Source of the DNA: Squalus acanthias
Lineage: Eukaryota
Reading direction: 5' to 3'
Assembly: GCA_030390025.1 (NCBI GenBank)
Contig: CM059427.1
Span: 187,116,001-187,180,000 of the forward strand
DNA: 64,000 bases
Shown here: in pieces, positions 1-64,000 of the stretch
Numbering within the stretch: the first letter of the stretch is position 1
Layout of the letters: each line of letters opens with the position of its first letter
The notes under the pieces: generated by a model
The model's input: only the letters and a program-made list of their open reading frames with translations
Databases searched by the model: none
What the model was told of the DNA's origin: nothing
Position numbers and translations under genes: made by a program

Positions 1-794
1 TGGCCTTACTCACCTAGGGTCTTCCGAGATCAATTCTTACCTCAACCTGAGCAGGAGTAGTGTGTGAGGCAACTGCGCTTTACGAAGGAGGTGCTCACAG
101 AACTCTGCCACCTCTTGTAACCAGACCTGCAGAGTTACACCAGGGTACAGACAGTGCTGCCAGTGCCTGTGAAGGTGGCAGTGGCCCTGAATTTCTTTGC
201 TTCACGATCCTTCCAGGCTGGAACAGATGACATCTGTAAAATCTCCAATTTCTCTATCCACTGCTGCATAAGAGAGGTGACAGACACTCTTTATTCCAGG
301 AGAGGGACTTGATTGTCTTCTCTCTGACCATAGAGAAGCAGGCGGAGCGTGCACGTGGCTTTGCCAGGATAGCGGGCTTCCCCATGGATCTGGGCACCAT
401 CAACTGCACGCACATGGCTTTGCAAGCGCCGCATCTAAATGCTGAGATTTACCACAACCGCAAAGGTTACCACTTGCTGAATGTGCAGTTGGTGTGCGAC
501 CATGCTCAGCACATCATGATGGTGAATGCCTGGTATTCTTTCAAAATTCATGATACTTTTATTCTGTGCCAGATCGCTGTTCCCTCAGCCTTTGAGCTAC
601 CAAGACAAACCAGAGGGTGGCTACTGCGCGACAAGGGATATCCGCTGACTACCTGGCTCATGACTTCACTTCGCAACCCAACAAGACGTGGGTAGCAAGT
701 GCACAATGAGAGCCATGCTGCCACATGGAATCTGATAGAGCAGACCATTGGCATCCTTAAATAACACTTCCACTGCCTGGACCACTCTAGAGGA
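1..794 (+). pseudogene. Harbinger/PIF DDE transposase (HARBI1-like), 5' part, inactivated
   Basis: Motifs GFPMDLGTINCTH (family G-x-IDCTH, with the catalytic D changed to N), NRKGYH-LNVQLVCD, WLLRDKGYPL and IEQTIG. In-frame stops are present. Interrupted by a CR1 at ~795. Confidence 0.9.
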
Positions 795-3700
795 AACATA
801 GAAACATAGAAGATAGGAGCAGTAGTAGGCCATTCGGCCCCTCGAGCCTGCTCCGCCATTCAATGAGATCAGGGCTGATCATCCAAATTCAGTACCCTGT
901 CCCTGCTTTCTCCCCATATCCCTTGATCCCTTTAGCCTTAAGAAATATATATATATATCTCCTTCTTGAATATATTTAATGAATTGGCCTCAACTGCCTT
1001 CTGTGGTAGAGAATTCCACAGGTTCACCACTCTCTGGGTGAAGAAATTCCTCCTCATCTCAGTCCTAAATGGCTTACCCCTTATCCTTAGACTGTGACCC
1101 CTGGTTCTGGACTCACCCGCCATCGTGAACATCCTTCCTGCATCTAGTCTGTCTAGTCCTGTTAGAATTTTATAAGTTTCAATGAGATCCCCTCTCATTC
1201 TTCTATACTCTAGCTAATATAAGCCCAATCGTCCCAATCTCTCTTCATACCTCATTCCTGCCATCCCAGGTATCAGTCTGGTGAATCTTTGCTGCACTCC
1301 CTCCATGGCAAGAACATCCTTCCTCAGATAAGGCGACCAAAACTGCACACAATACTCATATATTAATGATTTGGACGAAGGGATTAATTGTTTTATCTTC
1401 CAAATTTGCGGATGACACTAAATTGGGAGGCAGTGTGAACAATGAGGAGGATGCTAGGAGGCTACAGAGTGACTTGGACAGGTTGGGTGAATGGGCAAAT
1501 GTATGGCAGATGAAGTACAATGTGGATAAATGTGAGGTTATCCACTTTGTTGGTAAAAATAGGGAGGCAGACTATTACCTGAATGGTGGCAGATTAGGGA
1601 AAGGGGAGGTGCAACGAGACCTGGGCGTCATGGTACATCAGTCACTGAAGGTGGGAAGGCAAGTGCAGCAGGCAGTCAAGAAAGCAAATGGCATGATGGC
1701 CTTCATAGTAAGGGGATTTGAGTACAGGAGTAGGGAGGTGATGCTACAGTTGTACAGGGCCTTGGTGAGGCCCCACCTGGAGTATTGTGTGCAGTTTTGG
1801 TCTCCTAACTTGAGGAAGGACATTCTTGCTATTGAGGGAGTGCAACAAAGGTTCACTAGATTGATTCCTGGGATGGCCAGACTGACATATCAAGAAAGAC
1901 TGGATCAACTGAACTTGTATCCTCTGGAGTTCAGAAGAATGAGGGGGGATCTTATAGAGACGTTTAAAATCCTGACTGGTTTAGACAAATTAGATGCGGG
2001 CAGAATGTTTCCAATGTTAGGGAAAACTAAAACCAGGGGTCACAGTCTAAGGATAAAGGGGAAGCCATTTAAGACTGAGATGAGGAGGAACTTCTTCACC
2101 CAGAGAGTGGTGAATCTGTGGAATTCTCTACCACAGAAGGTTGTTGAGGCCAGTTCGCTAAATATATTCAAAAGGGAGTTAGATATAATACTCACAACTA
2201 GGGGGATCAAGGGGTATGGCGAGAAAGCAGGAATGGGGTACTGAGGTAGCATGTTCTGCCATGAACGCATTGAATGGCGGTGCAGGCTCAAAGGACCGCA
2301 TGGTCTACTCCTGCACCTATTTTCTATGTTTCTATGTTTCAAGGTGTGGTCTCACCAAGGCCCTGTACAACTGCAGCAAGACATCCTTTTTCCTGTACTC
2401 GAATCCTCTCGCTATGAAGGCCAACATACCATTTGCCTTCTTAACTGCCTGCTGCACCTGCATGCTTACCTTCAATGACTGGTGCACAAGGACTCCCAGG
2501 TCTCGTTGCACTTCCCCTTTTCCCAATCTATTGCCGTTCAGATAATAATCTGCCTTCCTGTTTTTGCCGCCAAAGTGGATAACCTCGCATTTATCCACAT
2601 TATACTGCATCTGCCATGCATCTGCCCAATCACCCAACTTGTCCAAATCATTCTGGAGTTTCTCTGCATCCTCCTCACAGCACACACGCCCACCCAGCTT
2701 TGTGTCATCTGCAAACTTGGAGATATTACATCTAGTTCCCTCGTCTAGATCATTAATATATATCTTGTGAATAACTGGGGTCCTAGCACCGATCCCTGCG
2801 GTACCCCACTAGTCACTGCCTGCCACTCGGAAAAAGACCCATTTATTCCAACTCTTTGCTTCCTGTCTGCCAACCAGTTCTCTATCCAATCCCATGTGCT
2901 TTAACTTTGCACGCCAATCTCTTATGCAGGACCTTATCGAAAGCCTTCTGAAAGTCCAAATACACCACATCCACTGGTTCTCCCTTATCTATTCTACCAG
3001 TTACATCCTCAAAAAATTCCTGTAGATTAGTCAAGCATGATTTACCTTTTGTAAATCCATGTTGACTTTGTCCGATCCTGTCACTGTTTTCCAAGTGGTC
3101 TGCTATTACATCTTTTATAATGAACTCTAGCATTTTCCCCACTACCGATGTCAGGCTTACCGGTCTATAATTCCCCGTTTTCTCTCTCCCACCGTTTTTA
3201 AATAGTGGGGTTACATTAGCTACCCTCCAATCCATGGGAACTGTTCCAGTGTCTATAGAATTTTGGATGAGCAATGCATCTACTATCTCTAGGGCCACTT
3301 CCTTAAGTACCCTAGGATGTAGATTATATGGGGATTTATTGGCCTCCAATCCCGTCAATTTCCCGAACACCATTTCCCTACAAATAATGATTTCATTCAG
3401 TTCTTCCCTCTCATTAGACCCTATGTTCCCCAACATCTCTGGGAGGTTATTTGTGTCCTCCTTTGTGAAGACAGAACCAAAGTATGTATTTAATTGGTCA
3501 GCCATTTCTTTGTTCCCCATTATAAATTTCCCTGATTCTGACTGCAAGGGACCTACGCTTGACTTCAACAATCTTTTTCTCTTCACATATCTATAGAAGC
3601 TTTTACAGTCAGTTTTTATGTTCCCTGCAAGCTTACTCTCATGCTCTATTCTCCCCCTTTTAATTAATCCCTTTGTCCTCCTTTGCAACATCCTAAACTA

Positions 3701-4194
3701 TTCCCAATCCTCAGGTTTGCTGCTTTTTCTGGCCAATTTATATGTCCTCTCCTTGGATCTTATGCTAAATCTAATTTCCCATGTTAGCCACAGTTGGGTC
3801 ACCTTTTTTGTTTTATTTTTATGCCAAGCAGGGATGAACAAATTCTGTAGTTCATCCATGCAATCTTTAAATGTTGGCCATTGCCTATCCACCGTCAACC
3901 CTTTAAGTAACATTCCCCAATCCATCCTAGCCAATTTGCGCCTCATACCATCGTAGTTTCCTTTATTTAAATTCAGGACCCTAGTCTCTGAGTCAACTAC
4001 TTCACTCTCCATCTTAATGAAGAATTCTATCATATTATTATTGCTCCTCCCCAAGGGGCCTCACACAACAAGATTGCTAATTAATCCTTTCTCATTACAT
4101 AATATCCAGTCTAAGATGGCCTGATCTCTAGTTGGATCCTCCACATATTGGTCCAGGAAACCATCCCATATACACTCTTGGAATTCCTCCACCA
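795..4194 (-). mobile_element. CR1 LINE, 5'-truncated, interrupted at 1358-2340
   Basis: RT/ORF2 fragments ([34 protein letters not shown]). 3' microsatellite tail (TCTATGTT)n at ~795-812. Confidence 0.95.
1358..2340 (+). mobile_element. CR1 LINE 3' fragment nested in the previous CR1
   Basis: ORF 1366-2244 is the RT C-terminus, with tail tttctatgtttctatgtttc. The host sequence aatactc|aaggtgtggt rejoins across it. Confidence 0.95.
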
Positions 4195-4625
4195 CAGCCT
4201 TTGAGCTACCAAGACAAACCAGAGGGTGGCTACTGCGCGACAAGGGTTATCCGCTGACTACCTGGCTCATGACTTCACTTCACAACCCAACAAGACGTGG
4301 GTAGCAAGTGTACAATGAGAGCCATGCTGCCACATGGAATCTGATAGAGCAGACCATTGGCGTCCTTAAATAACACTTCCACTGCCTGGACCGCTCTGCA
4401 GGAGCCCTGCAGTACTCACCAGAATGCGTATTAAAATTGGCCGTGGTCTGCTGCATGCTCCACAACATTGTCATCATGAGGGCACAGCCCTTGCCACCAG
4501 GCATTCGGCAACCAGCTGAGGAGGAGGAGGAGGAGGAGGAAGCAGAAGGGAGGAGGCAACCCAGACAGCCCCTTTCGGCCCTGTCCGTGATCGACTCATC
4601 CAACTGCGATACGAGTGAGTGCAAC
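4195..4625 (+). pseudogene. Harbinger transposase 3' part (resumes after CR1)
   Basis: Repeats 586-794, then continues LQYSPE...VVCCMLHNI and an acidic E-run, the typical C-terminus of Harbinger transposases. Confidence 0.88.
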
Positions 4626-4789
4626 CCCAATTCCCCATTCAACAATAGTCCCACACCTTACCTTCCCTCTGTTACTGACCATCACAGCGTCCTCTTGGCC
4701 ACAATGCTGAAATAAGAGCCAGCACAAAAGAAACATTCCAATCCAACATTATCCATCAATCCATCCAATATAACCTAACAAAGTCAGCT

Positions 4790-6210
4790 CGTCACTCTTG
4801 TGCATTCGCTTAGTGCCTGTCTTCAGTGTGCCTTTGCCTGTCCGAGTGCTCCTATGAAGCGCTACCCCAGTGGCTGCAGCATGGCTAGTGGAAGGCTGCT
4901 AACTTTCAGTGGGAGCGACTGCAGATGGCCTTTCAGTACGATCTTGAGCAGCTCTGGGCCTAGAGACTGCACCGCCTTGGCATAGGCGGCAGCAGTCTGG
5001 GCTGGCTGGCTGACAGGCAAGGGCATTGGCGGAGTAGCAGTGGCAGGAGGATGAATGATGTCATCCAGAGAGAGGACAGCAGGTTCATCCAACACGGAGC
5101 CACTGCCACTCCCCCGGGCGGCACCTTAGCATTCCTAGCCATCTGTTGGAGGATAGATTGCTGGATTGCTGTGAAACCCTGCAAGCCCCTTCCCACACTG
5201 GTAAACCCAGCCACAATGGCAGCTGTCTGAGCTTGCGTGGCAGGAAGCTGAGCCTGCATGAGAGCAGTCTGAGCTTGCATGACTTCAGTCAGAGCTTCCA
5301 CTGCAGCACTCAGACGTTGGGTGGCTTGTGCTTGTGCTGCAATGGAAACTGAGACATCAGCAATCAGAAGTTGCATGATGGTTGGGTCCACAAGTGCGCT
5401 AATGGATCTGCTCAGCCCTTCATGCAGGAACGGATGGGCTCCAAGATCGGCGCAAAGGCCTGTGCAAGGTCCACGCTGGACTCTTCCATGCTCCTTGACA
5501 TTGCACTCAGACTTTCTGACAGGCCTGCCAATACACCAAGCATTTTGTTGTGCATATAATCATCAGCGTTCTTCTGTAGGCTGGCTCATCAAATTCCTCA
5601 TCTGAGTCCGCTGTAGCAGAACTCATGTGCGACCTCGGCCTCCGGGGAGCTAGTACCTGTGCTACCCTTTCCCCTGGCCTGGCTGCAGCCCACAGGTATC
5701 AGAGACTCACCATATGCAGATCCCACCTCTAAGCTACCCTCTAAACTGCGCGCAATGCCAGTATCTGAGCTGGTGGCTGCGACTGTCAGATCAAGCGACG
5801 GTGTTTCTTCTTCTTCATTACTCTCCTCTCCCTCTTCTTCTACAACCACTGGCTGGGTAGGTTGAATTTCTTGGGTATGTGAATTGAGAAAGGCACAATG
5901 TTAGGATTGTGATGAGGGGAGGCAGGGGTGGGGGGGCGGGGAAAGCAAGAGGTGCATGCTCACACCATGTGCAGCTTGTAAATCAGAGGAGATTGTGGGT
6001 TAAGGGGGAAGTGGGATGTGAGAAGGAATATAACCTATGAGGATATGGCATCTTCTATTCCTTCAGCCCCACTGCTGGCCATGGGCTCAGACATGCCCCT
6101 CCCAAGAATGGCCGGCACCGTCTCCTCCATGGGGGTGAAGTGATGCAGGCGAGCCTGTCCCCTGCTGGTTAGGTTCTGCTGGCCCGGGTTATGCGCCACC
6201 TTTTCCTGCA
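4790..6210 (-). pseudogene. Second Harbinger gene (Myb/SANT-like DNA-binding protein), convergent, degraded, spliced
   Basis: On the minus strand, ttgcAG|EKVAHN...TSRGQARLHHFTPMEE (6205-6040) is followed by acidic, coiled-coil and Pro-rich segments (5870-4860). This matches the layout of the Harbinger accessory ORF. I could not see the Myb domain itself. Confidence 0.6.
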
Positions 6211-7412
6211 AGAGAAAGGGAAGTTTGTCAGTGAGTGTGGTGCAATGAGTTTGTGTGATGTGCTTGTCATGGTTGAATAGTTGACAGTGTGTACAAGGTG
6301 TGAAATGTGGCTGTGAGGCTTGCAGCAGTGGTGTGTGAGGTGGAGATGGAGTATGTGAATGTAAGGTATGAGTCCTGATTGATAGAGATTGTTGGTAGGT
6401 GAGTGATGGGGGTGTGGTAAATTGAGCAGTGTGTGAGGCTAGTGGTGCAGTTTGTGGGATTATGGCATTTGAAGATGATATTTTGGCCACTATGATACTC
6501 CAATCCTGAAATGTTGTAGCGGCCAAAATATGATCGTGACTGTACTGGGACTGGACCATTGCTCCTGAGGTGTTGGCCCAAACTGCACCAGAATGAGTTG
6601 ACCGTAATAGAAAGTCAACTCATTTACATTTGTTAGTGGCACTCATGGTACATAGTGCGTGGTACACGTGGAGTGTCACACGGGTCGGGCACCAGAGTGT
6701 TGGGCGCCAGCAGCTAATGGATGCCACCATTATTTTGGCCTGACATTGGAATTAAAGTCCCTGTTGAAGATTTGATTCTTAATTGTCATGTTGTAGGTGG
6801 GACTGAAAGTCAGGGTGGGCATTTTTAGAACAAGCCTCTCCTGAAGTGCCATTCCTCATGGACGCTCAATGATTGGAGCTCTGCTCAGGAGCATTTTGGG
6901 AGCCCACTCATTTCAATAACGTAATGACTGTTGATGTGGATTTTGTGCACAGGCTCCCAGTGCGTGTGTTGGGTGGTCTTACTGAAGTGTGCGAGGCACA
7001 TTGAGAACAGAGTGGGACTGGAGCCTTCTCCATGTCTGATAATATGGGCGCTACATTTCCATCACACCCTCCTCTGGTGAGATTCCATCACCTGTCCATT
7101 GTGGTGTCGGCTTCCACAAATGTCATCCAATCTATGTAACCTTAACCTGACCCCGGATACTCCAGCAGGGTCAGGGGTAAAGGTCATCGGCCGCACTCTG
7201 GCTCACTTACGCTGGCAGAGCTGGACCGAGAATTTTCAGGCTCACTGTGTTATTCTACTGTTAAAATGCACTTGTGTGTAATCTGGCCTGACTCTTTAAT
7301 ACAGCAAGATACAAGTGCTGATGATGGGCACATCCTATGGTCAGTTAGAACCTAATTGTTGGATTGTACATGTCACTACTTACACTAAATTTTATTGATC
7401 TGTTTTTCACAG

Positions 7413-7682
7413 TTGAGTCAAGTCCACAGAGGCCTTTGGTGGGCAGTGACGTTACACTCAGCTGTACCATCTCCAAACTCTCAGATACAGTCAGTCTTCA
7501 TTGGAAACAGAGAGACTCATCTCAGCAGAACAGGAGGAACACTGATCAGATCCGACTAAATAACACATTCTATCTGATAGTCAAACATGTTGCAGTAGAG
7601 GATAAGGAGTTGTACGCGTGTGAAGTGCAGGAAAATGGATCCATTATTCTCACAGGAAAAGCAGATTTTTATGTGGATCAAT
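7413..7682 (+). CDS. IgSF receptor exon A: C2/I-type Ig domain
   Basis: Acceptor tgtttttcacAG (7411-12), donor GTAAGT (7683), 270 nt, phase 1-1. Reads VESSPQRPLVGSDVTLSC...LHW...EDKELYAC...FYVDQ, with B-strand Cys, C-strand Trp and F-strand YxC. Confidence 0.9.
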
Positions 7683-8626
7683 GTAAGTGCAGTTACCTCA
7701 CAGTAGATATTAAAGAGTTACTGATATAAAACTGTTACATATAAAGTGGAATCATACATGTCAACCATCAGCACGTCATGCTTACAGTCATGCGGTCTGC
7801 ACAGAGCGGGATTAAGCGGAGTGGACTTGAACAGAGTGCTTTGGTCGGGAATTTGGAAAGAGTGGGAATTCGGAGAAGAGAGGGAAGGAGTTGTTGCTTT
7901 TCGCCTACAGTACTTGTAGTGCTTTGTGTTGCAGGTAGATATTTAATTTCAGTATCCTTAACTTAATCTAGATCAATTAAGTAGTCAGGAAACGACACTG
8001 TAAACTAAGTTACCCAATTACAAATTTAAAAAATGTAATTAAATAAATCAAGGTCATATAGGGATGGCAGTGCAGGCAATGTGCCAGCAACTGCAGCATG
8101 TGGGAGTTTGTGGAGAGCATTGTGATCCGGGACAACCATGTTTGCAGTAAGTGCCTGAACCTTGAGGAACTTCAGCTCAGAGTTGTTGAGCTGGAGACTG
8201 AGGTGCGGACATTGCGGGGCATCAGGGATGGGGAGAGTTACCTGGACACTTTGATTCAGGAGGCTGTCACACCCCTTAGGTTAGGTAGTGGTACAGGTCT
8301 GGTTAGTGGTCAGGGACAGGAGGGTGTGACTGCAACTCAGGCAGGTAAGGGGACCCCAGGTGCAGTGCTGGAGGAGCCTCAGCCTTTGCCCTTGTCCAAC
8401 AGGTATGAGGTTCTTGCTGCCAGTGTGGATGAGGGAAAAGCCTGTAGGATGTATGAGCAGGCTAACCATGGCACTATGGTGCAGAAGGCCATTCAAGTGG
8501 GGGGTGGTGAAAGGGAATGTAGTTGTGGTAATGGACAGTATAGTCAGGGGGATAGATACTGTTCTCTGCGGCTGTGACCAAGAGTTCCGAAGGTTGTGTT
8601 ACCTGCCTGGTGCCAGGGTTAAAGAC

Positions 8627-11600
8627 CTGAGACCGGAAGGAGCGGACCTGGAGGAAGCACAGCGAGAGTGGCAGCAACTCAACAGAGGCAGTTTTTGAAA
8701 AAGTGACGTCAGAGTAAAAAACGTGACATCGGCACAAGGGAAGGAGCTGATTGGTGAGTAGCTGGTGACTGTTTTTATTTAAGTTTTAAGTTTATTTCTG
8801 CTAAGTTAGTTAATAGCCTATTAAATAAAGGGAAAAAGCTGATTGGTGAGTTGCTGGGGAGTGCTTTTTGTTAAGTTTTAAGTTTATTTCTGCTGGGTTA
8901 GTTCTTAGTCTATTAAATGGAGGCATGGCAGGGCAGCTCAGTCCCGTGGAGCGCACATCCTGTGCCATGTCAGAATTCCTGGACGCTTCGCTCAGCCTTG
9001 ATGACCACATGTGCGGGAAGTATCGGCAGCTACAGTAACTCGAGCTCCGGGTTTCGGAGCTTGTGCGGCGGCTGGAGTCACTGAGAGTTACGTGAAATAG
9101 CACGTTTCGGGAGGTGGTCACCAAGCAGCTTAACAGTATGCAGGCAGGGAGGGAATGGGTGACCGCCAGACAGAAGAGGAGGACCAGGCAGGTAGTGCAG
9201 GAGTCCCTGGAGTGCATCACGCTCTTCAACCAGTATTCTGTTCTGAGTACTGGTGACGACGATGGTTCCTCTGGAGAGTGCAGCCAGAATCAAGTCCACG
9301 GCACCACAGGTGGCTCAGCTGCACAGGGCGGGGGAAGAAAAAGAGTGGAAGAGTAATAGTGGTAGGGAATTCGATAGTTAGGGGAGCAGACAGGTGTTTC
9401 TGCGGCCGTAGTCGTGACTCCAGGATGGTATGTTGCCTCCCTGGTGCCAGGGTCAAGGATAGCACTGAGTGGATGCAGGACACTCTGAGGGGGGAGGGTG
9501 AACAGCCAGAGGTCGTTGTCCATATCAGTACCAACAACATAGGCAGAAAGAGGGATGAGGTCCTGCAGGCAGAGTTTAGGGAGCTAGCAGAGAGATTAAA
9601 AAGCAGGACCTCAAAGGTAGTAATCTCCAGATTACTCCCGGTGACACATGCTAGTGAGTACAGGAATAGGAGGATAGAACAGGTGACTGCGTGGCTGGAG
9701 AGAATGTGCAGGAGGGAGGGCTTTAGATTCTTGAGGCATTGGGACCGTTTCTGGGACCTGTACAAGCTGGTCGGGTTACACCTCAACAGAGCTGGGACCA
9801 ATATTCTCGTGAGGAGGTTTGTTAGTTGGGGAGGATTTAAACTAACTTGGCAGGGGGATGGGCATCAGCATATAGGAGTAGAAAAGAGGAATTAAGTGCA
9901 TAAAGGAGTGAGTGTATTGGATAGTACTAGAGAAGATAGTACTAGAGGCGGTAATAGTACCATATTAGATAGGAGCAGACTAAGAAAGACTACGAAAAAT
10001 TCAAAAATGGGTTTAGAATGCATGTATGTAAATGCACAAAGTGTGGTGAATAAGGTTGGTGAGCTATAAGCACAATTAGCTGTGTAGCAATATGATGTTG
10101 TGGCAATAACAGAAACGTGGCTTAAAAATGGTAAGGACTGGGCACTTAATATTCAAGGGTACAAGATGTTCAGATAAGATAGGGAAGGAAAAAAGGGAGT
10201 TGGGGTGGCAGTGCTGATTAAGGAAGATATTGTAGTGTTCGAAAGGGAGGATGTTCTTGAGGGGACAAAGACAGAATTCATTTGGTTAGAGTTGAGGAGC
10301 AAAAAGGGTATGATCACGGTATTGGGGGTATTCTATAGGCCTCCAAATAGTGAGAGGGAGGTAGAGGAGCAAATCTGCAGGGAAATCGCAGAGATAGGCA
10401 AGAGCTATAGAGTGGTGATATTGGGGGACTTTAATTACCCAAATATTGATTGGGATAATGCTAGAGTAAAGGGAAAGGAGGGGGAGGAATTTCTGAAATG
10501 TGTTCAGGAGAATTTCATTGACCAGTATGTTCTTGGCCCAACTAGGAAGGAGGCATTGCTGGATCTGGTGCTGGGGAATGAGGTGGGCCAGGTCGACCAA
10601 GTGTCTGTGGGAGAACAATTGGGTACGAGTGATCATCGTATCATAAGATTTAGATTAGCAATGGAGAGGAGAACGGAACAATCTAGAGTGGAACTTCTAA
10701 ACTGGAATAGGGCTAACTTCAATGGGATGCGAAAGGATCTAGCCAGGGTAAAATGGAACCAAAGACTGGCAGGAAAAGCTGTAACGGAACAATGGGTGAT
10801 TTTTAAGGAGGGGATGTTCCAAGTACAGGCTAGGTACATTCGAACAAGAGGGAAGGGTAAGGGAACCAAAGCAAGGGCTCCTTGGATGACGAGGGAGATA
10901 GAGAAGATGATGAAACAAAAAAAGAGGATGTATGATGAATGTCAGGTGAATTCTTCAAGGGAGAACTCGACCAAATACAATAAGTTGAGAGGGGATGTGA
11001 AGATGAAAGTAAGATTGGCAAAGAGAGAATATGAGAGTAGAATGGCGGTTAACATAAAAGGGAACCCAAAAATCTTCTACCAGCATGTAAACAGTAAGCG
11101 GGTAGTAAGAGCTGGGGTGGGGCCTATTGGAGACAAAGAAGGTGATATATGCTTAGAGGCACAGGGCAAGGCTAGAATACTCAATGAGTACTTTGCATCG
11201 GTGTTTACTAAGGAGATGGAAGCTCACAAAACATCGGTAGAAGTGGAAAAGGTAGAAGTAATGGAAGGGGTGAAAATTAATAGACCGGACGTACTAGAAA
11301 GGCTGGGTATGCTTAGAGTGGACAAGTTGCCTGGTCCAGATGGCTTGCACCCCAAATTGCTAAGGGAATTGGTGGAGGAGATAGCAGAAGGGCTTGCCAT
11401 CATTTTCCAATCTTCCCTAGATGCATGGGAGGTGCCTGAGGATTGGAAAGTGGCAAATGTGACACTATTGTTCAAGAAAGGGTGTAAGGACAATCCTAGT
11501 AACTACAGTTTAACATCAATGGTGGGTAAAGTTTTAGAAACAATAATCAAGGAAAAAATTAACGGGCATTTGGAAAGGTTTAAGCTAATTAAGGAGAGCC

Positions 11601-13778
11601 AACATGGGTTTGTAAAAGCAAGATCGTGTTTGACTAATCTAATTGAATTTTTTGATGAAGTAACAGAGAGGACTGATGAAGGGAATGCAATGGGTCTTGT
11701 CTACATGGATTTTCGGAAGGCGTTTGACAAAGTACCACATAGAAGGCTGGTTAACAAAATTGAGGCTCATGGAATAGGTGGGTCAGTGGCAGCTTTGATA
11801 AGGAATTGACTTAAGGACAGAATACAGCGAGTTGTGGTAAATGGCTGTTTTTCAGACTGGAGGATGGTAGGCAGTGGTGTTCCCCAAGGGTCAGTGCTGG
11901 GGCCACTGTATTTTTTATATATATATAAATGACCTGGATATTGAAATACAGATTAGAATTTCTAAATTTGCCGATGACACCAAACTTGGGGATGTGGCAA
12001 ACAGTGATGATGATATCAATCGACTGCAACAAGGCATAGAAAGGCTAGCAGAATGGGCTGATGGAATTTAATACAGAGAAGTGTGAGGTGATGCATTTTG
12101 GCAAGAGGAACAGGGAAAGGCAACATACACTTAATGGCACAGTTTTAAAGAGTGTGCAGGGACAGAGGGACCTGGGAGTTAATGTGCATAGGTCCCTGAA
12201 GGTGGCAGGACATATTGAGAGTGAGGTTAACAAAGCATATGGGATCTTGGGCTTCATAAATAGAGGTATTGAGTACAAAAGTAGAGAAGTTATGCTGAAC
12301 CTTTATAAAGCACTAGTTAGGCCACAACTGGAATATTGCGTCCAGTTCTGGTCACCAAACTTTAGGAAGATGTGAAGGTCCCTGAGAGGGTGCAGGGGAG
12401 ATTTACCAGAATGGTTCTGGGCATGGGGATCTTAGCTACAAGGACAGGTGGAGAAGCTGAATTTGTTTTCATTGGAGCAAAGGAGGTTGAGGGGTGATTT
12501 GATAGAGGTGTACAAGATTATGATGGGTTTGGATAGGCTAGACGGAGAAAGGCTTTTCCCACTAGTTGATGGTACAAGGACTAGGGGACACAGATTTAAG
12601 GTTTGGCCAAGAGATACAGGGGGGTTATGAGGAAAAACTTTTTTAAACAGCGAGTGGTGATGACCTGGAATTCGCTGCTGGCGGAAGTGGTGGAAGCTTA
12701 ATCTTTTCAAGGGGAGTTTGGATAGGCATTTGAGGGAAATAAACTTGCAGGGCTACGGGGATAGAGCGGGGGAATGGGACTGACTGCATTGCTCTACAGA
12801 GAACTGGCTCAGACTCGATGGGCCGAATGGCCTCCTTATGTGCCATTATGACTCTATGGGGGAAAAATTCAGTTGGTTTGTGCCTCCCGTTAGCGCCTTA
12901 AGAGGGCGCTAATGGAGTGTAAAGCAACTAGCGCCCGTGGGCCGGCGATGTTTGCGCCGCTCACGAAATTAACTAGACATTTTGCGGCGGCGCTAAACAC
13001 TACCGCCACGATCTCCTGCGCCGGCAGATCGTGACGTCAGTCGAGTGTGCAACGCCCCGGTAGTGCCCCGGACCGGATATTGAGTGGCGCCCCTGCCTTA
13101 CTGCCTGCCGCTAGCAATGACAGGTTGAGGGGAGCGTTTTGCAGTCAGGAAGGGACTGGGGGAGCGCTATTTAAAGGCAACCGCTTCGTGCCTTTTTTTG
13201 TTGGTGACATTTTTGCACCACGCATTCTGAGAGAGAGAGAGAGAGACTTCTGGAGAGATTCAACGCTGTGTGAAGGATTTTTGGGTACTGAACAGAACTT
13301 TGCAGGTTCATTTTGATTTGCCCTTCCTTGTATCGATCTAGAAGAGACTGTGGGGGCTGCACTCTGAGCTCTTTCCTGGGACTCTCCATTGTTCTTTCCA
13401 GCAGATTTGATGTACAGGTCTCTGCAGGCTGAGATTCAAGGCTGCAATGAGCAGGATGTGGATGGAGAGCAAGATCAACCCTCCCCTTTAAGAACTGGCT
13501 GGCGCCATTGTGTCTGTGTTCCATTGCTGACTGACATCACATGAGCTTCGCCAGCTCTGAGGTAGCTCTGAGGTAGCGCCTCGCTCCTCGGCCTTTGCGC
13601 CTTAAGACAGGTGTGTAGCACCTGATTTTTCTCTCTAATCACCTCCAGGGGTGATAAAAGCCAAGTTTGCAGTCGGAGGCGATAATTAGCGTCAGGCGCT
13701 AAACTTTGCGCCCGGCCGATAATTGCTCCCCAAACGGGGTGATACTGAATTTTTCCCCCTATGACTCTATGACTGTAT
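8627..13778 (+). mobile_element. Full-length CR1 LINE inserted in ORF1 of the previous CR1
   Basis: The 5' UTR has a ~92-bp tandem duplication (8743-8922). Esterase ORF1 (9278-9895), APE-RT ORF2 (10205-11809 and onward, with stops), (TATGACTC)n tail. Flanked by GAC on both sides. Confidence 0.92.
12858..13759. mobile_element. Non-autonomous Harbinger-type element (902 bp)
   Basis: Perfect 16-bp TIR GGGGGAAAAATTCAGT and 3-bp TSD TAT. Inserted in the CR1 microsatellite tail. Confidence 0.92.
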
Positions 13779-14766
13779 GACATCTCCTCATGGCTGGAGA
13801 AGAACTTGGAGTGGGAGGGGGAAGATCCAGCTGTCGTGGTTCACGTAGGAACCAACGACATAGGTAGAACTAGAAATGAGGCTCTGCTGAGGGAGTTTGA
13901 GGAGCTAGGATCCAAATTAAGAAGCAGAACCTCAAAGGTAATAATCTCTGTATTGTTACCTGAGCCATGCGCAAATGGGCATAGGGACAAACAGATTAGA
14001 GGTTTAAATGCGTGGCTCAAAGAGTGGTGTGGGAGGAAGGGGTTTCGGTTCATGGGGCACTAGCACCAGTATTGGGGAAAGAGGGAGCTGTTCCGTTGGG
14101 ACGGGCTCCACTTAAACTGGGCTGGAACCAGTGTCCTGGTGAACTGAATAACTAGGGCAGTAGACAGGGCTTTTAACAAATGAAGGGTGGGAAGGGCAGG
14201 AGGATTCAGGAAAATGTAAATTTAAAAGCAGCGAGTGAAATGCCAAGGCTGTAGAGCAGAGTAGAGTTTTGGGTAAAAATAAGCAGAGTGGGTCAGGAAG
14301 AGACAGAGAGAGTAACGAAGATAATAAGGCATCAGTGGCTAAGATGACATCAGGGAAAAGAGAAATAAGTCAAAGCTAAAGGTACTATATCTGAATGCAT
14401 GAAGCATTCGCAACAAAATAGATGAATTAATAGCGTAGATAGAAATTAACAGGTTCGATCTAATAGCCATAACAGAGACGTGGTTGCAAAGTGGCCAAGG
14501 TTGGGAAATACATATTCCAGGATGCATAACTTTTAGAAGGGATAGGCAAAATGGAAAAAGAGGAGGGGTATCCCTGATAATAAAGGATAGGATAAAGACA
14601 GTAGAGAGAAAGGATCTTAGCGTGAAAATCAAGAAGTAAAATCAGTTTGGGTGGAGCTAAGGAACAGAAAAGGGCAGAAAACATTAGTGGGAGTTGTTTA
14701 TAGGCCCCCAAACAATAGTTGTAATGCAGGGCAGAGTATAAATCAGGAAATTAGAGGTGCATGTAA

Positions 14767-16428
14767 TGAAGGGATAATTACAAGTCCTAGCCCTTTCGGA
14801 CTACCCCAGATCAGGTGTATTCCCCAGACGTTTACCCTCAACTAAAGTTAGCGGTAGCCGGATCCCATAAGATGCTTAATTGGGTCTAAAGGTCAGACTA
14901 CCTCTCCCTAAAGGAAAGAAACGGTCTAAAGATGTTACCGTCCTCCAGATAGTACTTTTAATAAGTTTAACTAGACTGTAACCTTCCGGATATTATAAGG
15001 GTCCGGAATAACCCCCAGAATTCTGCGAATCTCCTTTGAGTGTACAGAATTTGAGTTCGCAAGATGATACAGAAATACTCTTTGAGACTATTCTGAAAAT
15101 ATATAGATTTATTACAGAACCGACATTCAGTTAACATTTATTATGGCAATCGCAACTTTAATCGTTCAAAATACAAATAGCTTACATTATCTTTTCAGAG
15201 ATCCATATTCTCAAATCTTAACTTCGTTACATTTCCACTCTTCTACTTATTTCTTAATCCAGAATATCCACCAAAATCAAATAAGAGTACCTTGATCCCT
15301 GAGACTCAAAAGTTAAAAACTTACAGAGAATGTCTGTAAAGTTGAGAAACGCTTGTCTTCCCAGCGACTTCTGACTTTTCTGTCTGAAAAGGTCTATTTT
15401 TATATCTTTTTCTGGGTGGTTTATCCTTTGAAGTATTCGTGCTGATGTAAGCTTAATTGTATCAAGTCATTCTTTGCTGACTTTGTTCTATTCTTTATTG
15501 ATATCTCTGTTGAATGCTTTTAGACTGTGTCCTGTTTAGGTGTTTCCAAAACCATCATAAACACAATGACAGCAATGGTTTCTGTTTGATGCAATTCTTA
15601 GGAAGTCTTTCTATTGAATTTCTAATACTACTTTAACTGGTTATTTTCAGCCATTGTGACTCCATGGTATTCCAAGTTCAATACAAGAACAATGTGATTG
15701 CTTGGTGTATCCATTGAAGTAATATTTTCAAAGTCGTCTTGTTTGTGTACTTTTACAACTTGTAAATTAAAACCACTTCTCTAGTATCTTCATGCATTTC
15801 TAATTTACTTCAATTGTTTTTTATCAGATCTTGGGACTCCATATTTCAAGCTTAACATTAAAACTATTTGTTCAGCAGGCATTTCTTTTACTTGATGTCA
15901 TTTCTTCAAAGCCTTCTGTAGGTATTATATTTACAATATGTAAATTGAAAACACTTTAACTGAGTGTTTACTTGTTTTCTAGCTATCTCTATTGGTTGCA
16001 TATTTAATCGTGTTTCCTGTCTTCTAAGTTTAACATAAAACTATTTTACGACAGGTTTTTCTTACTTGATGTCATTCTTTCAAAGGCACTTGGTTTTTTT
16101 AATGTTCTGTGCACCTGTTCGACGTGTTAGATTATAACACTTTATTTGGTTCATTCCATTGTTTTGATTCCAATGTTCAGACGCTCTGGAAGCAAACCTT
16201 TGCTTTATCAATAGGGCTTGTTTTAGCATTTTTAACTAATTCCCATGTCAAAGCTTGTGTTCACAGCTTTGTGTTAACAAACCATCTTATCTCATAAGCC
16301 TGTATTCTGTTTGCAGCCTGTGTCTGCTAAGGCTTATGTCTTTTAAACCCAGTATGCTTTTTATTAATAATTTCAGAAATCTGTTCGTAGTATCGTGCAT
16401 TTTTCTGAATCCTGGCTATTCCTTCACA
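14767..16428 (-). mobile_element. Solo LTR (1662 bp)
   Basis: TG...CA ends with an imperfect terminal inverted repeat (TGAAGGGATA / TATTCCTTCACA) and 4-bp TSD GTAA. Minus-strand TATAAAA at ~15400 and AATAAA at ~15110. Internal imperfect duplication at ~15755-16086. Confidence 0.8.
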
Positions 16429-19400
16429 GTAACAAGGGTATACAGTAATCAAGGGGGACTTTAATCTACATATAGACTGAGCAAACCAAATTTACAGTAA
16501 TAGTGTGGAGGACGAATTAATGGAATGTATGAAAGATAGTTTTCTAGATCAGTATGTTGAAGAACAACAAGGGAACAGGCTACTTTAGATCTTGTATTGT
16601 GCAACGAGAAAGGGTTAATTAATAACCTTCCAGTAAAGGAGCCTTTAGGGAAGAGTGACCATAATATGATAGAATTTTATATTCAGTTTGAAAGTGAATC
16701 AGTTAAATCTGAAACTAGGGTCTTAATTCTAAACAAAGCAAATTACGTTGGTATGAGGGGCGATTTGGTTAAGGTAGATTGGGAAACTACATTAAAAGGT
16801 ATGACAGTGGATGAGCAATGGCTAGCATTTAAAGAATTAATACATAATTTACAACAAATATACATTTGTTTCAGGCACAAAAAACCCACAGGAAAAGTGG
16901 TCCAACCGTGGATAACAAGAGAAGTTAAAGATAGATCAAAGGAAAAGGTTTATAACACTGCCAAAAAGAATAGTAAGCCTGAGGATTGGGAGGATTTTAG
17001 AATTCAGCAAAGGAGGACCAAGAAATTGATAATGAAAGGGAGAATAGAATATGAGAGTAAACTAGCGAGAGACATAAAAACAGACTGTAAAAGCTTCTAT
17101 TTGTATGTAAAAAGGAAAAGATTAGCAAAAGTAAATCTGGGTCCTTACAGGCTGAGACAGGAGAAATTATAATGGGGAATAAGGAAATGGCTGGGAAATT
17201 AAATAAATACTTTGTGTCTGTCTTCACAGAAGAAGACACAAAAAACTACCCGGAAATAGTGGACAACCAAGGGTCTAGCGAGAATGAGGAACTGAAAGAT
17301 ATTAGTATTAGTAAAAAGTAGTACTAGAGAAATTAATGGGACTGAAAGCCAATAAATCCCCTGGACCTGATGGCCTACATACTAGCGTTTTGAAAGAGTT
17401 GACTGTAGAGATAGTGGATGCATTGGTTGTCATTTTCCAAAATTCCATAGATTCTAGAATGGTTCTCGTGGATTGCAAGGTAGCAAATGTAACCCCACTA
17501 TTTAAGAAAGAAGGAGAGAGAAAACAGGGAACTGCAGATCAGTTAGCCTGATATCAGGAGCAGGGAAAATGCAAGAATCTATTATTAAGGACGTGGTAAC
17601 AGGGCACTTAGAAAATACGAATAAGATTGGGCAGAGTCACCGCGGATTTATGAAAGGGAAATCCTGTTTGACAAATCTGTTAAAGTTTGTTGAGGTAACT
17701 AGCAGAATATATAATGGAGAACCAGTGGATGTGGTGTATTTGGATTTTCAGAAGGCATTCGATAAGATGCCACACAAGAGGTTATTAAACAAAATTAGTG
17801 CTCATGGAATTGAGGGTAATATACTAGCATGGATTGAGGATTGGTTAACGGACAGAAAACAGAGAGTAGGAATAAACGAGTTATTTTTGGGTTGGCAGGC
17901 TGTAACTAGTGGAGTACCGCAACGATCAGTGCTTGGGCCTCAGCTATTCACAATCTACATTAATGATTTGGATGAGGGGACGAATGTATTATATCCAAGT
18001 TTGCTGATAATACAAAGCTGGGTGGGACTGTAAGTTGTGAGGAGGATGCAAAGAGGCTTCAAGGGGATATAGACAGACTAATTGTGTGGGCAAGAACATT
18101 CAAATGGAATATCATATGGAGAAATGAAGTTATCCATTTTGGTAGGAAAAATAGAAAAGCAGGGTATTTTTTAAATGGTGAGAGATTGGGAAATGTTGGT
18201 GTTCAGAGGGACCTTGTACACGAATCACTGAATGTTAACATGCAGGTACAGCAAGCAATGAGGACATCAAATGGTATGTTGGCCTTTATTACAAGAGGAT
18301 ATGAGTATAAGAGTAATGACGTCTTACTGCAATTATATAGGGCCCTGGTGAGACCACACTTGGAGTATTGTGCACAGTTTTGGTCTCCTTACCTAAGGAA
18401 GGATATACTTGCCATAGAGGGAGTGCAAAAAAGGTTCACCAGACTGATTCCTGGGATGGGGGGGATTGTCGTATGAGGACAGATTGAGTAGACTAAGCCT
18501 ATATTCTCTAGAGTTTAGAAGAATGAGAGGTGATCTCAGTGAAACATACAACATTCTTATAGGGCTTGACAGGGTAGATGCAGGGAGGATATTTCCCCTG
18601 GCTGGGGAGTCTAGAACCAGGAGTCACAGTCTCAGAATAAGGGGTTGGCCATTTAGGACTGAGATGAGGAGAAACTTCTTCACTCAGAGGGTGATGAATC
18701 TTTGGAATTCTCTACCCCAGAGGGATGTGGAGGCTCAGTTGTTAAGTATATTCAAGACAGAGATCAATAGATTTTCGGATATTAAGGTAATCAAGGGATA
18801 TGTGATAGTTCAGGAAAGTGGAGGTGAGGTAGAAGATCTCATTGAATGGTGGAGCAGGCTCGAAGGGCCAAATGTCCTACTCCTGCTCCTATTTCTTATG
18901 TTCTTAGGTTCTTATGTCAGCATGTGGGTCCCCGGTGCATATATCAACATTGAACAAAAAACTGTCCTCTCGCCCCTCAATGCCACTTCTAACCGAGTTC
19001 TGCTGCTATTTGAAGTGATTCCAGCTGCTGCATACTCAAGGCTTCAAATAAGCATTCAGCTGGGAGCAGGACTGAGGAAAGAGGAAAGGGCAGGGAAGCA
19101 ATGGCCATGAACTGAGAGGGAAGGATGGAAATGATGGCAATGTAGAGGAGAGATGGTGAGCAGAGGGAAATGACAGAAGCTGGGAGTGGGGCTTTGGGGG
19201 AGGAAGAGGGGAAAAGCTGAGAGTGGAACTTTGGAGTGGAAGATAAGAATTTGCATTTGTGTGAAGTGTCGAAAAAAGACTCTGTTATTAAAATAGCATC
19301 AAAACTATTGATGTGGATCAGGGTAAGGCCAGAACGACCTTACAGTAGAAATTAAATAGTTACTGAAATAACACTGTTACACACAAAGTACAGGGAGCAC

Positions 19401-19929
19401 AGAGACAGCAAATGCTTTTACTACAGACTGAGCCCATATTTTTTTCTTTGAAACATTGGTGTAAATATAACATTGCAATACAGTGGGCAAAAATCAACAA
19501 CCAGGTCTTGATGGATCTGACAATAAATAGCTAAAGGGTTGAAGGTGGACAGCAACATTCTCACACAGCTCATCAGTTACCAAAACACAGAGACAATTCT
19601 TTTCTAAATATGGTTCACTTTACTCACTGCAAGGGCACAGCATTAAAGTCCAGCCCTGAATATCTACTCAGTGCTCTTCCAATACACACACCTAGGGTAC
19701 AACACTGATTGACTTTGGTTGAACATCATTGGTAGTGCAAGAATTGTACAAGCAGTTATGGTGCTCTGTGATTGTTAGCATCTGAGATCAATAGATTGGG
19801 AGTGGAGGGAGGGGGGATGGTTTTAATGTGGCCTAGTTCTGTACAGGTAACTGAATGGGGAACAACTTCACCAGCTGTCGAGAGGCAAGTGGGGCAGAGG
19901 AACAAGGCTACAGCCAATATTTGTTTTTA

Positions 19930-20070
19930 GATAGAGTCATAGAGTTATACAGCACAGAAAGAGGCCCTTCGGCCCATCGTGTCTGTGCCGGCCATCAAGC
20001 TCTATCTATTCTAATCCCATTTTCCAGCACTTGGTCCGTCGCCTTATATGCTATGGCATTTCAAGTACTC
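19930..20070 (-). mobile_element. Short CR1 3'-end fragment
   Basis: Closely matches the CR1 3' end at 50540-50680 (agagtcatagagttatacagcacagaaagaggcccttcggcccatc). Confidence 0.8.
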
Positions 20071-21467
20071 ATTTTTCTTGTCTAGAATTGTCAAAGTAAA
20101 TGAAGCTGTTCAACATCAGAAGGTAGAAAATCTGAAATGATGCATTTTTTTTATAAGTGGTACCAGAGTATAAAACAAAAACAGCGAATGCTTTCAGTAA
20201 CATAGCATCTTGAAGAAAGAAAAAAATACACTTCACTGAGGAAGAATGATGTGGATGTCAGTATTAGTGAGAAAGTTAAGAGAGGTGATTGAAAGCTTGG
20301 TCAAAGAGTGTGTGTGAAGACACAGCAAGAGGTGAAGGGGTTTAGGGAGGGAGTTCCAGAGGTTTGGGTAGAGGGGAGATCGGAGGCGTTGGGGGTGGGG
20401 GGATTTAGATCGAAGACCGGAGGGGAGATCGGAAGGATCGTGGGGAGATCGGAGACCGCAGCCAAGCAGTTCGGAGAAGGGAGTGAGGGATCGGAAAGAC
20501 CGGGGTGGTGGAGGTGAGATCAGAAGAGTTGGGTCGGTGGGAGATCATGGCTCAGGGGTGTGACCAATCAGGGGTTGATGGTGTGGGGAGCAGGTAAGCT
20601 GGCTCCAGCTGGTAATTGGAAAGGCACTTACCTGCAGGAACCAGCAGCCCACGCCTCCCTCTAGGTGTCGGGCAGCTTGAGGCCTGGGAATCCTGGCCGG
20701 CCAGTGTTAAATTTAAATGGAGATTAAATCTGAGCGAAGCAGCCTCGTTATAATATTTAAATGACCAACTCACCTCCTGGGAGTGGGTTGGTCGTCCTGT
20801 CCCCCGTCCCACCATCGTTAAAACCGGAAGTGGGCGGGGTGGGGTAGGGTTTGTGATTTTTAACATTTTAACAACCCACCCAACCCAAACCCACCCATTT
20901 TAGGGGTTTAAAATGACCACCTTTGAATTTGTGCAATAGTACAACAACATTGCGAGATGTAAAACGTGCTGCCAATTCACTATCGTTCATTTTACACATC
21001 GCACAAAGCCAAATTACCCGCATGTTTCTGGAAGAAAGCATCATGATTGCTCCCTGGACAATAAGTAAAGGAATCCCAACTTTCCCATTTTTTCAGCTGC
21101 CAAGTTGTATTGCAGCAACAATTAAAACAACTCTGAGTGAGTCTGGCTGAGAAAATTTGAAGGAAGGAAGAATGATAATAAGATAATAATGAACAGGTGT
21201 AAACTCTGTGCAAAATGTTAAATACAGAAGAAGACAGATGTTCACTGAAAAAACCTGCTAGTTGCCACCAACTCAAATAACCACGTCCTTGCTTTATGGA
21301 TTATGTTAAAGTGGGACAGGCCCATGGAGCAGACGTGTGCGCATCTCACATGGGTGAGGTGAGCACTGGAGGAAGAACTTTGCCAAAATTCATGAAATTC
21401 TGCATGGGATCTTCTTTGAAAAATTATTCCAGGTAAATGAGGATTGCACTTGCCTGAAGGAAACCAT

Positions 21468-22229
21468 GGGCCAGAAATTCGGATTTCCGGCTTCCTGCGG
21501 GTGCAAGCATCGTGCGCGTACTTGACTACCGCGCCTGCCGTTGTGCTTTGGGCCCACGAGGACTTCGGGTCCTGGGCCTCCTCCAGCTGCCGGCGCGCAG
21601 TGCTTGTGTATCCCAGGGGCGCAGTTAGTTCGAAGCGTCGCCTGGGATCACGTGGGCCATGGAGAGCCAATCCTAGCAGGGCATTTTCATTCATAGATTT
21701 GACAGGAAGACCTGTCAAATCTATGAATAGAGATCGGCCCCAAAACCACACTTAAACTTCAAATACATTTTTTTTAAATCACATTTTTAAAATAACTATA
21801 AGTTACATAAATTAACTACTTTAAATAAAAATTAAAATTTTTGAAAAAATTAATTATACATTTTAACGGTGCTAAAAATAAACTTACCTTTCTTTAAAGT
21901 ATCTAAAAAAGATAAGCCTGTTGAAAAAATGTTTAAATTGTAATTAATTAATCACTTACCTTGTTAAAAATAGGCCTTGCGCCTCCTTTTTAAAAGCGCA
22001 GCTTCTTCATACTTACCTTCCCGGAGAAACCTGAAAAAAAACCTGAAGTTCGCTGCGTGCGCGCAGCCTCTCCCGCGCACGTGTTCGACTTCTGAACCCC
22101 TCCCTTCAGGGGAACGGAAGTTCCGGTTTCCCGCGCATGCGCAGTGCATGCAGGAAACTGACACTTCAGGTTGCCTTACGGGTGAGTACACAACACGTAC
22201 TCACCCGACAACAGCCGAATTTCTGACCC
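21468..22229. mobile_element. Harbinger-type MITE, family 1
   Basis: TIR GGGCCAGAAATTCGG (14/15 match), TSD CAT. GC-rich arms and an AT-rich core shared with the copies at 41846 and 49371. Confidence 0.9.
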
Positions 22230-22618
22230 CATATTTAAAACATTGCAAAATTGCTCTGTGCAAAATGTAGTTCTATGTAGCCTGCAGCCGCCACCAGCAG
22301 GACTCCAGGTTACTGGCCCAGCCTCAGACTATTGGGCCTGTGATGTCATGGTGTCGCCCAGGGCACAAAAATCTCATCATACTAAAAATCAAAAATGTTT
22401 CATTCAAAAAATTCTGTTTCCTTATGAATATCAAATTAACCCAAATTGTACATTTTTTAAACAGTTTATAAATCTGACAAAAACTTGATCAAATAAAATT
22501 ATGATAATCAAAATGCAAAATAGGCTTATATGATTGTGGCCAATAATTATTCTCTATTTTCTCTGTAACTCAACAACCGTAAAAATCTAACACGTCGTTC
22601 TCTGTCTCTCTATTACAG

Positions 22619-22972
22619 ATTTATATGGGAAGAGTTACACACTTTATCGATCAGGCACAGATCACAGTGAACTCGACCTGATTTGCTATGGTTATTATAA
22701 TAATTATGTTTACTCTTACTCTCATGCTGCATGGACCTGGAGGTCACGTCAGCTTCAAAATCAGAAGAAAGAAATAGCATCTGCTTCAATATCTCAGCTC
22801 ATCAATGTAGACAGGACCTACTTTGGGAGTCGACTGGTGCCCACAGAGACAAAGTTTAATGGCAAGAACTTCAGTGTGAGGATTGTCCCTGTGCTGTTTG
22901 AAGATGCAGGAGTTTACACAAGTTCTCTGGGATCATATAACATGGTGACCATTAAACTAATCACAGTTAAAG
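22619..22972 (+). CDS. IgSF receptor exon B: V-type Ig domain (F-strand Cys replaced by Ser)
   Basis: Acceptor tctgtctctctattacAG, donor GTAGGA, 354 nt, phase 1-1, open and in frame with exon A. YLYGKSYTLYRSGTDHSELDLICYGYYNNYVYSYSHAAWTW...FGSRL...NFSVRIVPVLFEDAGVYTSSLG...IKLITVK. Only its 3' half appears in the ORF track. Confidence 0.9.
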
Positions 22973-23050
22973 GTAGGAGACAGAATGTTGTCATTGTTTC
23001 CAATGATCAAGTTATTGTTTGAAATCTAAATGATTTTCTTGTTTACACAG

Positions 23051-23320
23051 TCACAGCTGAACCATCTGATGCAGTGACTGAGGGAGACACCGTTACCCTG
23101 ACCTGCTCTGTCTCTGATGTCACTGAATCAATGAGACTTGTTTGGATCAGTAGCGATGGCAAAACTGTTGAGGAGAAAACTTTTAAGGACCAAAACCAGG
23201 AAGAGGATTTGTTACGGCTGATTATTCAGAAAGCTGATAGAGACAGAAGGAACTGGACATGTGTTTTGTTTCATCAAAACACGCCCAGCATTTTAATTCC
23301 ATATTATCTGAAGGTTAACA
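23051..23320 (+). CDS. IgSF receptor exon C: membrane-proximal C2 Ig domain with WxC motif
   Basis: Follows a 78-nt intron. Acceptor ttttcttgtttacacAG, donor GTAAGT (23321), 270 nt, phase 1-1. VTAEPSDAVTEGDTVTLTC...LVW...DRDRRNWTC...YLKVN. Confidence 0.92.
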
Positions 23321-23657
23321 GTAAGTGTCTCAGGTTTTTCACTTTTAGCCTCCATTGAAAGTTCTTGTCACTCACTGCTCTTTTATTATGATAACCTCTT
23401 CCTTTTCAGATCCTATTGCACTCCACATTACTCAGAGTTCAATCATCGGTGTTCACATATAAACAATTTAACATCAAAAATCAAACTATACAATCAAAGC
23501 AATAGAGAGGAGCTGAAGAGGAGAACATTTTTTTTACATCTTTGGGTCCATTACACTCCTGTAAAGAGTCTTTTAAATGTTAAATTCCCTCCTGCCCACT
23601 GCAATAAGACTAATTGCCAGCAACAGAATGTTTTTTCTTGCATCCAGTGTTGCTATG

Positions 23658-24827
23658 TGTAGGGGGTGGTACACACGAGGGAAATTACAGTAGAAAAATA
23701 CCTCACCCCTCCCAATCCCACTTTACTAGCTAAGTTGGGCTCTAGAGGACCAGGGATAATGCTCACCAAACGAATCCTTGACAGTTGAGCTGGTTCGCGG
23801 TTTCGGGGTTCGCTGGATGTGTTGGTGGGTGCCTGCCGTACCCCGGACGCGGTAAAGGACTTCAACTGCGTATCTGGTCAGTCTTCGCGAGTCCGCTGAT
23901 GCGGTAGGGTGCGTATTGGATGTATCGGGTGAGTACCCACTTTGCTTCGGTTAGAGTTAGGGTTTAGAGTCTTTTGAGTAAAAATCTTACCCAGGGGTAA
24001 GTCAGGAATAGATTTCAGAGTGGAAAACTTGCGAGTCTTCGGTTTTCTCCCGAGTTGGTTTTCTTTGGTCACGGTGGCCCAATATTACCCGGTTGGTTGG
24101 TGGTAATATTCGATTGGTTGTTTCGTAAGGCCCTTGTTGCCGTGAGATGTCTGATGGTCACTGGAACTGTTGTTCTGGTCTCTTCTTGTGTGTTGACCTG
24201 CTTCTAGAGCTGCTGAACTCCGTAATTGCTGAACTCGATGCACTCCTGATTGTTGTAACTGTGTAACTGCTCCACTCTTGAACTTGAGAAAACAGGCCTT
24301 CAATTGTTCACGAAAGTGTGAAGTGTTTTCGGGATGGTTCCATGAGCTGTTGAGCTGTTTCTTGATTGTAGTCAATTGTGCGCAGGTTTCGAGTTACCTG
24401 ACTGGGCCTGAGATTTCTATAGAGTGGGTCTGAGTGATCTGTTTTATGCATGGTTTGGATGGGTCCTGTAATTTGGGTGGGGACTGCTCTTCCTCAGGTC
24501 TTTTGTTAGGATGTTAATGTCTGATAGGGGCCGATTAACTCCAAATGAGGTCATGCAGTTCCCCAGACAGTTTGATTAACTCCAATAATCAAACTGTCTT
24601 TTACAGAGGTTGAACCCAACTCCTGTGCAGCCTTTTCTCCCTTACAACTCCAGACATGTCTTTTGAAAAAACAAATCTTGTTTTTTTTGCTCTAAATGGC
24701 CTTCGGTTAGGCCCAATGCATTTCATCACCCTGAAGTAGTTATAAAAGAGTCCAAAGTCCTTCTCCTTAGGGTATGTCTCCGAGTTTTGGGGGATCTGTG
24801 AGATCTGCGAATTTTGAGAATCTTACA
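23658..24827 (-). repeat. 3' LTR (1170 bp, ~200-bp deletion near one end)
   Basis: Same termini as 28167-29647. It jumps from tgtagggggtg to gtacacacgaggg, lacking the segment equivalent to ~28178-28379. Confidence 0.88.
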
Positions 24828-25859
24828 GTCCCTGTGATACTTTATTTGCTTGAGTATCATCCTGGGTGAGCAAAATTCTTGATCCTCGAGAGCCAACCTT
24901 CCCCTGTAGTTTACCTATCTAAGACCCAAAACATACATTCCCCTTTAGGTGTAGTGTTCAGATGCAGACACAGGTAAGAATTCAGTTACATTCATATCCA
25001 AGCACGGAGGGAGTCCAACACCCCTTCACCACTTGGAAAATATAGTACATACATAGAAAAATAATACACGGTCACAAAACTTTATTCATCAGAAAAGCTA
25101 TGTACATCCGCCGCCCGTCTCCGGACGGCCAGGCTAATTCCTGTTTGGCCTCTGTCTTGGGCAGCTTCTGAGCAGCTTGTACGCCTGGGCGTAAGGTGGC
25201 CTGTACCGCAGGACCCGGAGAGTCCTTTTTAAAACAACTGGGGGTTTCCCTGAATCCCAGATAATCCGGGGAGTGTCCCCTCCTGTGCTACAGCACACTA
25301 CCCACTTTGGTGTGGCTGCTGAGTCCCTGTCCTGTCCTGTGGGTTCCTCGCAGCCTGAGGCCGCAGGTTGGGGATCCCTCTTGTTCTCTTTGCCCACCGC
25401 TACCTCTCCTGTGAGTCCCTCACCGTTGGAAGCTGCAGGCTGGGGATCCCTATTCCTAGAATGATCCCTGACCTTGGGCGTTCTTATATGGGTTGCAGCC
25501 CTTCCGGGGCTGAACCATTGAAACTGATGCGCTGGTGACCACGGTAGTTTTGGCTGTGGTGTGCGAGGAGACTTTTTAGAGGTGCGTCCGAGTCCCAAAT
25601 AATTGGTGGGATGGCCCCCTCCAGTGACACAAGCCACTGCCCCCACCGGTGCGGTCTGTGAGTCTGCCACAGCTGCTGGCTGAGGATCTCTATCTTTGGG
25701 GCGGTCCACCCTTGCTGGGCTCTCCCCTTTGTCGGGTTTAAACAGTTTACCCTGGTTAATCTCCCACTCATGGGTTCTCTGGGGTTCTAACAGCAGCCGA
25801 TTTTTCTGGTGCTGGCTCCCCAGGTTACTGGCTGCTTGCCAGTGACTCTGTTTTAAAAT

Positions 25860-26100
25860 CTCGTCCGCTGCCCTGAACGGACCTTCTATGGACTCCCCAT
25901 TCTCTCTCTTTACCAGGACGGCCTTAAGGACGGGATCCTGGGCTTGGACCTGCTTTAAGTCCGGGGGCAAAGCTACCCCCTGTGTGCCTCCCTTGTCCCG
26001 GATTGCAGCTACCAGACCTGCTTTATAGGGATCCCAGAACTCTCCTTCCCTGGCCCCCTGCTTGGCCAACTTGTCGGCCTTTTGGTTACCCTCCCACGTG
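25860..26100 (-). pseudogene. pol remnant: RNase H C-terminus and linker
   Basis: EGNQKADKLAKQGA matches the RNase H G-N-x-x-A-D-x-L-A motif, followed by DLKQVQAQDPVL, the typical pre-integrase linker. Confidence 0.7.
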
Positions 26101-26341
26101 GTATGGAGGGATCCTAAATCTATGTCCAAAGGTTTGGACATTGCCCCAGCCTGTTCGTTCCCTGTGAACCCCATTAGGCTAAATGGGACCTTGTTAGACC
26201 TGGGTGAATTGGTCGGGTCTTCGAATGGACCACCGTGCTGGAAGCTCCGGTGTCCACCAAATTACTCCCTTGCACCGTCTCCACCCCGTTCTTACCATCG
26301 TATTCCGGGGAACACAGGTAGACAGGCAGCACTGGTTCTAG

Positions 26342-28164
26342 TCATAAGTCTGTGTTGAGTGGGGCAGATGGGGTTAAAGCACCACTGGCGGTGGCTACCT
26401 TCCCTGGGCCATTTAGTAAAGCTCGGATCGCAGCTATGACTGAGTCTAATGTGGGGGAAGTGGTCGGTGTTTCGGTTCTTGGGGCAGGAGCTGGGAAGTT
26501 ATTTCCTATGTTATCCTTCCACGGATTCCTACAGTCCCTTCTCCAATGCCCATTCTTCCCGTACCCGAAGCAGTTACGCTTCATGTTGGAAGGGTTACCC
26601 CCTCCTGGTGCCACTCTTTCTTATTACTAGGTTTCATTTCATGTACTTTTCCTTTAGGTGGGTGCTCTTCTGTCCCTCTACTGCTCCGGTAAGCCAGGGT
26701 CAGTTGTCTGACCACTGTCTCCTCGGAGACCCGGGGGTCTTTCGGGTCAAACCACAGCTCAGCCTTGGCTCTGATCCGTGGCAAGCTGTTTGCCACCAGG
26801 CTTCAGAGCCAGTGGGTCAGCTCATCCTGATTCAGGTAAGCCCAGTCGAGAGCCCCATTACAGGCACTCTTGTACACAGGCCACAGTCGGTCTGCAAAAG
26901 CCTGTGGGGTCTCCCCTGCTAGCTGTGTTGTCCTCTCCACCCGGGAGAAGGGACTACCATCATTCATACCCATGGCCTCCAAAACTTCCTCCCGGATAGC
27001 AGCGTATCCACCCTGCCCCATTTTACTCTCCGCGGAGAGGGACTGGTAGAGTTGGCTATCTAGGGAGAAAAGGAGCATTTTTTGCCATCTTGGAGTCATC
27101 GCAGTCATTGATGCCCGCTGGCTGTTCCACTTCCATGAAGTGGACCGAGGGGTCCCCTTTTGGGTGAGCTTACTCAGGTGGCTTATCATAGCCCTCAGCT
27201 GTTGGGTGCCATGGGGAGCCACGAATTGGCTTTCAAGGGGTCCTTGACCCCCACCACCGCCGGGTGGGCCAAACTTTTGCTGCCGGACCGGGCACATCGG
27301 CCCCGGCTCTGACCTTTCCTGCATTGGTTCGCCCACCCCTCCCTGCTGCCAAACCGAGTTAAAACCCGGCGTCACAGGTGGTGGTGGTGTGCACTCCCTG
27401 CCGGCCTCACAAATCGTCCGTCCCCCCTGCTGTAAAACCGGGTCATTCCCCGGCGCCACAGGTGGTTTCCGAACAGTTTCCCCTTGCACTTCCAGGTCCA
27501 CCCGGGCCGCACCCGGGCTTAATAAGCATACCAAGCCTTTCGCCCTGGACAGAGCAAGGTTCAAACTCTCAATTTGTTTCTGGCAGGGGCCGTGATCTCC
27601 CGCCTCATACCCCCTAGTGCTTGCTATCTTGTAAGCTGCCTGGACGTCTCTCAACCTCAACTCCTGCTCTCTTACTTTCTTGGCAAGGCGGGCGTTCTCT
27701 TCCTGTAACACCAGTTCACTGGTTTTAGCTTCGGTGACCTGACACTGAAAATATTCCTGTCTGTTTCTATGTGTTTCCACTAGCTACGTTTTTTCCTGAT
27801 TTCGGATGGTTAGTTCTGCCAACAATGTTTCCCCTGCTAGAGCCCTTGCGTGAGACAGTTGAGCTGATTCCCGCAGCTCTGCTTTAAGTGCCTCAACACG
27901 TTTGTCTAAAAGCTGGATCTGTCGCTGGGAGCATACCAACCAGATGGCTTTCTCCACAGATTTCTTGTGGTCCTTGCTCTCAGTCCACTTGGCTGCAGCG
28001 TCTATTGGACGCTCAGCGCACAACAGACTGAGCACCCATTTCTTTGTTATATTTACTTTCTTGAACACATAAGAGGAAATCCTCTCTTCCATCTTAGTTC
28101 TTTCTTCAAAAACAGTATCCACTGCATCACATCCCTTTTGCCAAGCTTGTGCCGCGGTCACCAT
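26342..28164 (-). pseudogene. Gag-like polyprotein, disrupted
   Basis: Consecutive minus-strand ORFs with coiled-coil and Pro-rich regions and a degenerate zinc knuckle CFGYGKNGHWRRDC (CX2CX4HX4C with the second C changed to Y). Stops and frameshifts separate the pieces. Confidence 0.8.
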
Positions 28165-28166
28165 TA

Positions 28167-29647
28167 TGTAGGGGGTGATGGGTGTGTGTCAGCTTCACCT
28201 CTGACTTCTGAGCGGTTCAAATCGCTCCCACTCCCTTGGTTCTAGACCTTGGACTTATTTGGGGGTTGTGACAAAAGTGCAGTAGACAACTGGTTTGGTG
28301 CAAGAACTTTTGATCTTTATTCAAGAGAGTAAATATAACACAATAATCTTAACACTCTAATAAAATGGGGAACACTTCAGTACATACGAGGGAAATCACA
28401 TTAGAAGAACACCTCACCCCTCCCAATCCCACTTTACTAGCTAAGTAGGACTCTAGAGGACCAGGGATGATACTCACCAAACAAAATCCTTGACAGTTGG
28501 GCTGGTTCGCGGTTTTGGGGTTAGCTCTGTATGTTGGTTGGTGTCTGCCATACCCCGTACGTGGTAGAGGACTTCAACTGCGTAGCTGGTCAGTCTTCGC
28601 GAGTCCGCTGATGCGGTAGGGTGCGTATTGGATCTATCAGGTGAGTACCCACTTTTCTTTGGTTAGAGATAGGGTTTAGAGTCTTTTGAGTAAAATCTTA
28701 CCCAGGGGTAAGTCAGGAATAGATTGTGGAGTGGAAACTTTGCGGATCTTCGGTTTTTCTCCGAGTTGGTTTTCTTTGGTCGCGGTGGCCCAATATTGGT
28801 GGTAATGTTCGGTTGGTTGTTTCGTGAGGCCCTTGTTGCTGCAAAGTGTCCAATGGTCACTGAGGCAGTTGCTCTGGTTTCTTCCACGTGTGTCGGCCTA
28901 CTTCTGGAGCTGTTGGCCTCCTTTGTTGAACGGTCTGGTTTTGAGCTGTCGACCTCCTGGTTGGACACGTATCGTTGAACGGTTGTGTGGAGAGCTGTGT
29001 TGTGGTGAATGCGTCCGTGAATGTTTGTTTCGGTTGAGAACGGGCCTTCAATTATACTAATTGAAGCTTCCTTATCTGCGCGCCAAATCAACTCCGGGTC
29101 ATTGTTAGATTTTGGCGGGCTCGTAAATAGTAACCTGTTTGTAAATGTGTGAAGTGGTTTCGGGATGGCTCCATCCTGTCGATCTGCTTGCTTGATTGTA
29201 GCTGAGTGTTCTCAGGTTGTGAGTTTCTTGACTGGGCCTGGGATTTCTATAGAGTGGGTCAAAGTGATCTGTTTTGTGCATGTTTTGATGGGTCCTGTAG
29301 TTTTGGTGGAGACTGCTCTTCCTCGGGTTTATTGTTAGGATGTTAATGTCTGCTAAGGGCCGATTAACTCCAAGCGAGGTCATGCGGTTCCCCAGACAGT
29401 TTACATTAACTCCAATATCCAAACTGTCTTCACAGAGGTTGACCCCACCTTCCTTTACAGCCTTTTCTGGCTTACAAGTCCAGACATGTCTTTTAAAATA
29501 CCAAATCTTGGTTTTTGCTCTAAAATGTCCTTCGGTTAAGCCCAATGCATTTCACCACCCTGAAATAGTTAGAAAAGAGTCCAACATCTTTTTCCTTAGG
29601 GTTTGTCTTCGAGTTTTGGGGGATCTGTGAATTTTGAGAATCTTACA
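28167..29647 (-). repeat. 5' LTR (1481 bp)
   Basis: tgtagggggtg...gagaatcttaca on the + strand. Minus-strand AATAAA at ~28317-28322. Followed on the minus strand by PBS-like TGGTGACCGCGGC. Confidence 0.88.
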
Positions 29648-29774
29648 TATGGTGGTTAATAATGGAAAATGTGACTCATGATATCACTCTGTTCCAACCA
29701 CTCATTTGAATATGACCAATAATTGACCAATGGCACTTCTGGATTGAAATCCTGGAAATGGTTGTGATTACCCA

Positions 29775-29926
29775 GGGATTGATTGGTCGGGGAATGATTG
29801 GATGATTGGCAGGCAAATGATTGGCTGGGGAATGATGGGATGGTGAATGATTGGCCAGGGAATTATTGGGCGGGGAATGATTGGCCGGGGAAAGATTGGT
29901 CCAGGAATGATTGGCCGGGGAATGAT
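29775..29926. repeat. Degenerate 15-bp minisatellite (GGGGAATGATTGGCC), ~10 units
   Basis: ATTGG recurs at 15-bp spacing (29850, 29865, 29880, 29895, 29910), 9 occurrences in total. Confidence 0.85.
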
Positions 29927-30324
29927 AGAAAAGGCTGTCTAGTCGACTCAAGATCAGATTAAGAAGGGAGCAGAAATAACTTGCTCGTTATTCACTCTGA
30001 TAATTTTAACTTTATTGCTCTGGAAGCTACTGCTCCAGGTTTCTTGTTTTGGAGTAAATTTGCCTCTGAATTGCACCCAGCAATAGACTGGGGGATCTGA
30101 GTGCACAGGACTCTGACACTCAGTTGCATCAATTTATATTGGGCAACTAACTTCAGGGCCAACTATCAGAAAACCCATGCAGGAAATTCAGACGCTGTGC
30201 TATTCAGGTGTAAAACAATAGCGCAGGATTTGCATCCATTGTTCCTGTGCACAGGGCCCAATTTTCAGGTGCTATTTTCGTGCTAAAACCAGGAAAATCA
30301 CCCCTTAAATATTTGGGATAGATT

Positions 30325-31993
30325 TGTAAGGGTTTTCTCTCTGAACCTGTGAGATTCGTGTGGCTCTGTGCAGCCTGGATGCTAGTGCGGGTTTAGGCCT
30401 TGTTGCCTGTTCTGGTCTCCAGCCAGTCTGGGAGCACTAGACACCTGTGAGTGGTTCGACCCACTCGCCCTTACGGTTCTGACACTGGACTTAGATGCGA
30501 GAGCAGTAATGGAGATAAAACTCAGGTAGACCCGGTTGAAAGGTACGAAATGGAAAATCTTTATTGCATATTATTTAAGATTATGAAATACATGTCATAA
30601 GCACAGATTAATGACAGTACAATCTTACACGCAGTTATGTAACTAATTTCAGGGAAACGAGGAACGAACGACACATCGTAAATGGGGGCACACATTACAA
30701 TTATCCTTAAAACTTAAACCCTCCCCTATCAATATCTGCCCTAAGCTAGATTTGTAGGATCGAGACTCATGCTCACCACTCGTGATAACTCAGAGAATTC
30801 CGAAAACTCTGATCGGATGTTTTCCACCGCAGCACCTGATCACCCACGTGTCAATCAGGGGTCTCTGTACCCCACTTGTTTACTCGTTTCTGCTCCGGCT
30901 AGCAGGCTGGAACGTCTGCTGTCATGAAGATCTGTGTTGTCCTCGGAGTTCCGACTCTACTCAAAAAAGAGTCTTCCTGTGCCCTCGCACTGATGCGATA
31001 AAATTCGAAGAATAGTCTTCCTGGCTGTTCTGTAAAACTCGAAGAAGTCTTCCTGGCAAGGAAAGTGTCTATTCGACCTACAGGCGCGGTCGGAGCTTAC
31101 TGACCGTGGCGATACGTATGGTCTTCTTCTCTTCTCATCTCATCTCATCTCATCTCATCTCATCTCGGGCCTTCGGTTCCAACACCGTTTACCGACTTCT
31201 CGGGATGGTGCGCCCGCTTGAAGGCTTCACAGCCCAGTTCCACACAGATCTTCGCGGCACGCCACGAGGTAGATCCGAGCGGATCGTAAACTTCAACAGT
31301 CTTTAAAAGCTGCAAGAGGCAGAGACACGAGGCAGGCGGCAAGGAGTCAAAAGGATAAGAGCGAGATGGACGGTTGGAGCTTGCAGTTATAGTGCAAAAT
31401 CTTCCTTTTCCCGCCCAACCTTAATGTCTTTTCTTTTGTTAGGGTTTGGCGCTCAAATTTCTTGTATAGGGTGATCTCCGTTTTAATGGGTTTCGGGGAT
31501 ACTCGTAATTGTCTGAGTACCTGTTAATATTTCTCCCATTGTTTAATCGGTCGGTGTTCTCCCTGGAGGGGTTTTGGGGCTTCCAAATGTTTTCTGTAAC
31601 TACCCGCTAACGGCTCTCTCATCGTAGAGTCGTTGGGATTTTGCATATTAATGTCTTTGGATGGGTTCTTGATTACTTGGTACAATAGCCCTTATTCGCA
31701 CCTGGGAGACCGATTTCAGTATTTATGTGTATACTGCAAACCCATGATGTCTCGTGTATTATCTTAAATGTGCTGAGTCTTGATCGATCTTGCACAAATG
31801 TTTATTGGAACGCCATCTTGTCTGCCTGTCGAAAAGTCTAGAATGTTCTGCCACGAGGCGTGGCGGCCATTTTACAAGCTGCTTGTGTCCACTTTGAAAA
31901 CTTGATAGCATTCTGCTGAAATAAAAGCTGTTTGAACGAAACTATGTGTTTTCCTCCTTATTTATAAAATCGCGATATATTGCGAATTCTACA
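30325..31993 (-). mobile_element. Solo LTR (1669 bp)
   Basis: TGTA...TACA ends and 4-bp TSD GATT (30321-24, 31994-97). Minus-strand AATAAA at ~30560. Internal (TCTCA)n at ~31133-31165. Confidence 0.82.
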
Positions 31994-34961
31994 GATTCCA
32001 TGATAAAGTAAATGGATGATGATGTCTGGTAGAAGTGAGCTTCTTGAGTTAACTGGCCTTATTGTCATAGAATAATACAGAACAGAAGGAGACCATTTGG
32101 CTTATCGTTATTGTGCTGGGATCATATTTGTATCATATTTCCTTATATTTGGCTTGTGGCACATCATGGTCACAATCTCATTCCATGGTAATGTCTTGCT
32201 GCTCCAATATGCATTGTGGTGCCATTCCTGAGGAAGCATTGTCATGGATTAATTCTTGCTCAATATTATGGCCAGGAAGATACTGTACACATTTTCTGTC
32301 CTAATTCTCTACCAATTTTCTCCTCTTTTCTCTTCTCCTCACATTTTGGGGTAGAACATAAGAACATAAGCAATAGGAGCAGGAGTAGGTCCCTCGAGCC
32401 TGCTCCGCCATTCAGTAAGATCATGGCTGATCATTGACCTCAACTCCACTTTCCTGCCTGATCTCCAGATCCCTTGATTCCCCTAGAGTCCAAAAATCTA
32501 TCTGTCTCAGCCTTGAATACACTCAAAGACTCAGCATTCACAGCGTTCTGGGGCAGAGAATTCCAAAGATTCACAACCCTCTGAGTGAAGAAATTCTTCC
32601 TCATCTCAGTCTTAAATGGCCTACCCCTTATCCTGAGACTATGCCCCCTAGTTCTAGACACTCCAACCAGGGGAGCATCTGCCCTGTCAATAATCTTCAG
32701 AATCTTGTATGTTTCAATGAGATCACCTCTCATTCTTCTCCGGAGTATAGGCCCATTCTACTCCTCTCTTCTCGTAGGACAACCCTCTCATCCCAGGAAT
32801 CAGTCCAGTGAACATTTGTTGCACCACCTCCAAGGCACGTATATCCTTCCTTAGATAAGGAGACCAAAACTGTGCACAGTACTCCAGGTGTGGTCTCACC
32901 AAGGCCCTGTACAATTGTAGCAAGACTTCCTTGCTCTTATACTCCAACCCCCTTGCAATAAAGGCCAACATGCCATTTGCCTTCCTTATTGCTTGCTTTA
33001 CCTGCATGCTAGCTTTCTGTGTTTCTTGCACGAGGACACCCAAATCTCTCTGAACACCAACATTTAAAAGTTTCTCACCATTTAAAAAATATTCTGTTTT
33101 TCTATTCTTCCTACCAAAGTGAATAACCTCATATATCCCTACATTATACTCCATCTGCCACTTTAACACCCACTCACTTAGTCTATCTATATCCCTTTGC
33201 AGACTCTTTGTGTTCTCCTCACAGCTTGCTGTCCCATCTAGCTTGATATCGTCAGCAAACTTGGATACATTACACTTCATCTCAGTCATTAATATAGATT
33301 GTAAATAACTGAGGCCCCAGAACTGATTCTTGTGGCACCCCACTAGTTACAACCTGCCAACCTGAAAAAGACCCGTTTATCCCTACTCTCTGTTTTCTGT
33401 CCGTTAACCAATCCTCTATCCATGCTACTATATATCCTCCAACCCCATGAACCCTAATCTTATGTAATAACCTTTTATGTGGCACCTTATCGAATGCCTT
33501 TTGGAAATCCAAATATACTAGATCCACTGGTTCCCCTTTAACTTCCCATGCTCGTTACATCCTCAAAAAACTCTAATAAATTTGTCAAACAAGATTTCCC
33601 TTTCATAAAACCATGTTGACTCTGCCTAATCATGTTATGATTTTCTAAGTGCCCTGATACCACTTCCTTAACAATGGATTCCAGCATTTTCCTGATGACT
33701 AATGTCAGGCTAACTGGCCTGTAATTCCCTGTTTTGTCTCTCCCTCCTTTCTTGAATAGCTGTGTTACATTTGCTACCTTCCAATCCACTAGGGAATTTT
33801 GGAAGATCAAAACCAATGCATCCACTATCTCAGCAGCCACCTCTTTTAGAACCCTAGGATGCAGGCCATCAGCTCCAGGGGATTTGTCATTTTTTAATCC
33901 CATTATTTTCTCTAGTACTTTTCCTCTACTTATATTAATTACGTTAAGCTCCTCATCCTCATTAGACCATTGATTCCCCATTATTTTTGGTATGCTTTTC
34001 GTGTCTTCTAATATGAAGACAGATACAAAATATTTGTTTAACATTTCTGCCATTTCCTTATTCCCCATAATAATTTCTCCTGTCTCAGTCTCTAAAGAAC
34101 CAACATTTACTTTTGCTACTCTCTTCCTTTTTGTATACTTGTAGAAGCTCTTACAATCTGTTTTTATATTTCTTGCTAGTTTTCTCTCATATTCTATTGT
34201 TTCCCTTTTTATCAGTTTTTTGGTCATCCTTTGCTGGTTTCTGAATCTGTCCCAATCCTTAGGCTTATTACAATTCTTCGCAACATTATAAGCTTCTTCT
34301 TTTAATCTAATGCTATTCTTAACTTCTTTAGTTAGCCATGGATGGACCACTTTTCCTGTGGAGTTTTTGTTTCTCAATGGAATGTATTTTTGTTGAGAAT
34401 TATGAAATATTTCTTTAAATGCTAGCCACTGCTTATCTACCGCCATACCTTTTAATCAATTTTTCCAGTCTACCTTAGCCAACTTGCCCCTCATATCTAT
34501 GTAATTGGCTTCATTTAAGTTTAAGACTCTAGTTTCGGACTTAGGCAAGTCACTCTCAAACTTAATGTGAAATTCTATCATATTATGATCACTCTGACCC
34601 AGAGGATCCTTTACTATGAGATTGCTAATTAACCTAGCCTCATTACACAATACAAGATCTAAAAGAGCTTGTTCCCTGGTTGGTTTCAAAATGTATTGTT
34701 CTAGGAAAATGTCCTGAATGCATTCCAGGAACTCGTTCTCCAGACTACCTTTGCCAATTTGATTTGTCCAGTATTTATGTAGATTAAAGTCCCCCACGAA
34801 AATTGCATTACCTTTGTTACAAGCTCCTACATTTCTTGATTAATATTCTGTCCAACGGTATAGCTACTGTTAGGGGGCCTATATACTACGCCCACCCTTG
34901 TTTCCTGCCTCTTGTTATTCCTTATCTCCACCCATATTGATTCTACTTCCTGATCTTCCGA

Positions 34962-35680
34962 ACCTGGGTGTCCTTGTGCACCAGTCGCTGAAGATAAGCA
35001 TGCAGGTGCAGCAGGCGGTTAAGAAGCCAAATGGTATGTTGGCCTTCGTAGCGAAAGGGTTCGAGTACAGGAACAAGGATGTCTTGCTGCAGTTGTACAG
35101 GGCTTTGGTGAGACCACATCTTGAGTATTGTGTGCAGTTTTGGTCGCCTTATCTGAGGAAGGATGTTCGTGCCATGGAGGGAGTGCAGCGAAGATTCACC
35201 AGGCTGATACCTGGGATGGCAGGAATGACGTATGAGGAGAGATTGGGTCGATTGGGCTTATACTTGCTGGAGTTTAGAAGAATGAGAGGGGATCTCATTG
35301 AAACTTATAAAATTCTAACAGGACTAGACAGACTAGATGCAGAAAGGATGTTCCCGATGGCTGGGGAGTCCAGAACCAGGGGTCACAGTCTAAGGATAAG
35401 GGGTAAGCCATTTAGGACTGAGATGAGGAGGAATTTCTTCACCCAGAGAGTGGTGAACCTGTGGAATTCTCCACCACAGAAGGCAGTAGAGGCCAATTCA
35501 TTAAATATATTCAAGAAGGAGTTAGATATATTTCTTAAAGCTAAAGGGATCAAGGGATATGGAGAGAAGGCAGGGACAGGGTACTGAATTTGGATGATCA
35601 GCCATGATCTCATTGAATGGCAGAGCAGGCTCGAGGGGCTGAATGGCCTACTCCTGCTCCTATCTTCTCTGTTTCTATGT
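34962..35680 (+). mobile_element. CR1 3' fragment, nested
   Basis: RT C-terminus and tail. Same subfamily as 795-4194 and 54711-57028 (near-identical 3' ends). Confidence 0.92.
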
Positions 35681-37333
35681 AAGATGCTTTCTTTCTACTG
35701 TCCTTATGTCATCCTTTATTATCTGGACTACCCACCCCCTTTTCCATTCTGCCTGCCTTTTCAAAACTTCAAGTACCCTGGAACATTTAGTTCCCAACCT
35801 TGGTCACCTTGCAAACATGTCTCTGTAATGGCCATTAGATCAAACCCATTTATCTCTATTTGTGCCACTAGTTTGTCTATCTTGTTACGAATGCTTCGTG
35901 CATTCAGACAAAGAGCCTAAATTTAAATGTTTTACCATTTTTCCCTGCTTTGACCTTATTCTCTGCTGCACTGCTACCGTTAAACTTTCTGTCCCTTCCT
36001 GTCATGCTCTGCTTATTTTTACCCAAATCGCTACACTGCTCTATTGCCTTGACCTTTTTACTTTAGATTTCTAAATTTCCCCTCACCTGACCCCTCCGCA
36101 CCTTTTTTTAGTTTAAAGCCCTATCTACAGCCCTGGTTACTCGATTTGCCAGGACGCTGGTCCCAGCCCGGTTTAAGTGGAGCCAGTCCCGACAGAACAG
36201 CTCCCTCTTTCCCCAGTATTGGTGCCAGTGCCCCATGAAATGAAACCCCTTCTTCCCACACCACTCTTTGAGCCACGCATTTAACTTTCTGATCTGCTTG
36301 ACCCTATGCCAATTTGTGCGTGGCTCAGATAGTAATCCAGAGATTATTGCCCTTGAGGTTCTGCTTTTTAATTTAGACCCTAGCTCCTCAAACTCTCTCA
36401 GCAGAACCTCATTCTTAGTTCTACCTATGTCGTTGGTGCCTGCATGGACCACGACAACTGGATCCTGCCCCTCCCACTCCAAGTTCTTCTCCAGCCGCAA
36501 GGAGATATCCTTAACCCTGGTACTGGGCAGGCAACACAGCCTTTGGGACTCTCTTTTACGAGAACAGTAGCTATCCCCCTGACTATACTGTCCCCTACCA
36601 CTACCACATTCCTTCCTTCGCCCCCCCACTTGGATGGCCCCCTGTACCACGGTGCTGTGGTTAGTTTGCCCCACCTCCCTGCAGTCCTTTTCCTCATCCA
36701 TACAGGTAGCAAGTACCTCATACCTGTTGGACAAGGTCCTGGGCTGAGGCTCCTCCATCACTACATCCTGCATCCTGGGTCCCCATACCTCCCTGACGTG
36801 CAGCCACACCCTCCTGTCCCTGACCACTGACGAACTCTAAAGTACTACTTAACCTAAAGGGTGTGACTGCCTCCTGGAACAAAGTGTCCAGGTAACTCTC
36901 CCTCTCCCTGATGCATCGCAATGTCTGCAGCTCGGACTCCAGCTCAACAACTCTGAGCCAAAGTTCCTCGAGTTGCGGATACTTACTGCAGATGTGGTTT
37001 CTCGGGATTGCGATGCTCTCCACGAACTCCCACATGCTGCAGTTACGACACACCACCTGCCCTGCCATCTCTAACCTTGTTTTATTTATTAATTAATTAG
37101 TTAAAGCTTTTATTCAATTGATATTTTAGTTTTATTGTTTGATTATTTTATGTCGTTTAAGTTATTAATTTAATAAGTACTGGCAAGTTACAGTTTCTCA
37201 GCTGTTATTTTAACCCCTGTCCCTAACTTTGAGAGCAAAATAAAGCTGTAATGCTCACCAACCAATCACTTGTCTGCTCTCCTGCGACATCATTCTTTGA
37301 TATTTTTTTGTTGTTTTTGAATCGGAGCCTCGT

Positions 37334-37978
37334 CTTTAATTCAGGTCCGCTCTCGGGCCGCTCTTTATCCTCTCGCCGCTGCCACTGCTTTAATTCAGAG
37401 CCGCTCTCGGGCCGCTCTTTATCCTCTCGCCGCTGCTTTAATTCAGGTCCGCTCTCGGGCCGCTCTTTATCCTCTCGCCGCTGCCACTGCTTTAATTCAG
37501 GTCCACTCTCGGGCCGCTCTTTATCCTCTCGCCGCTGCCACTGCTTTAATTCAGGTCCACTCTCGGGCCGCTCTTTATCCTCTCATCGCTGCCACTGCTT
37601 TAATTCAGGTCCGCTCTCGGGCCGCTCTTTATCCTCTCGCCGCTGCCGTTGCTTTAATTCAGGTCCGCTCTCGGGCCGCTCTTTATCCTCTCGCCGCTGC
37701 CACTGCTTTAATTCAGGTCCGCTCTCGGGCCGCTCTTTATCCTCTCGCCGCTGCCGCTGCTTTAATTCAGGTCCGCTCTCGGGCCGCTCTTTATCCTCTC
37801 GCCGCTGCCGTTGCTTTAATTCAGGTCCGTTCTCGGGCCGCTCTTTATCCTCTCGCCGCTGCCGCTGTTTTAGTTCAGGTCCGTTCTCGGGCCGCTCTTT
37901 ATCCTCACGCCGCTGCCGCTGCTTTAATTCAGGTCCACTCTCGGGCCGCTCTTTATCCTCTTGTCGCTGCCGCTGCTT
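37334..37978. repeat. 54-bp tandem repeat x12 at a CR1 5' end
   Basis: Unit TTTAATTCAGGTCCGCTCTCGGGCCGCTCTTTATCCTCTCGCCGCTGCCACTGC, with one 48-bp variant. No spacers. Confidence 0.97.
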
Positions 37979-38494
37979 TGTGTGATGGTTTAAAACGAGT
38001 GATCGCGAGTCGGCAGCACGTTTTACATCTCTCCCCATTTTAATTTACACTATTGCACAAAGTTAAAATCTACCCCGTTGAGTGCAGTTCTCATTCAAAT
38101 AGCCATTATTCAAGTATAAACCGAGACAATGAGTATCTTTCGCCTATTGTACAGCGGGAAGCATCACAGCTGAATCGGATCCATTACTTTCCAGTCACCT
38201 GCACACATCTCCTCTCCAGAAGGAATCACCGGATTGGAATCAGGAACTAGAACCCTGTGTGATTTTTTTCCCTGTCCCGAACTGAAGGGTACTGAGGACA
38301 GTTGTAACACTCCAATGTTCCTGAGTGAGGTCAGTGAACTTGGATCAGGAATTAAATGGAGGACCTTCTGGCCTGTACGGCTTAATGGTAAATCAGGCAG
38401 TAGGGTTATCTACTGGGTTATTAAGGAAGCTTAATTTTTTTTTTAAAGTTAATCTATAAACTAAATGTGAAATCTATGCTTATTCTTCTGACAG

Positions 38495-38602
38495 ATGTTT
38501 ACACTTTTAAACATACCAATATTGTAATTTTCGGGAGTCTGGCTCTTCTCCTCATCATTATCCTGGCAGTGGTGCTGTGTCTAGGAAAGTGCACGGTTGC
38601 AG
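38495..38602 (+). CDS. IgSF receptor exon D: transmembrane segment
   Basis: Acceptor tattcttctgacAG, donor GTAAGA, 108 nt, phase 1-1. NVYTFKHTN-IVIFGSLALLLIIILAVVLCL-GKCTVA: about 21 hydrophobic residues with no charged residue, plus juxtamembrane cysteines. Confidence 0.88.
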
Positions 38603-38698
38603 GTAAGATATGTTTATTGCTGCAACCAATTTCAGGTTTCACACATGTAATATAATGTGAATGTGCCACTTGATTCCAAAAATTAGGAATGACAATAT

Positions 38699-40140
38699 GG
38701 CCGGAATTTTTTGTACCTGGGCAGGTTGGGTGTGGGCGGTCGACATGGCAGGTCACGACCCCGTTCTTGCTTCCATCCCGCTGCAGAAATCAACTTTGCG
38801 TTAATGGGGCCTATTAAGCCTCCCTGCGCGTTACCCGGCCCTAGTAAATGGTGCGGCTCTGATGGTGCCCTCGATGACGTGTTTTCAGCCGGCATATTTA
38901 AAGGAGCCATGGCCACATTGCATTTGAAGGTTCATCTACAGGTTCAGATAGCGAGGCCTCGATACTGAAGAAAGCCGAGAGGAGTATAGAAAGTGCAGGG
39001 GTGAAATCAAAGAGGAAATTAGGAAAGCAAAGAGAGGGCATGAAAAAATATTGGCAAGTAAAATCAAGGAAAACCCAAAGATGTTTTATAAATACATTAA
39101 GAGCAAGAGGATAACTAAAGTAAGAGTAGGGCCTATTGTGGACCATAAAGGTAACCTGTGTGTGGAAGTGGAAGACATGGGGATGGTTCTTAATGAAAAC
39201 TTTGCATCTGTTTTCACAAAAGAGATGGGACGATGCAGACATTGCAATCAGGGAGGAGGAGTGTGATATATTAGATGAAATAAACATAGTGAAAGAGGAA
39301 GTATTAAGGGGTTTAGCATCTTTGAAAGTGGATAAATCCCCAGGCCCGGATGAAATGTATCCCAGAATGTTAAGAAAATTGAGAGAGGAAATAGCACAGG
39401 CTCTGACCATCATTTTCCAAGCCTTTCTGGCTACAGGTGTGGTGCCAGAGGACTGGAGGACTGCTAATGTTGTACCTTTGTTTAAAAAGGGAGATAGGAA
39501 TAGACCGAGTAATTACAGGCCAGTCAGCCTAAGCTCGGTGGTGGGAAAATTATTGGAAAATGTTCTGAGGGGCAGCATAAACGGCACCCATGCTGATGGA
39601 ACAGATGGCAGGTGAAGTAGAGATGAGAGAAGCATTCTGTCAATGGTGTGATAGGTTCTACCAATGAGGTGAGACTGGATGGTGCCTTTGCTGAAAACAC
39701 TTGCAGCCTGTAAAAAACTGAATCTGTGCTGGGATTGCAGTCAGCAACAGCTTCTGCCTGAGGAAAGTGATCAGCTGTGAGGTGAGAGCTTTTATAGTAC
39801 ATTTAATGCTGTCAACTAATCAGCTGGAGGAATGGCCACTCAACTTCTGCCTCAGGCTGACAGACGTGGTTCACGAGTTGCGGGAATCCCGTGGTCAGCC
39901 AGGGAAATTTGAAAGGTAGGCTAAAAAAAGTGCTTAAGGGTCTAACAACAAGGTGACAATGATTTGAATTTGGCCGCCCACCTCTGCAGGTCGGATTCCT
40001 GCTGCGCTGGCAAACGCGCCCGAGGGAAAAGCGTGTGGGGGTGGGATGACAACGGGTTCTCGACCCGCTCCAACTTATTTCAAATTTCCCTCCCGACCCG
40101 CCTCCGATAGCGCCTGCATGGACCCCAGTATGTTTCGGCC
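38699..40140. mobile_element. Old Harbinger-type element containing a CR1 fragment (~38965-39580, +)
   Basis: Degenerate TIR GGCCG(G/A)AA... / ...TTTCGGCC and TSD TAT. Internal CR1 ORF2 piece (KSPGPD, NYRPVSL). Confidence 0.65.
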
Positions 40141-40287
40141 TATATGCTTGAAATTAAACAATGTAATCCACTAGGATTTTATGTACAGATGTGTTAGTGT
40201 TTCTAGGTGTCAAATATTCTAGGAAGGCAATAGTTCCTGAACTGCTAGAATGATGGGAGTTCTATACTGGGTCACGGATGAATAATA

Positions 40288-40710
40288 ACAACAACAACTT
40301 GCATTAATATAGCGCCTTTAATGTACTAAAAGGTCCCAAGGTGCTTCACAGAAGCATTATAAAATAAAATTTGACACCGGGCCACATAAGGAGATATTAG
40401 GACAGGTGACCAAAAGCTTGGTCAAAGAGATCTGTTTCAAGGGGTGTCTTAAAGGTGGAGAGAGAGGTAGTGAGGCGTAAAGGTTTGGGGAGGGAATTCC
40501 AGAGATTAGGGCTTAGGCAGATGAAGGCACGGCCGCCAGTGGTGGAGTGATGAAAATCGCGGATGCGCAAGAGGCCGGAATTGGAGGAGCGCAGAGATCT
40601 CAGAGGGTTGTAGGGCTGGAGGAGTTTACAGAGGTAGGGAGGGGCAATGCCATGGAGGGATTTGAAAACAAGGATGAGAATTTTAAAGTCGAGGCTTTGC
40701 CAGACCAGGC
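40288..40710 (-). mobile_element. L2-clade LINE 3' fragment
   Basis: (CAA)n tail followed by cttgcattaatatagcgccttt...aggtgcttcaca. This is the 3' tail type shared with the SINE at 41285. Confidence 0.6.
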
Positions 40711-41284
40711 ATAATATAGGTTACAAGGTTAGATGGGTGTTCTGGATATTTTCTCAGTTATAGTTGAAGCCCGGGAAACATAATTTGGGACATTTATTAA
40801 GTTGGGTGGATTTCACAACAGAACCATCGATACATGGTCTACAGGAGGAATGGGTTTAATAGGCTGAACGATCTCATATTCCATACCTTTTGCACTTATT
40901 TTGGTTATATCTGGCAATGAAAATATTTGAAGGGCACAGGGATAAACCAATATATTGTAATATTCTATATAGCTTCATTCATTTTCTGACTATGAGGAAT
41001 TTCACCTGTGAAATGTAACTCGATGTGTTGAATAATGTTGATTTATCTTAGAGTTTTTCACCAAATGTGTGGATGGGTACATCCGTTGAGAACAGGATTG
41101 GTCTCAACTGCGATGCTCCCGATAACCTTGACTTTCTAGGTTCACACATGAAGGCTGGATGCTCAGGTGAACAAGTTCCATAGAGAGACAGTGGAAGAAC
41201 ATAGTGTTAATTCATTCAGATACAAATTAGATAGATTTCTTTCAGAAAATAACATTTTGGATACAGTATATGAGTAAAGTGTAG

Positions 41285-41712
41285 TTGGTAACTCTCTCGC
41301 CTCTGAGTCAGAAGGATGTGGGTTCAAGGCCCATTCCAGAGACTTGAGCACAAAAATTCAGGCTGACACTCCAGTGCAGTGCTGAGGGAGTGCTGCACTG
41401 TTGGAGGTGCCGTCTTTCAGATGAGACATTAAATTGAGGCCCTGTCTGCTCTCTCAGGTGAACGTAAAAATCCTATTCTATTTCAAAGAAGACCTGGCCA
41501 ATAGTTATCTCTCAATCAACATCATAAAAAAACAGATTATCTGGCCATATCCACATTGCTATTTGTGGGAGCTTGCAGTGTGCAAATTGGCTGCCGCGTT
41601 TCCTACATTACAACAGTGACTACACTTCAAAAGTACTTCATTGGCTGTTGAGCGCTTTTGGGACATCCTGAGGTCATGAAAGGAGCTATAAAAATGCAAG
41701 TCTTTCTTTATT
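41285..41712 (+). mobile_element. tRNA-derived Deu-domain SINE
   Basis: B-box-like GGGTTCAAGGCCC, Deu-like core ggagtgctgcactgttggaggtgccgtctttcagatgag, and tail ctataaaaatgcaagtctttc. Confidence 0.8.
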
Positions 41713-41845
41713 CTTTTATTTGAGACATAACATAAGTTTAGCATACTTGGGAGGAACAGGTGATCTTGGGCCTATGGCTTGCAAAGCTCTCAACCACTGG
41801 GGTTTTCCCTGTCTCATGTCTGGATTTGTTGTAGACTGAATGATA

Positions 41846-42577
41846 GGCCCAGAAATTGATCTCGCTCTGTTCACGCGGGGGTAAGCCTTCCCCGCGATGT
41901 CTCACCTCGCTTATGCTTTTTCTGATCCAGCTCGCACGAAATTGATGTTCCAGACATCAGCTGTGCTGGGCTTGCGTATCCCAGCGGCGTAGTTAATTCG
42001 TGCGAGCTGTGGGATCACGTGACTCAGTTAGAGCCAATGGCAGCACACCATCTTCCATTCATAACAGCTGTGAGACTTATGAATCTTACACCCCCCCAAA
42101 ATAACAGCTAAACCTCAATTAAATTTAAAAAAAACCCATCACATTAATAAAATAAGTATAGTTAATTAAATTAACCATTTTAAATAAAAAATTAAATTTT
42201 TGAAAAAATTTAAAATCTTTTAAAAAGTTATAAAAATAAACTTACCTGTCTTTAAAGTCTATAAAAAAGATATACCTGTAAAAAAAAATTCAAAAAAATA
42301 CTTAATTCACTACTTACCTTCTTAAAAGCGGGTCTTACTCCTCCTTTTTACATTTCCAAAATCTTCAGTACTTACCTGCGCGTCCAAAGCATGAAGTGCA
42401 CAGCGTGCGCGCAGCCTGTAGCGCGCACGCGATGCACTCCGGCCCCGCCCCCTTTTCGGAAGAGCAATTGCCGGTTTTCAGCGCATGCGCAGGGCATGCA
42501 GAAAACCGGCAATTGGAGTGTGAATACGCGAGAGTATGCAGTGCGTACTCTCGCGTCCCGGGATCAATTTTCGGCCC
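41846..42577. mobile_element. Harbinger-type MITE, family 1
   Basis: TIR ggcccagaaattgatctcg (15/19 match), flanks ATA/ATT. Alignable end to end with 49371-50115. Confidence 0.88.
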
Positions 42578-42829
42578 ATTGAGATTGACTCCTATGATGG
42601 TAGCATTTGATGAGGACGCAATTAGACTCAGCTGTGCTGATGTCCACAGAAGAGTGATCCAACGTATGCACATCGTCCATGCCCACAGAGGTAGCAACAT
42701 TCTGTTACTGCCCGTGGAACTGTACTCGTATAATCGGGGAAAATTGGGGAAAGAAAATAAGACCTCTTATCGCATGTGAAGTAAAGGAGAAAGCTTCCAT
42801 TTATATAGCATCATAGTTTAAAATAATAA

Positions 42830-43185
42830 TTCTCAGGATGTGGAGGTCGCTGGCATTTATTACCCATCCCTAGATGCCCATGATACAAATGAGTGGCATG
42901 CTGGGCCACTTCAGAGGGCAGTTAAGAGTCAATAAAGTTTGTGGAGGACTGGAGTTACATAGGCCAGACTGGGTAAGGATGGCAGGTTTCCTCCTGTGAA
43001 GGACATTAGTGAACCAGTTGGGTTTTTATGACAATCCGATAGTTTCATGGTCACTCTTATTGATACCAGCTATTTATTTCCAGATTTATTTGTTAAATTG
43101 AATTAAAATTCTCATACAGCCATGGTGGGATTTCAACTCACGTTCTCTGGATTATTAGTCCAAGCCCCTGGAGTACTAGTCCAGA
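42830..43185 (-). mobile_element. tRNA-derived SINE-like repeat
   Basis: Minus-strand tRNA-like head at ~43120-43185 (plus strand ggtgggatttcaactc...ggattattagtcca). Family recognised from memory only. Confidence 0.5.
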
Positions 43186-43303
43186 AAGACACTGTCAGGT
43201 CCTCAAGATGTCCTATAGCACGTCATAGCCAACCATTTACTTTTGAAGTGTAGTTACTGTTGTTATCAAGACAAACGTAGCAAATGAGATGATTGATCAC
43301 TTA

Positions 43304-44120
43304 GGGGGCGATTTTGCCAGCCCTGGGGAGGCGGGTATGGAGGCAGGACTGCCGGGAAAATGGCAGAATCTGGGGGGCGGGTACCCATCCCTCCCCCAAC
43401 CTGCCTCCGTGCCATGTTCCCAGGAGGCGGATACCCGACCCGTGCTGGGAGCCACCTCCTTGAGGTCGGGAAGGGGATTAGTGCCAATTAACTGCCTGCT
43501 AACAGACAGTTAACAGGCAGTTTTTTGGATAATCCCTATTTTGCCACCTAAAGTGTGGGCTTCCTGACGGCTCCGAACCTCGCCAGGGTCAGCGAAGCGA
43601 GCCATGGGTCTGCGGGGGTCGGAGGGGCCGAGATGTCCGGTGTGCAGGTGAGTGATGAGTGCATGTGTGCAGAGGTAAGTGTGTGAGGTGAGTCTTAAGT
43701 GTTTTAAAAGTTTTACTTACCTTTGCTTCTTCCTCCAGGCTTCAACCCTTCAGGTCTCGGGAGTCCCTCATCTCACCGGCAGAGCAAGCAGAATGGCCGC
43801 TGCATTCTCAAATGCATCAGCCTTCTGCTTTCTGCTCAGGAGAGATCTCTAAGTCAGCCTGTGTCCCAGGTCTCAAATTAGAAGACAGATTGTCAGTGTT
43901 TGAAAGCTTCACAGAGCTCTCAAATGATGACAATTCATCTGTCAAAAGCTCTTGACAGATGAAACGTCACTCGCTGCCGTCACCAGTAACCGGCTTTCCC
44001 TTAATCGGCCTAAGCCCACTGGGCTTAGTGTGGGTTGGCCGGATGTCGATGGAGGTGGGATTAAAACCCGACAAGCAGCAGTCCCGCCTCCATCACATCC
44101 CCATTGGCAAAATCACCCCC
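43304..44120. mobile_element. Non-autonomous Harbinger element (817 bp)
   Basis: TIR GGGGGCGATTTTGCCA (15/16 match) and canonical TSD TTA. Confidence 0.92.
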
Positions 44121-44193
44121 TTAGTTTGTTTTTGGTGCCATTGGTTGATGGAGAAATTTTGGCCAGGACACTGGAAGAACTCTGTGCGCTTTG

Positions 44194-45120
44194 ATAAGAA
44201 CATAAGAAATAGGAGCAGGAGTCGGCCATTTGGCCCTTCGAGCCTGCTCCGCCATTCAATAAGATCATGGCTGATCTTCTACCTCAACTCCACTTTCCTG
44301 CACTATCCCCATATCCCTTGATTCCCTTAATATCCAAAAATCTATCGATCTCTGTCTTGAATATACTCAACGACTGAGCCTCCACAGCCCTCTGGGGTAG
44401 AGAATTCCAAAGATTCACCACCCTGAATGAAGAAATTTCTCCTCATCTCAGTCCTAAATGGCCGACCCCTTATTCTGAGACTGTGACCCCTGGTGCCAGA
44501 CTCCCCAGCCAGGGGAAACATCCTCCCTGCATCTACCCTGTCAAGCCCTGTAAGAATTTTGTATGTTGCAATGAGATCACCTCTCATTCTTCTAAACTCT
44601 AGAGAATATAGACCTAGTCTACTCAATCGCTCCTCATAGGACAATCCCCCCATCCCAGGAACCAGTCTGGTGAACCTTTGTTGCACTCCCTCTATGGCAA
44701 GTATATCCTTCCTTAGGTAAGGAGATCAAAACTGTACACAATACTCCAGGTGTGGTCTCACCAGGGACCTATATTATTGCAGTAAGACATCTTTACTCTT
44801 ATACTCAAATCCTCTTGTAATAAAGGCCAACATACCATTTGCTTTCCTAATTCCTTGCTGTACCTGCATGTTAACTTGCAGTGATTCGTGTACAAGGACA
44901 CCCAGGTCCCTCTGAACACCAACATTTCCCAATCTCTCACCATTTAAAAAATACTCTGCTTTTCTATTTTTCCTACAAAAGTGGATAACTTCACATTTTT
45001 CCACATTATATTCCATTTGCCATGTTCTTGACCACTCACTTAACTTCTCTATATCCCCTTGAAGCCTCTTTGCATCCTCCTCACAACTTACATTCCCACC
45101 CAGCTTTGTATCATCAGCAT
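44194..45120 (-). mobile_element. CR1 3' fragment
   Basis: ADDTKLGG...RGDLIATYKI, with tail ataagaacataagaa on the + strand. Confidence 0.93.
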
Positions 45121-45426
45121 CCAACTGAACGGGCAGACAGAGTCTCGGTTTAATATCCTATTCACCTCTGATAATGCAGCGCTGCCTCAGTATTGTACCG
45201 AAGTATTAGCCGAGCTGATGTGCTCATGTTCTGGAGTGGGGCTTGAACCAAGTTAAGTTGCACCAAGTCTGTATCTAGTGTCTGCAGAGATATTAATTAT
45301 ATCTTGTCACAATGTCTGCCATATCTGTGCTAATGGTCCATTTTTAAACTGAGCTTGTTTATTAGAATGCCTGAAATTTATTAGGAAAGCTGAATGCATT
45401 TTAATAGGTGACCTCTGCATGAACAG

Positions 45427-45525
45427 GTTTGGGAAATCAAAGACAGAAACCTCTGCAACTAACGGAACATATAGAAGATGCATCTCAGATTCACTCAAAT
45501 GTCAATGAAATGCAGCAAATGCAAG
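45427..45525 (+). CDS. IgSF receptor exon E: first cytoplasmic exon
   Basis: Acceptor ctctgcatgaacAG (weak pyrimidine tract), donor G|GTAACA, 99 nt, phase 1-1, open, in non-repetitive DNA. GLGNQRQKPLQLTEHIEDASQIHSNVNEMQQMQ. Confidence 0.65.
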
Positions 45526-46410
45526 GTAACATTTAAACACTAATAACATAATCAGAGTTTTACAAGTGCTCTGCTCCATTTGTTCATGGCTATTATTAAT
45601 CCCCTTTGTAATTTTCAGTTGCACAGAAATGTTGTGTTTTTATTCTGTTAAATCCAAATATCCTGTAGAATGCAAGTACATTCTCTTATCCTTCATAATC
45701 ACTTCCCATTTTTACTGTTAGGTCTCCTCTGCAGACACTTGTTATTCAGGAACTTTCTTCAGCTTACATCCTAGGATGCTGTGTGACATAGACTACTCAA
45801 AGATCACAATTAACTACCGGCATAGCCACGGTGGGCCAAATGGCCTCCTTCTGTGCTGTATCATTCTGCAATTCTATGAACAGCTCTTCCTAAACAACAC
45901 TCAGGAGTAAGACTAACGCTGGCGAGACTAGTCACAGTTACCCAACCAAAAACCTGTTGAAGCTCATTCATTGAGAGCAATTAGAACTCAAGACTGGGAA
46001 TTGATCTGGAACCTTCTACAGTGCAGTTCAATATTATTTTATGTCATGATATGATTTCATTATTTGTCATATTTCATATGCATGACAATGTAACATATTC
46101 TAATCTTCATTTGAACAGTACGCTCAAACCATAAACATTAAGAAATCACATCACACAACGATAGCCTGCAGTAGTTTAAATCTCACTTATCATTTCCTGT
46201 GTATCTCAAATAACAGTGTGATTAATCATTGCATTTTGAATCCTAAGCACTTCCCCTCGAAAAGAGCGGTCACACGTTTCCTGAGATATCACCCTACTAC
46301 CATTAGATGCCTCCAGCGCACGTCACAAATACTCTAGTGTTTCCAAAACCCCTTGTGACAACTAGTGCCAACGATTCAGGACAGTGTGAACATCTTTGTT
46401 AGGCAATATT

Positions 46411-47201
46411 AGCCTGGAATTTGCGGTCATCGGCAAAGCGATGGCACTCACCACTGACCTCGAAGAAAACTGCCCACAAAGATCTAACGATTTCTGTGGT
46501 GTGAATTTCAGCTCTCCGAACCTGTGTTTGAATCTGGCACCAAATCAAGCGAATTTCCAGCATCCAGAAACAGTGATGTCAGCAAGCAGGCTGAGCAGCC
46601 AATCACTTTGAAGAATTCTCACAGAGAGCAAACCAGGAAGTAAAATGTACAGATTCTAATTGACTTTTTATAAATTTTACAGAGAGTGAAATAAAGATTG
46701 GGCCATAGTGAAATAAAGATTGGGACATACACATAGGATTAAGGTAGAAGCTGCAATATCATAAACAAACTTAAAAAACATATTATTTTACAAACCATGT
46801 AATTCTTAATTATATTAATTGAAAAACTTGACATTCCACAAATATAAAATTAGTTTTTTAGGGCCAGAACGGTTTTTCAGCTGTCAATATGCCGCTAAAA
46901 ACCCAGACAGACCTCTTTCAACAAGTCTTAACTTTTTCTGGGGGTGGGAGGGTGGGTTTAACAACGATATTCTAACGTAATTGGGGAAGTTTTCATCCAT
47001 CAGTGTGATTTGAATCGATTGCCAGCTCTGGGGAGATTCGCAATGCAACCTAGGGCGGAGCACGGAATGAGTGACCGCAACTTCTGGATTCCCGCATTTA
47101 TCTGCGCGTGCACTAAATCCCGAAGTTCCTGTCAGTTTCAGAGGGGTAATGACGGCGAACGCTGACAGTTTCACCGTCATTACCAGCACAAGATCCGGGC
47201 C
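46411..47201. mobile_element. Harbinger-type MITE, family 2
   Basis: Degenerate TIR agcctggaatttgcg / cacaagatccgggcc and TSD ATT. Homologous to 59563-60240. Confidence 0.75.
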
Positions 47202-47349
47202 ATTGTTTTCTCTGGAGGACTGATCCCACTTTCCTGATCATTCCAATACATCTCATTAGCAATGGAGCAGTTTTTGTAGAAATGCCTGATACAGCTTTTT
47301 GAAAATCAGGCCATGCTAATGTCTTAATCAGAAAAATATTGTTTTCCAG

Positions 47350-47427
47350 GAGAAAACGAGACACCGGTGCCTGAGACGAGTAGTTTTGCTGAATATGCAA
47401 CTGTCAATATAAAGGAAAAAGAAGACG
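47350..47427 (+). CDS. IgSF receptor exon F: cytoplasmic exon with ITSM/ITIM-like AEYATV
   Basis: Acceptor attgttttccAG, donor G|GTAAGT, 78 nt, phase 1-1. GENETPVPETSSFAEYATVNIKEKED. Not in the ORF track. Confidence 0.8.
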
Positions 47428-49370
47428 GTAAGTAGATGGATCATATTATGAGGCTCTATCAGTGGAGGTATTGTTAACATAGAAACTCATAGAATCATAG
47501 AATCATAGAAAGTTACAGCACGGAAGGAGGCCATTTCGGCCCATCGTGTCCGTGCCGGCCAACAAAGAGCTATCCAGCCTAATCCCACTTCCCAGCTCTT
47601 GGTCCGTAGCCCTGCAGGTTAGAGCATCCCAAGTGCACATCCAAGTACTTTTTAAATGTGGTTAGGGTTTCTGCCTCTACCATCCTTTCAGACAATGAGT
47701 TCCAGGCCCCCACAACCCTCTGGGTGAAGAAACTTCCCCTCAAATCCCCTCTAAACCTTCCACCAATTACTTTAAATCTGTGCCTCCTGGTTTTTGACCC
47801 CTCTGCTAAGGGAAATAGGTCCTTTCTAGCCACATTACCTCGGCCCCTCATAATTTTATACACCTCAATAAGGTCTCCCCTCAGCCTCCTCTGTTCCAAG
47901 GAAAACAAACCCAGCCTATCCAGTCTTTCCTCATAGCTAAGATTCTCTACTCCTGGCAACATCCTTGTAAATCTCCTCTGTACCCACTCTCGTGCAATCA
48001 CATCTTTCCTGTAATGTGGTGACCAGAACTGCACGCAGTACTCTAGCTGAGGCCCAACTAGTGTTTTATACAGTTGAAGCATAACCTCCCTGCTCTTGTA
48101 TTCTATGCCACGGCTAATAAAGGCAAGCATTCCGTATGCCTTCTTAACCACCTTATCTACCTGGCCTGCTACTTTCAGGGATCTGTGGACATGCACTCAA
48201 GGCCCCTTTGTTCCTCTACACTACTCAGTGTTCTACCATTTAATGTGTATTCCCTTTCCTTGTTAGCCCTCCCCAAATGCATTACCTCACACTTCTCTGG
48301 ATTGAATTCCATTTGCCACTGTTCTGCCCACCTGACCAATTTATTGATATCTACCTGCAGTCTACAGCTTCCTTCTTCAGTATCAACCACACAGGCGATT
48401 TTAGTATCATCTGCAAACTTCTTAATCATACCCTCTATATTCAAGTCTAGATCATTGATATATACAACAAAAAGCAAGGGACCTAGTACTGAGCCCTGCG
48501 GAACCCCACTGGAAACAGCCTCCAGTCACAAAAACACCCATCAACCATTACTCTCTGCTTCCTGCCTCCGAGCCAGTTTTGAATCCAACTTGACACTTTG
48601 CCCTGGATCCCATGGGCTTTTAACTTCGTGACCAGTCTGCCATGTGGAACCTTATCAAAAGCCTTGCTAAAGTCCAAATACACTACATCAAACGCACTAC
48701 CCTCATCCACCCTCCTTGTTACCGCCTCAAAAAATTCAATCAAGTTTGTCAGACACGACCTTCCCTTAACAAATCCGTGCAGACTATCCTTGATTAATCC
48801 GTGTCTTTCTAAATGAAGATTTATCCTGTCCTTCAGAATTCTTTCCAATAATTTTCCCACCACCGAGGTTAGGCTGACTGGCCTGTAATTACTCAGTCTA
48901 TCCTTTTCTCCCTTTTTAAACAAGGGTACCACATTAGCAGTCCTCCAGTCCTCCGGCACCACACCTGAAGGCAGAGAGGATTGAAAAATGATGTTCAGGG
49001 CCTCTGCTATTTCCTCTTTTACTTCGCTTAACATTTCATCCGGGCCTGGGGATTTATCCACTTTTGAAGCTGCTAAACCCCTTAATACTTCCTCTCTCAC
49101 TATGTTTATTTCATCTAATATTTCACACTCCTCCCCCCTGATAGCAATGTCTGCTTCGCCCCTCTCCTTTGTGAAAACAGACGCAAAGTTTTCATTAAGA
49201 ACCCTACCGGCATCTCCCGCCTCCACACACAGATTACCCTCATGATCTCTAATAGGCCCTACCCTTTCTTTAGTTATCCTCTTACTCTTAATATATTTAT
49301 AAAACATCTTTGGGTTTTCCTTGATTTCACTTGCCAAGAATTTTTCATGCTCACTCTTTGCTTTCCTAAT

Positions 49371-50115
49371 GGCCCAGAAATTAAACACTGAGTGTTCACG
49401 CGGGGGTAAGGCTTCCCCGCGATATCTCACTCCGCGCCTACCTTTTTCCTCCGGGCCCACACGAACTTTAGTTTCAAGGCTGCAGCTGTGCAGTGCTTGC
49501 GTGACCCAGAGACGCAATTAGTTCGTGCGAGCTCTGGGATCACGTGATTCAGTTAGAGCCAATGGCAGCACACCATCTTTCATTCATAGTTTTAACAGCA
49601 AGGGCTGTCAAAGCTATGAATCCTACACACCCCCGAAAGAACAGCTAAACCTCAATTAAATTTAAAAAAAAAGCCATCACTTTAATAAAATAAGTATAGT
49701 TAAATAAATTAACCACTTTAAACAAAAAATTAAATTTTTGAAAAAATTTAAAATCTTTTTAAAAGTTATAAAAATAAACTTACCTTTCTTTAAAGTCTCT
49801 AAAAAAGATAAACCTGTTGAAAAAAATTTAAAATAATACTTAATTAACTACTTACCTTGTTAAAAGAGGGTCTTACGCCTCCTTTCTTTATGTGTAAAAT
49901 CTTCCATGCTTACCTGCACGTTCAAAGCACTAAGTGCACTGCGTGCGCGCAGCCTGTAGCGCGCACGCGGTTCACTTAGGAACCGCCCCCTTTTGAATTC
50001 ACGAAGTGCCGGTTTCCCGCGCATGAGCAGTGCATGCAGGAAACCGACAATTGGAGACCTAAAACGCGAGAGTACACAGTGCGTACTCTCGCGTATTAGG
50101 TCTAATTTTCGGGCC
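49371..50115. mobile_element. Harbinger-type MITE, family 1, inside CR1 A
   Basis: TIR ggcccagaaatta (11/13 match) and TSD AAT. The host CR1 is continuous across it. Confidence 0.9.
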
Positions 50116-50532
50116 AATATCATTTTTAATTGCACCCCTGTACTTTCTGTACTCCTCCAAAGATTCTGGAGTATTTAGCCCACGGTATCTGTCGTACGCC
50201 TTCCTTTTTTTCTTTATTCTACACTTTATGAAAACCTAGACATCCAGGGGGCTCGAGATTTGTTAGTCCCACCTTTTTCTTTAAGGGCACACATTTGGTC
50301 TGAACCCATCGGATCTCCTCCTTGAATGCCTCCCACTGCTCTGACACTGATTTACCTTCAAGTAGCTGTTTCCAGTCCACTATGGCTAAATCCCCTCTGA
50401 GCATAGCAAAATTTGCTTTTCTCCAATTTAGAATGTTTATTCCTGGTCTTGCCTTGTCTTTTTCCATAATTACCTTAAGTCTAACTGAATTATGGTCACT
50501 AGCACCAAAATGCTCCCCCACTGAAACGCCTT

Positions 50533-53500
50533 AAAGTCAGAGAGTCATAGAGTTATACAGCACAGAAAGAGGCCCTTCGGCCCATCGTGTCTGCGCCGGC
50601 CATCAAGCCCTACCTATTCTAAACCCATTTTCCAGCACTTGGTCCGTAGCCTTGTATGCTATGGCGTTTCAAATGCTTATCTAAATGCTTCTTGAATGTT
50701 GTGAGGGTTCCTGCCTCTACCACCCTTTCAGGCAGTGAGTTCCAGATTCCAACCACCCTCTGGGTGAAAAAGCTTTTCCTCAAATCCCCTCTAAGCCTCC
50801 TGCCCCTTCCCTTGAAACTATGCCCCCTGGTTAATGACTCCTATAGTATGGGGAAAAGTTCCTTTCTATCTACTCGATCTATGCCCCTCATAATTTTGTA
50901 CACCTCAATCAGGTCCCCCCTCAGCCTTCTCTGCTCTGAGGAAAACAACCCCAGCCTGTCCAGTCTCTCTTCATAGCTGAAGCGCTCCAGCCCAGTTAAC
51001 ATCCTGGTGAATCTCCTCTGCACCCTCTCCAATGCAATCACAGCCCTTCTATAGCGTGGCGACCAGAACTGCACACAGTATTCCAGCTGTGGCCTAACTA
51101 ACGTTTTGTACAACTCTATCATAACCTCCCTGCTCTTATATTCTATACCTCGGCTAATGAAGGCAAGTATCCCATATGCCTTTTTAACCTCCTTACCTAC
51201 CTGTCCTGCTGCCTTCAGGGATCTATGTACATGCACACCAAGGTCCCTCTGATCCTCTGTCCTTCCTAGGATCCTACCATTCATTGTGTATTCCCTTGCC
51301 GTGTTTGTCCTCCCAAAATGCATCACCTCACACTTTTCAGGTTTAAATTCCATTTGCCACTGTTCTGCCCATCTCGCCAACCCGTCTATATTGTCCTGTA
51401 GCCTGAGGCTTCCCTCCTCGCTATTTACCACTCCACCAATTTTCATGTCATCTGCGAACTTACTGATCATACCTCCTACATTCAAATCTAAATCATTAAT
51501 GTACACTACAAACAGCAAAGGACCCAGCACCGATCCCTGCAGTACACCACTGGATACAGGCTTCCAGTCATAAAAACAACCTTCGACCATCACCCTCTGC
51601 CTCCTGCCACTAAGCCAATTTTGGATCCAATGTGCCAAATTGCCCTGGTTCCCATGGGCTCTTACATTTTGAGCAGTCTCCCATGCGGGACTTTGTGAAA
51701 AGCCTTACTGAAGTCCATGTAGACTACATCAACTGCACTACCCTCATCCACACACCTAGTCACCCCCCCGAAAAATTCAATCAAATTGGTTGGACATGAT
51801 CTCCCCCTGAAAAAGCCATGCTGACTATCCTTGATTAATCCTTGCCTCTCCAAGTGAAGACTAATTCTGTCCCTCAGAATTTTTCCAATAATTTCCCTAC
51901 CACTGATGTTAGGCTCACTGGCCTTTAATTCCCTGGTTAATCCCTACTACCCTTCTTGAATAATGATTCTACGTTAGCTGTCCTCCAGTCCTCTGGCACC
52001 TCCCCTGTGGCCAGAGAGGTTCTGAAAAGTTGTGTCAGAGCCCCTGCAATCTCCTCCCTTGCCTCACACAGCAGCCTGGGATACATCTCATCTGGGCCTG
52101 GGGATTTATCCACATTTAAGCCCGCTAAAACCGCTGGTACCTCCTCCCTCTCAATACTAATTTGTTCAATTATATCACAATCCCCCTGCCTGATTTCTAT
52201 GCCTACATCATCCTTCTCCATAGTGAACACAGATGCAAAATATTCATTTAAATCCTCACCCACATCTTCCAGCTCTACACACAGATTGCCATTTTGGTCC
52301 ATAATGGGCCCTACTCTTTCCCTGGTTATCCTGTTGCCCTTAATATACTTAGAAAACACGTTGGGATTTTCCTTTATTTTGCCCGCCAGTGTTTTTTCAT
52401 GCCCTCTCTTCACTCTCTGAATTTCTTTTTTAAGTACTCCCCTGCTCTTTCCATACTCCTCTAGGGCTTCCACTGTTTTTAGTCCTTTGTATCTGCCAAA
52501 AGCCTCCCTTTTTTTCCTAATCCATTCTTGTATATCCCTTGACATCCAGGGTTCCCTGGGCTTGTTGGTCCCACCCTTGACCTTTACGGAAACATGTTGG
52601 CGTTGTACTCTCTCCATTCCCTTTCTGAAAGACTCCCACTGCTCTGCTGTGGATTTTCCTACAAGTAGCTTATCCCAATACACTTTGACCAGATCCTGCC
52701 TTATCAGATTAAAATCAGCCTTCCCCCTCTTCAGAACCTTTATTTCTGATCCATCTTTGTCCCTTTCCATGACTACCTTAATTCTCACCGAATTATGGTC
52801 ACTGTCACCAAAATGCTCTCCTACTGACACTTCTACCACTTGCCTGGCTACATTCCCTAGAATTAGGTCCAGTACTGCCCCCTCTCTTGTAGGACTTTCT
52901 ACATGCTGGCTCAAAAAGCTCTCCTGGATGCACTTTAAGAATTCCGCACACTCTAAGCCTTTCCCACTCTGACTATCCAGTTAATAGTGGGGAAGTTGAA
53001 ATCCCCTACTATTATTATCCTATTATTTCTACACTTCTCTGAGATTTGCATACATATCTGTTCCTCTATCTCCCCCTGACTGTTTGGGGGCCTATAGTAC
53101 ACTCCCAGCAAAGTGCTTGCCCCCTTTTTGTTTTTATGTTCTACCCATATGGCCTCATTAGAGGAACCTGCTAAGATATCATCCCTCCTTACAGCAGTAA
53201 TTGACTCCTTGATTAATATTGCGACTCCCCTCCTCTTTTACACCCCCCTCTGTCTCGCCTGAAGATTCTATACCCCGGAATATTGAGCTGCCAGTCCTGC
53301 CCCTCCTTCAACCATGTCTCTGTGATAGCAACAATATCATAGTCCTATGTGTTCATCAACACCTTCAATGCATCTGCCTTACCAGCAAGACACCTTGCAT
53401 TAAAATAAATGCCATCCAGCCTTGCCATACTCCCTTGTGCCTTTACATATTTGCTCTGCCTTCCAGGCTGACTTGTTTTTTCCTCTATATTTGGCTGTGC

Positions 53501-56500
53501 ATCACACTCTACTATAGCTCCACTCCGTATCCCATCCCCCTGCCAAGTTAGTTTAAACTCGCCCCCCAACAGCACTAGCAAACCTCCCTGCAATGATCTT
53601 GGTCCTGTTCCGGTTCAGGTGCAACCCGTCCAACTTGTACAGGTCCCACCTTCCCCAGAAGCAGACCCAGTGATCCAGGAAACTAAAGCCCTCCCTCCTG
53701 CACCAACTCTTTAGCCATACATTCATCTGCTCTATCCTTCTATTCCTATACTCACTAGCACATGGCACCGGGAGTAATCCAGAGATTACAACCTTTGAGG
53801 TCCTGCTTTTTAATCTGCTACCAAGCTCCCTAAATTCTTTTGTTGCAGGACCTCATCCCTCTTTCTACCCATGTCGTTGGTACAAATGTGAACCACGACC
53901 TCTGACTGTTCGCCCTCCCCATTCAGAATGCACTGCAGCCGTTCAGTGACATCCTTGACCCTGGAACCAGGGAGGCAACATACCATCCTGGAGTCACGTC
54001 TGTGGCCACAGAAACGTCTATCTGTTACCCTCACGATAGAATCCCCCATCACTATTGCTCTCCCATTCTATTTCCTCCCCTCCTGTGCAGCTGAGCCACT
54101 CGTAGTGCCACAGACATGGCTCTTGCTGCATTCCCCTGAGAAACCATCTCCCCCAGCAGTATCCAAAACTGAAAATCTGTTGGAGAGGGAGATGGACCCA
54201 GGGGACTCCTGCACTACCTTCCTAGTACTTTTACTCTGTCTGGCGGTCACCCATTCCCTCTCTGCCTGTGCACTCTTTACCTGCGTTGTGACCACCTCAT
54301 TAAACGTGCTATCCACGAAGATCTCAGCTTCGCGGATGCTCCACAGTGACTCCAGCCACAGTTCCAGCTCCGAAGCGCGGATTTCGAGTAGCTGCAGCTG
54401 GAGACACCTCCTGCACATGTGTTCGCCCTGAACACCGAAAGTGTCCCTGACTTCCCACACAGCATAGGAGGAGCACTCCATGAAGCCGAGCTGCCCTGCC
54501 ATGTCCTACCCTTAACTTACTCCCTTTACTTCCTTTAAATTAAAGAATTGTAAATACACTAGGGACCTTACTTCACTTTAAACACTACTTACTCTAAACT
54601 AGAGACCTTACTTTTACTTCAACGACTGGACGGTAGAAATACTCACCAGGTCCTATTTACCAATCAGCTCCTTCCCTGGCTGTGACGCCACTTTAGCAGT
54701 TTCGCAGTTAGAAGCATAGAAGCACAGAAGATAGGAGCAGGAGTAGGCCATTCAGCCCCTCGAGCCTGCTCCACCATTTAATGAGATCATGGCTGATCAT
54801 CCAAATTCAGTACCCTGTCCCTGCTTTCTCCCCATATCCCTTGATCCCTTTAGCCTTAAGAAATATATCTATCTCCTTCTTGAATATATTTAATGAATTG
54901 GCCTCAACTGCCTTCTGTGGTAGAGAATTCCACAGGTTCACTACTCTCTGGGTGAAGAAATTCCTCCTCATCTCAGTCCTAAATGGCTTACCCCTTATCC
55001 TTAGTCTGTGACCCCTGGTTCTGGAATCCCCCGCCATCGGGAACATCCTTCCTGCATCTAGTCTGTCTAGTCCTGTTAGAATTTTATAAGTTTCAATGAG
55101 ATCCCCTCTCATTCTTCTAAACTAGCGAATATAAGCCGAATCGACCCAATCTCTCTTCATACGTCATTCCTGCCATCCCAGGTATCAGTCTGGTAAATCT
55201 TCGCTGCACTCCCTCCATGGCAAGAACATCCTTCCTCAGATAAGGCGACCAAAACTGCACACAATTCTCAAGGTGTGGTCTCACCAAGGCCTTGTACAAC
55301 TGCAGCAAGACATTCTTGCTCCTGTACTCGAATCCTCTCGCTATGAAGGCCAACATACCATTTACCTTCTTAATTGCCTGCTGCACCTGCATGCTTACCT
55401 TCAGCGACTGGTGCACAAGGACTCCCAGATCTCGTTGCACTTCCCCTTTTCCCAATCTTTTGCCGTTCAGATAATAATCTGTCTTCCTGGTTTTGGCCCC
55501 AAAGTGGATAACCTCGCATTTATCCACATTATACTGCATCTGCCATGCATCTGCCCAATCGCCCAACCTGTCCAAATCATACTGGAGTTTCTCTGCATCC
55601 TCCTCACAGCACACACGCCCACCCAGCTTTGTGTCATCTACAAACTTAGAGATATTACATCTAGTTCCCTCGGCTAGATCATTAATATATATTGTGAATA
55701 GCTGGGGTCCTAGCACTGATCCCTGCGGTACCCCACTAGTCATTGCCTGTCACTCGGAAAAAGACCCGTTTATTCCAACTCTTTGCTTCCTGTCTGCCAA
55801 CCAGTTCTCTATCCAAGTCAGTGCCTTACCTCCAATCCCAATTGCTTTACCTTTGCACGCTAATCTCTTATGCGGGACCTTATCAAAAGCCTTCTGAAAG
55901 TCCAAATACACCAAAACCACTGGTTCTCCCTTTTCTATTCTACCAGTTACATCCTCAAAAAATTCCAGTAGATTAGTCAGGCATGATTTCCCTTTTGTAA
56001 ATACATGTTGACTTTGTCCGATCCTGTCACTGTTTTCCAAGTGCTCTGCTATTACATCTTTTATAATGACTCTAGCATTTTGCCCACTACCGATGTGAAG
56101 CTTATAATTCCCCGTTTTTTCTCTACCACCTTTTTTAAAAGGTGGGGTTACATTAGCTACCTTCCAATCCATGGGAACTGTTCCAGAGTCTATAGAATTT
56201 TGAAAGATGACCAGCAATGCATCTACTATTTCTAGGGCCACTTCCTTAAGTACCCTAGGATGTAGATTATCAGGCCCTGGGGATTTATTTGCCTTCAATC
56301 CCGTTAATTTCTCTAAAACCATTACCCTACAAATACTGATTTCATTCAATTCCTCCCTCTCATTAGACCCTATGTTCCCCGACATCTCTGGGAGGTTATT
56401 TGTGTCCTCCTTTGTGAAGACAGAACCGAAGTATGTATTTATTTGGTCTGCCATTTCTTTGTTCCCCATTATAAATTCCCCTGATTCTGACTGCAAAGGA

Positions 56501-57162
56501 CCTACGCTTGACTTCACCAATCTTTTTCTCTTCACATATCTATAGAAGCTTTTACAGTCAGTTTTTATGTTACCTGCAAGCTTAGTCTCATATTCTATTT
56601 TCCCCCTCTTAATTAATCCCTTTGTCCTCCTTTGCTAAATCCTAAACTGCTCCCAATCCTCAGATTTGCTGCTTTTTCCGGCCAAATTATATGTCCTCTC
56701 CTTGGATCTTATGCTATCCCTAATTTCCCTTGTTAGCCACGGTTGAGTCACCTTTTTGTTTTATTTTCATGACAAACAGGGATGAACAAATTCTGTAGCT
56801 CATCCATGCGATCTTTAAATGTTTCCCATTGCCTATCCACCATCAACCCTTTAAGTAACTCTCCCCAATCCATCCTAGCCAACTCGCGCCTCATACCATC
56901 GTAGTTTCCTTTATTTAAATTCAGGACCTAAGTCTCTGAATCAACGACTTCATTCTCCATCTTAATGAAAAATTCCATCATGTTATGATTGCTCCTCCCC
57001 AAGGGGCCTCGCACAACAAGATTGCTAATTAAATTTGGTTGACTACTCCCGCTCCCGGACTCTTTCCCAACTCGCAGCACTCCAGTGTCTGGCCTACTCT
57101 GCAGCGCTCCTTTATGGCCGCTCCGCCTTCTCTCAGGTCCCGCTGCCGCTCCCACAGAGGTC
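50533..57162 (-). mobile_element. Full-length CR1 'B' nested in A (50533-54710 + ~57029-57162)
   Basis: 6-bp TSD CGCCTT (50527-32, 57163-68). ORF2 and ORF1 fragments are present. The 5' UTR is split by CR1 C. Confidence 0.85.
54711..57028 (-). mobile_element. 5'-truncated CR1 'C' nested in the 5' UTR of B
   Basis: RT ORFs at 54807-56535. Highly similar to 795-4194. Flanked by TTA. Confidence 0.88.
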
Positions 57163-59024
57163 CGCCTTCTACCTGCCCAGCTTCATTCCCTAAAAATAAG
57201 TCCAGAACCGCCCCCTCCCTATTTGGGTTTGCTACATATCGGCTAAAAATGTTCTCCTGGATGCATTTTAGGAATTCCGCACCCTCTATACGCTTGACTC
57301 TAATTTTATCCCAGTTAATATTGGGGTAGTTGAAATCCCTTACTATTACTGCCCTATAGTTTTTGCACTTCTCAGAAATTTGTCTACTTATTTGCTCTTC
57401 TATCTCCCTCTCACTGTTTGGGGGTCTATAGTACACTCCCAGCAGTGTGATCGCCCCTTTTTTGTTTTTCAATTCGACCCATATGGTCTCGTTTGATGAT
57501 CCCTCCAACATATCATCCCTCCTCACAGCTGTAATAGTTTCTTTAATCAATACTGCGACACCCCCTCCCTTTTTACCTCCCTCTCTATCCCGTCTGAAAA
57601 TCCTGTAACCAGGAATGTTGAGCTGCTTTACAAGCCCTTCTTTCAGCCACGTCTCTGTAACAGCTATAATATCATAGTCCCAAGTATCTACCTGTGCCCT
57701 CAGCTCATCTGCCTTGTTCGCTATACTCCTTGCATTGAAGTATATACCATTTAGTACAGGCAAACCTCCTTATTGACTACTATCTAGCCCTTGATTCCTC
57801 TGTCCTTCCAATTTACTTTCTACATTTTTGTTTTCCAATTCCGGCTTTTCTTCCCTCCCTACCGACTCTATTCTTAGGTTCCCATCCCCCTGCCAAGCTA
57901 GTTTAAACCCTCCCCAACAGCACTAGCAAACCCTCCCGCGAGGATATTGGTCCTGTTCCCGTTGAGGTGCAACCCATCTGGCTTGTAGAAGTCCCACCTC
58001 CCCCAGAAATGGTTCCAACTCCTCAGGAATCTAAAGCCCTCCCTCCTATACCATCTCTCCAGCCACGCATTCATCTGCTCTATCCTCCTATTTCTGTACT
58101 CACTAGCACGTGGCACTGGTAGTAATCCAGAGATTACTACCTTTGAAGTCCTGCTTTTTAACCTCTTTCCCAGCTCCCTAAACTCTGCCTGCAGGACCTC
58201 ATCCCTCTTTCTACCTATGTCGTTGGTACCGATATGGACCATGACCTCTAGGTGTTCACCCTCCCCCCTCAGAATGCCCTGCAGCCGTTCAGTGACATCC
58301 TTGACCCTGGAACCAGGGAGGCAACATACCATCTTGGAGTCATGTCTGCGGCCGCAGAAACGCCTGTCTGCACCCCTCACTATTGAATCCCCTATCACTA
58401 TTGCTCTCCCTCTCCTCTTCCCCCCGCCCCCCGCCTGTGCAGCTGAGCCTTCCATGGTGCTGTGGACTTGGCTCTGGCTGCACTCCCCAGAGGAACCATC
58501 TCCCTCACCAGTACTCAGCACCAAATACTGGTTGGTGAGCAAGATGGGCTCAGGGGACTCCTGCACTACCTGCCTGGTCCTCCTCTTCTGTCTGGCGGTC
58601 ACCCATTCCCTCTTTGCCTGCACACTCTTAAGCTGCGGGGTGACCACCTCCCGAAACGTGCTATCCACGTGGCTCACAGCCTCTCGGATGCACAGCAGTG
58701 ACTGCAGCCGCCGCTCAATCACCGTAACCCGGTGCTCGAGCTGCTGTAGCTGGCGACACTTCCCGCACGTGGTCGTCCAGACCATGGGAGGTGTCCAGGA
58801 CTTCCCACATGGCACAGGATGTGCATTCCCCGGGTGTGAGCTGCCCTGCCATACCTCTAATTAACAGACTATTTTCTAACCGAGCTGGAATAAACTTAAA
58901 ACTTTAAGAAAGCCAAGTATAAACACTTACCAGATACTCACCAATCAGCTCCTTCACCTTGTGCCGACGTCACTTTTGATTTCTGACGTCACTCTTTGAA
59001 AATTCTGCCGGTGCTGAGTTGGTA

Positions 59025-59307
59025 CCGCCACCACCACCTCGCCGCTCCTCCCAGGTCCGCACTGCCGCCACCGCCACCTCGCCGCTCCTCCCAGGTCCGC
59101 ACTGCCGCCACCGCCACCTCGCCGCTCCTCCCAGGTCCGCACTGCCGCCACCGCCACCTTGCCGCTCCTCCCAGGTCCGCACTGCCGCCACCGCCACCTC
59201 GCCGCTCCTCCCAGGTCCACACTGCCGCCACCACAGCCTCGCCGCTCCTCCCAGGTCCACACTGCCACCGCCACCTCGCCGCTCCTCCCAGGTCCGCACT
59301 GCCGCCG
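59025..59307. repeat. 40-bp tandem repeat x7 at the CR1 A 5' end
   Basis: Unit CCGCCACCTCGCCGCTCCTCCCAGGTCCGCACTGCCGCCA. Confidence 0.97.
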
Positions 59308-59562
59308 CTGCTGCTGCTGCTGATCGATTGTTGGATTTCATTGAGTTAAAATGTTGCTTCTACTTTAATACTTTGTCTTGCGCGCTCTTCAGAGATGCGA
59401 TGATAAATTCAGAGATAGTTTAACAATCTTTAGTAAAATAGATCTTTGTGATGCTGGTCCACTATAAAAGGCTTCAAGCACAATACAGCAGCCCATTTAT
59501 TCAGTCATTTTAGTCATTTATAGATCACAAATTTGCAATAGGATTGGCTGTTTAGAAATAAT

Positions 59563-60240
59563 GGTCCATAATTTGTGGTCAGCGACAAAGCAAAGGCATT
59601 CGCCGCTGACCCCGAAGAAAGTTGCCCATCGAGATCCCGCGGTCTCTGTGGTGAGAAGTTTGCCTTTTTTGACGTTCAATTGATTGCAGCGCTCTGTCAT
59701 GGGGATTCCTAGTGAGGAGCTGCTGTGACATTAACAAGCCGTCTAAGCAGCCAATCACATTGAATAACTCTCACAGACAGCAAACCAGGAAATGAGAAGT
59801 TGCTTTTATCCGGACTTTTTAAAAATGTTACAGTGAGCGAAATAAAGATTGGGACTTTCACATGGGGATAAGGTAGAAGCTAAAATACCATCAACAAACT
59901 TTCAAAAAAAATCAAGTTTAAAAAAATTGTAGCAGTCAATACACTGTTAAAACTATTCCAACAAGGCTTAACCATTAATGGGATATTTAACAGCGATATT
60001 AGCGCGGAGAATCCCAAGTTTTCGTCAGTTTCATTGATTTCACTGATTACACGGATTGCTGGCTATGGTCGGGGGGTCCACAGCCCAGCCAGTGTCGGAG
60101 CAGTGAATGAGAGACCGCAACTTCAGGATTTCTGCGTTTAGATGCGCATGCGCTTAATCCTGAAGTTGTTGTCAGTTTCAATGGGGTAATGACAGCGAAC
60201 GTTCCAGTTCGCCATCGTTACTCACCACAAATTCCAGGCT
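59563..60240. mobile_element. Harbinger-type MITE, family 2
   Basis: The right end accacaaattccaggct is nearly the reverse complement of the 46411 left end. Shared internal blocks (gcagccaatcac, aataaagattggga, gaccgcaacttc). TSD not clear. Confidence 0.75.
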
Positions 60241-60534
60241 ATAATGAATCACGGAAACAAAGTAAACAAGTAGCAACAAGTGCGGATGTCAGGATCAGGC
60301 TTGGCTTTGAGACTCCACATGATCATATAGCTTCCCAACACCTCATATCCAGACTCACAGATGAAGAATCAATATTTGAGTTATTTAATGGAGGACTGTC
60401 AGTACTTGTGGAACCAGAACCGAGTGAGAGTCAGGAGAGGTGGGAGAAAAGAGAATAAAGAGATTAAAATTGGAAAAGATATAATCTGCACCAATAGATC
60501 TACGGTGTTAATGCTCCAATTTATGAGATAACTT

Positions 60535-60912
60535 GGCAGCACAGTCACTTCGGAGGCAGAAAGTTGTGGGTTCAAGCCCCATTACAGACTTTGAGCATGT
60601 ACTCTAGACTGACACTTCAGGGGGAGGACTGCATTTTTGAAACAGCTGTCTTTCAGCAGAGAACTGTTTAGGTGAATGTTAAAGCTATCATCGTATCATT
60701 TGAAGGAGAGCAGGAAGTTGTGCTGACAAAAATTCTTCGCGCAACCAAAACGACCACAAGAGATTAACTGGTCTTTATCTCATTTCCTGCTTTTGGGACC
60801 TTGAATTGTGTTTGTTTACCTGACAACAATACTTCCACTTTAAAAGTAATTGATTACTTGCTTTGGGATATGTTCAGGCACAATATTTATATACAGATGC
60901 AAATCTTTATTT
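60535..60912 (+). mobile_element. Old Deu-domain SINE abutting exon G
   Basis: gggttcaagcccc B-box, gctgtctttcag core and tail tatacagatgcaaatcttt. Colinear with 41285-41712. Confidence 0.7.
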
Positions 60913-60930
60913 CCTTCTTATTCTCTGCAG

Positions 60931-60987
60931 ACACAGAAAGAGAAGATATTCATTACGGATCTATCTCATTTCAGAGAAAAGCACCAG
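60931..60987 (+). CDS. IgSF receptor exon G: cytoplasmic exon with ITIM IHYGSI
   Basis: Strong acceptor ttccttcttattctctgcAG, phase 1. DTEREDIHYGSISFQRKAP. It ends either at the weak donor G|GTAGTG (60988) or reads through GSEN to TAA at 60999-61001. Confidence 0.8.
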
Positions 60988-61171
60988 GTAGTGAAAACTA
61001 ACATTGCAATTTTTTTTTCATTTTTGCATCCTTCAAAGGCACCAGTGGGCCATTTTTCCATTTGCCGCACACATACATCTTGTGCCCTCTGAGTGAAATT
61101 GTCAATAATGTTTAATTAGGGAAAGTATTGTGCTGTAGGTCCATTCCTAGTAGGAACTACATTGAGACTGC

Positions 61172-63229
61172 AGAATCATAGAATCATAGAAGTTTACAGC
61201 ACAGAAGGAGGCCATTTGGTCCATTGTGTCTGTGCCGGCCGAAAAAAAGCTATCCCGCCTAATCACACTTTCCAGCTCTTGGTCCATAGCCCTGTAGGTT
61301 ACGGCACTTCAAGTGCATATCCAAGTACTAAATGAGATGAGGGTTTCTGCCTCGACCACTCTTTCAGGCAGTGAGTTCCAGACTTCCACCACCCGCTGAG
61401 TGAAAAAAAGTTCTCCTCAACTCCCCTCTAATCCTTCTACCAATTACGTTAAATCTATACCCCCTGGTTATTACCTCTCTGCTAAGGGAAATAGGCCCTT
61501 CCTATCCACTCTATCTAGGCCCCTCATAATTTTATACACCTCAATTAAGTCTCGTCTCAACCTCCTCTGCTCCAAGGAAAACAAGCCCAGCCTACCCAAT
61601 CTTTCCTCATAGCTAAAATTCTCCAGTCCTGGCAACATCCTCGTAAATCTCCTCTGTACCCTCTCTAGTGCAATCACATCCTTCCTGTAATGTGGTGACC
61701 AGAACTGCACGCAGTATTCTGGCTGTGGACTAACTAGTGTTTTATACAGTTATAACATAACCTCCCTGCTCTTATATTCTATGCCTTGGCTAATAAAGGC
61801 AAGTATCTCGTGTGCCTTCTTAACAACCTTATCTACCTGACCTGCTACCTTCAGGGATCTGTGGACATGCACTCCAAGGTCCTTCTATTCCTCTACACTT
61901 TTCAGTATCCTACTATTTATTGTGAATTCCCTTCCCTTGTTAGCCCTCCCCAAATACATCACCTCAAACTTCTGCAGATTGAATTCCATTTGCCACTTTT
62001 CTGCCCACCTGATGAGTCCATTGATATCTTCCTGCAATCTATCTCACTATCAACCACACGACCAATTTTCGTATCATTTGCAAACTTCTTAATCATGACC
62101 CCTATATTGAAGTCTAAATCATTGATATATACCAAAAAAAGCAAGGGACCTAGTACTGAGCCCTGTGTAACCCCACTGGAAACAGCCTTCCAGTCACAAA
62201 AACACCTGTCGACCATTACCCTTTGCTTCCTGCTGCTGAGCCAGTTTTGGATCCAACTTGCAACTTTCCCTTGGATCCCATGGGCTTTTACTTTTCTGAC
62301 CAGTCTGCCATGTGGGACCGTGTCAGAAGCCTTGCTAAAATCCATGTAGACTACATCAAATGCACTACCCTCATCGACTCTCCTTCTTACCTCCTCAAAA
62401 AATTCAATCAAGTTAGTCAGACACAAATCCATGCTGACTTTCCTTGATTAATCTGTGCCTTTCTAAATGATGATTAATAGTGTCCCTCAGAATTTTTTCC
62501 AATAATTTGCCCACCACTGAGGTTAGGCTGACTGGTCTGTAATTACTCGGTCTATCCCTTTCTCCCTTTTTAAACATCGGTACAATGTTAGCAGTCCTCC
62601 AGTCCTCCGGCACCACACCTGTAGCCAGAGAGGATTTGAAAATTATGGTCAGAGCCTCCGCTATTTCCTCCCTTGCTTCTCTTAATAGCCTGGGATACAT
62701 TTCATCCGGGCCTGGTGATTTATCCACTTTCAAACATGCTAAACCCTTTGATATTTCCTCTTTCACTATGTTTATCTCATCTAATATTTCACACTCCTAC
62801 TCCTTGACTACAGTGTTTACATTGTCCCCCTCTTTGTGAAGACAGACGCAAAGTATTCACTAAGAACCATACCCACGTCTTCCGCCTCAATACACAAGTT
62901 ACCTATTTGGTCTCTAATAGGCCCTACTCTTACTTTAGTTCTCCTCTTGTAACCAGGAATGTTGAGCTGCCATTTCTGCCCTTCTTTCAGCCATGTTTCA
63001 GTAATAGCTATGATATCATACTTCCACGTGTCTATCTGTGCCCTCAGCTCATCTACCTTATTGACGAGACTCCTTGCATTGAAGTATATATCATTAAGCA
63101 CTGCCAAACCCCTTTCTTGTCTATTTTCTAGCCATTGTTTTCTCTGTCTTCCATTTCCAGCTTGCATTCTCTCCCTTCTGAATCTACGCTCTCAGGTACC
63201 TAACCCCCCTGCCAAGCTAGTTTAAACCC
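61172..63229 (-). mobile_element. CR1 with internal deletion
   Basis: RT fragments at 61471-62766. At ~62945 it jumps from the pre-RT region to the APE N-terminus (YDIIAITETWL). Confidence 0.9.
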
Positions 63230-63833
63230 AGAACAAATATTAAAGTACCTCAACAGTCGGACACATTATTATGGTACTGGTCTACCAACCTAACAGTCAT
63301 ACCTTCCAATCCTACCATGGTATGTTGGGAAACTGAATCTTTTAAATCTCATAATTTGTAGGCTAGCACCAGGGAACTCTCGGTACTTGGGTTTACTAAT
63401 GTCCTTCAGGGAAAGGCACAAGCCTTGTGGCTTAAATTGGACTCTAATACACACGTAGCTAACGCTTACTGCTCTCTGAAGCATATAACTGCTTCAAGAA
63501 GAACGTCCACTACTTTCTTCGGGCAACTGGGGATGGGCAATAAATGTGACTCTGAACAAAATCAAAAAAATGATGTAGGATGGCGAAATGCCCTTAAGAC
63601 CAGTGCATTCTCCTGCACAGACAATAACGCACGGTAACTATTGGCAACATTGCATACTTTATCAATAGAATCGGTAGTGTCTTTCCAATTGAAACGTTTT
63701 CGAGAGAAAAAAGTTGATGTCATAGGCAACCTCTGTTATTGTAACTATTTTTGAACTAAAGATTGAAGTTAGTAGTAATATGGAACCAAAATAAGAGAAA
63801 ATCATCTGACATTTTTGAATCATATCACACCAA

Positions 63834-64000
63834 GGCCTGGATATTAACAGGGGTGGGTTTCATAGGCGGGGGTGGGTGGGGCAGAGTTTCGGTAGGGAAA
63901 CCCGGAAGTCTTGGTTTCCTCGCATGCTGTGGAGTTTGAACTCCACAGCGAGCGTCTTTCCTCCTTGACAGCTTCCCCGCCCAGAAGTCAGCCTGATCAG
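63834..64000. mobile_element. Probable left end of another Harbinger-type element
   Basis: ggcctggatatt TIR-like start followed by a GC-rich arm. The partner end is outside the window. Confidence 0.35.

Follow-up and report, generated by a model that had tools for sequence, protein, structure and literature searches.

A seven-exon immunoglobulin-superfamily receptor locus in Squalus acanthias and its uncharacterized family of cartilaginous-fish receptors with a predicted CD4/LAG-3-like ectodomain

CD4 and LAG-3 share an ectodomain of four immunoglobulin (Ig)-like domains, V-C2-V-C2, derived from a duplicated V-C2 unit, as described in PMC10768021. The same duplicated arrangement is found in full-length members of the receptor family to which we assign a locus of Squalus acanthias; the window, i.e. 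the whole 64-kb stretch of contig CM059427.1 that was analyzed, itself holds D2-D4 only. Like CD4 and LAG-3, the family combines a V-C2-V-C2 ectodomain with predicted rods and a strand-F WxC motif on the membrane-proximal C2 domain. It differs from them in several respects. CD4 and LAG-3 have a strand-F WxC in D2 as well as in D4, whereas the D2 of the family lacks it, and in the family it is D1, not D3, that is without cysteines. The family tail has neither the Cx(C/H) motif of CD4 nor the (F/Y)xxL(D/E) motif of LAG-3, but IHY..., xEYATV and terminal IYA(Q/D) motifs instead. One exon encodes the rest of the LAG-3 tail, compared to at least four for the family tail (at least three in the window), and each genome holds many family genes, some of them with a lysine-bearing span.

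With KIR, LILR, CEACAM and the teleost NITR/LITR receptors the family has in common multigene clusters, domain exons of phase 1, small exons for the tail, as well as near-identical ectodomains placed either on an uncharged span with a tyrosine tail or on a span that bears a basic residue and leads into a short tail. In contrast to these groups, its ectodomain is predicted to be a repeated V-C2 rod rather than a lone V domain or several C2 domains in a row, and no sequence-level membership in KIR, LILR, CEACAM, NITR or LITR was seen.

An earlier note, made from the sequence of the window, had interpreted the locus as part of a four-domain inhibitory receptor with a CD4-like ectodomain. That interpretation is partly supported: the family, the domain layout, the tail and the relatives with charged spans stood, and the alternating WxC motifs did not.

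Exon model and family membership

The seven exons that had been recognized among transposons on the + strand at 7413-60987 were confirmed (Table 1). Each starts after an AG that ends a pyrimidine-rich tract and borders on a GT at its 3' end (donors gtaagt in three cases, and gtaaga, gtagga, gtaaca and gtagtg), each is phase 1-1 with a length divisible by three, and the single stop-free frame of 412 codons (90+118+90+36+33+26+19) was reproduced from the exon reading. The six split codons, read by hand, are TAT, GTC, AAT, GGT, GGA and GAC, with 0 stops, and in the alignment their residues are those of relatives at the same joints. The AEYATV and IHYGSI motifs, the WxC on E3 and the uncharged membrane span, all listed in the earlier note, were each present in the window. 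E1 has cysteines in strands B and F and reads YAC, not WxC, at the strand-F motif. The V-set match of E2 in Pfam (0.0039) was below the cutoff, and the span in E4 consists of 22 hydrophobic residues without D, E, K or R.

Neither end of the model is closed: a start codon, leader, D1 exon, terminal exon and stop codon were not found within the 64-kb window, and neither was the last exon of the relatives when searched for there. The window also contains no adjoining gene that would show linkage to the CD4/LAG-3 region, and with no D1 exon it lacks the place where the D1-internal intron of the CD4/LAG-3 family would be expected. The frame stays open past C3 because a GT donor adjoins this exon; reading through the donor leads to a stop after 4 codons. 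The introns reach 15 kb in length and are full of LINE ORFs. In the relic of a second E1-type exon, a tblastn match covered 19233-19289, and a DNA alignment to 7560-7790 had a mean column identity of 78%.

Table 1 Features of the receptor locus in the Squalus acanthias window (CM059427.1).
Feature	Position	Strand	Length	Description
E1	7413-7682	+	270 nt	Family D2-type Ig domain, C2-like; Pfam Ig_3 5.2e-07
E2	22619-22972	+	354 nt	V-like domain, family D3; first cysteine and tryptophan present
E3	23051-23320	+	270 nt	C2 domain, family D4, NWTC on strand F; Pfam ig 2.7e-08
E4	38495-38602	+	108 nt	Stalk and uncharged membrane span
C1	45427-45525	+	99 nt, 33 codons	Tail exon; tblastn 1.0e-08
C2	47350-47427	+	78 nt	Tail exon, AEYATV from 47388; blastp support
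C3	60931-60987	+	57 nt	Tail exon, IHYGSI from 60948
Relic of second E1-type exon	~19215-19400	+		3' half and intron start, 5' half missing; outside the transcript model

Judged by its sequence, the gene is a member of a multigene family of sharks, rays, skates and chimaera, and is neither CD4 nor LAG-3. E2 alone as query retrieved 37 cluster representatives at E<=0.001 (best 6.1e-156), a family search yielded 118 proteins at E<=0.001 among 6704 candidates, and a further family search 164 proteins at E<=0.01. All chondrichthyan lineages sampled have the family. Coelacanth, bichirs, sturgeons and eels carry more distant relatives; eels and one bonefish were the only teleosts among the relatives of the family. 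Every window exon matches chondrichthyan LOC family members in the same order and with the same joints. Among 169 stored relatives, blastp matches numbered 150 for E1, 157 for E2, 155 for E3, 69 for E4, 51 for C1, 43 for C2 and 55 for C3, and relatives used as tblastn queries landed on E1, E2-E3, E4, C1 and C3. Mobula hypostoma has 9 LOC numbers, Pristis pectinata 8 and Hypanus sabinus 7, on one chromosome-sized record per species, while five of the 6 LOC numbers of Leucoraja erinacea are on one such record. The proposal of an expanded, uncharacterized family in cartilaginous fish is thus borne out by the 118 and 164 proteins and by the 7-9 LOC numbers on one chromosome in the three batoids. 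Almost all members are named "uncharacterized protein" in the databases. Other automatic names on relatives (obscurin-like, VCAM1-like, CD276 homolog, CEACAM5-like and CD22-like) were mutually discordant, and the names CD4, LAG-3 and DICP were absent among all family search matches.

The Pristiophorus japonicus protein P0054 belongs to the same family exon for exon (E1 86.5%, E3 90.8% and C2 84% identical), as do the Heptranchias perlo proteins P0050 and P0040, the former 78.6% identical in E2; identity of E4 to relatives was up to 82%. Since no stored relative exceeded 91% identity in any exon, the window's own product is not among them.

Full-length relatives comprise a leader, a V-like D1 without cysteines, D2, D3 (V) and D4 (WxC), followed either by an uncharged span and a multi-exon tail with tyrosine motifs or by a lysine-bearing span and a short tail. 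In the alignment with these four-Ig-domain relatives, the window exons are the D2-D3-D4 portion, the uncharged span and three exons of the tail of such a receptor, as the earlier note had read them. Some family members have 2, 3, 7 or 8 domains; in the comparison with relatives of 7-8 domains, E1 and E2 are similar to the first set of domains, and E3 to the last domain.

The family ectodomain is, by profile alignment, a tandem repeat of a V-C2 unit. D1D2 matched D3D4 in hhalign with 97.8% probability over 156 columns, and the like pairs D1-D3 and D2-D4 reached 94.3% and 95.6%, respectively, compared to 0.8-3.3% for the cross pairs D1-D2, D1-D4 and D3-D4 and 51.6% for D2-D3. The four-domain relative P0040 was modeled with AlphaFold2 (AF2); pLDDT was 80-96 for most of its 10-residue ectodomain blocks, and the modeled strands at 123-138 and 329-344 were unbroken across the domain joints. 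Each V-C2 unit is accordingly modeled as a rigid rod, in which one strand is predicted to pass from the V into the C2 domain. At the strand-F motif, D4 had W in 83/87 family matches; D2 at the same place had Y in 69/77, F in 7, H in 1 and never W. Hence, the expectation of WxC on alternating C2 domains failed, as the family carries it on D4 only.

Transcription and integrity of this copy

Read evidence covers the E2-E3 junction only, in four runs whose RNA label is a guess. The joint 22972|23051 (GT..AG, 78 nt skipped) was present as such in X4 contigs, and in 4/4 runs also as a loose end of 11-15 letters identical to window 22956-22970. The exon bins (22608-23277) had depths of 60.6-6866.8 in the runs, the intron bins upstream of them (22340-22607) 0-4.74 and the first bin downstream of them 2.21-34.1; contig ends coincided with the exon ends 22972 and 23320. 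One contig (X2 record 12) spans 22870-22972 with 0 differences to the window, and exact contig matches were limited to 22870-22972 and 23049-23149. Most E3 contigs had five differences from the window (at 23154, 23172, 23193, 23196 and 23290), so that some or all of the reads may stem from a nearly identical allele or paralogue. Of the predicted junctions, which the earlier note had proposed to check by reads, the E2-E3 joint is carried by contigs of all four runs.

These differences would also fit a decaying or truncated copy, i.e. a transcribed pseudogene or a gene fragment left by duplication within the receptor cluster. The lack of a leader, D1 and terminal exon in 64 kb agrees with such a copy, but with introns of this length the missing exons may be beyond the window, and natural isoforms of relatives, such as P0004, begin directly at D2. 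The conserved strand-F cysteine of E2 is replaced by serine (codon AGT at 22921-22923). Because 158/163 motifs of relatives keep this cysteine, and with it the normal cysteine pair of D3, its loss is a peculiarity of this copy rather than a CD4-D3-like family trait. It can be counted as a sign of decay; however, five D3 domains of family members from other species also lack the cysteine, and X2 has exact-match spliced contigs that include the serine codon. Further points on the side of decay are a conserved tail tyrosine in C1, part of a Y-S-N motif in 17/19 family exons and histidine in the window copy, the half-exon relic of E1 type in the first intron and the LINE ORFs filling the introns. 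Against them stand 412/412 open codons and seven intact acceptor/donor pairs, and we consider a degenerate copy unlikely.

Affinity of the ectodomain

The structures compared were predictions for the relatives P0040 and P0136, not for the protein of the window. In a Foldseek search of P0040 against 350,542 PDB chains, LAG-3 held ranks 1-2 (1.4e-16) and CD4 ranks 4, 5, 7, 8 and 9. VIA gave four-domain CD4 ranks 1-4 for P0040 (Z 17.6-15.9, 315-331 residues aligned), with the next family at 14.2, and aligned it to rat CD4 D3D4 with Z 13.5 and an rmsd of 2.5 over 169/177 residues. In an independent wide structure search of the two-domain P0136 against 48,161 chains, rat CD4 D3D4 ranked first (Z 14.7, rmsd 2.8, 171/177 residues, 20% identity), with the single-domain match NITR11 (Z 14.1) less than 1 Z away. 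Foldseek E-values lay close together, and with the two-domain model scFv chains took the lead. At the sequence level, a 44-sequence profile of the family matched LAG-3 at 2.3e-12 to 8.3e-12 and CD4 at 2.6e-11 among PDB sequences (ranks 2 and 4-6 of 368), with CEA first by summed domains, and the family WxC lined up with that of LAG-3 D2 as well as with that of LAG-3 D4. The CD4-like ectodomain proposed in the earlier note is thus backed by the predicted structures of relatives and by the sequence profile. Among solved structures, CD4 and LAG-3 are, by small margins, what the modeled outer part of the family most resembles. Identity to CD4/LAG-3 was only 12-20%, and no match to the CD4-specific Pfam family was found in 13/13 members.

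This likeness could be that of any V-C2 pair, the family then being an ordinary Ig-superfamily lineage with closer ties to CEACAM, B7, CD22 or SLAM-type receptors. CEACAM1 and SLAM-type receptors have a D1 without a cysteine pair and a multi-exon tail with tyrosine motifs, and the family shares both features; its D2 lacks WxC and the automatic names of its relatives are never CD4 or LAG-3. In a smaller 13-sequence profile, PD-L1 (8.1e-07), NCAM and CEA ranked above LAG-3 (2.2e-4), and for D1 alone NTB-A, CD48 and NITR11 came within ~2 Z of CD4. The top place of CEA in the larger profile search points the same way, but its score is the sum of five weak stretches, whereas the LAG-3 match consists of two in-register single stretches that include WxC. 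Moreover, only CD4 chains aligned over both rod domains (rmsd 2.5-2.8, 169-171 residues), and the whole ectodomain aligned only with four-domain CD4, at the Z values given above. An ordinary lineage of this kind is a serious possibility, to which we give somewhat less than an even chance.

A different origin would be as the cartilaginous-fish counterpart of G6F or teleost G6F-like. The G6F-like molecule reportedly has four Ig domains, similarity to CD4/LAG-3 and Y-x-N motifs in its tail. In agreement with this, the C1 exon of relatives carries the Y-S-N motif mentioned above, and the relatives from bichir and sturgeon have Y-E-N and Y-D-N motifs at their ends; the G6F-like paper is also cited by PMC10768021, in its reference list. 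The name G6F was, however, absent among the proteins returned by the family searches and the window copy lacks the Y-S-N tyrosine, and we regard this origin as unlikely.

With WxC absent from D2, differing tail motifs and many genes, the relation of the family to CD4/LAG-3 is at most one of kinship, not membership. Such kinship would reflect common ancestry with CD4/LAG-3. Tentatively, and as a rather doubtful reading, the family may be an undescribed third branch of the CD4/LAG-3 lineage, which would predate the split of cartilaginous and bony fish, would have kept the duplicated V-C2 rod and WxC, expanded into paired-receptor clusters and later been lost in tetrapods and most teleosts.

Tail motifs, proposed function and significance

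The multi-exon tail with tyrosine motifs described in the earlier note comprises three exons in the window, with a fourth in relatives. The broad ITIM pattern is (S/I/V/L)xYxx(I/V/L), which IHYGSI, with isoleucine at +3, fits. The narrower form quoted in PMC10768021, (I/V/L)xYxx(L/V), excludes this motif. AEYATV has alanine at -2, the commonest state at this site in the family (15/26). An uncharged span together with IHYGSI as a broad-pattern ITIM would place the receptor, from its predicted protein, among the inhibitory Ig-superfamily receptors. Of 159 relatives, 55 had IHY-type motifs, 37 a terminal IYA(Q/D) and 18 a charged span of GYLLVKL type, which confirms the predicted existence of relatives with a charged membrane span; none of the 159 combined a charged span with tyrosine motifs.

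The seven exons probably encode D2-D3-D4, the span and the proximal tail of an Ig-superfamily receptor of type I with a damping effect on cell activation. We infer that a ligand would bind the ectodomain, upon which Src-type kinases would phosphorylate the tail tyrosines, namely those in IHYGSI and AEYATV and one more in the terminal exon, which lies beyond the window. SH2-domain phosphatases could then dock at the phosphorylated tail and switch off nearby activating receptors. Receptors that pair with an activating adaptor are usually recognized by a lysine-bearing membrane span, and sister genes in other species, which have such a span in place of the tail, may pair in this way. The occurrence of uncharged forms with a tyrosine tail and of lysine-span forms therefore suggests a family of paired inhibitory and activating receptors.

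Among living vertebrates whose immunity is based on antibodies and T cells, cartilaginous fish are the oldest, and to our knowledge only a few families of paired inhibitory/activating receptors are on record for them. The gene points to a large family of paired type, from chimaera to rays, which stands in databases only as "uncharacterized protein". For annotation, it illustrates that such genes are recoverable from exons spread over tens of kb of LINE elements. Members of the family are candidate regulatory receptors of NK-like or myeloid cells in sharks. Their predicted outer part, apparently the nearest to CD4 and LAG-3 apart from those two themselves, could help to explain the origin of the MHC class II co-receptor fold. 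If the family is indeed a third branch of the CD4/LAG-3 lineage, this fold would have begun as, or given rise to, a diversified innate-type receptor system, and sharks would carry many CD4-shaped receptors whose ligands could include MHC-like molecules.

Exon model and transcripts

The window contains no N, has a G+C content of 45%, and carries seven + strand exons encoding three Ig domains (E1, E2 and E3), a membrane span (E4) and a tail (C1, C2 and C3). On reading the DNA, all seven exons were found to have an upstream AG with a pyrimidine tract, a downstream GT and phase 1-1, and manual reading of the six split codons gave TAT, GTC, AAT, GGT, GGA and GAC. The exons add up to the 412 codons reported in the earlier note, whose seven-exon gene is confirmed, and both tail motifs that it had named were placed on the + strand. 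On this strand, Ig-like open stretches lie at ~7.4 kb, 22.6 kb and 23.0 kb, and the one convincing uncharged hydrophobic span lies at 38.5 kb. The introns measure, in order, 14,936, 78, 15,174, 6,824, 1,824 and 13,503 nt. LINE-type ORFs occur within them, namely endonuclease and reverse transcriptase ORFs and a first ORF resembling GDSL esterases, and the description of the gene as spread over 53 kb of transposons was accurate. Several of these copies lie on the strand opposite to the gene. A tandem array of 7.1 copies of a 40-bp G+C-rich unit (93% matches) leaves several reading frames open on each strand and gives rise to spurious long ORFs.

Exons, motifs and neighbouring features in the window
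Feature	Position	Strand	Length (nt)	Codons
E1	7413-7682	+	270	90
E2	22619-22972	+	354	118
E3	23051-23320	+	270	90
E4	38495-38602	+	108	36
C1	45427-45525	+	99	33
C2	47350-47427	+	78	26
C3	60931-60987	+	57	19
AEYATV	from 47388	+		
IHYGSI	from 60948	+		
LINE-type ORF	10205-11809	+		
LINE-type ORF	48483-49517	-		
LINE-type ORF	50841-51638	-		
LINE-type ORF	57029-57763	-		
LINE-type ORF	57898-58815	-		
Relic of E1-type exon	19215-19400	+		
Tandem array	59025-59306			
C3 read-through to stop	60988-61002	+		
AATAAA/ATTAAA nearest to read-through stop	61792			

In Pfam, Ig-domain models matched E1 (5.2e-07) and E3 (2.7e-08), and V-set matched E2 weakly (0.0039, below cutoff). Searched alone against 1.84 billion representatives, E2 retrieved 37 proteins at E ≤ 0.001, 24 at ≤ 1e-10 and 9 at ≤ 1e-30. 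When stored relative proteins were aligned to the window by tblastn, they matched E1, E2-E3, E4, C1 and C3, and otherwise transposons only. Exon-wise blastp against 169 relatives gave matches to 150 for E1, 157 for E2, 155 for E3, 69 for E4, 51 for C1, 43 for C2 and 55 for C3. Exon C1 was picked out solely by this homology; splice signals alone gave no outstanding candidate for it. Chance ORFs are ruled out by the homology, with E-values down to 6.1e-156. Single-exon searches against solved structures returned generic Ig matches only, and E1 matched CD4 D1 around strand F (~1e-4) over too short a stretch to count.

Four small contig sets (X1-X4), from two organisms, were compared with window positions 21000-25000; that the runs are RNA is a guess, and the contigs carry no information on expression level. 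Contig depth was 60.6-6866.8 in the exon bins, 0-4.74 in the two upstream intron bins and 2.21-34.1 in the first downstream bin. Many contigs from X1-X4 lie on E2 and E3 (22619-23320) at 90-99% identity, and contig ends fall at 22972 and 23320. The joint 22972|23051 (GT..AG, 78 nt skipped) was reported in X4, and contigs in all four runs start E3 with 11-15 letters that agree exactly with window 22956-22970. The predicted splicing is thereby upheld in 4/4 runs at the E2-E3 joint, the only junction checked with reads; the other five joints are supported by residues across them that are conserved in relatives. Pieces of X2 matched the window at 22870-22972, including the codon for an unusual serine, and at 23049-23149, both without differences. 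Since five positions (23154, 23172, 23193, 23196 and 23290) differ from the window in most E3 contigs, the commonest transcripts may derive from an allele or close paralogue. Indel variants occur among the contigs near 22689-22724, in the stretch coding for a tyrosine/asparagine-rich loop; together with the consistent differences, they point to expression of close paralogues or alleles between which the V-like loop varies.

Distribution and layout of the family

The relatives belong to an unnamed family of V-C2-V-C2 receptor genes found in at least 13 shark species, at least 9 batoid species and the chimaera Callorhinchus, with more distant relatives in Latimeria, bichirs, sturgeons, paddlefish, eels and a bonefish. 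A family-profile search of a large protein set gave 164 proteins, and names were taken from the best 120 of these 164. Almost all of the 118 relatives at E ≤ 0.001 are named uncharacterized or hypothetical. The automatic names are mutually inconsistent: obscurin-like (two, one being a nurse shark GenBank entry), VCAM1-like (two), CD276 homolog (one) and CD22-like (one, the weakest match), with CEACAM5-like for one further relative. CD4, LAG-3, DICP and G6F did not occur as names among the matches listed. LOC numbers amounted to at least nine in Mobula hypostoma, eight in Pristis pectinata, seven in Hypanus sabinus and six in Leucoraja erinacea; among the matches listed, they cluster on one chromosome-sized record in each species (all in Mobula, Pristis and Hypanus, 5/6 in Leucoraja). 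These clustered genes and mostly uncharacterized names bear out the suggestion of an expanded, uncharacterised cartilaginous-fish family. No description of the family, or of its accession or LOC numbers, was found in the open literature; subscription papers or the supplements of PMC10768021 could hold one.

Full-length relatives consist of a leader, D1 (V-like, without cysteines), D2 (of the E1 type; strand F carries Y-x-C), D3 (of the E2 type; V-like, cysteine pair normal) and D4 (of the E3 type; WxC), followed by one of two endings. The first is an uncharged span with four tail exons carrying Y-S-N, xEYATV, IHYxx(I/V/L) and a terminal IYA(Q/D); the second is a lysine-bearing span (GYLLVKL type) with a short tail. 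Among 159 relatives, the IHY motif was present in 55, the terminal motif in 37 and the lysine span in 18, the last being the charged-TM partners that had been predicted; none combined the lysine span with tyrosine motifs. Two-, three-, seven- and eight-domain forms also occur. Bichir, sturgeon and eel relatives (P0030, P0031 and P0027) keep the four-domain layout and the D4 WxC, and their tails end in Y-E-N or Y-D-N in place of the shark IHY and IYA(Q/D).

A tblastn search of the window with the relatives' pieces (E ≤ 5) gave no credible leader/D1 exon, lysine-span exon or last tail exon, the best matches being LINE ORFs or C3 read-through. Because introns reach 15 kb, the leader, D1 and terminal exon may sit outside the window. 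If the C3 donor is left unused, the frame continues for four codons and then stops. The two-domain relatives P0136 and P0141, from the rays Mobula hypostoma and Hemitrygon akajei respectively, end a few residues past the C3 donor point, so a short-tailed read-through isoform is possible.

What is left of a second E1-type exon lies in the E1-E2 intron; it lacks the 5' half and retains the 3' half, a gtaagg donor and ~70-100 nt of matching intron; its mean column identity to 7560-7790 is 78%. This relic points to an earlier duplication of an exon or domain, since decayed. Compared with the 7-8 domain relatives P0054 and P0066, E1 and E2 are nearer to the first domain set, and E3 and the membrane exon to the last. 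Judged from these sequences, the window gene may descend from a longer form after loss of internal domains.

Comparison with CD4, LAG-3 and G6F

According to PMC10768021, the V-C2-V-C2 ectodomain of CD4/LAG-3 arose by duplication of a V-C2 unit, strand F bears an unusual WxC in D2 and in D4, the tails carry Cx(C/H) or (F/Y)xxL(D/E), and there is usually one gene each. Like CD4/LAG-3, the family has an ectodomain built by internal V-C2 duplication: hhalign gave probabilities of 97.8% for D1D2 vs D3D4, 94.3% for D1-D3 and 95.6% for D2-D4, with three cross pairs at 0.8-3.3% and D2-D3 at 51.6%. For P0040, a relative with four domains, the AF2 model (pLDDT 80-96 in most 10-residue ectodomain blocks) has strands continuous from V into C2. 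With this model, Foldseek against PDB ranked LAG-3 1-2 and CD4 within ranks 4-9; VIA ranked four-domain CD4 1-4 (Z 17.6-15.9; next family 14.2) and aligned rat CD4 D3D4 at Z 13.5 (rmsd 2.5, 169/177 residues). A second model, made for a naturally occurring two-domain relative and compared with 48,161 chains without Foldseek, found rat CD4 D3D4 first (Z 14.7, rmsd 2.8, 171/177 residues, 20% identity). A 44-sequence profile matched LAG-3 (2.3e-12) and CD4 (2.6e-11) among PDB sequences just behind CEA, whose score is the sum of five weak stretches, and the family WxC aligned on the WxC of both LAG-3 D2 and LAG-3 D4.

Unlike CD4/LAG-3, the family has no WxC in D2, has different tail motifs and exon structure, and comprises many genes; the reading as an orthologue of CD4 or LAG-3 was rejected, since tail motifs, gene number and D2 all speak against it. 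Pfam CD4 models matched none of 13 family members, and in a search with a 13-sequence profile PD-L1, NCAM and CEA came out above LAG-3. Foldseek E-values were closely spaced, with scFv chains on top for the two-domain model, and NITR11 and NTB-A, as single V domains, came within about 1-1.5 Z of its CD4 match. In our reading, the family is not a CD4/LAG-3 member in the sense of PMC10768021. It resembles CD4/LAG-3, and the odds that the two have a common ancestry are about even. The earlier interpretation was largely right, and its CD4/LAG-3/DICP assignment was overstated.

A G6F-like link may be proposed from the Y-x-N motifs in relatives; G6F-like is reported to be a molecule of four Ig domains, similar to CD4/LAG-3, whose tail carries Y-x-N motifs. 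A bony-fish profile search returned 13 proteins and did not recover the shark family, and is therefore uninformative on G6F.

Peculiarities and predicted function

The relatives nearest to the window's exons come from Pristiophorus japonicus (86.5% for E1, 90.8% for E3) and Heptranchias perlo (78.6% for E2); the window's own product was absent among the 169 stored relatives searched by exon-wise blastp. Its D3 has serine at a position that is cysteine in 158/163 family D3 motifs, and its C1 has histidine where 17 of 19 family C1 motifs have tyrosine. The gene combines a type I layout with an uncharged span, AEYATV has the alanine at -2 that is usual in the family, and IHYGSI matches the broad ITIM pattern. 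The latter motif falls outside the narrower ITIM pattern quoted in PMC10768021.

By these sequence features, the window gene is predicted to be the inhibitory kind of family member. The ectodomain would bind a putative ligand, the tail tyrosines would be phosphorylated, SH2 phosphatases would dock on the tail, and nearby activating signals would be damped; relatives with the lysine span would signal via an adaptor chain. Family proteins are already public as database predictions, and for this reason the window gene was placed within the known paired Ig-type immunoreceptors. On the modelled structures, it would be such a receptor with an unusual, CD4-shaped ectodomain.
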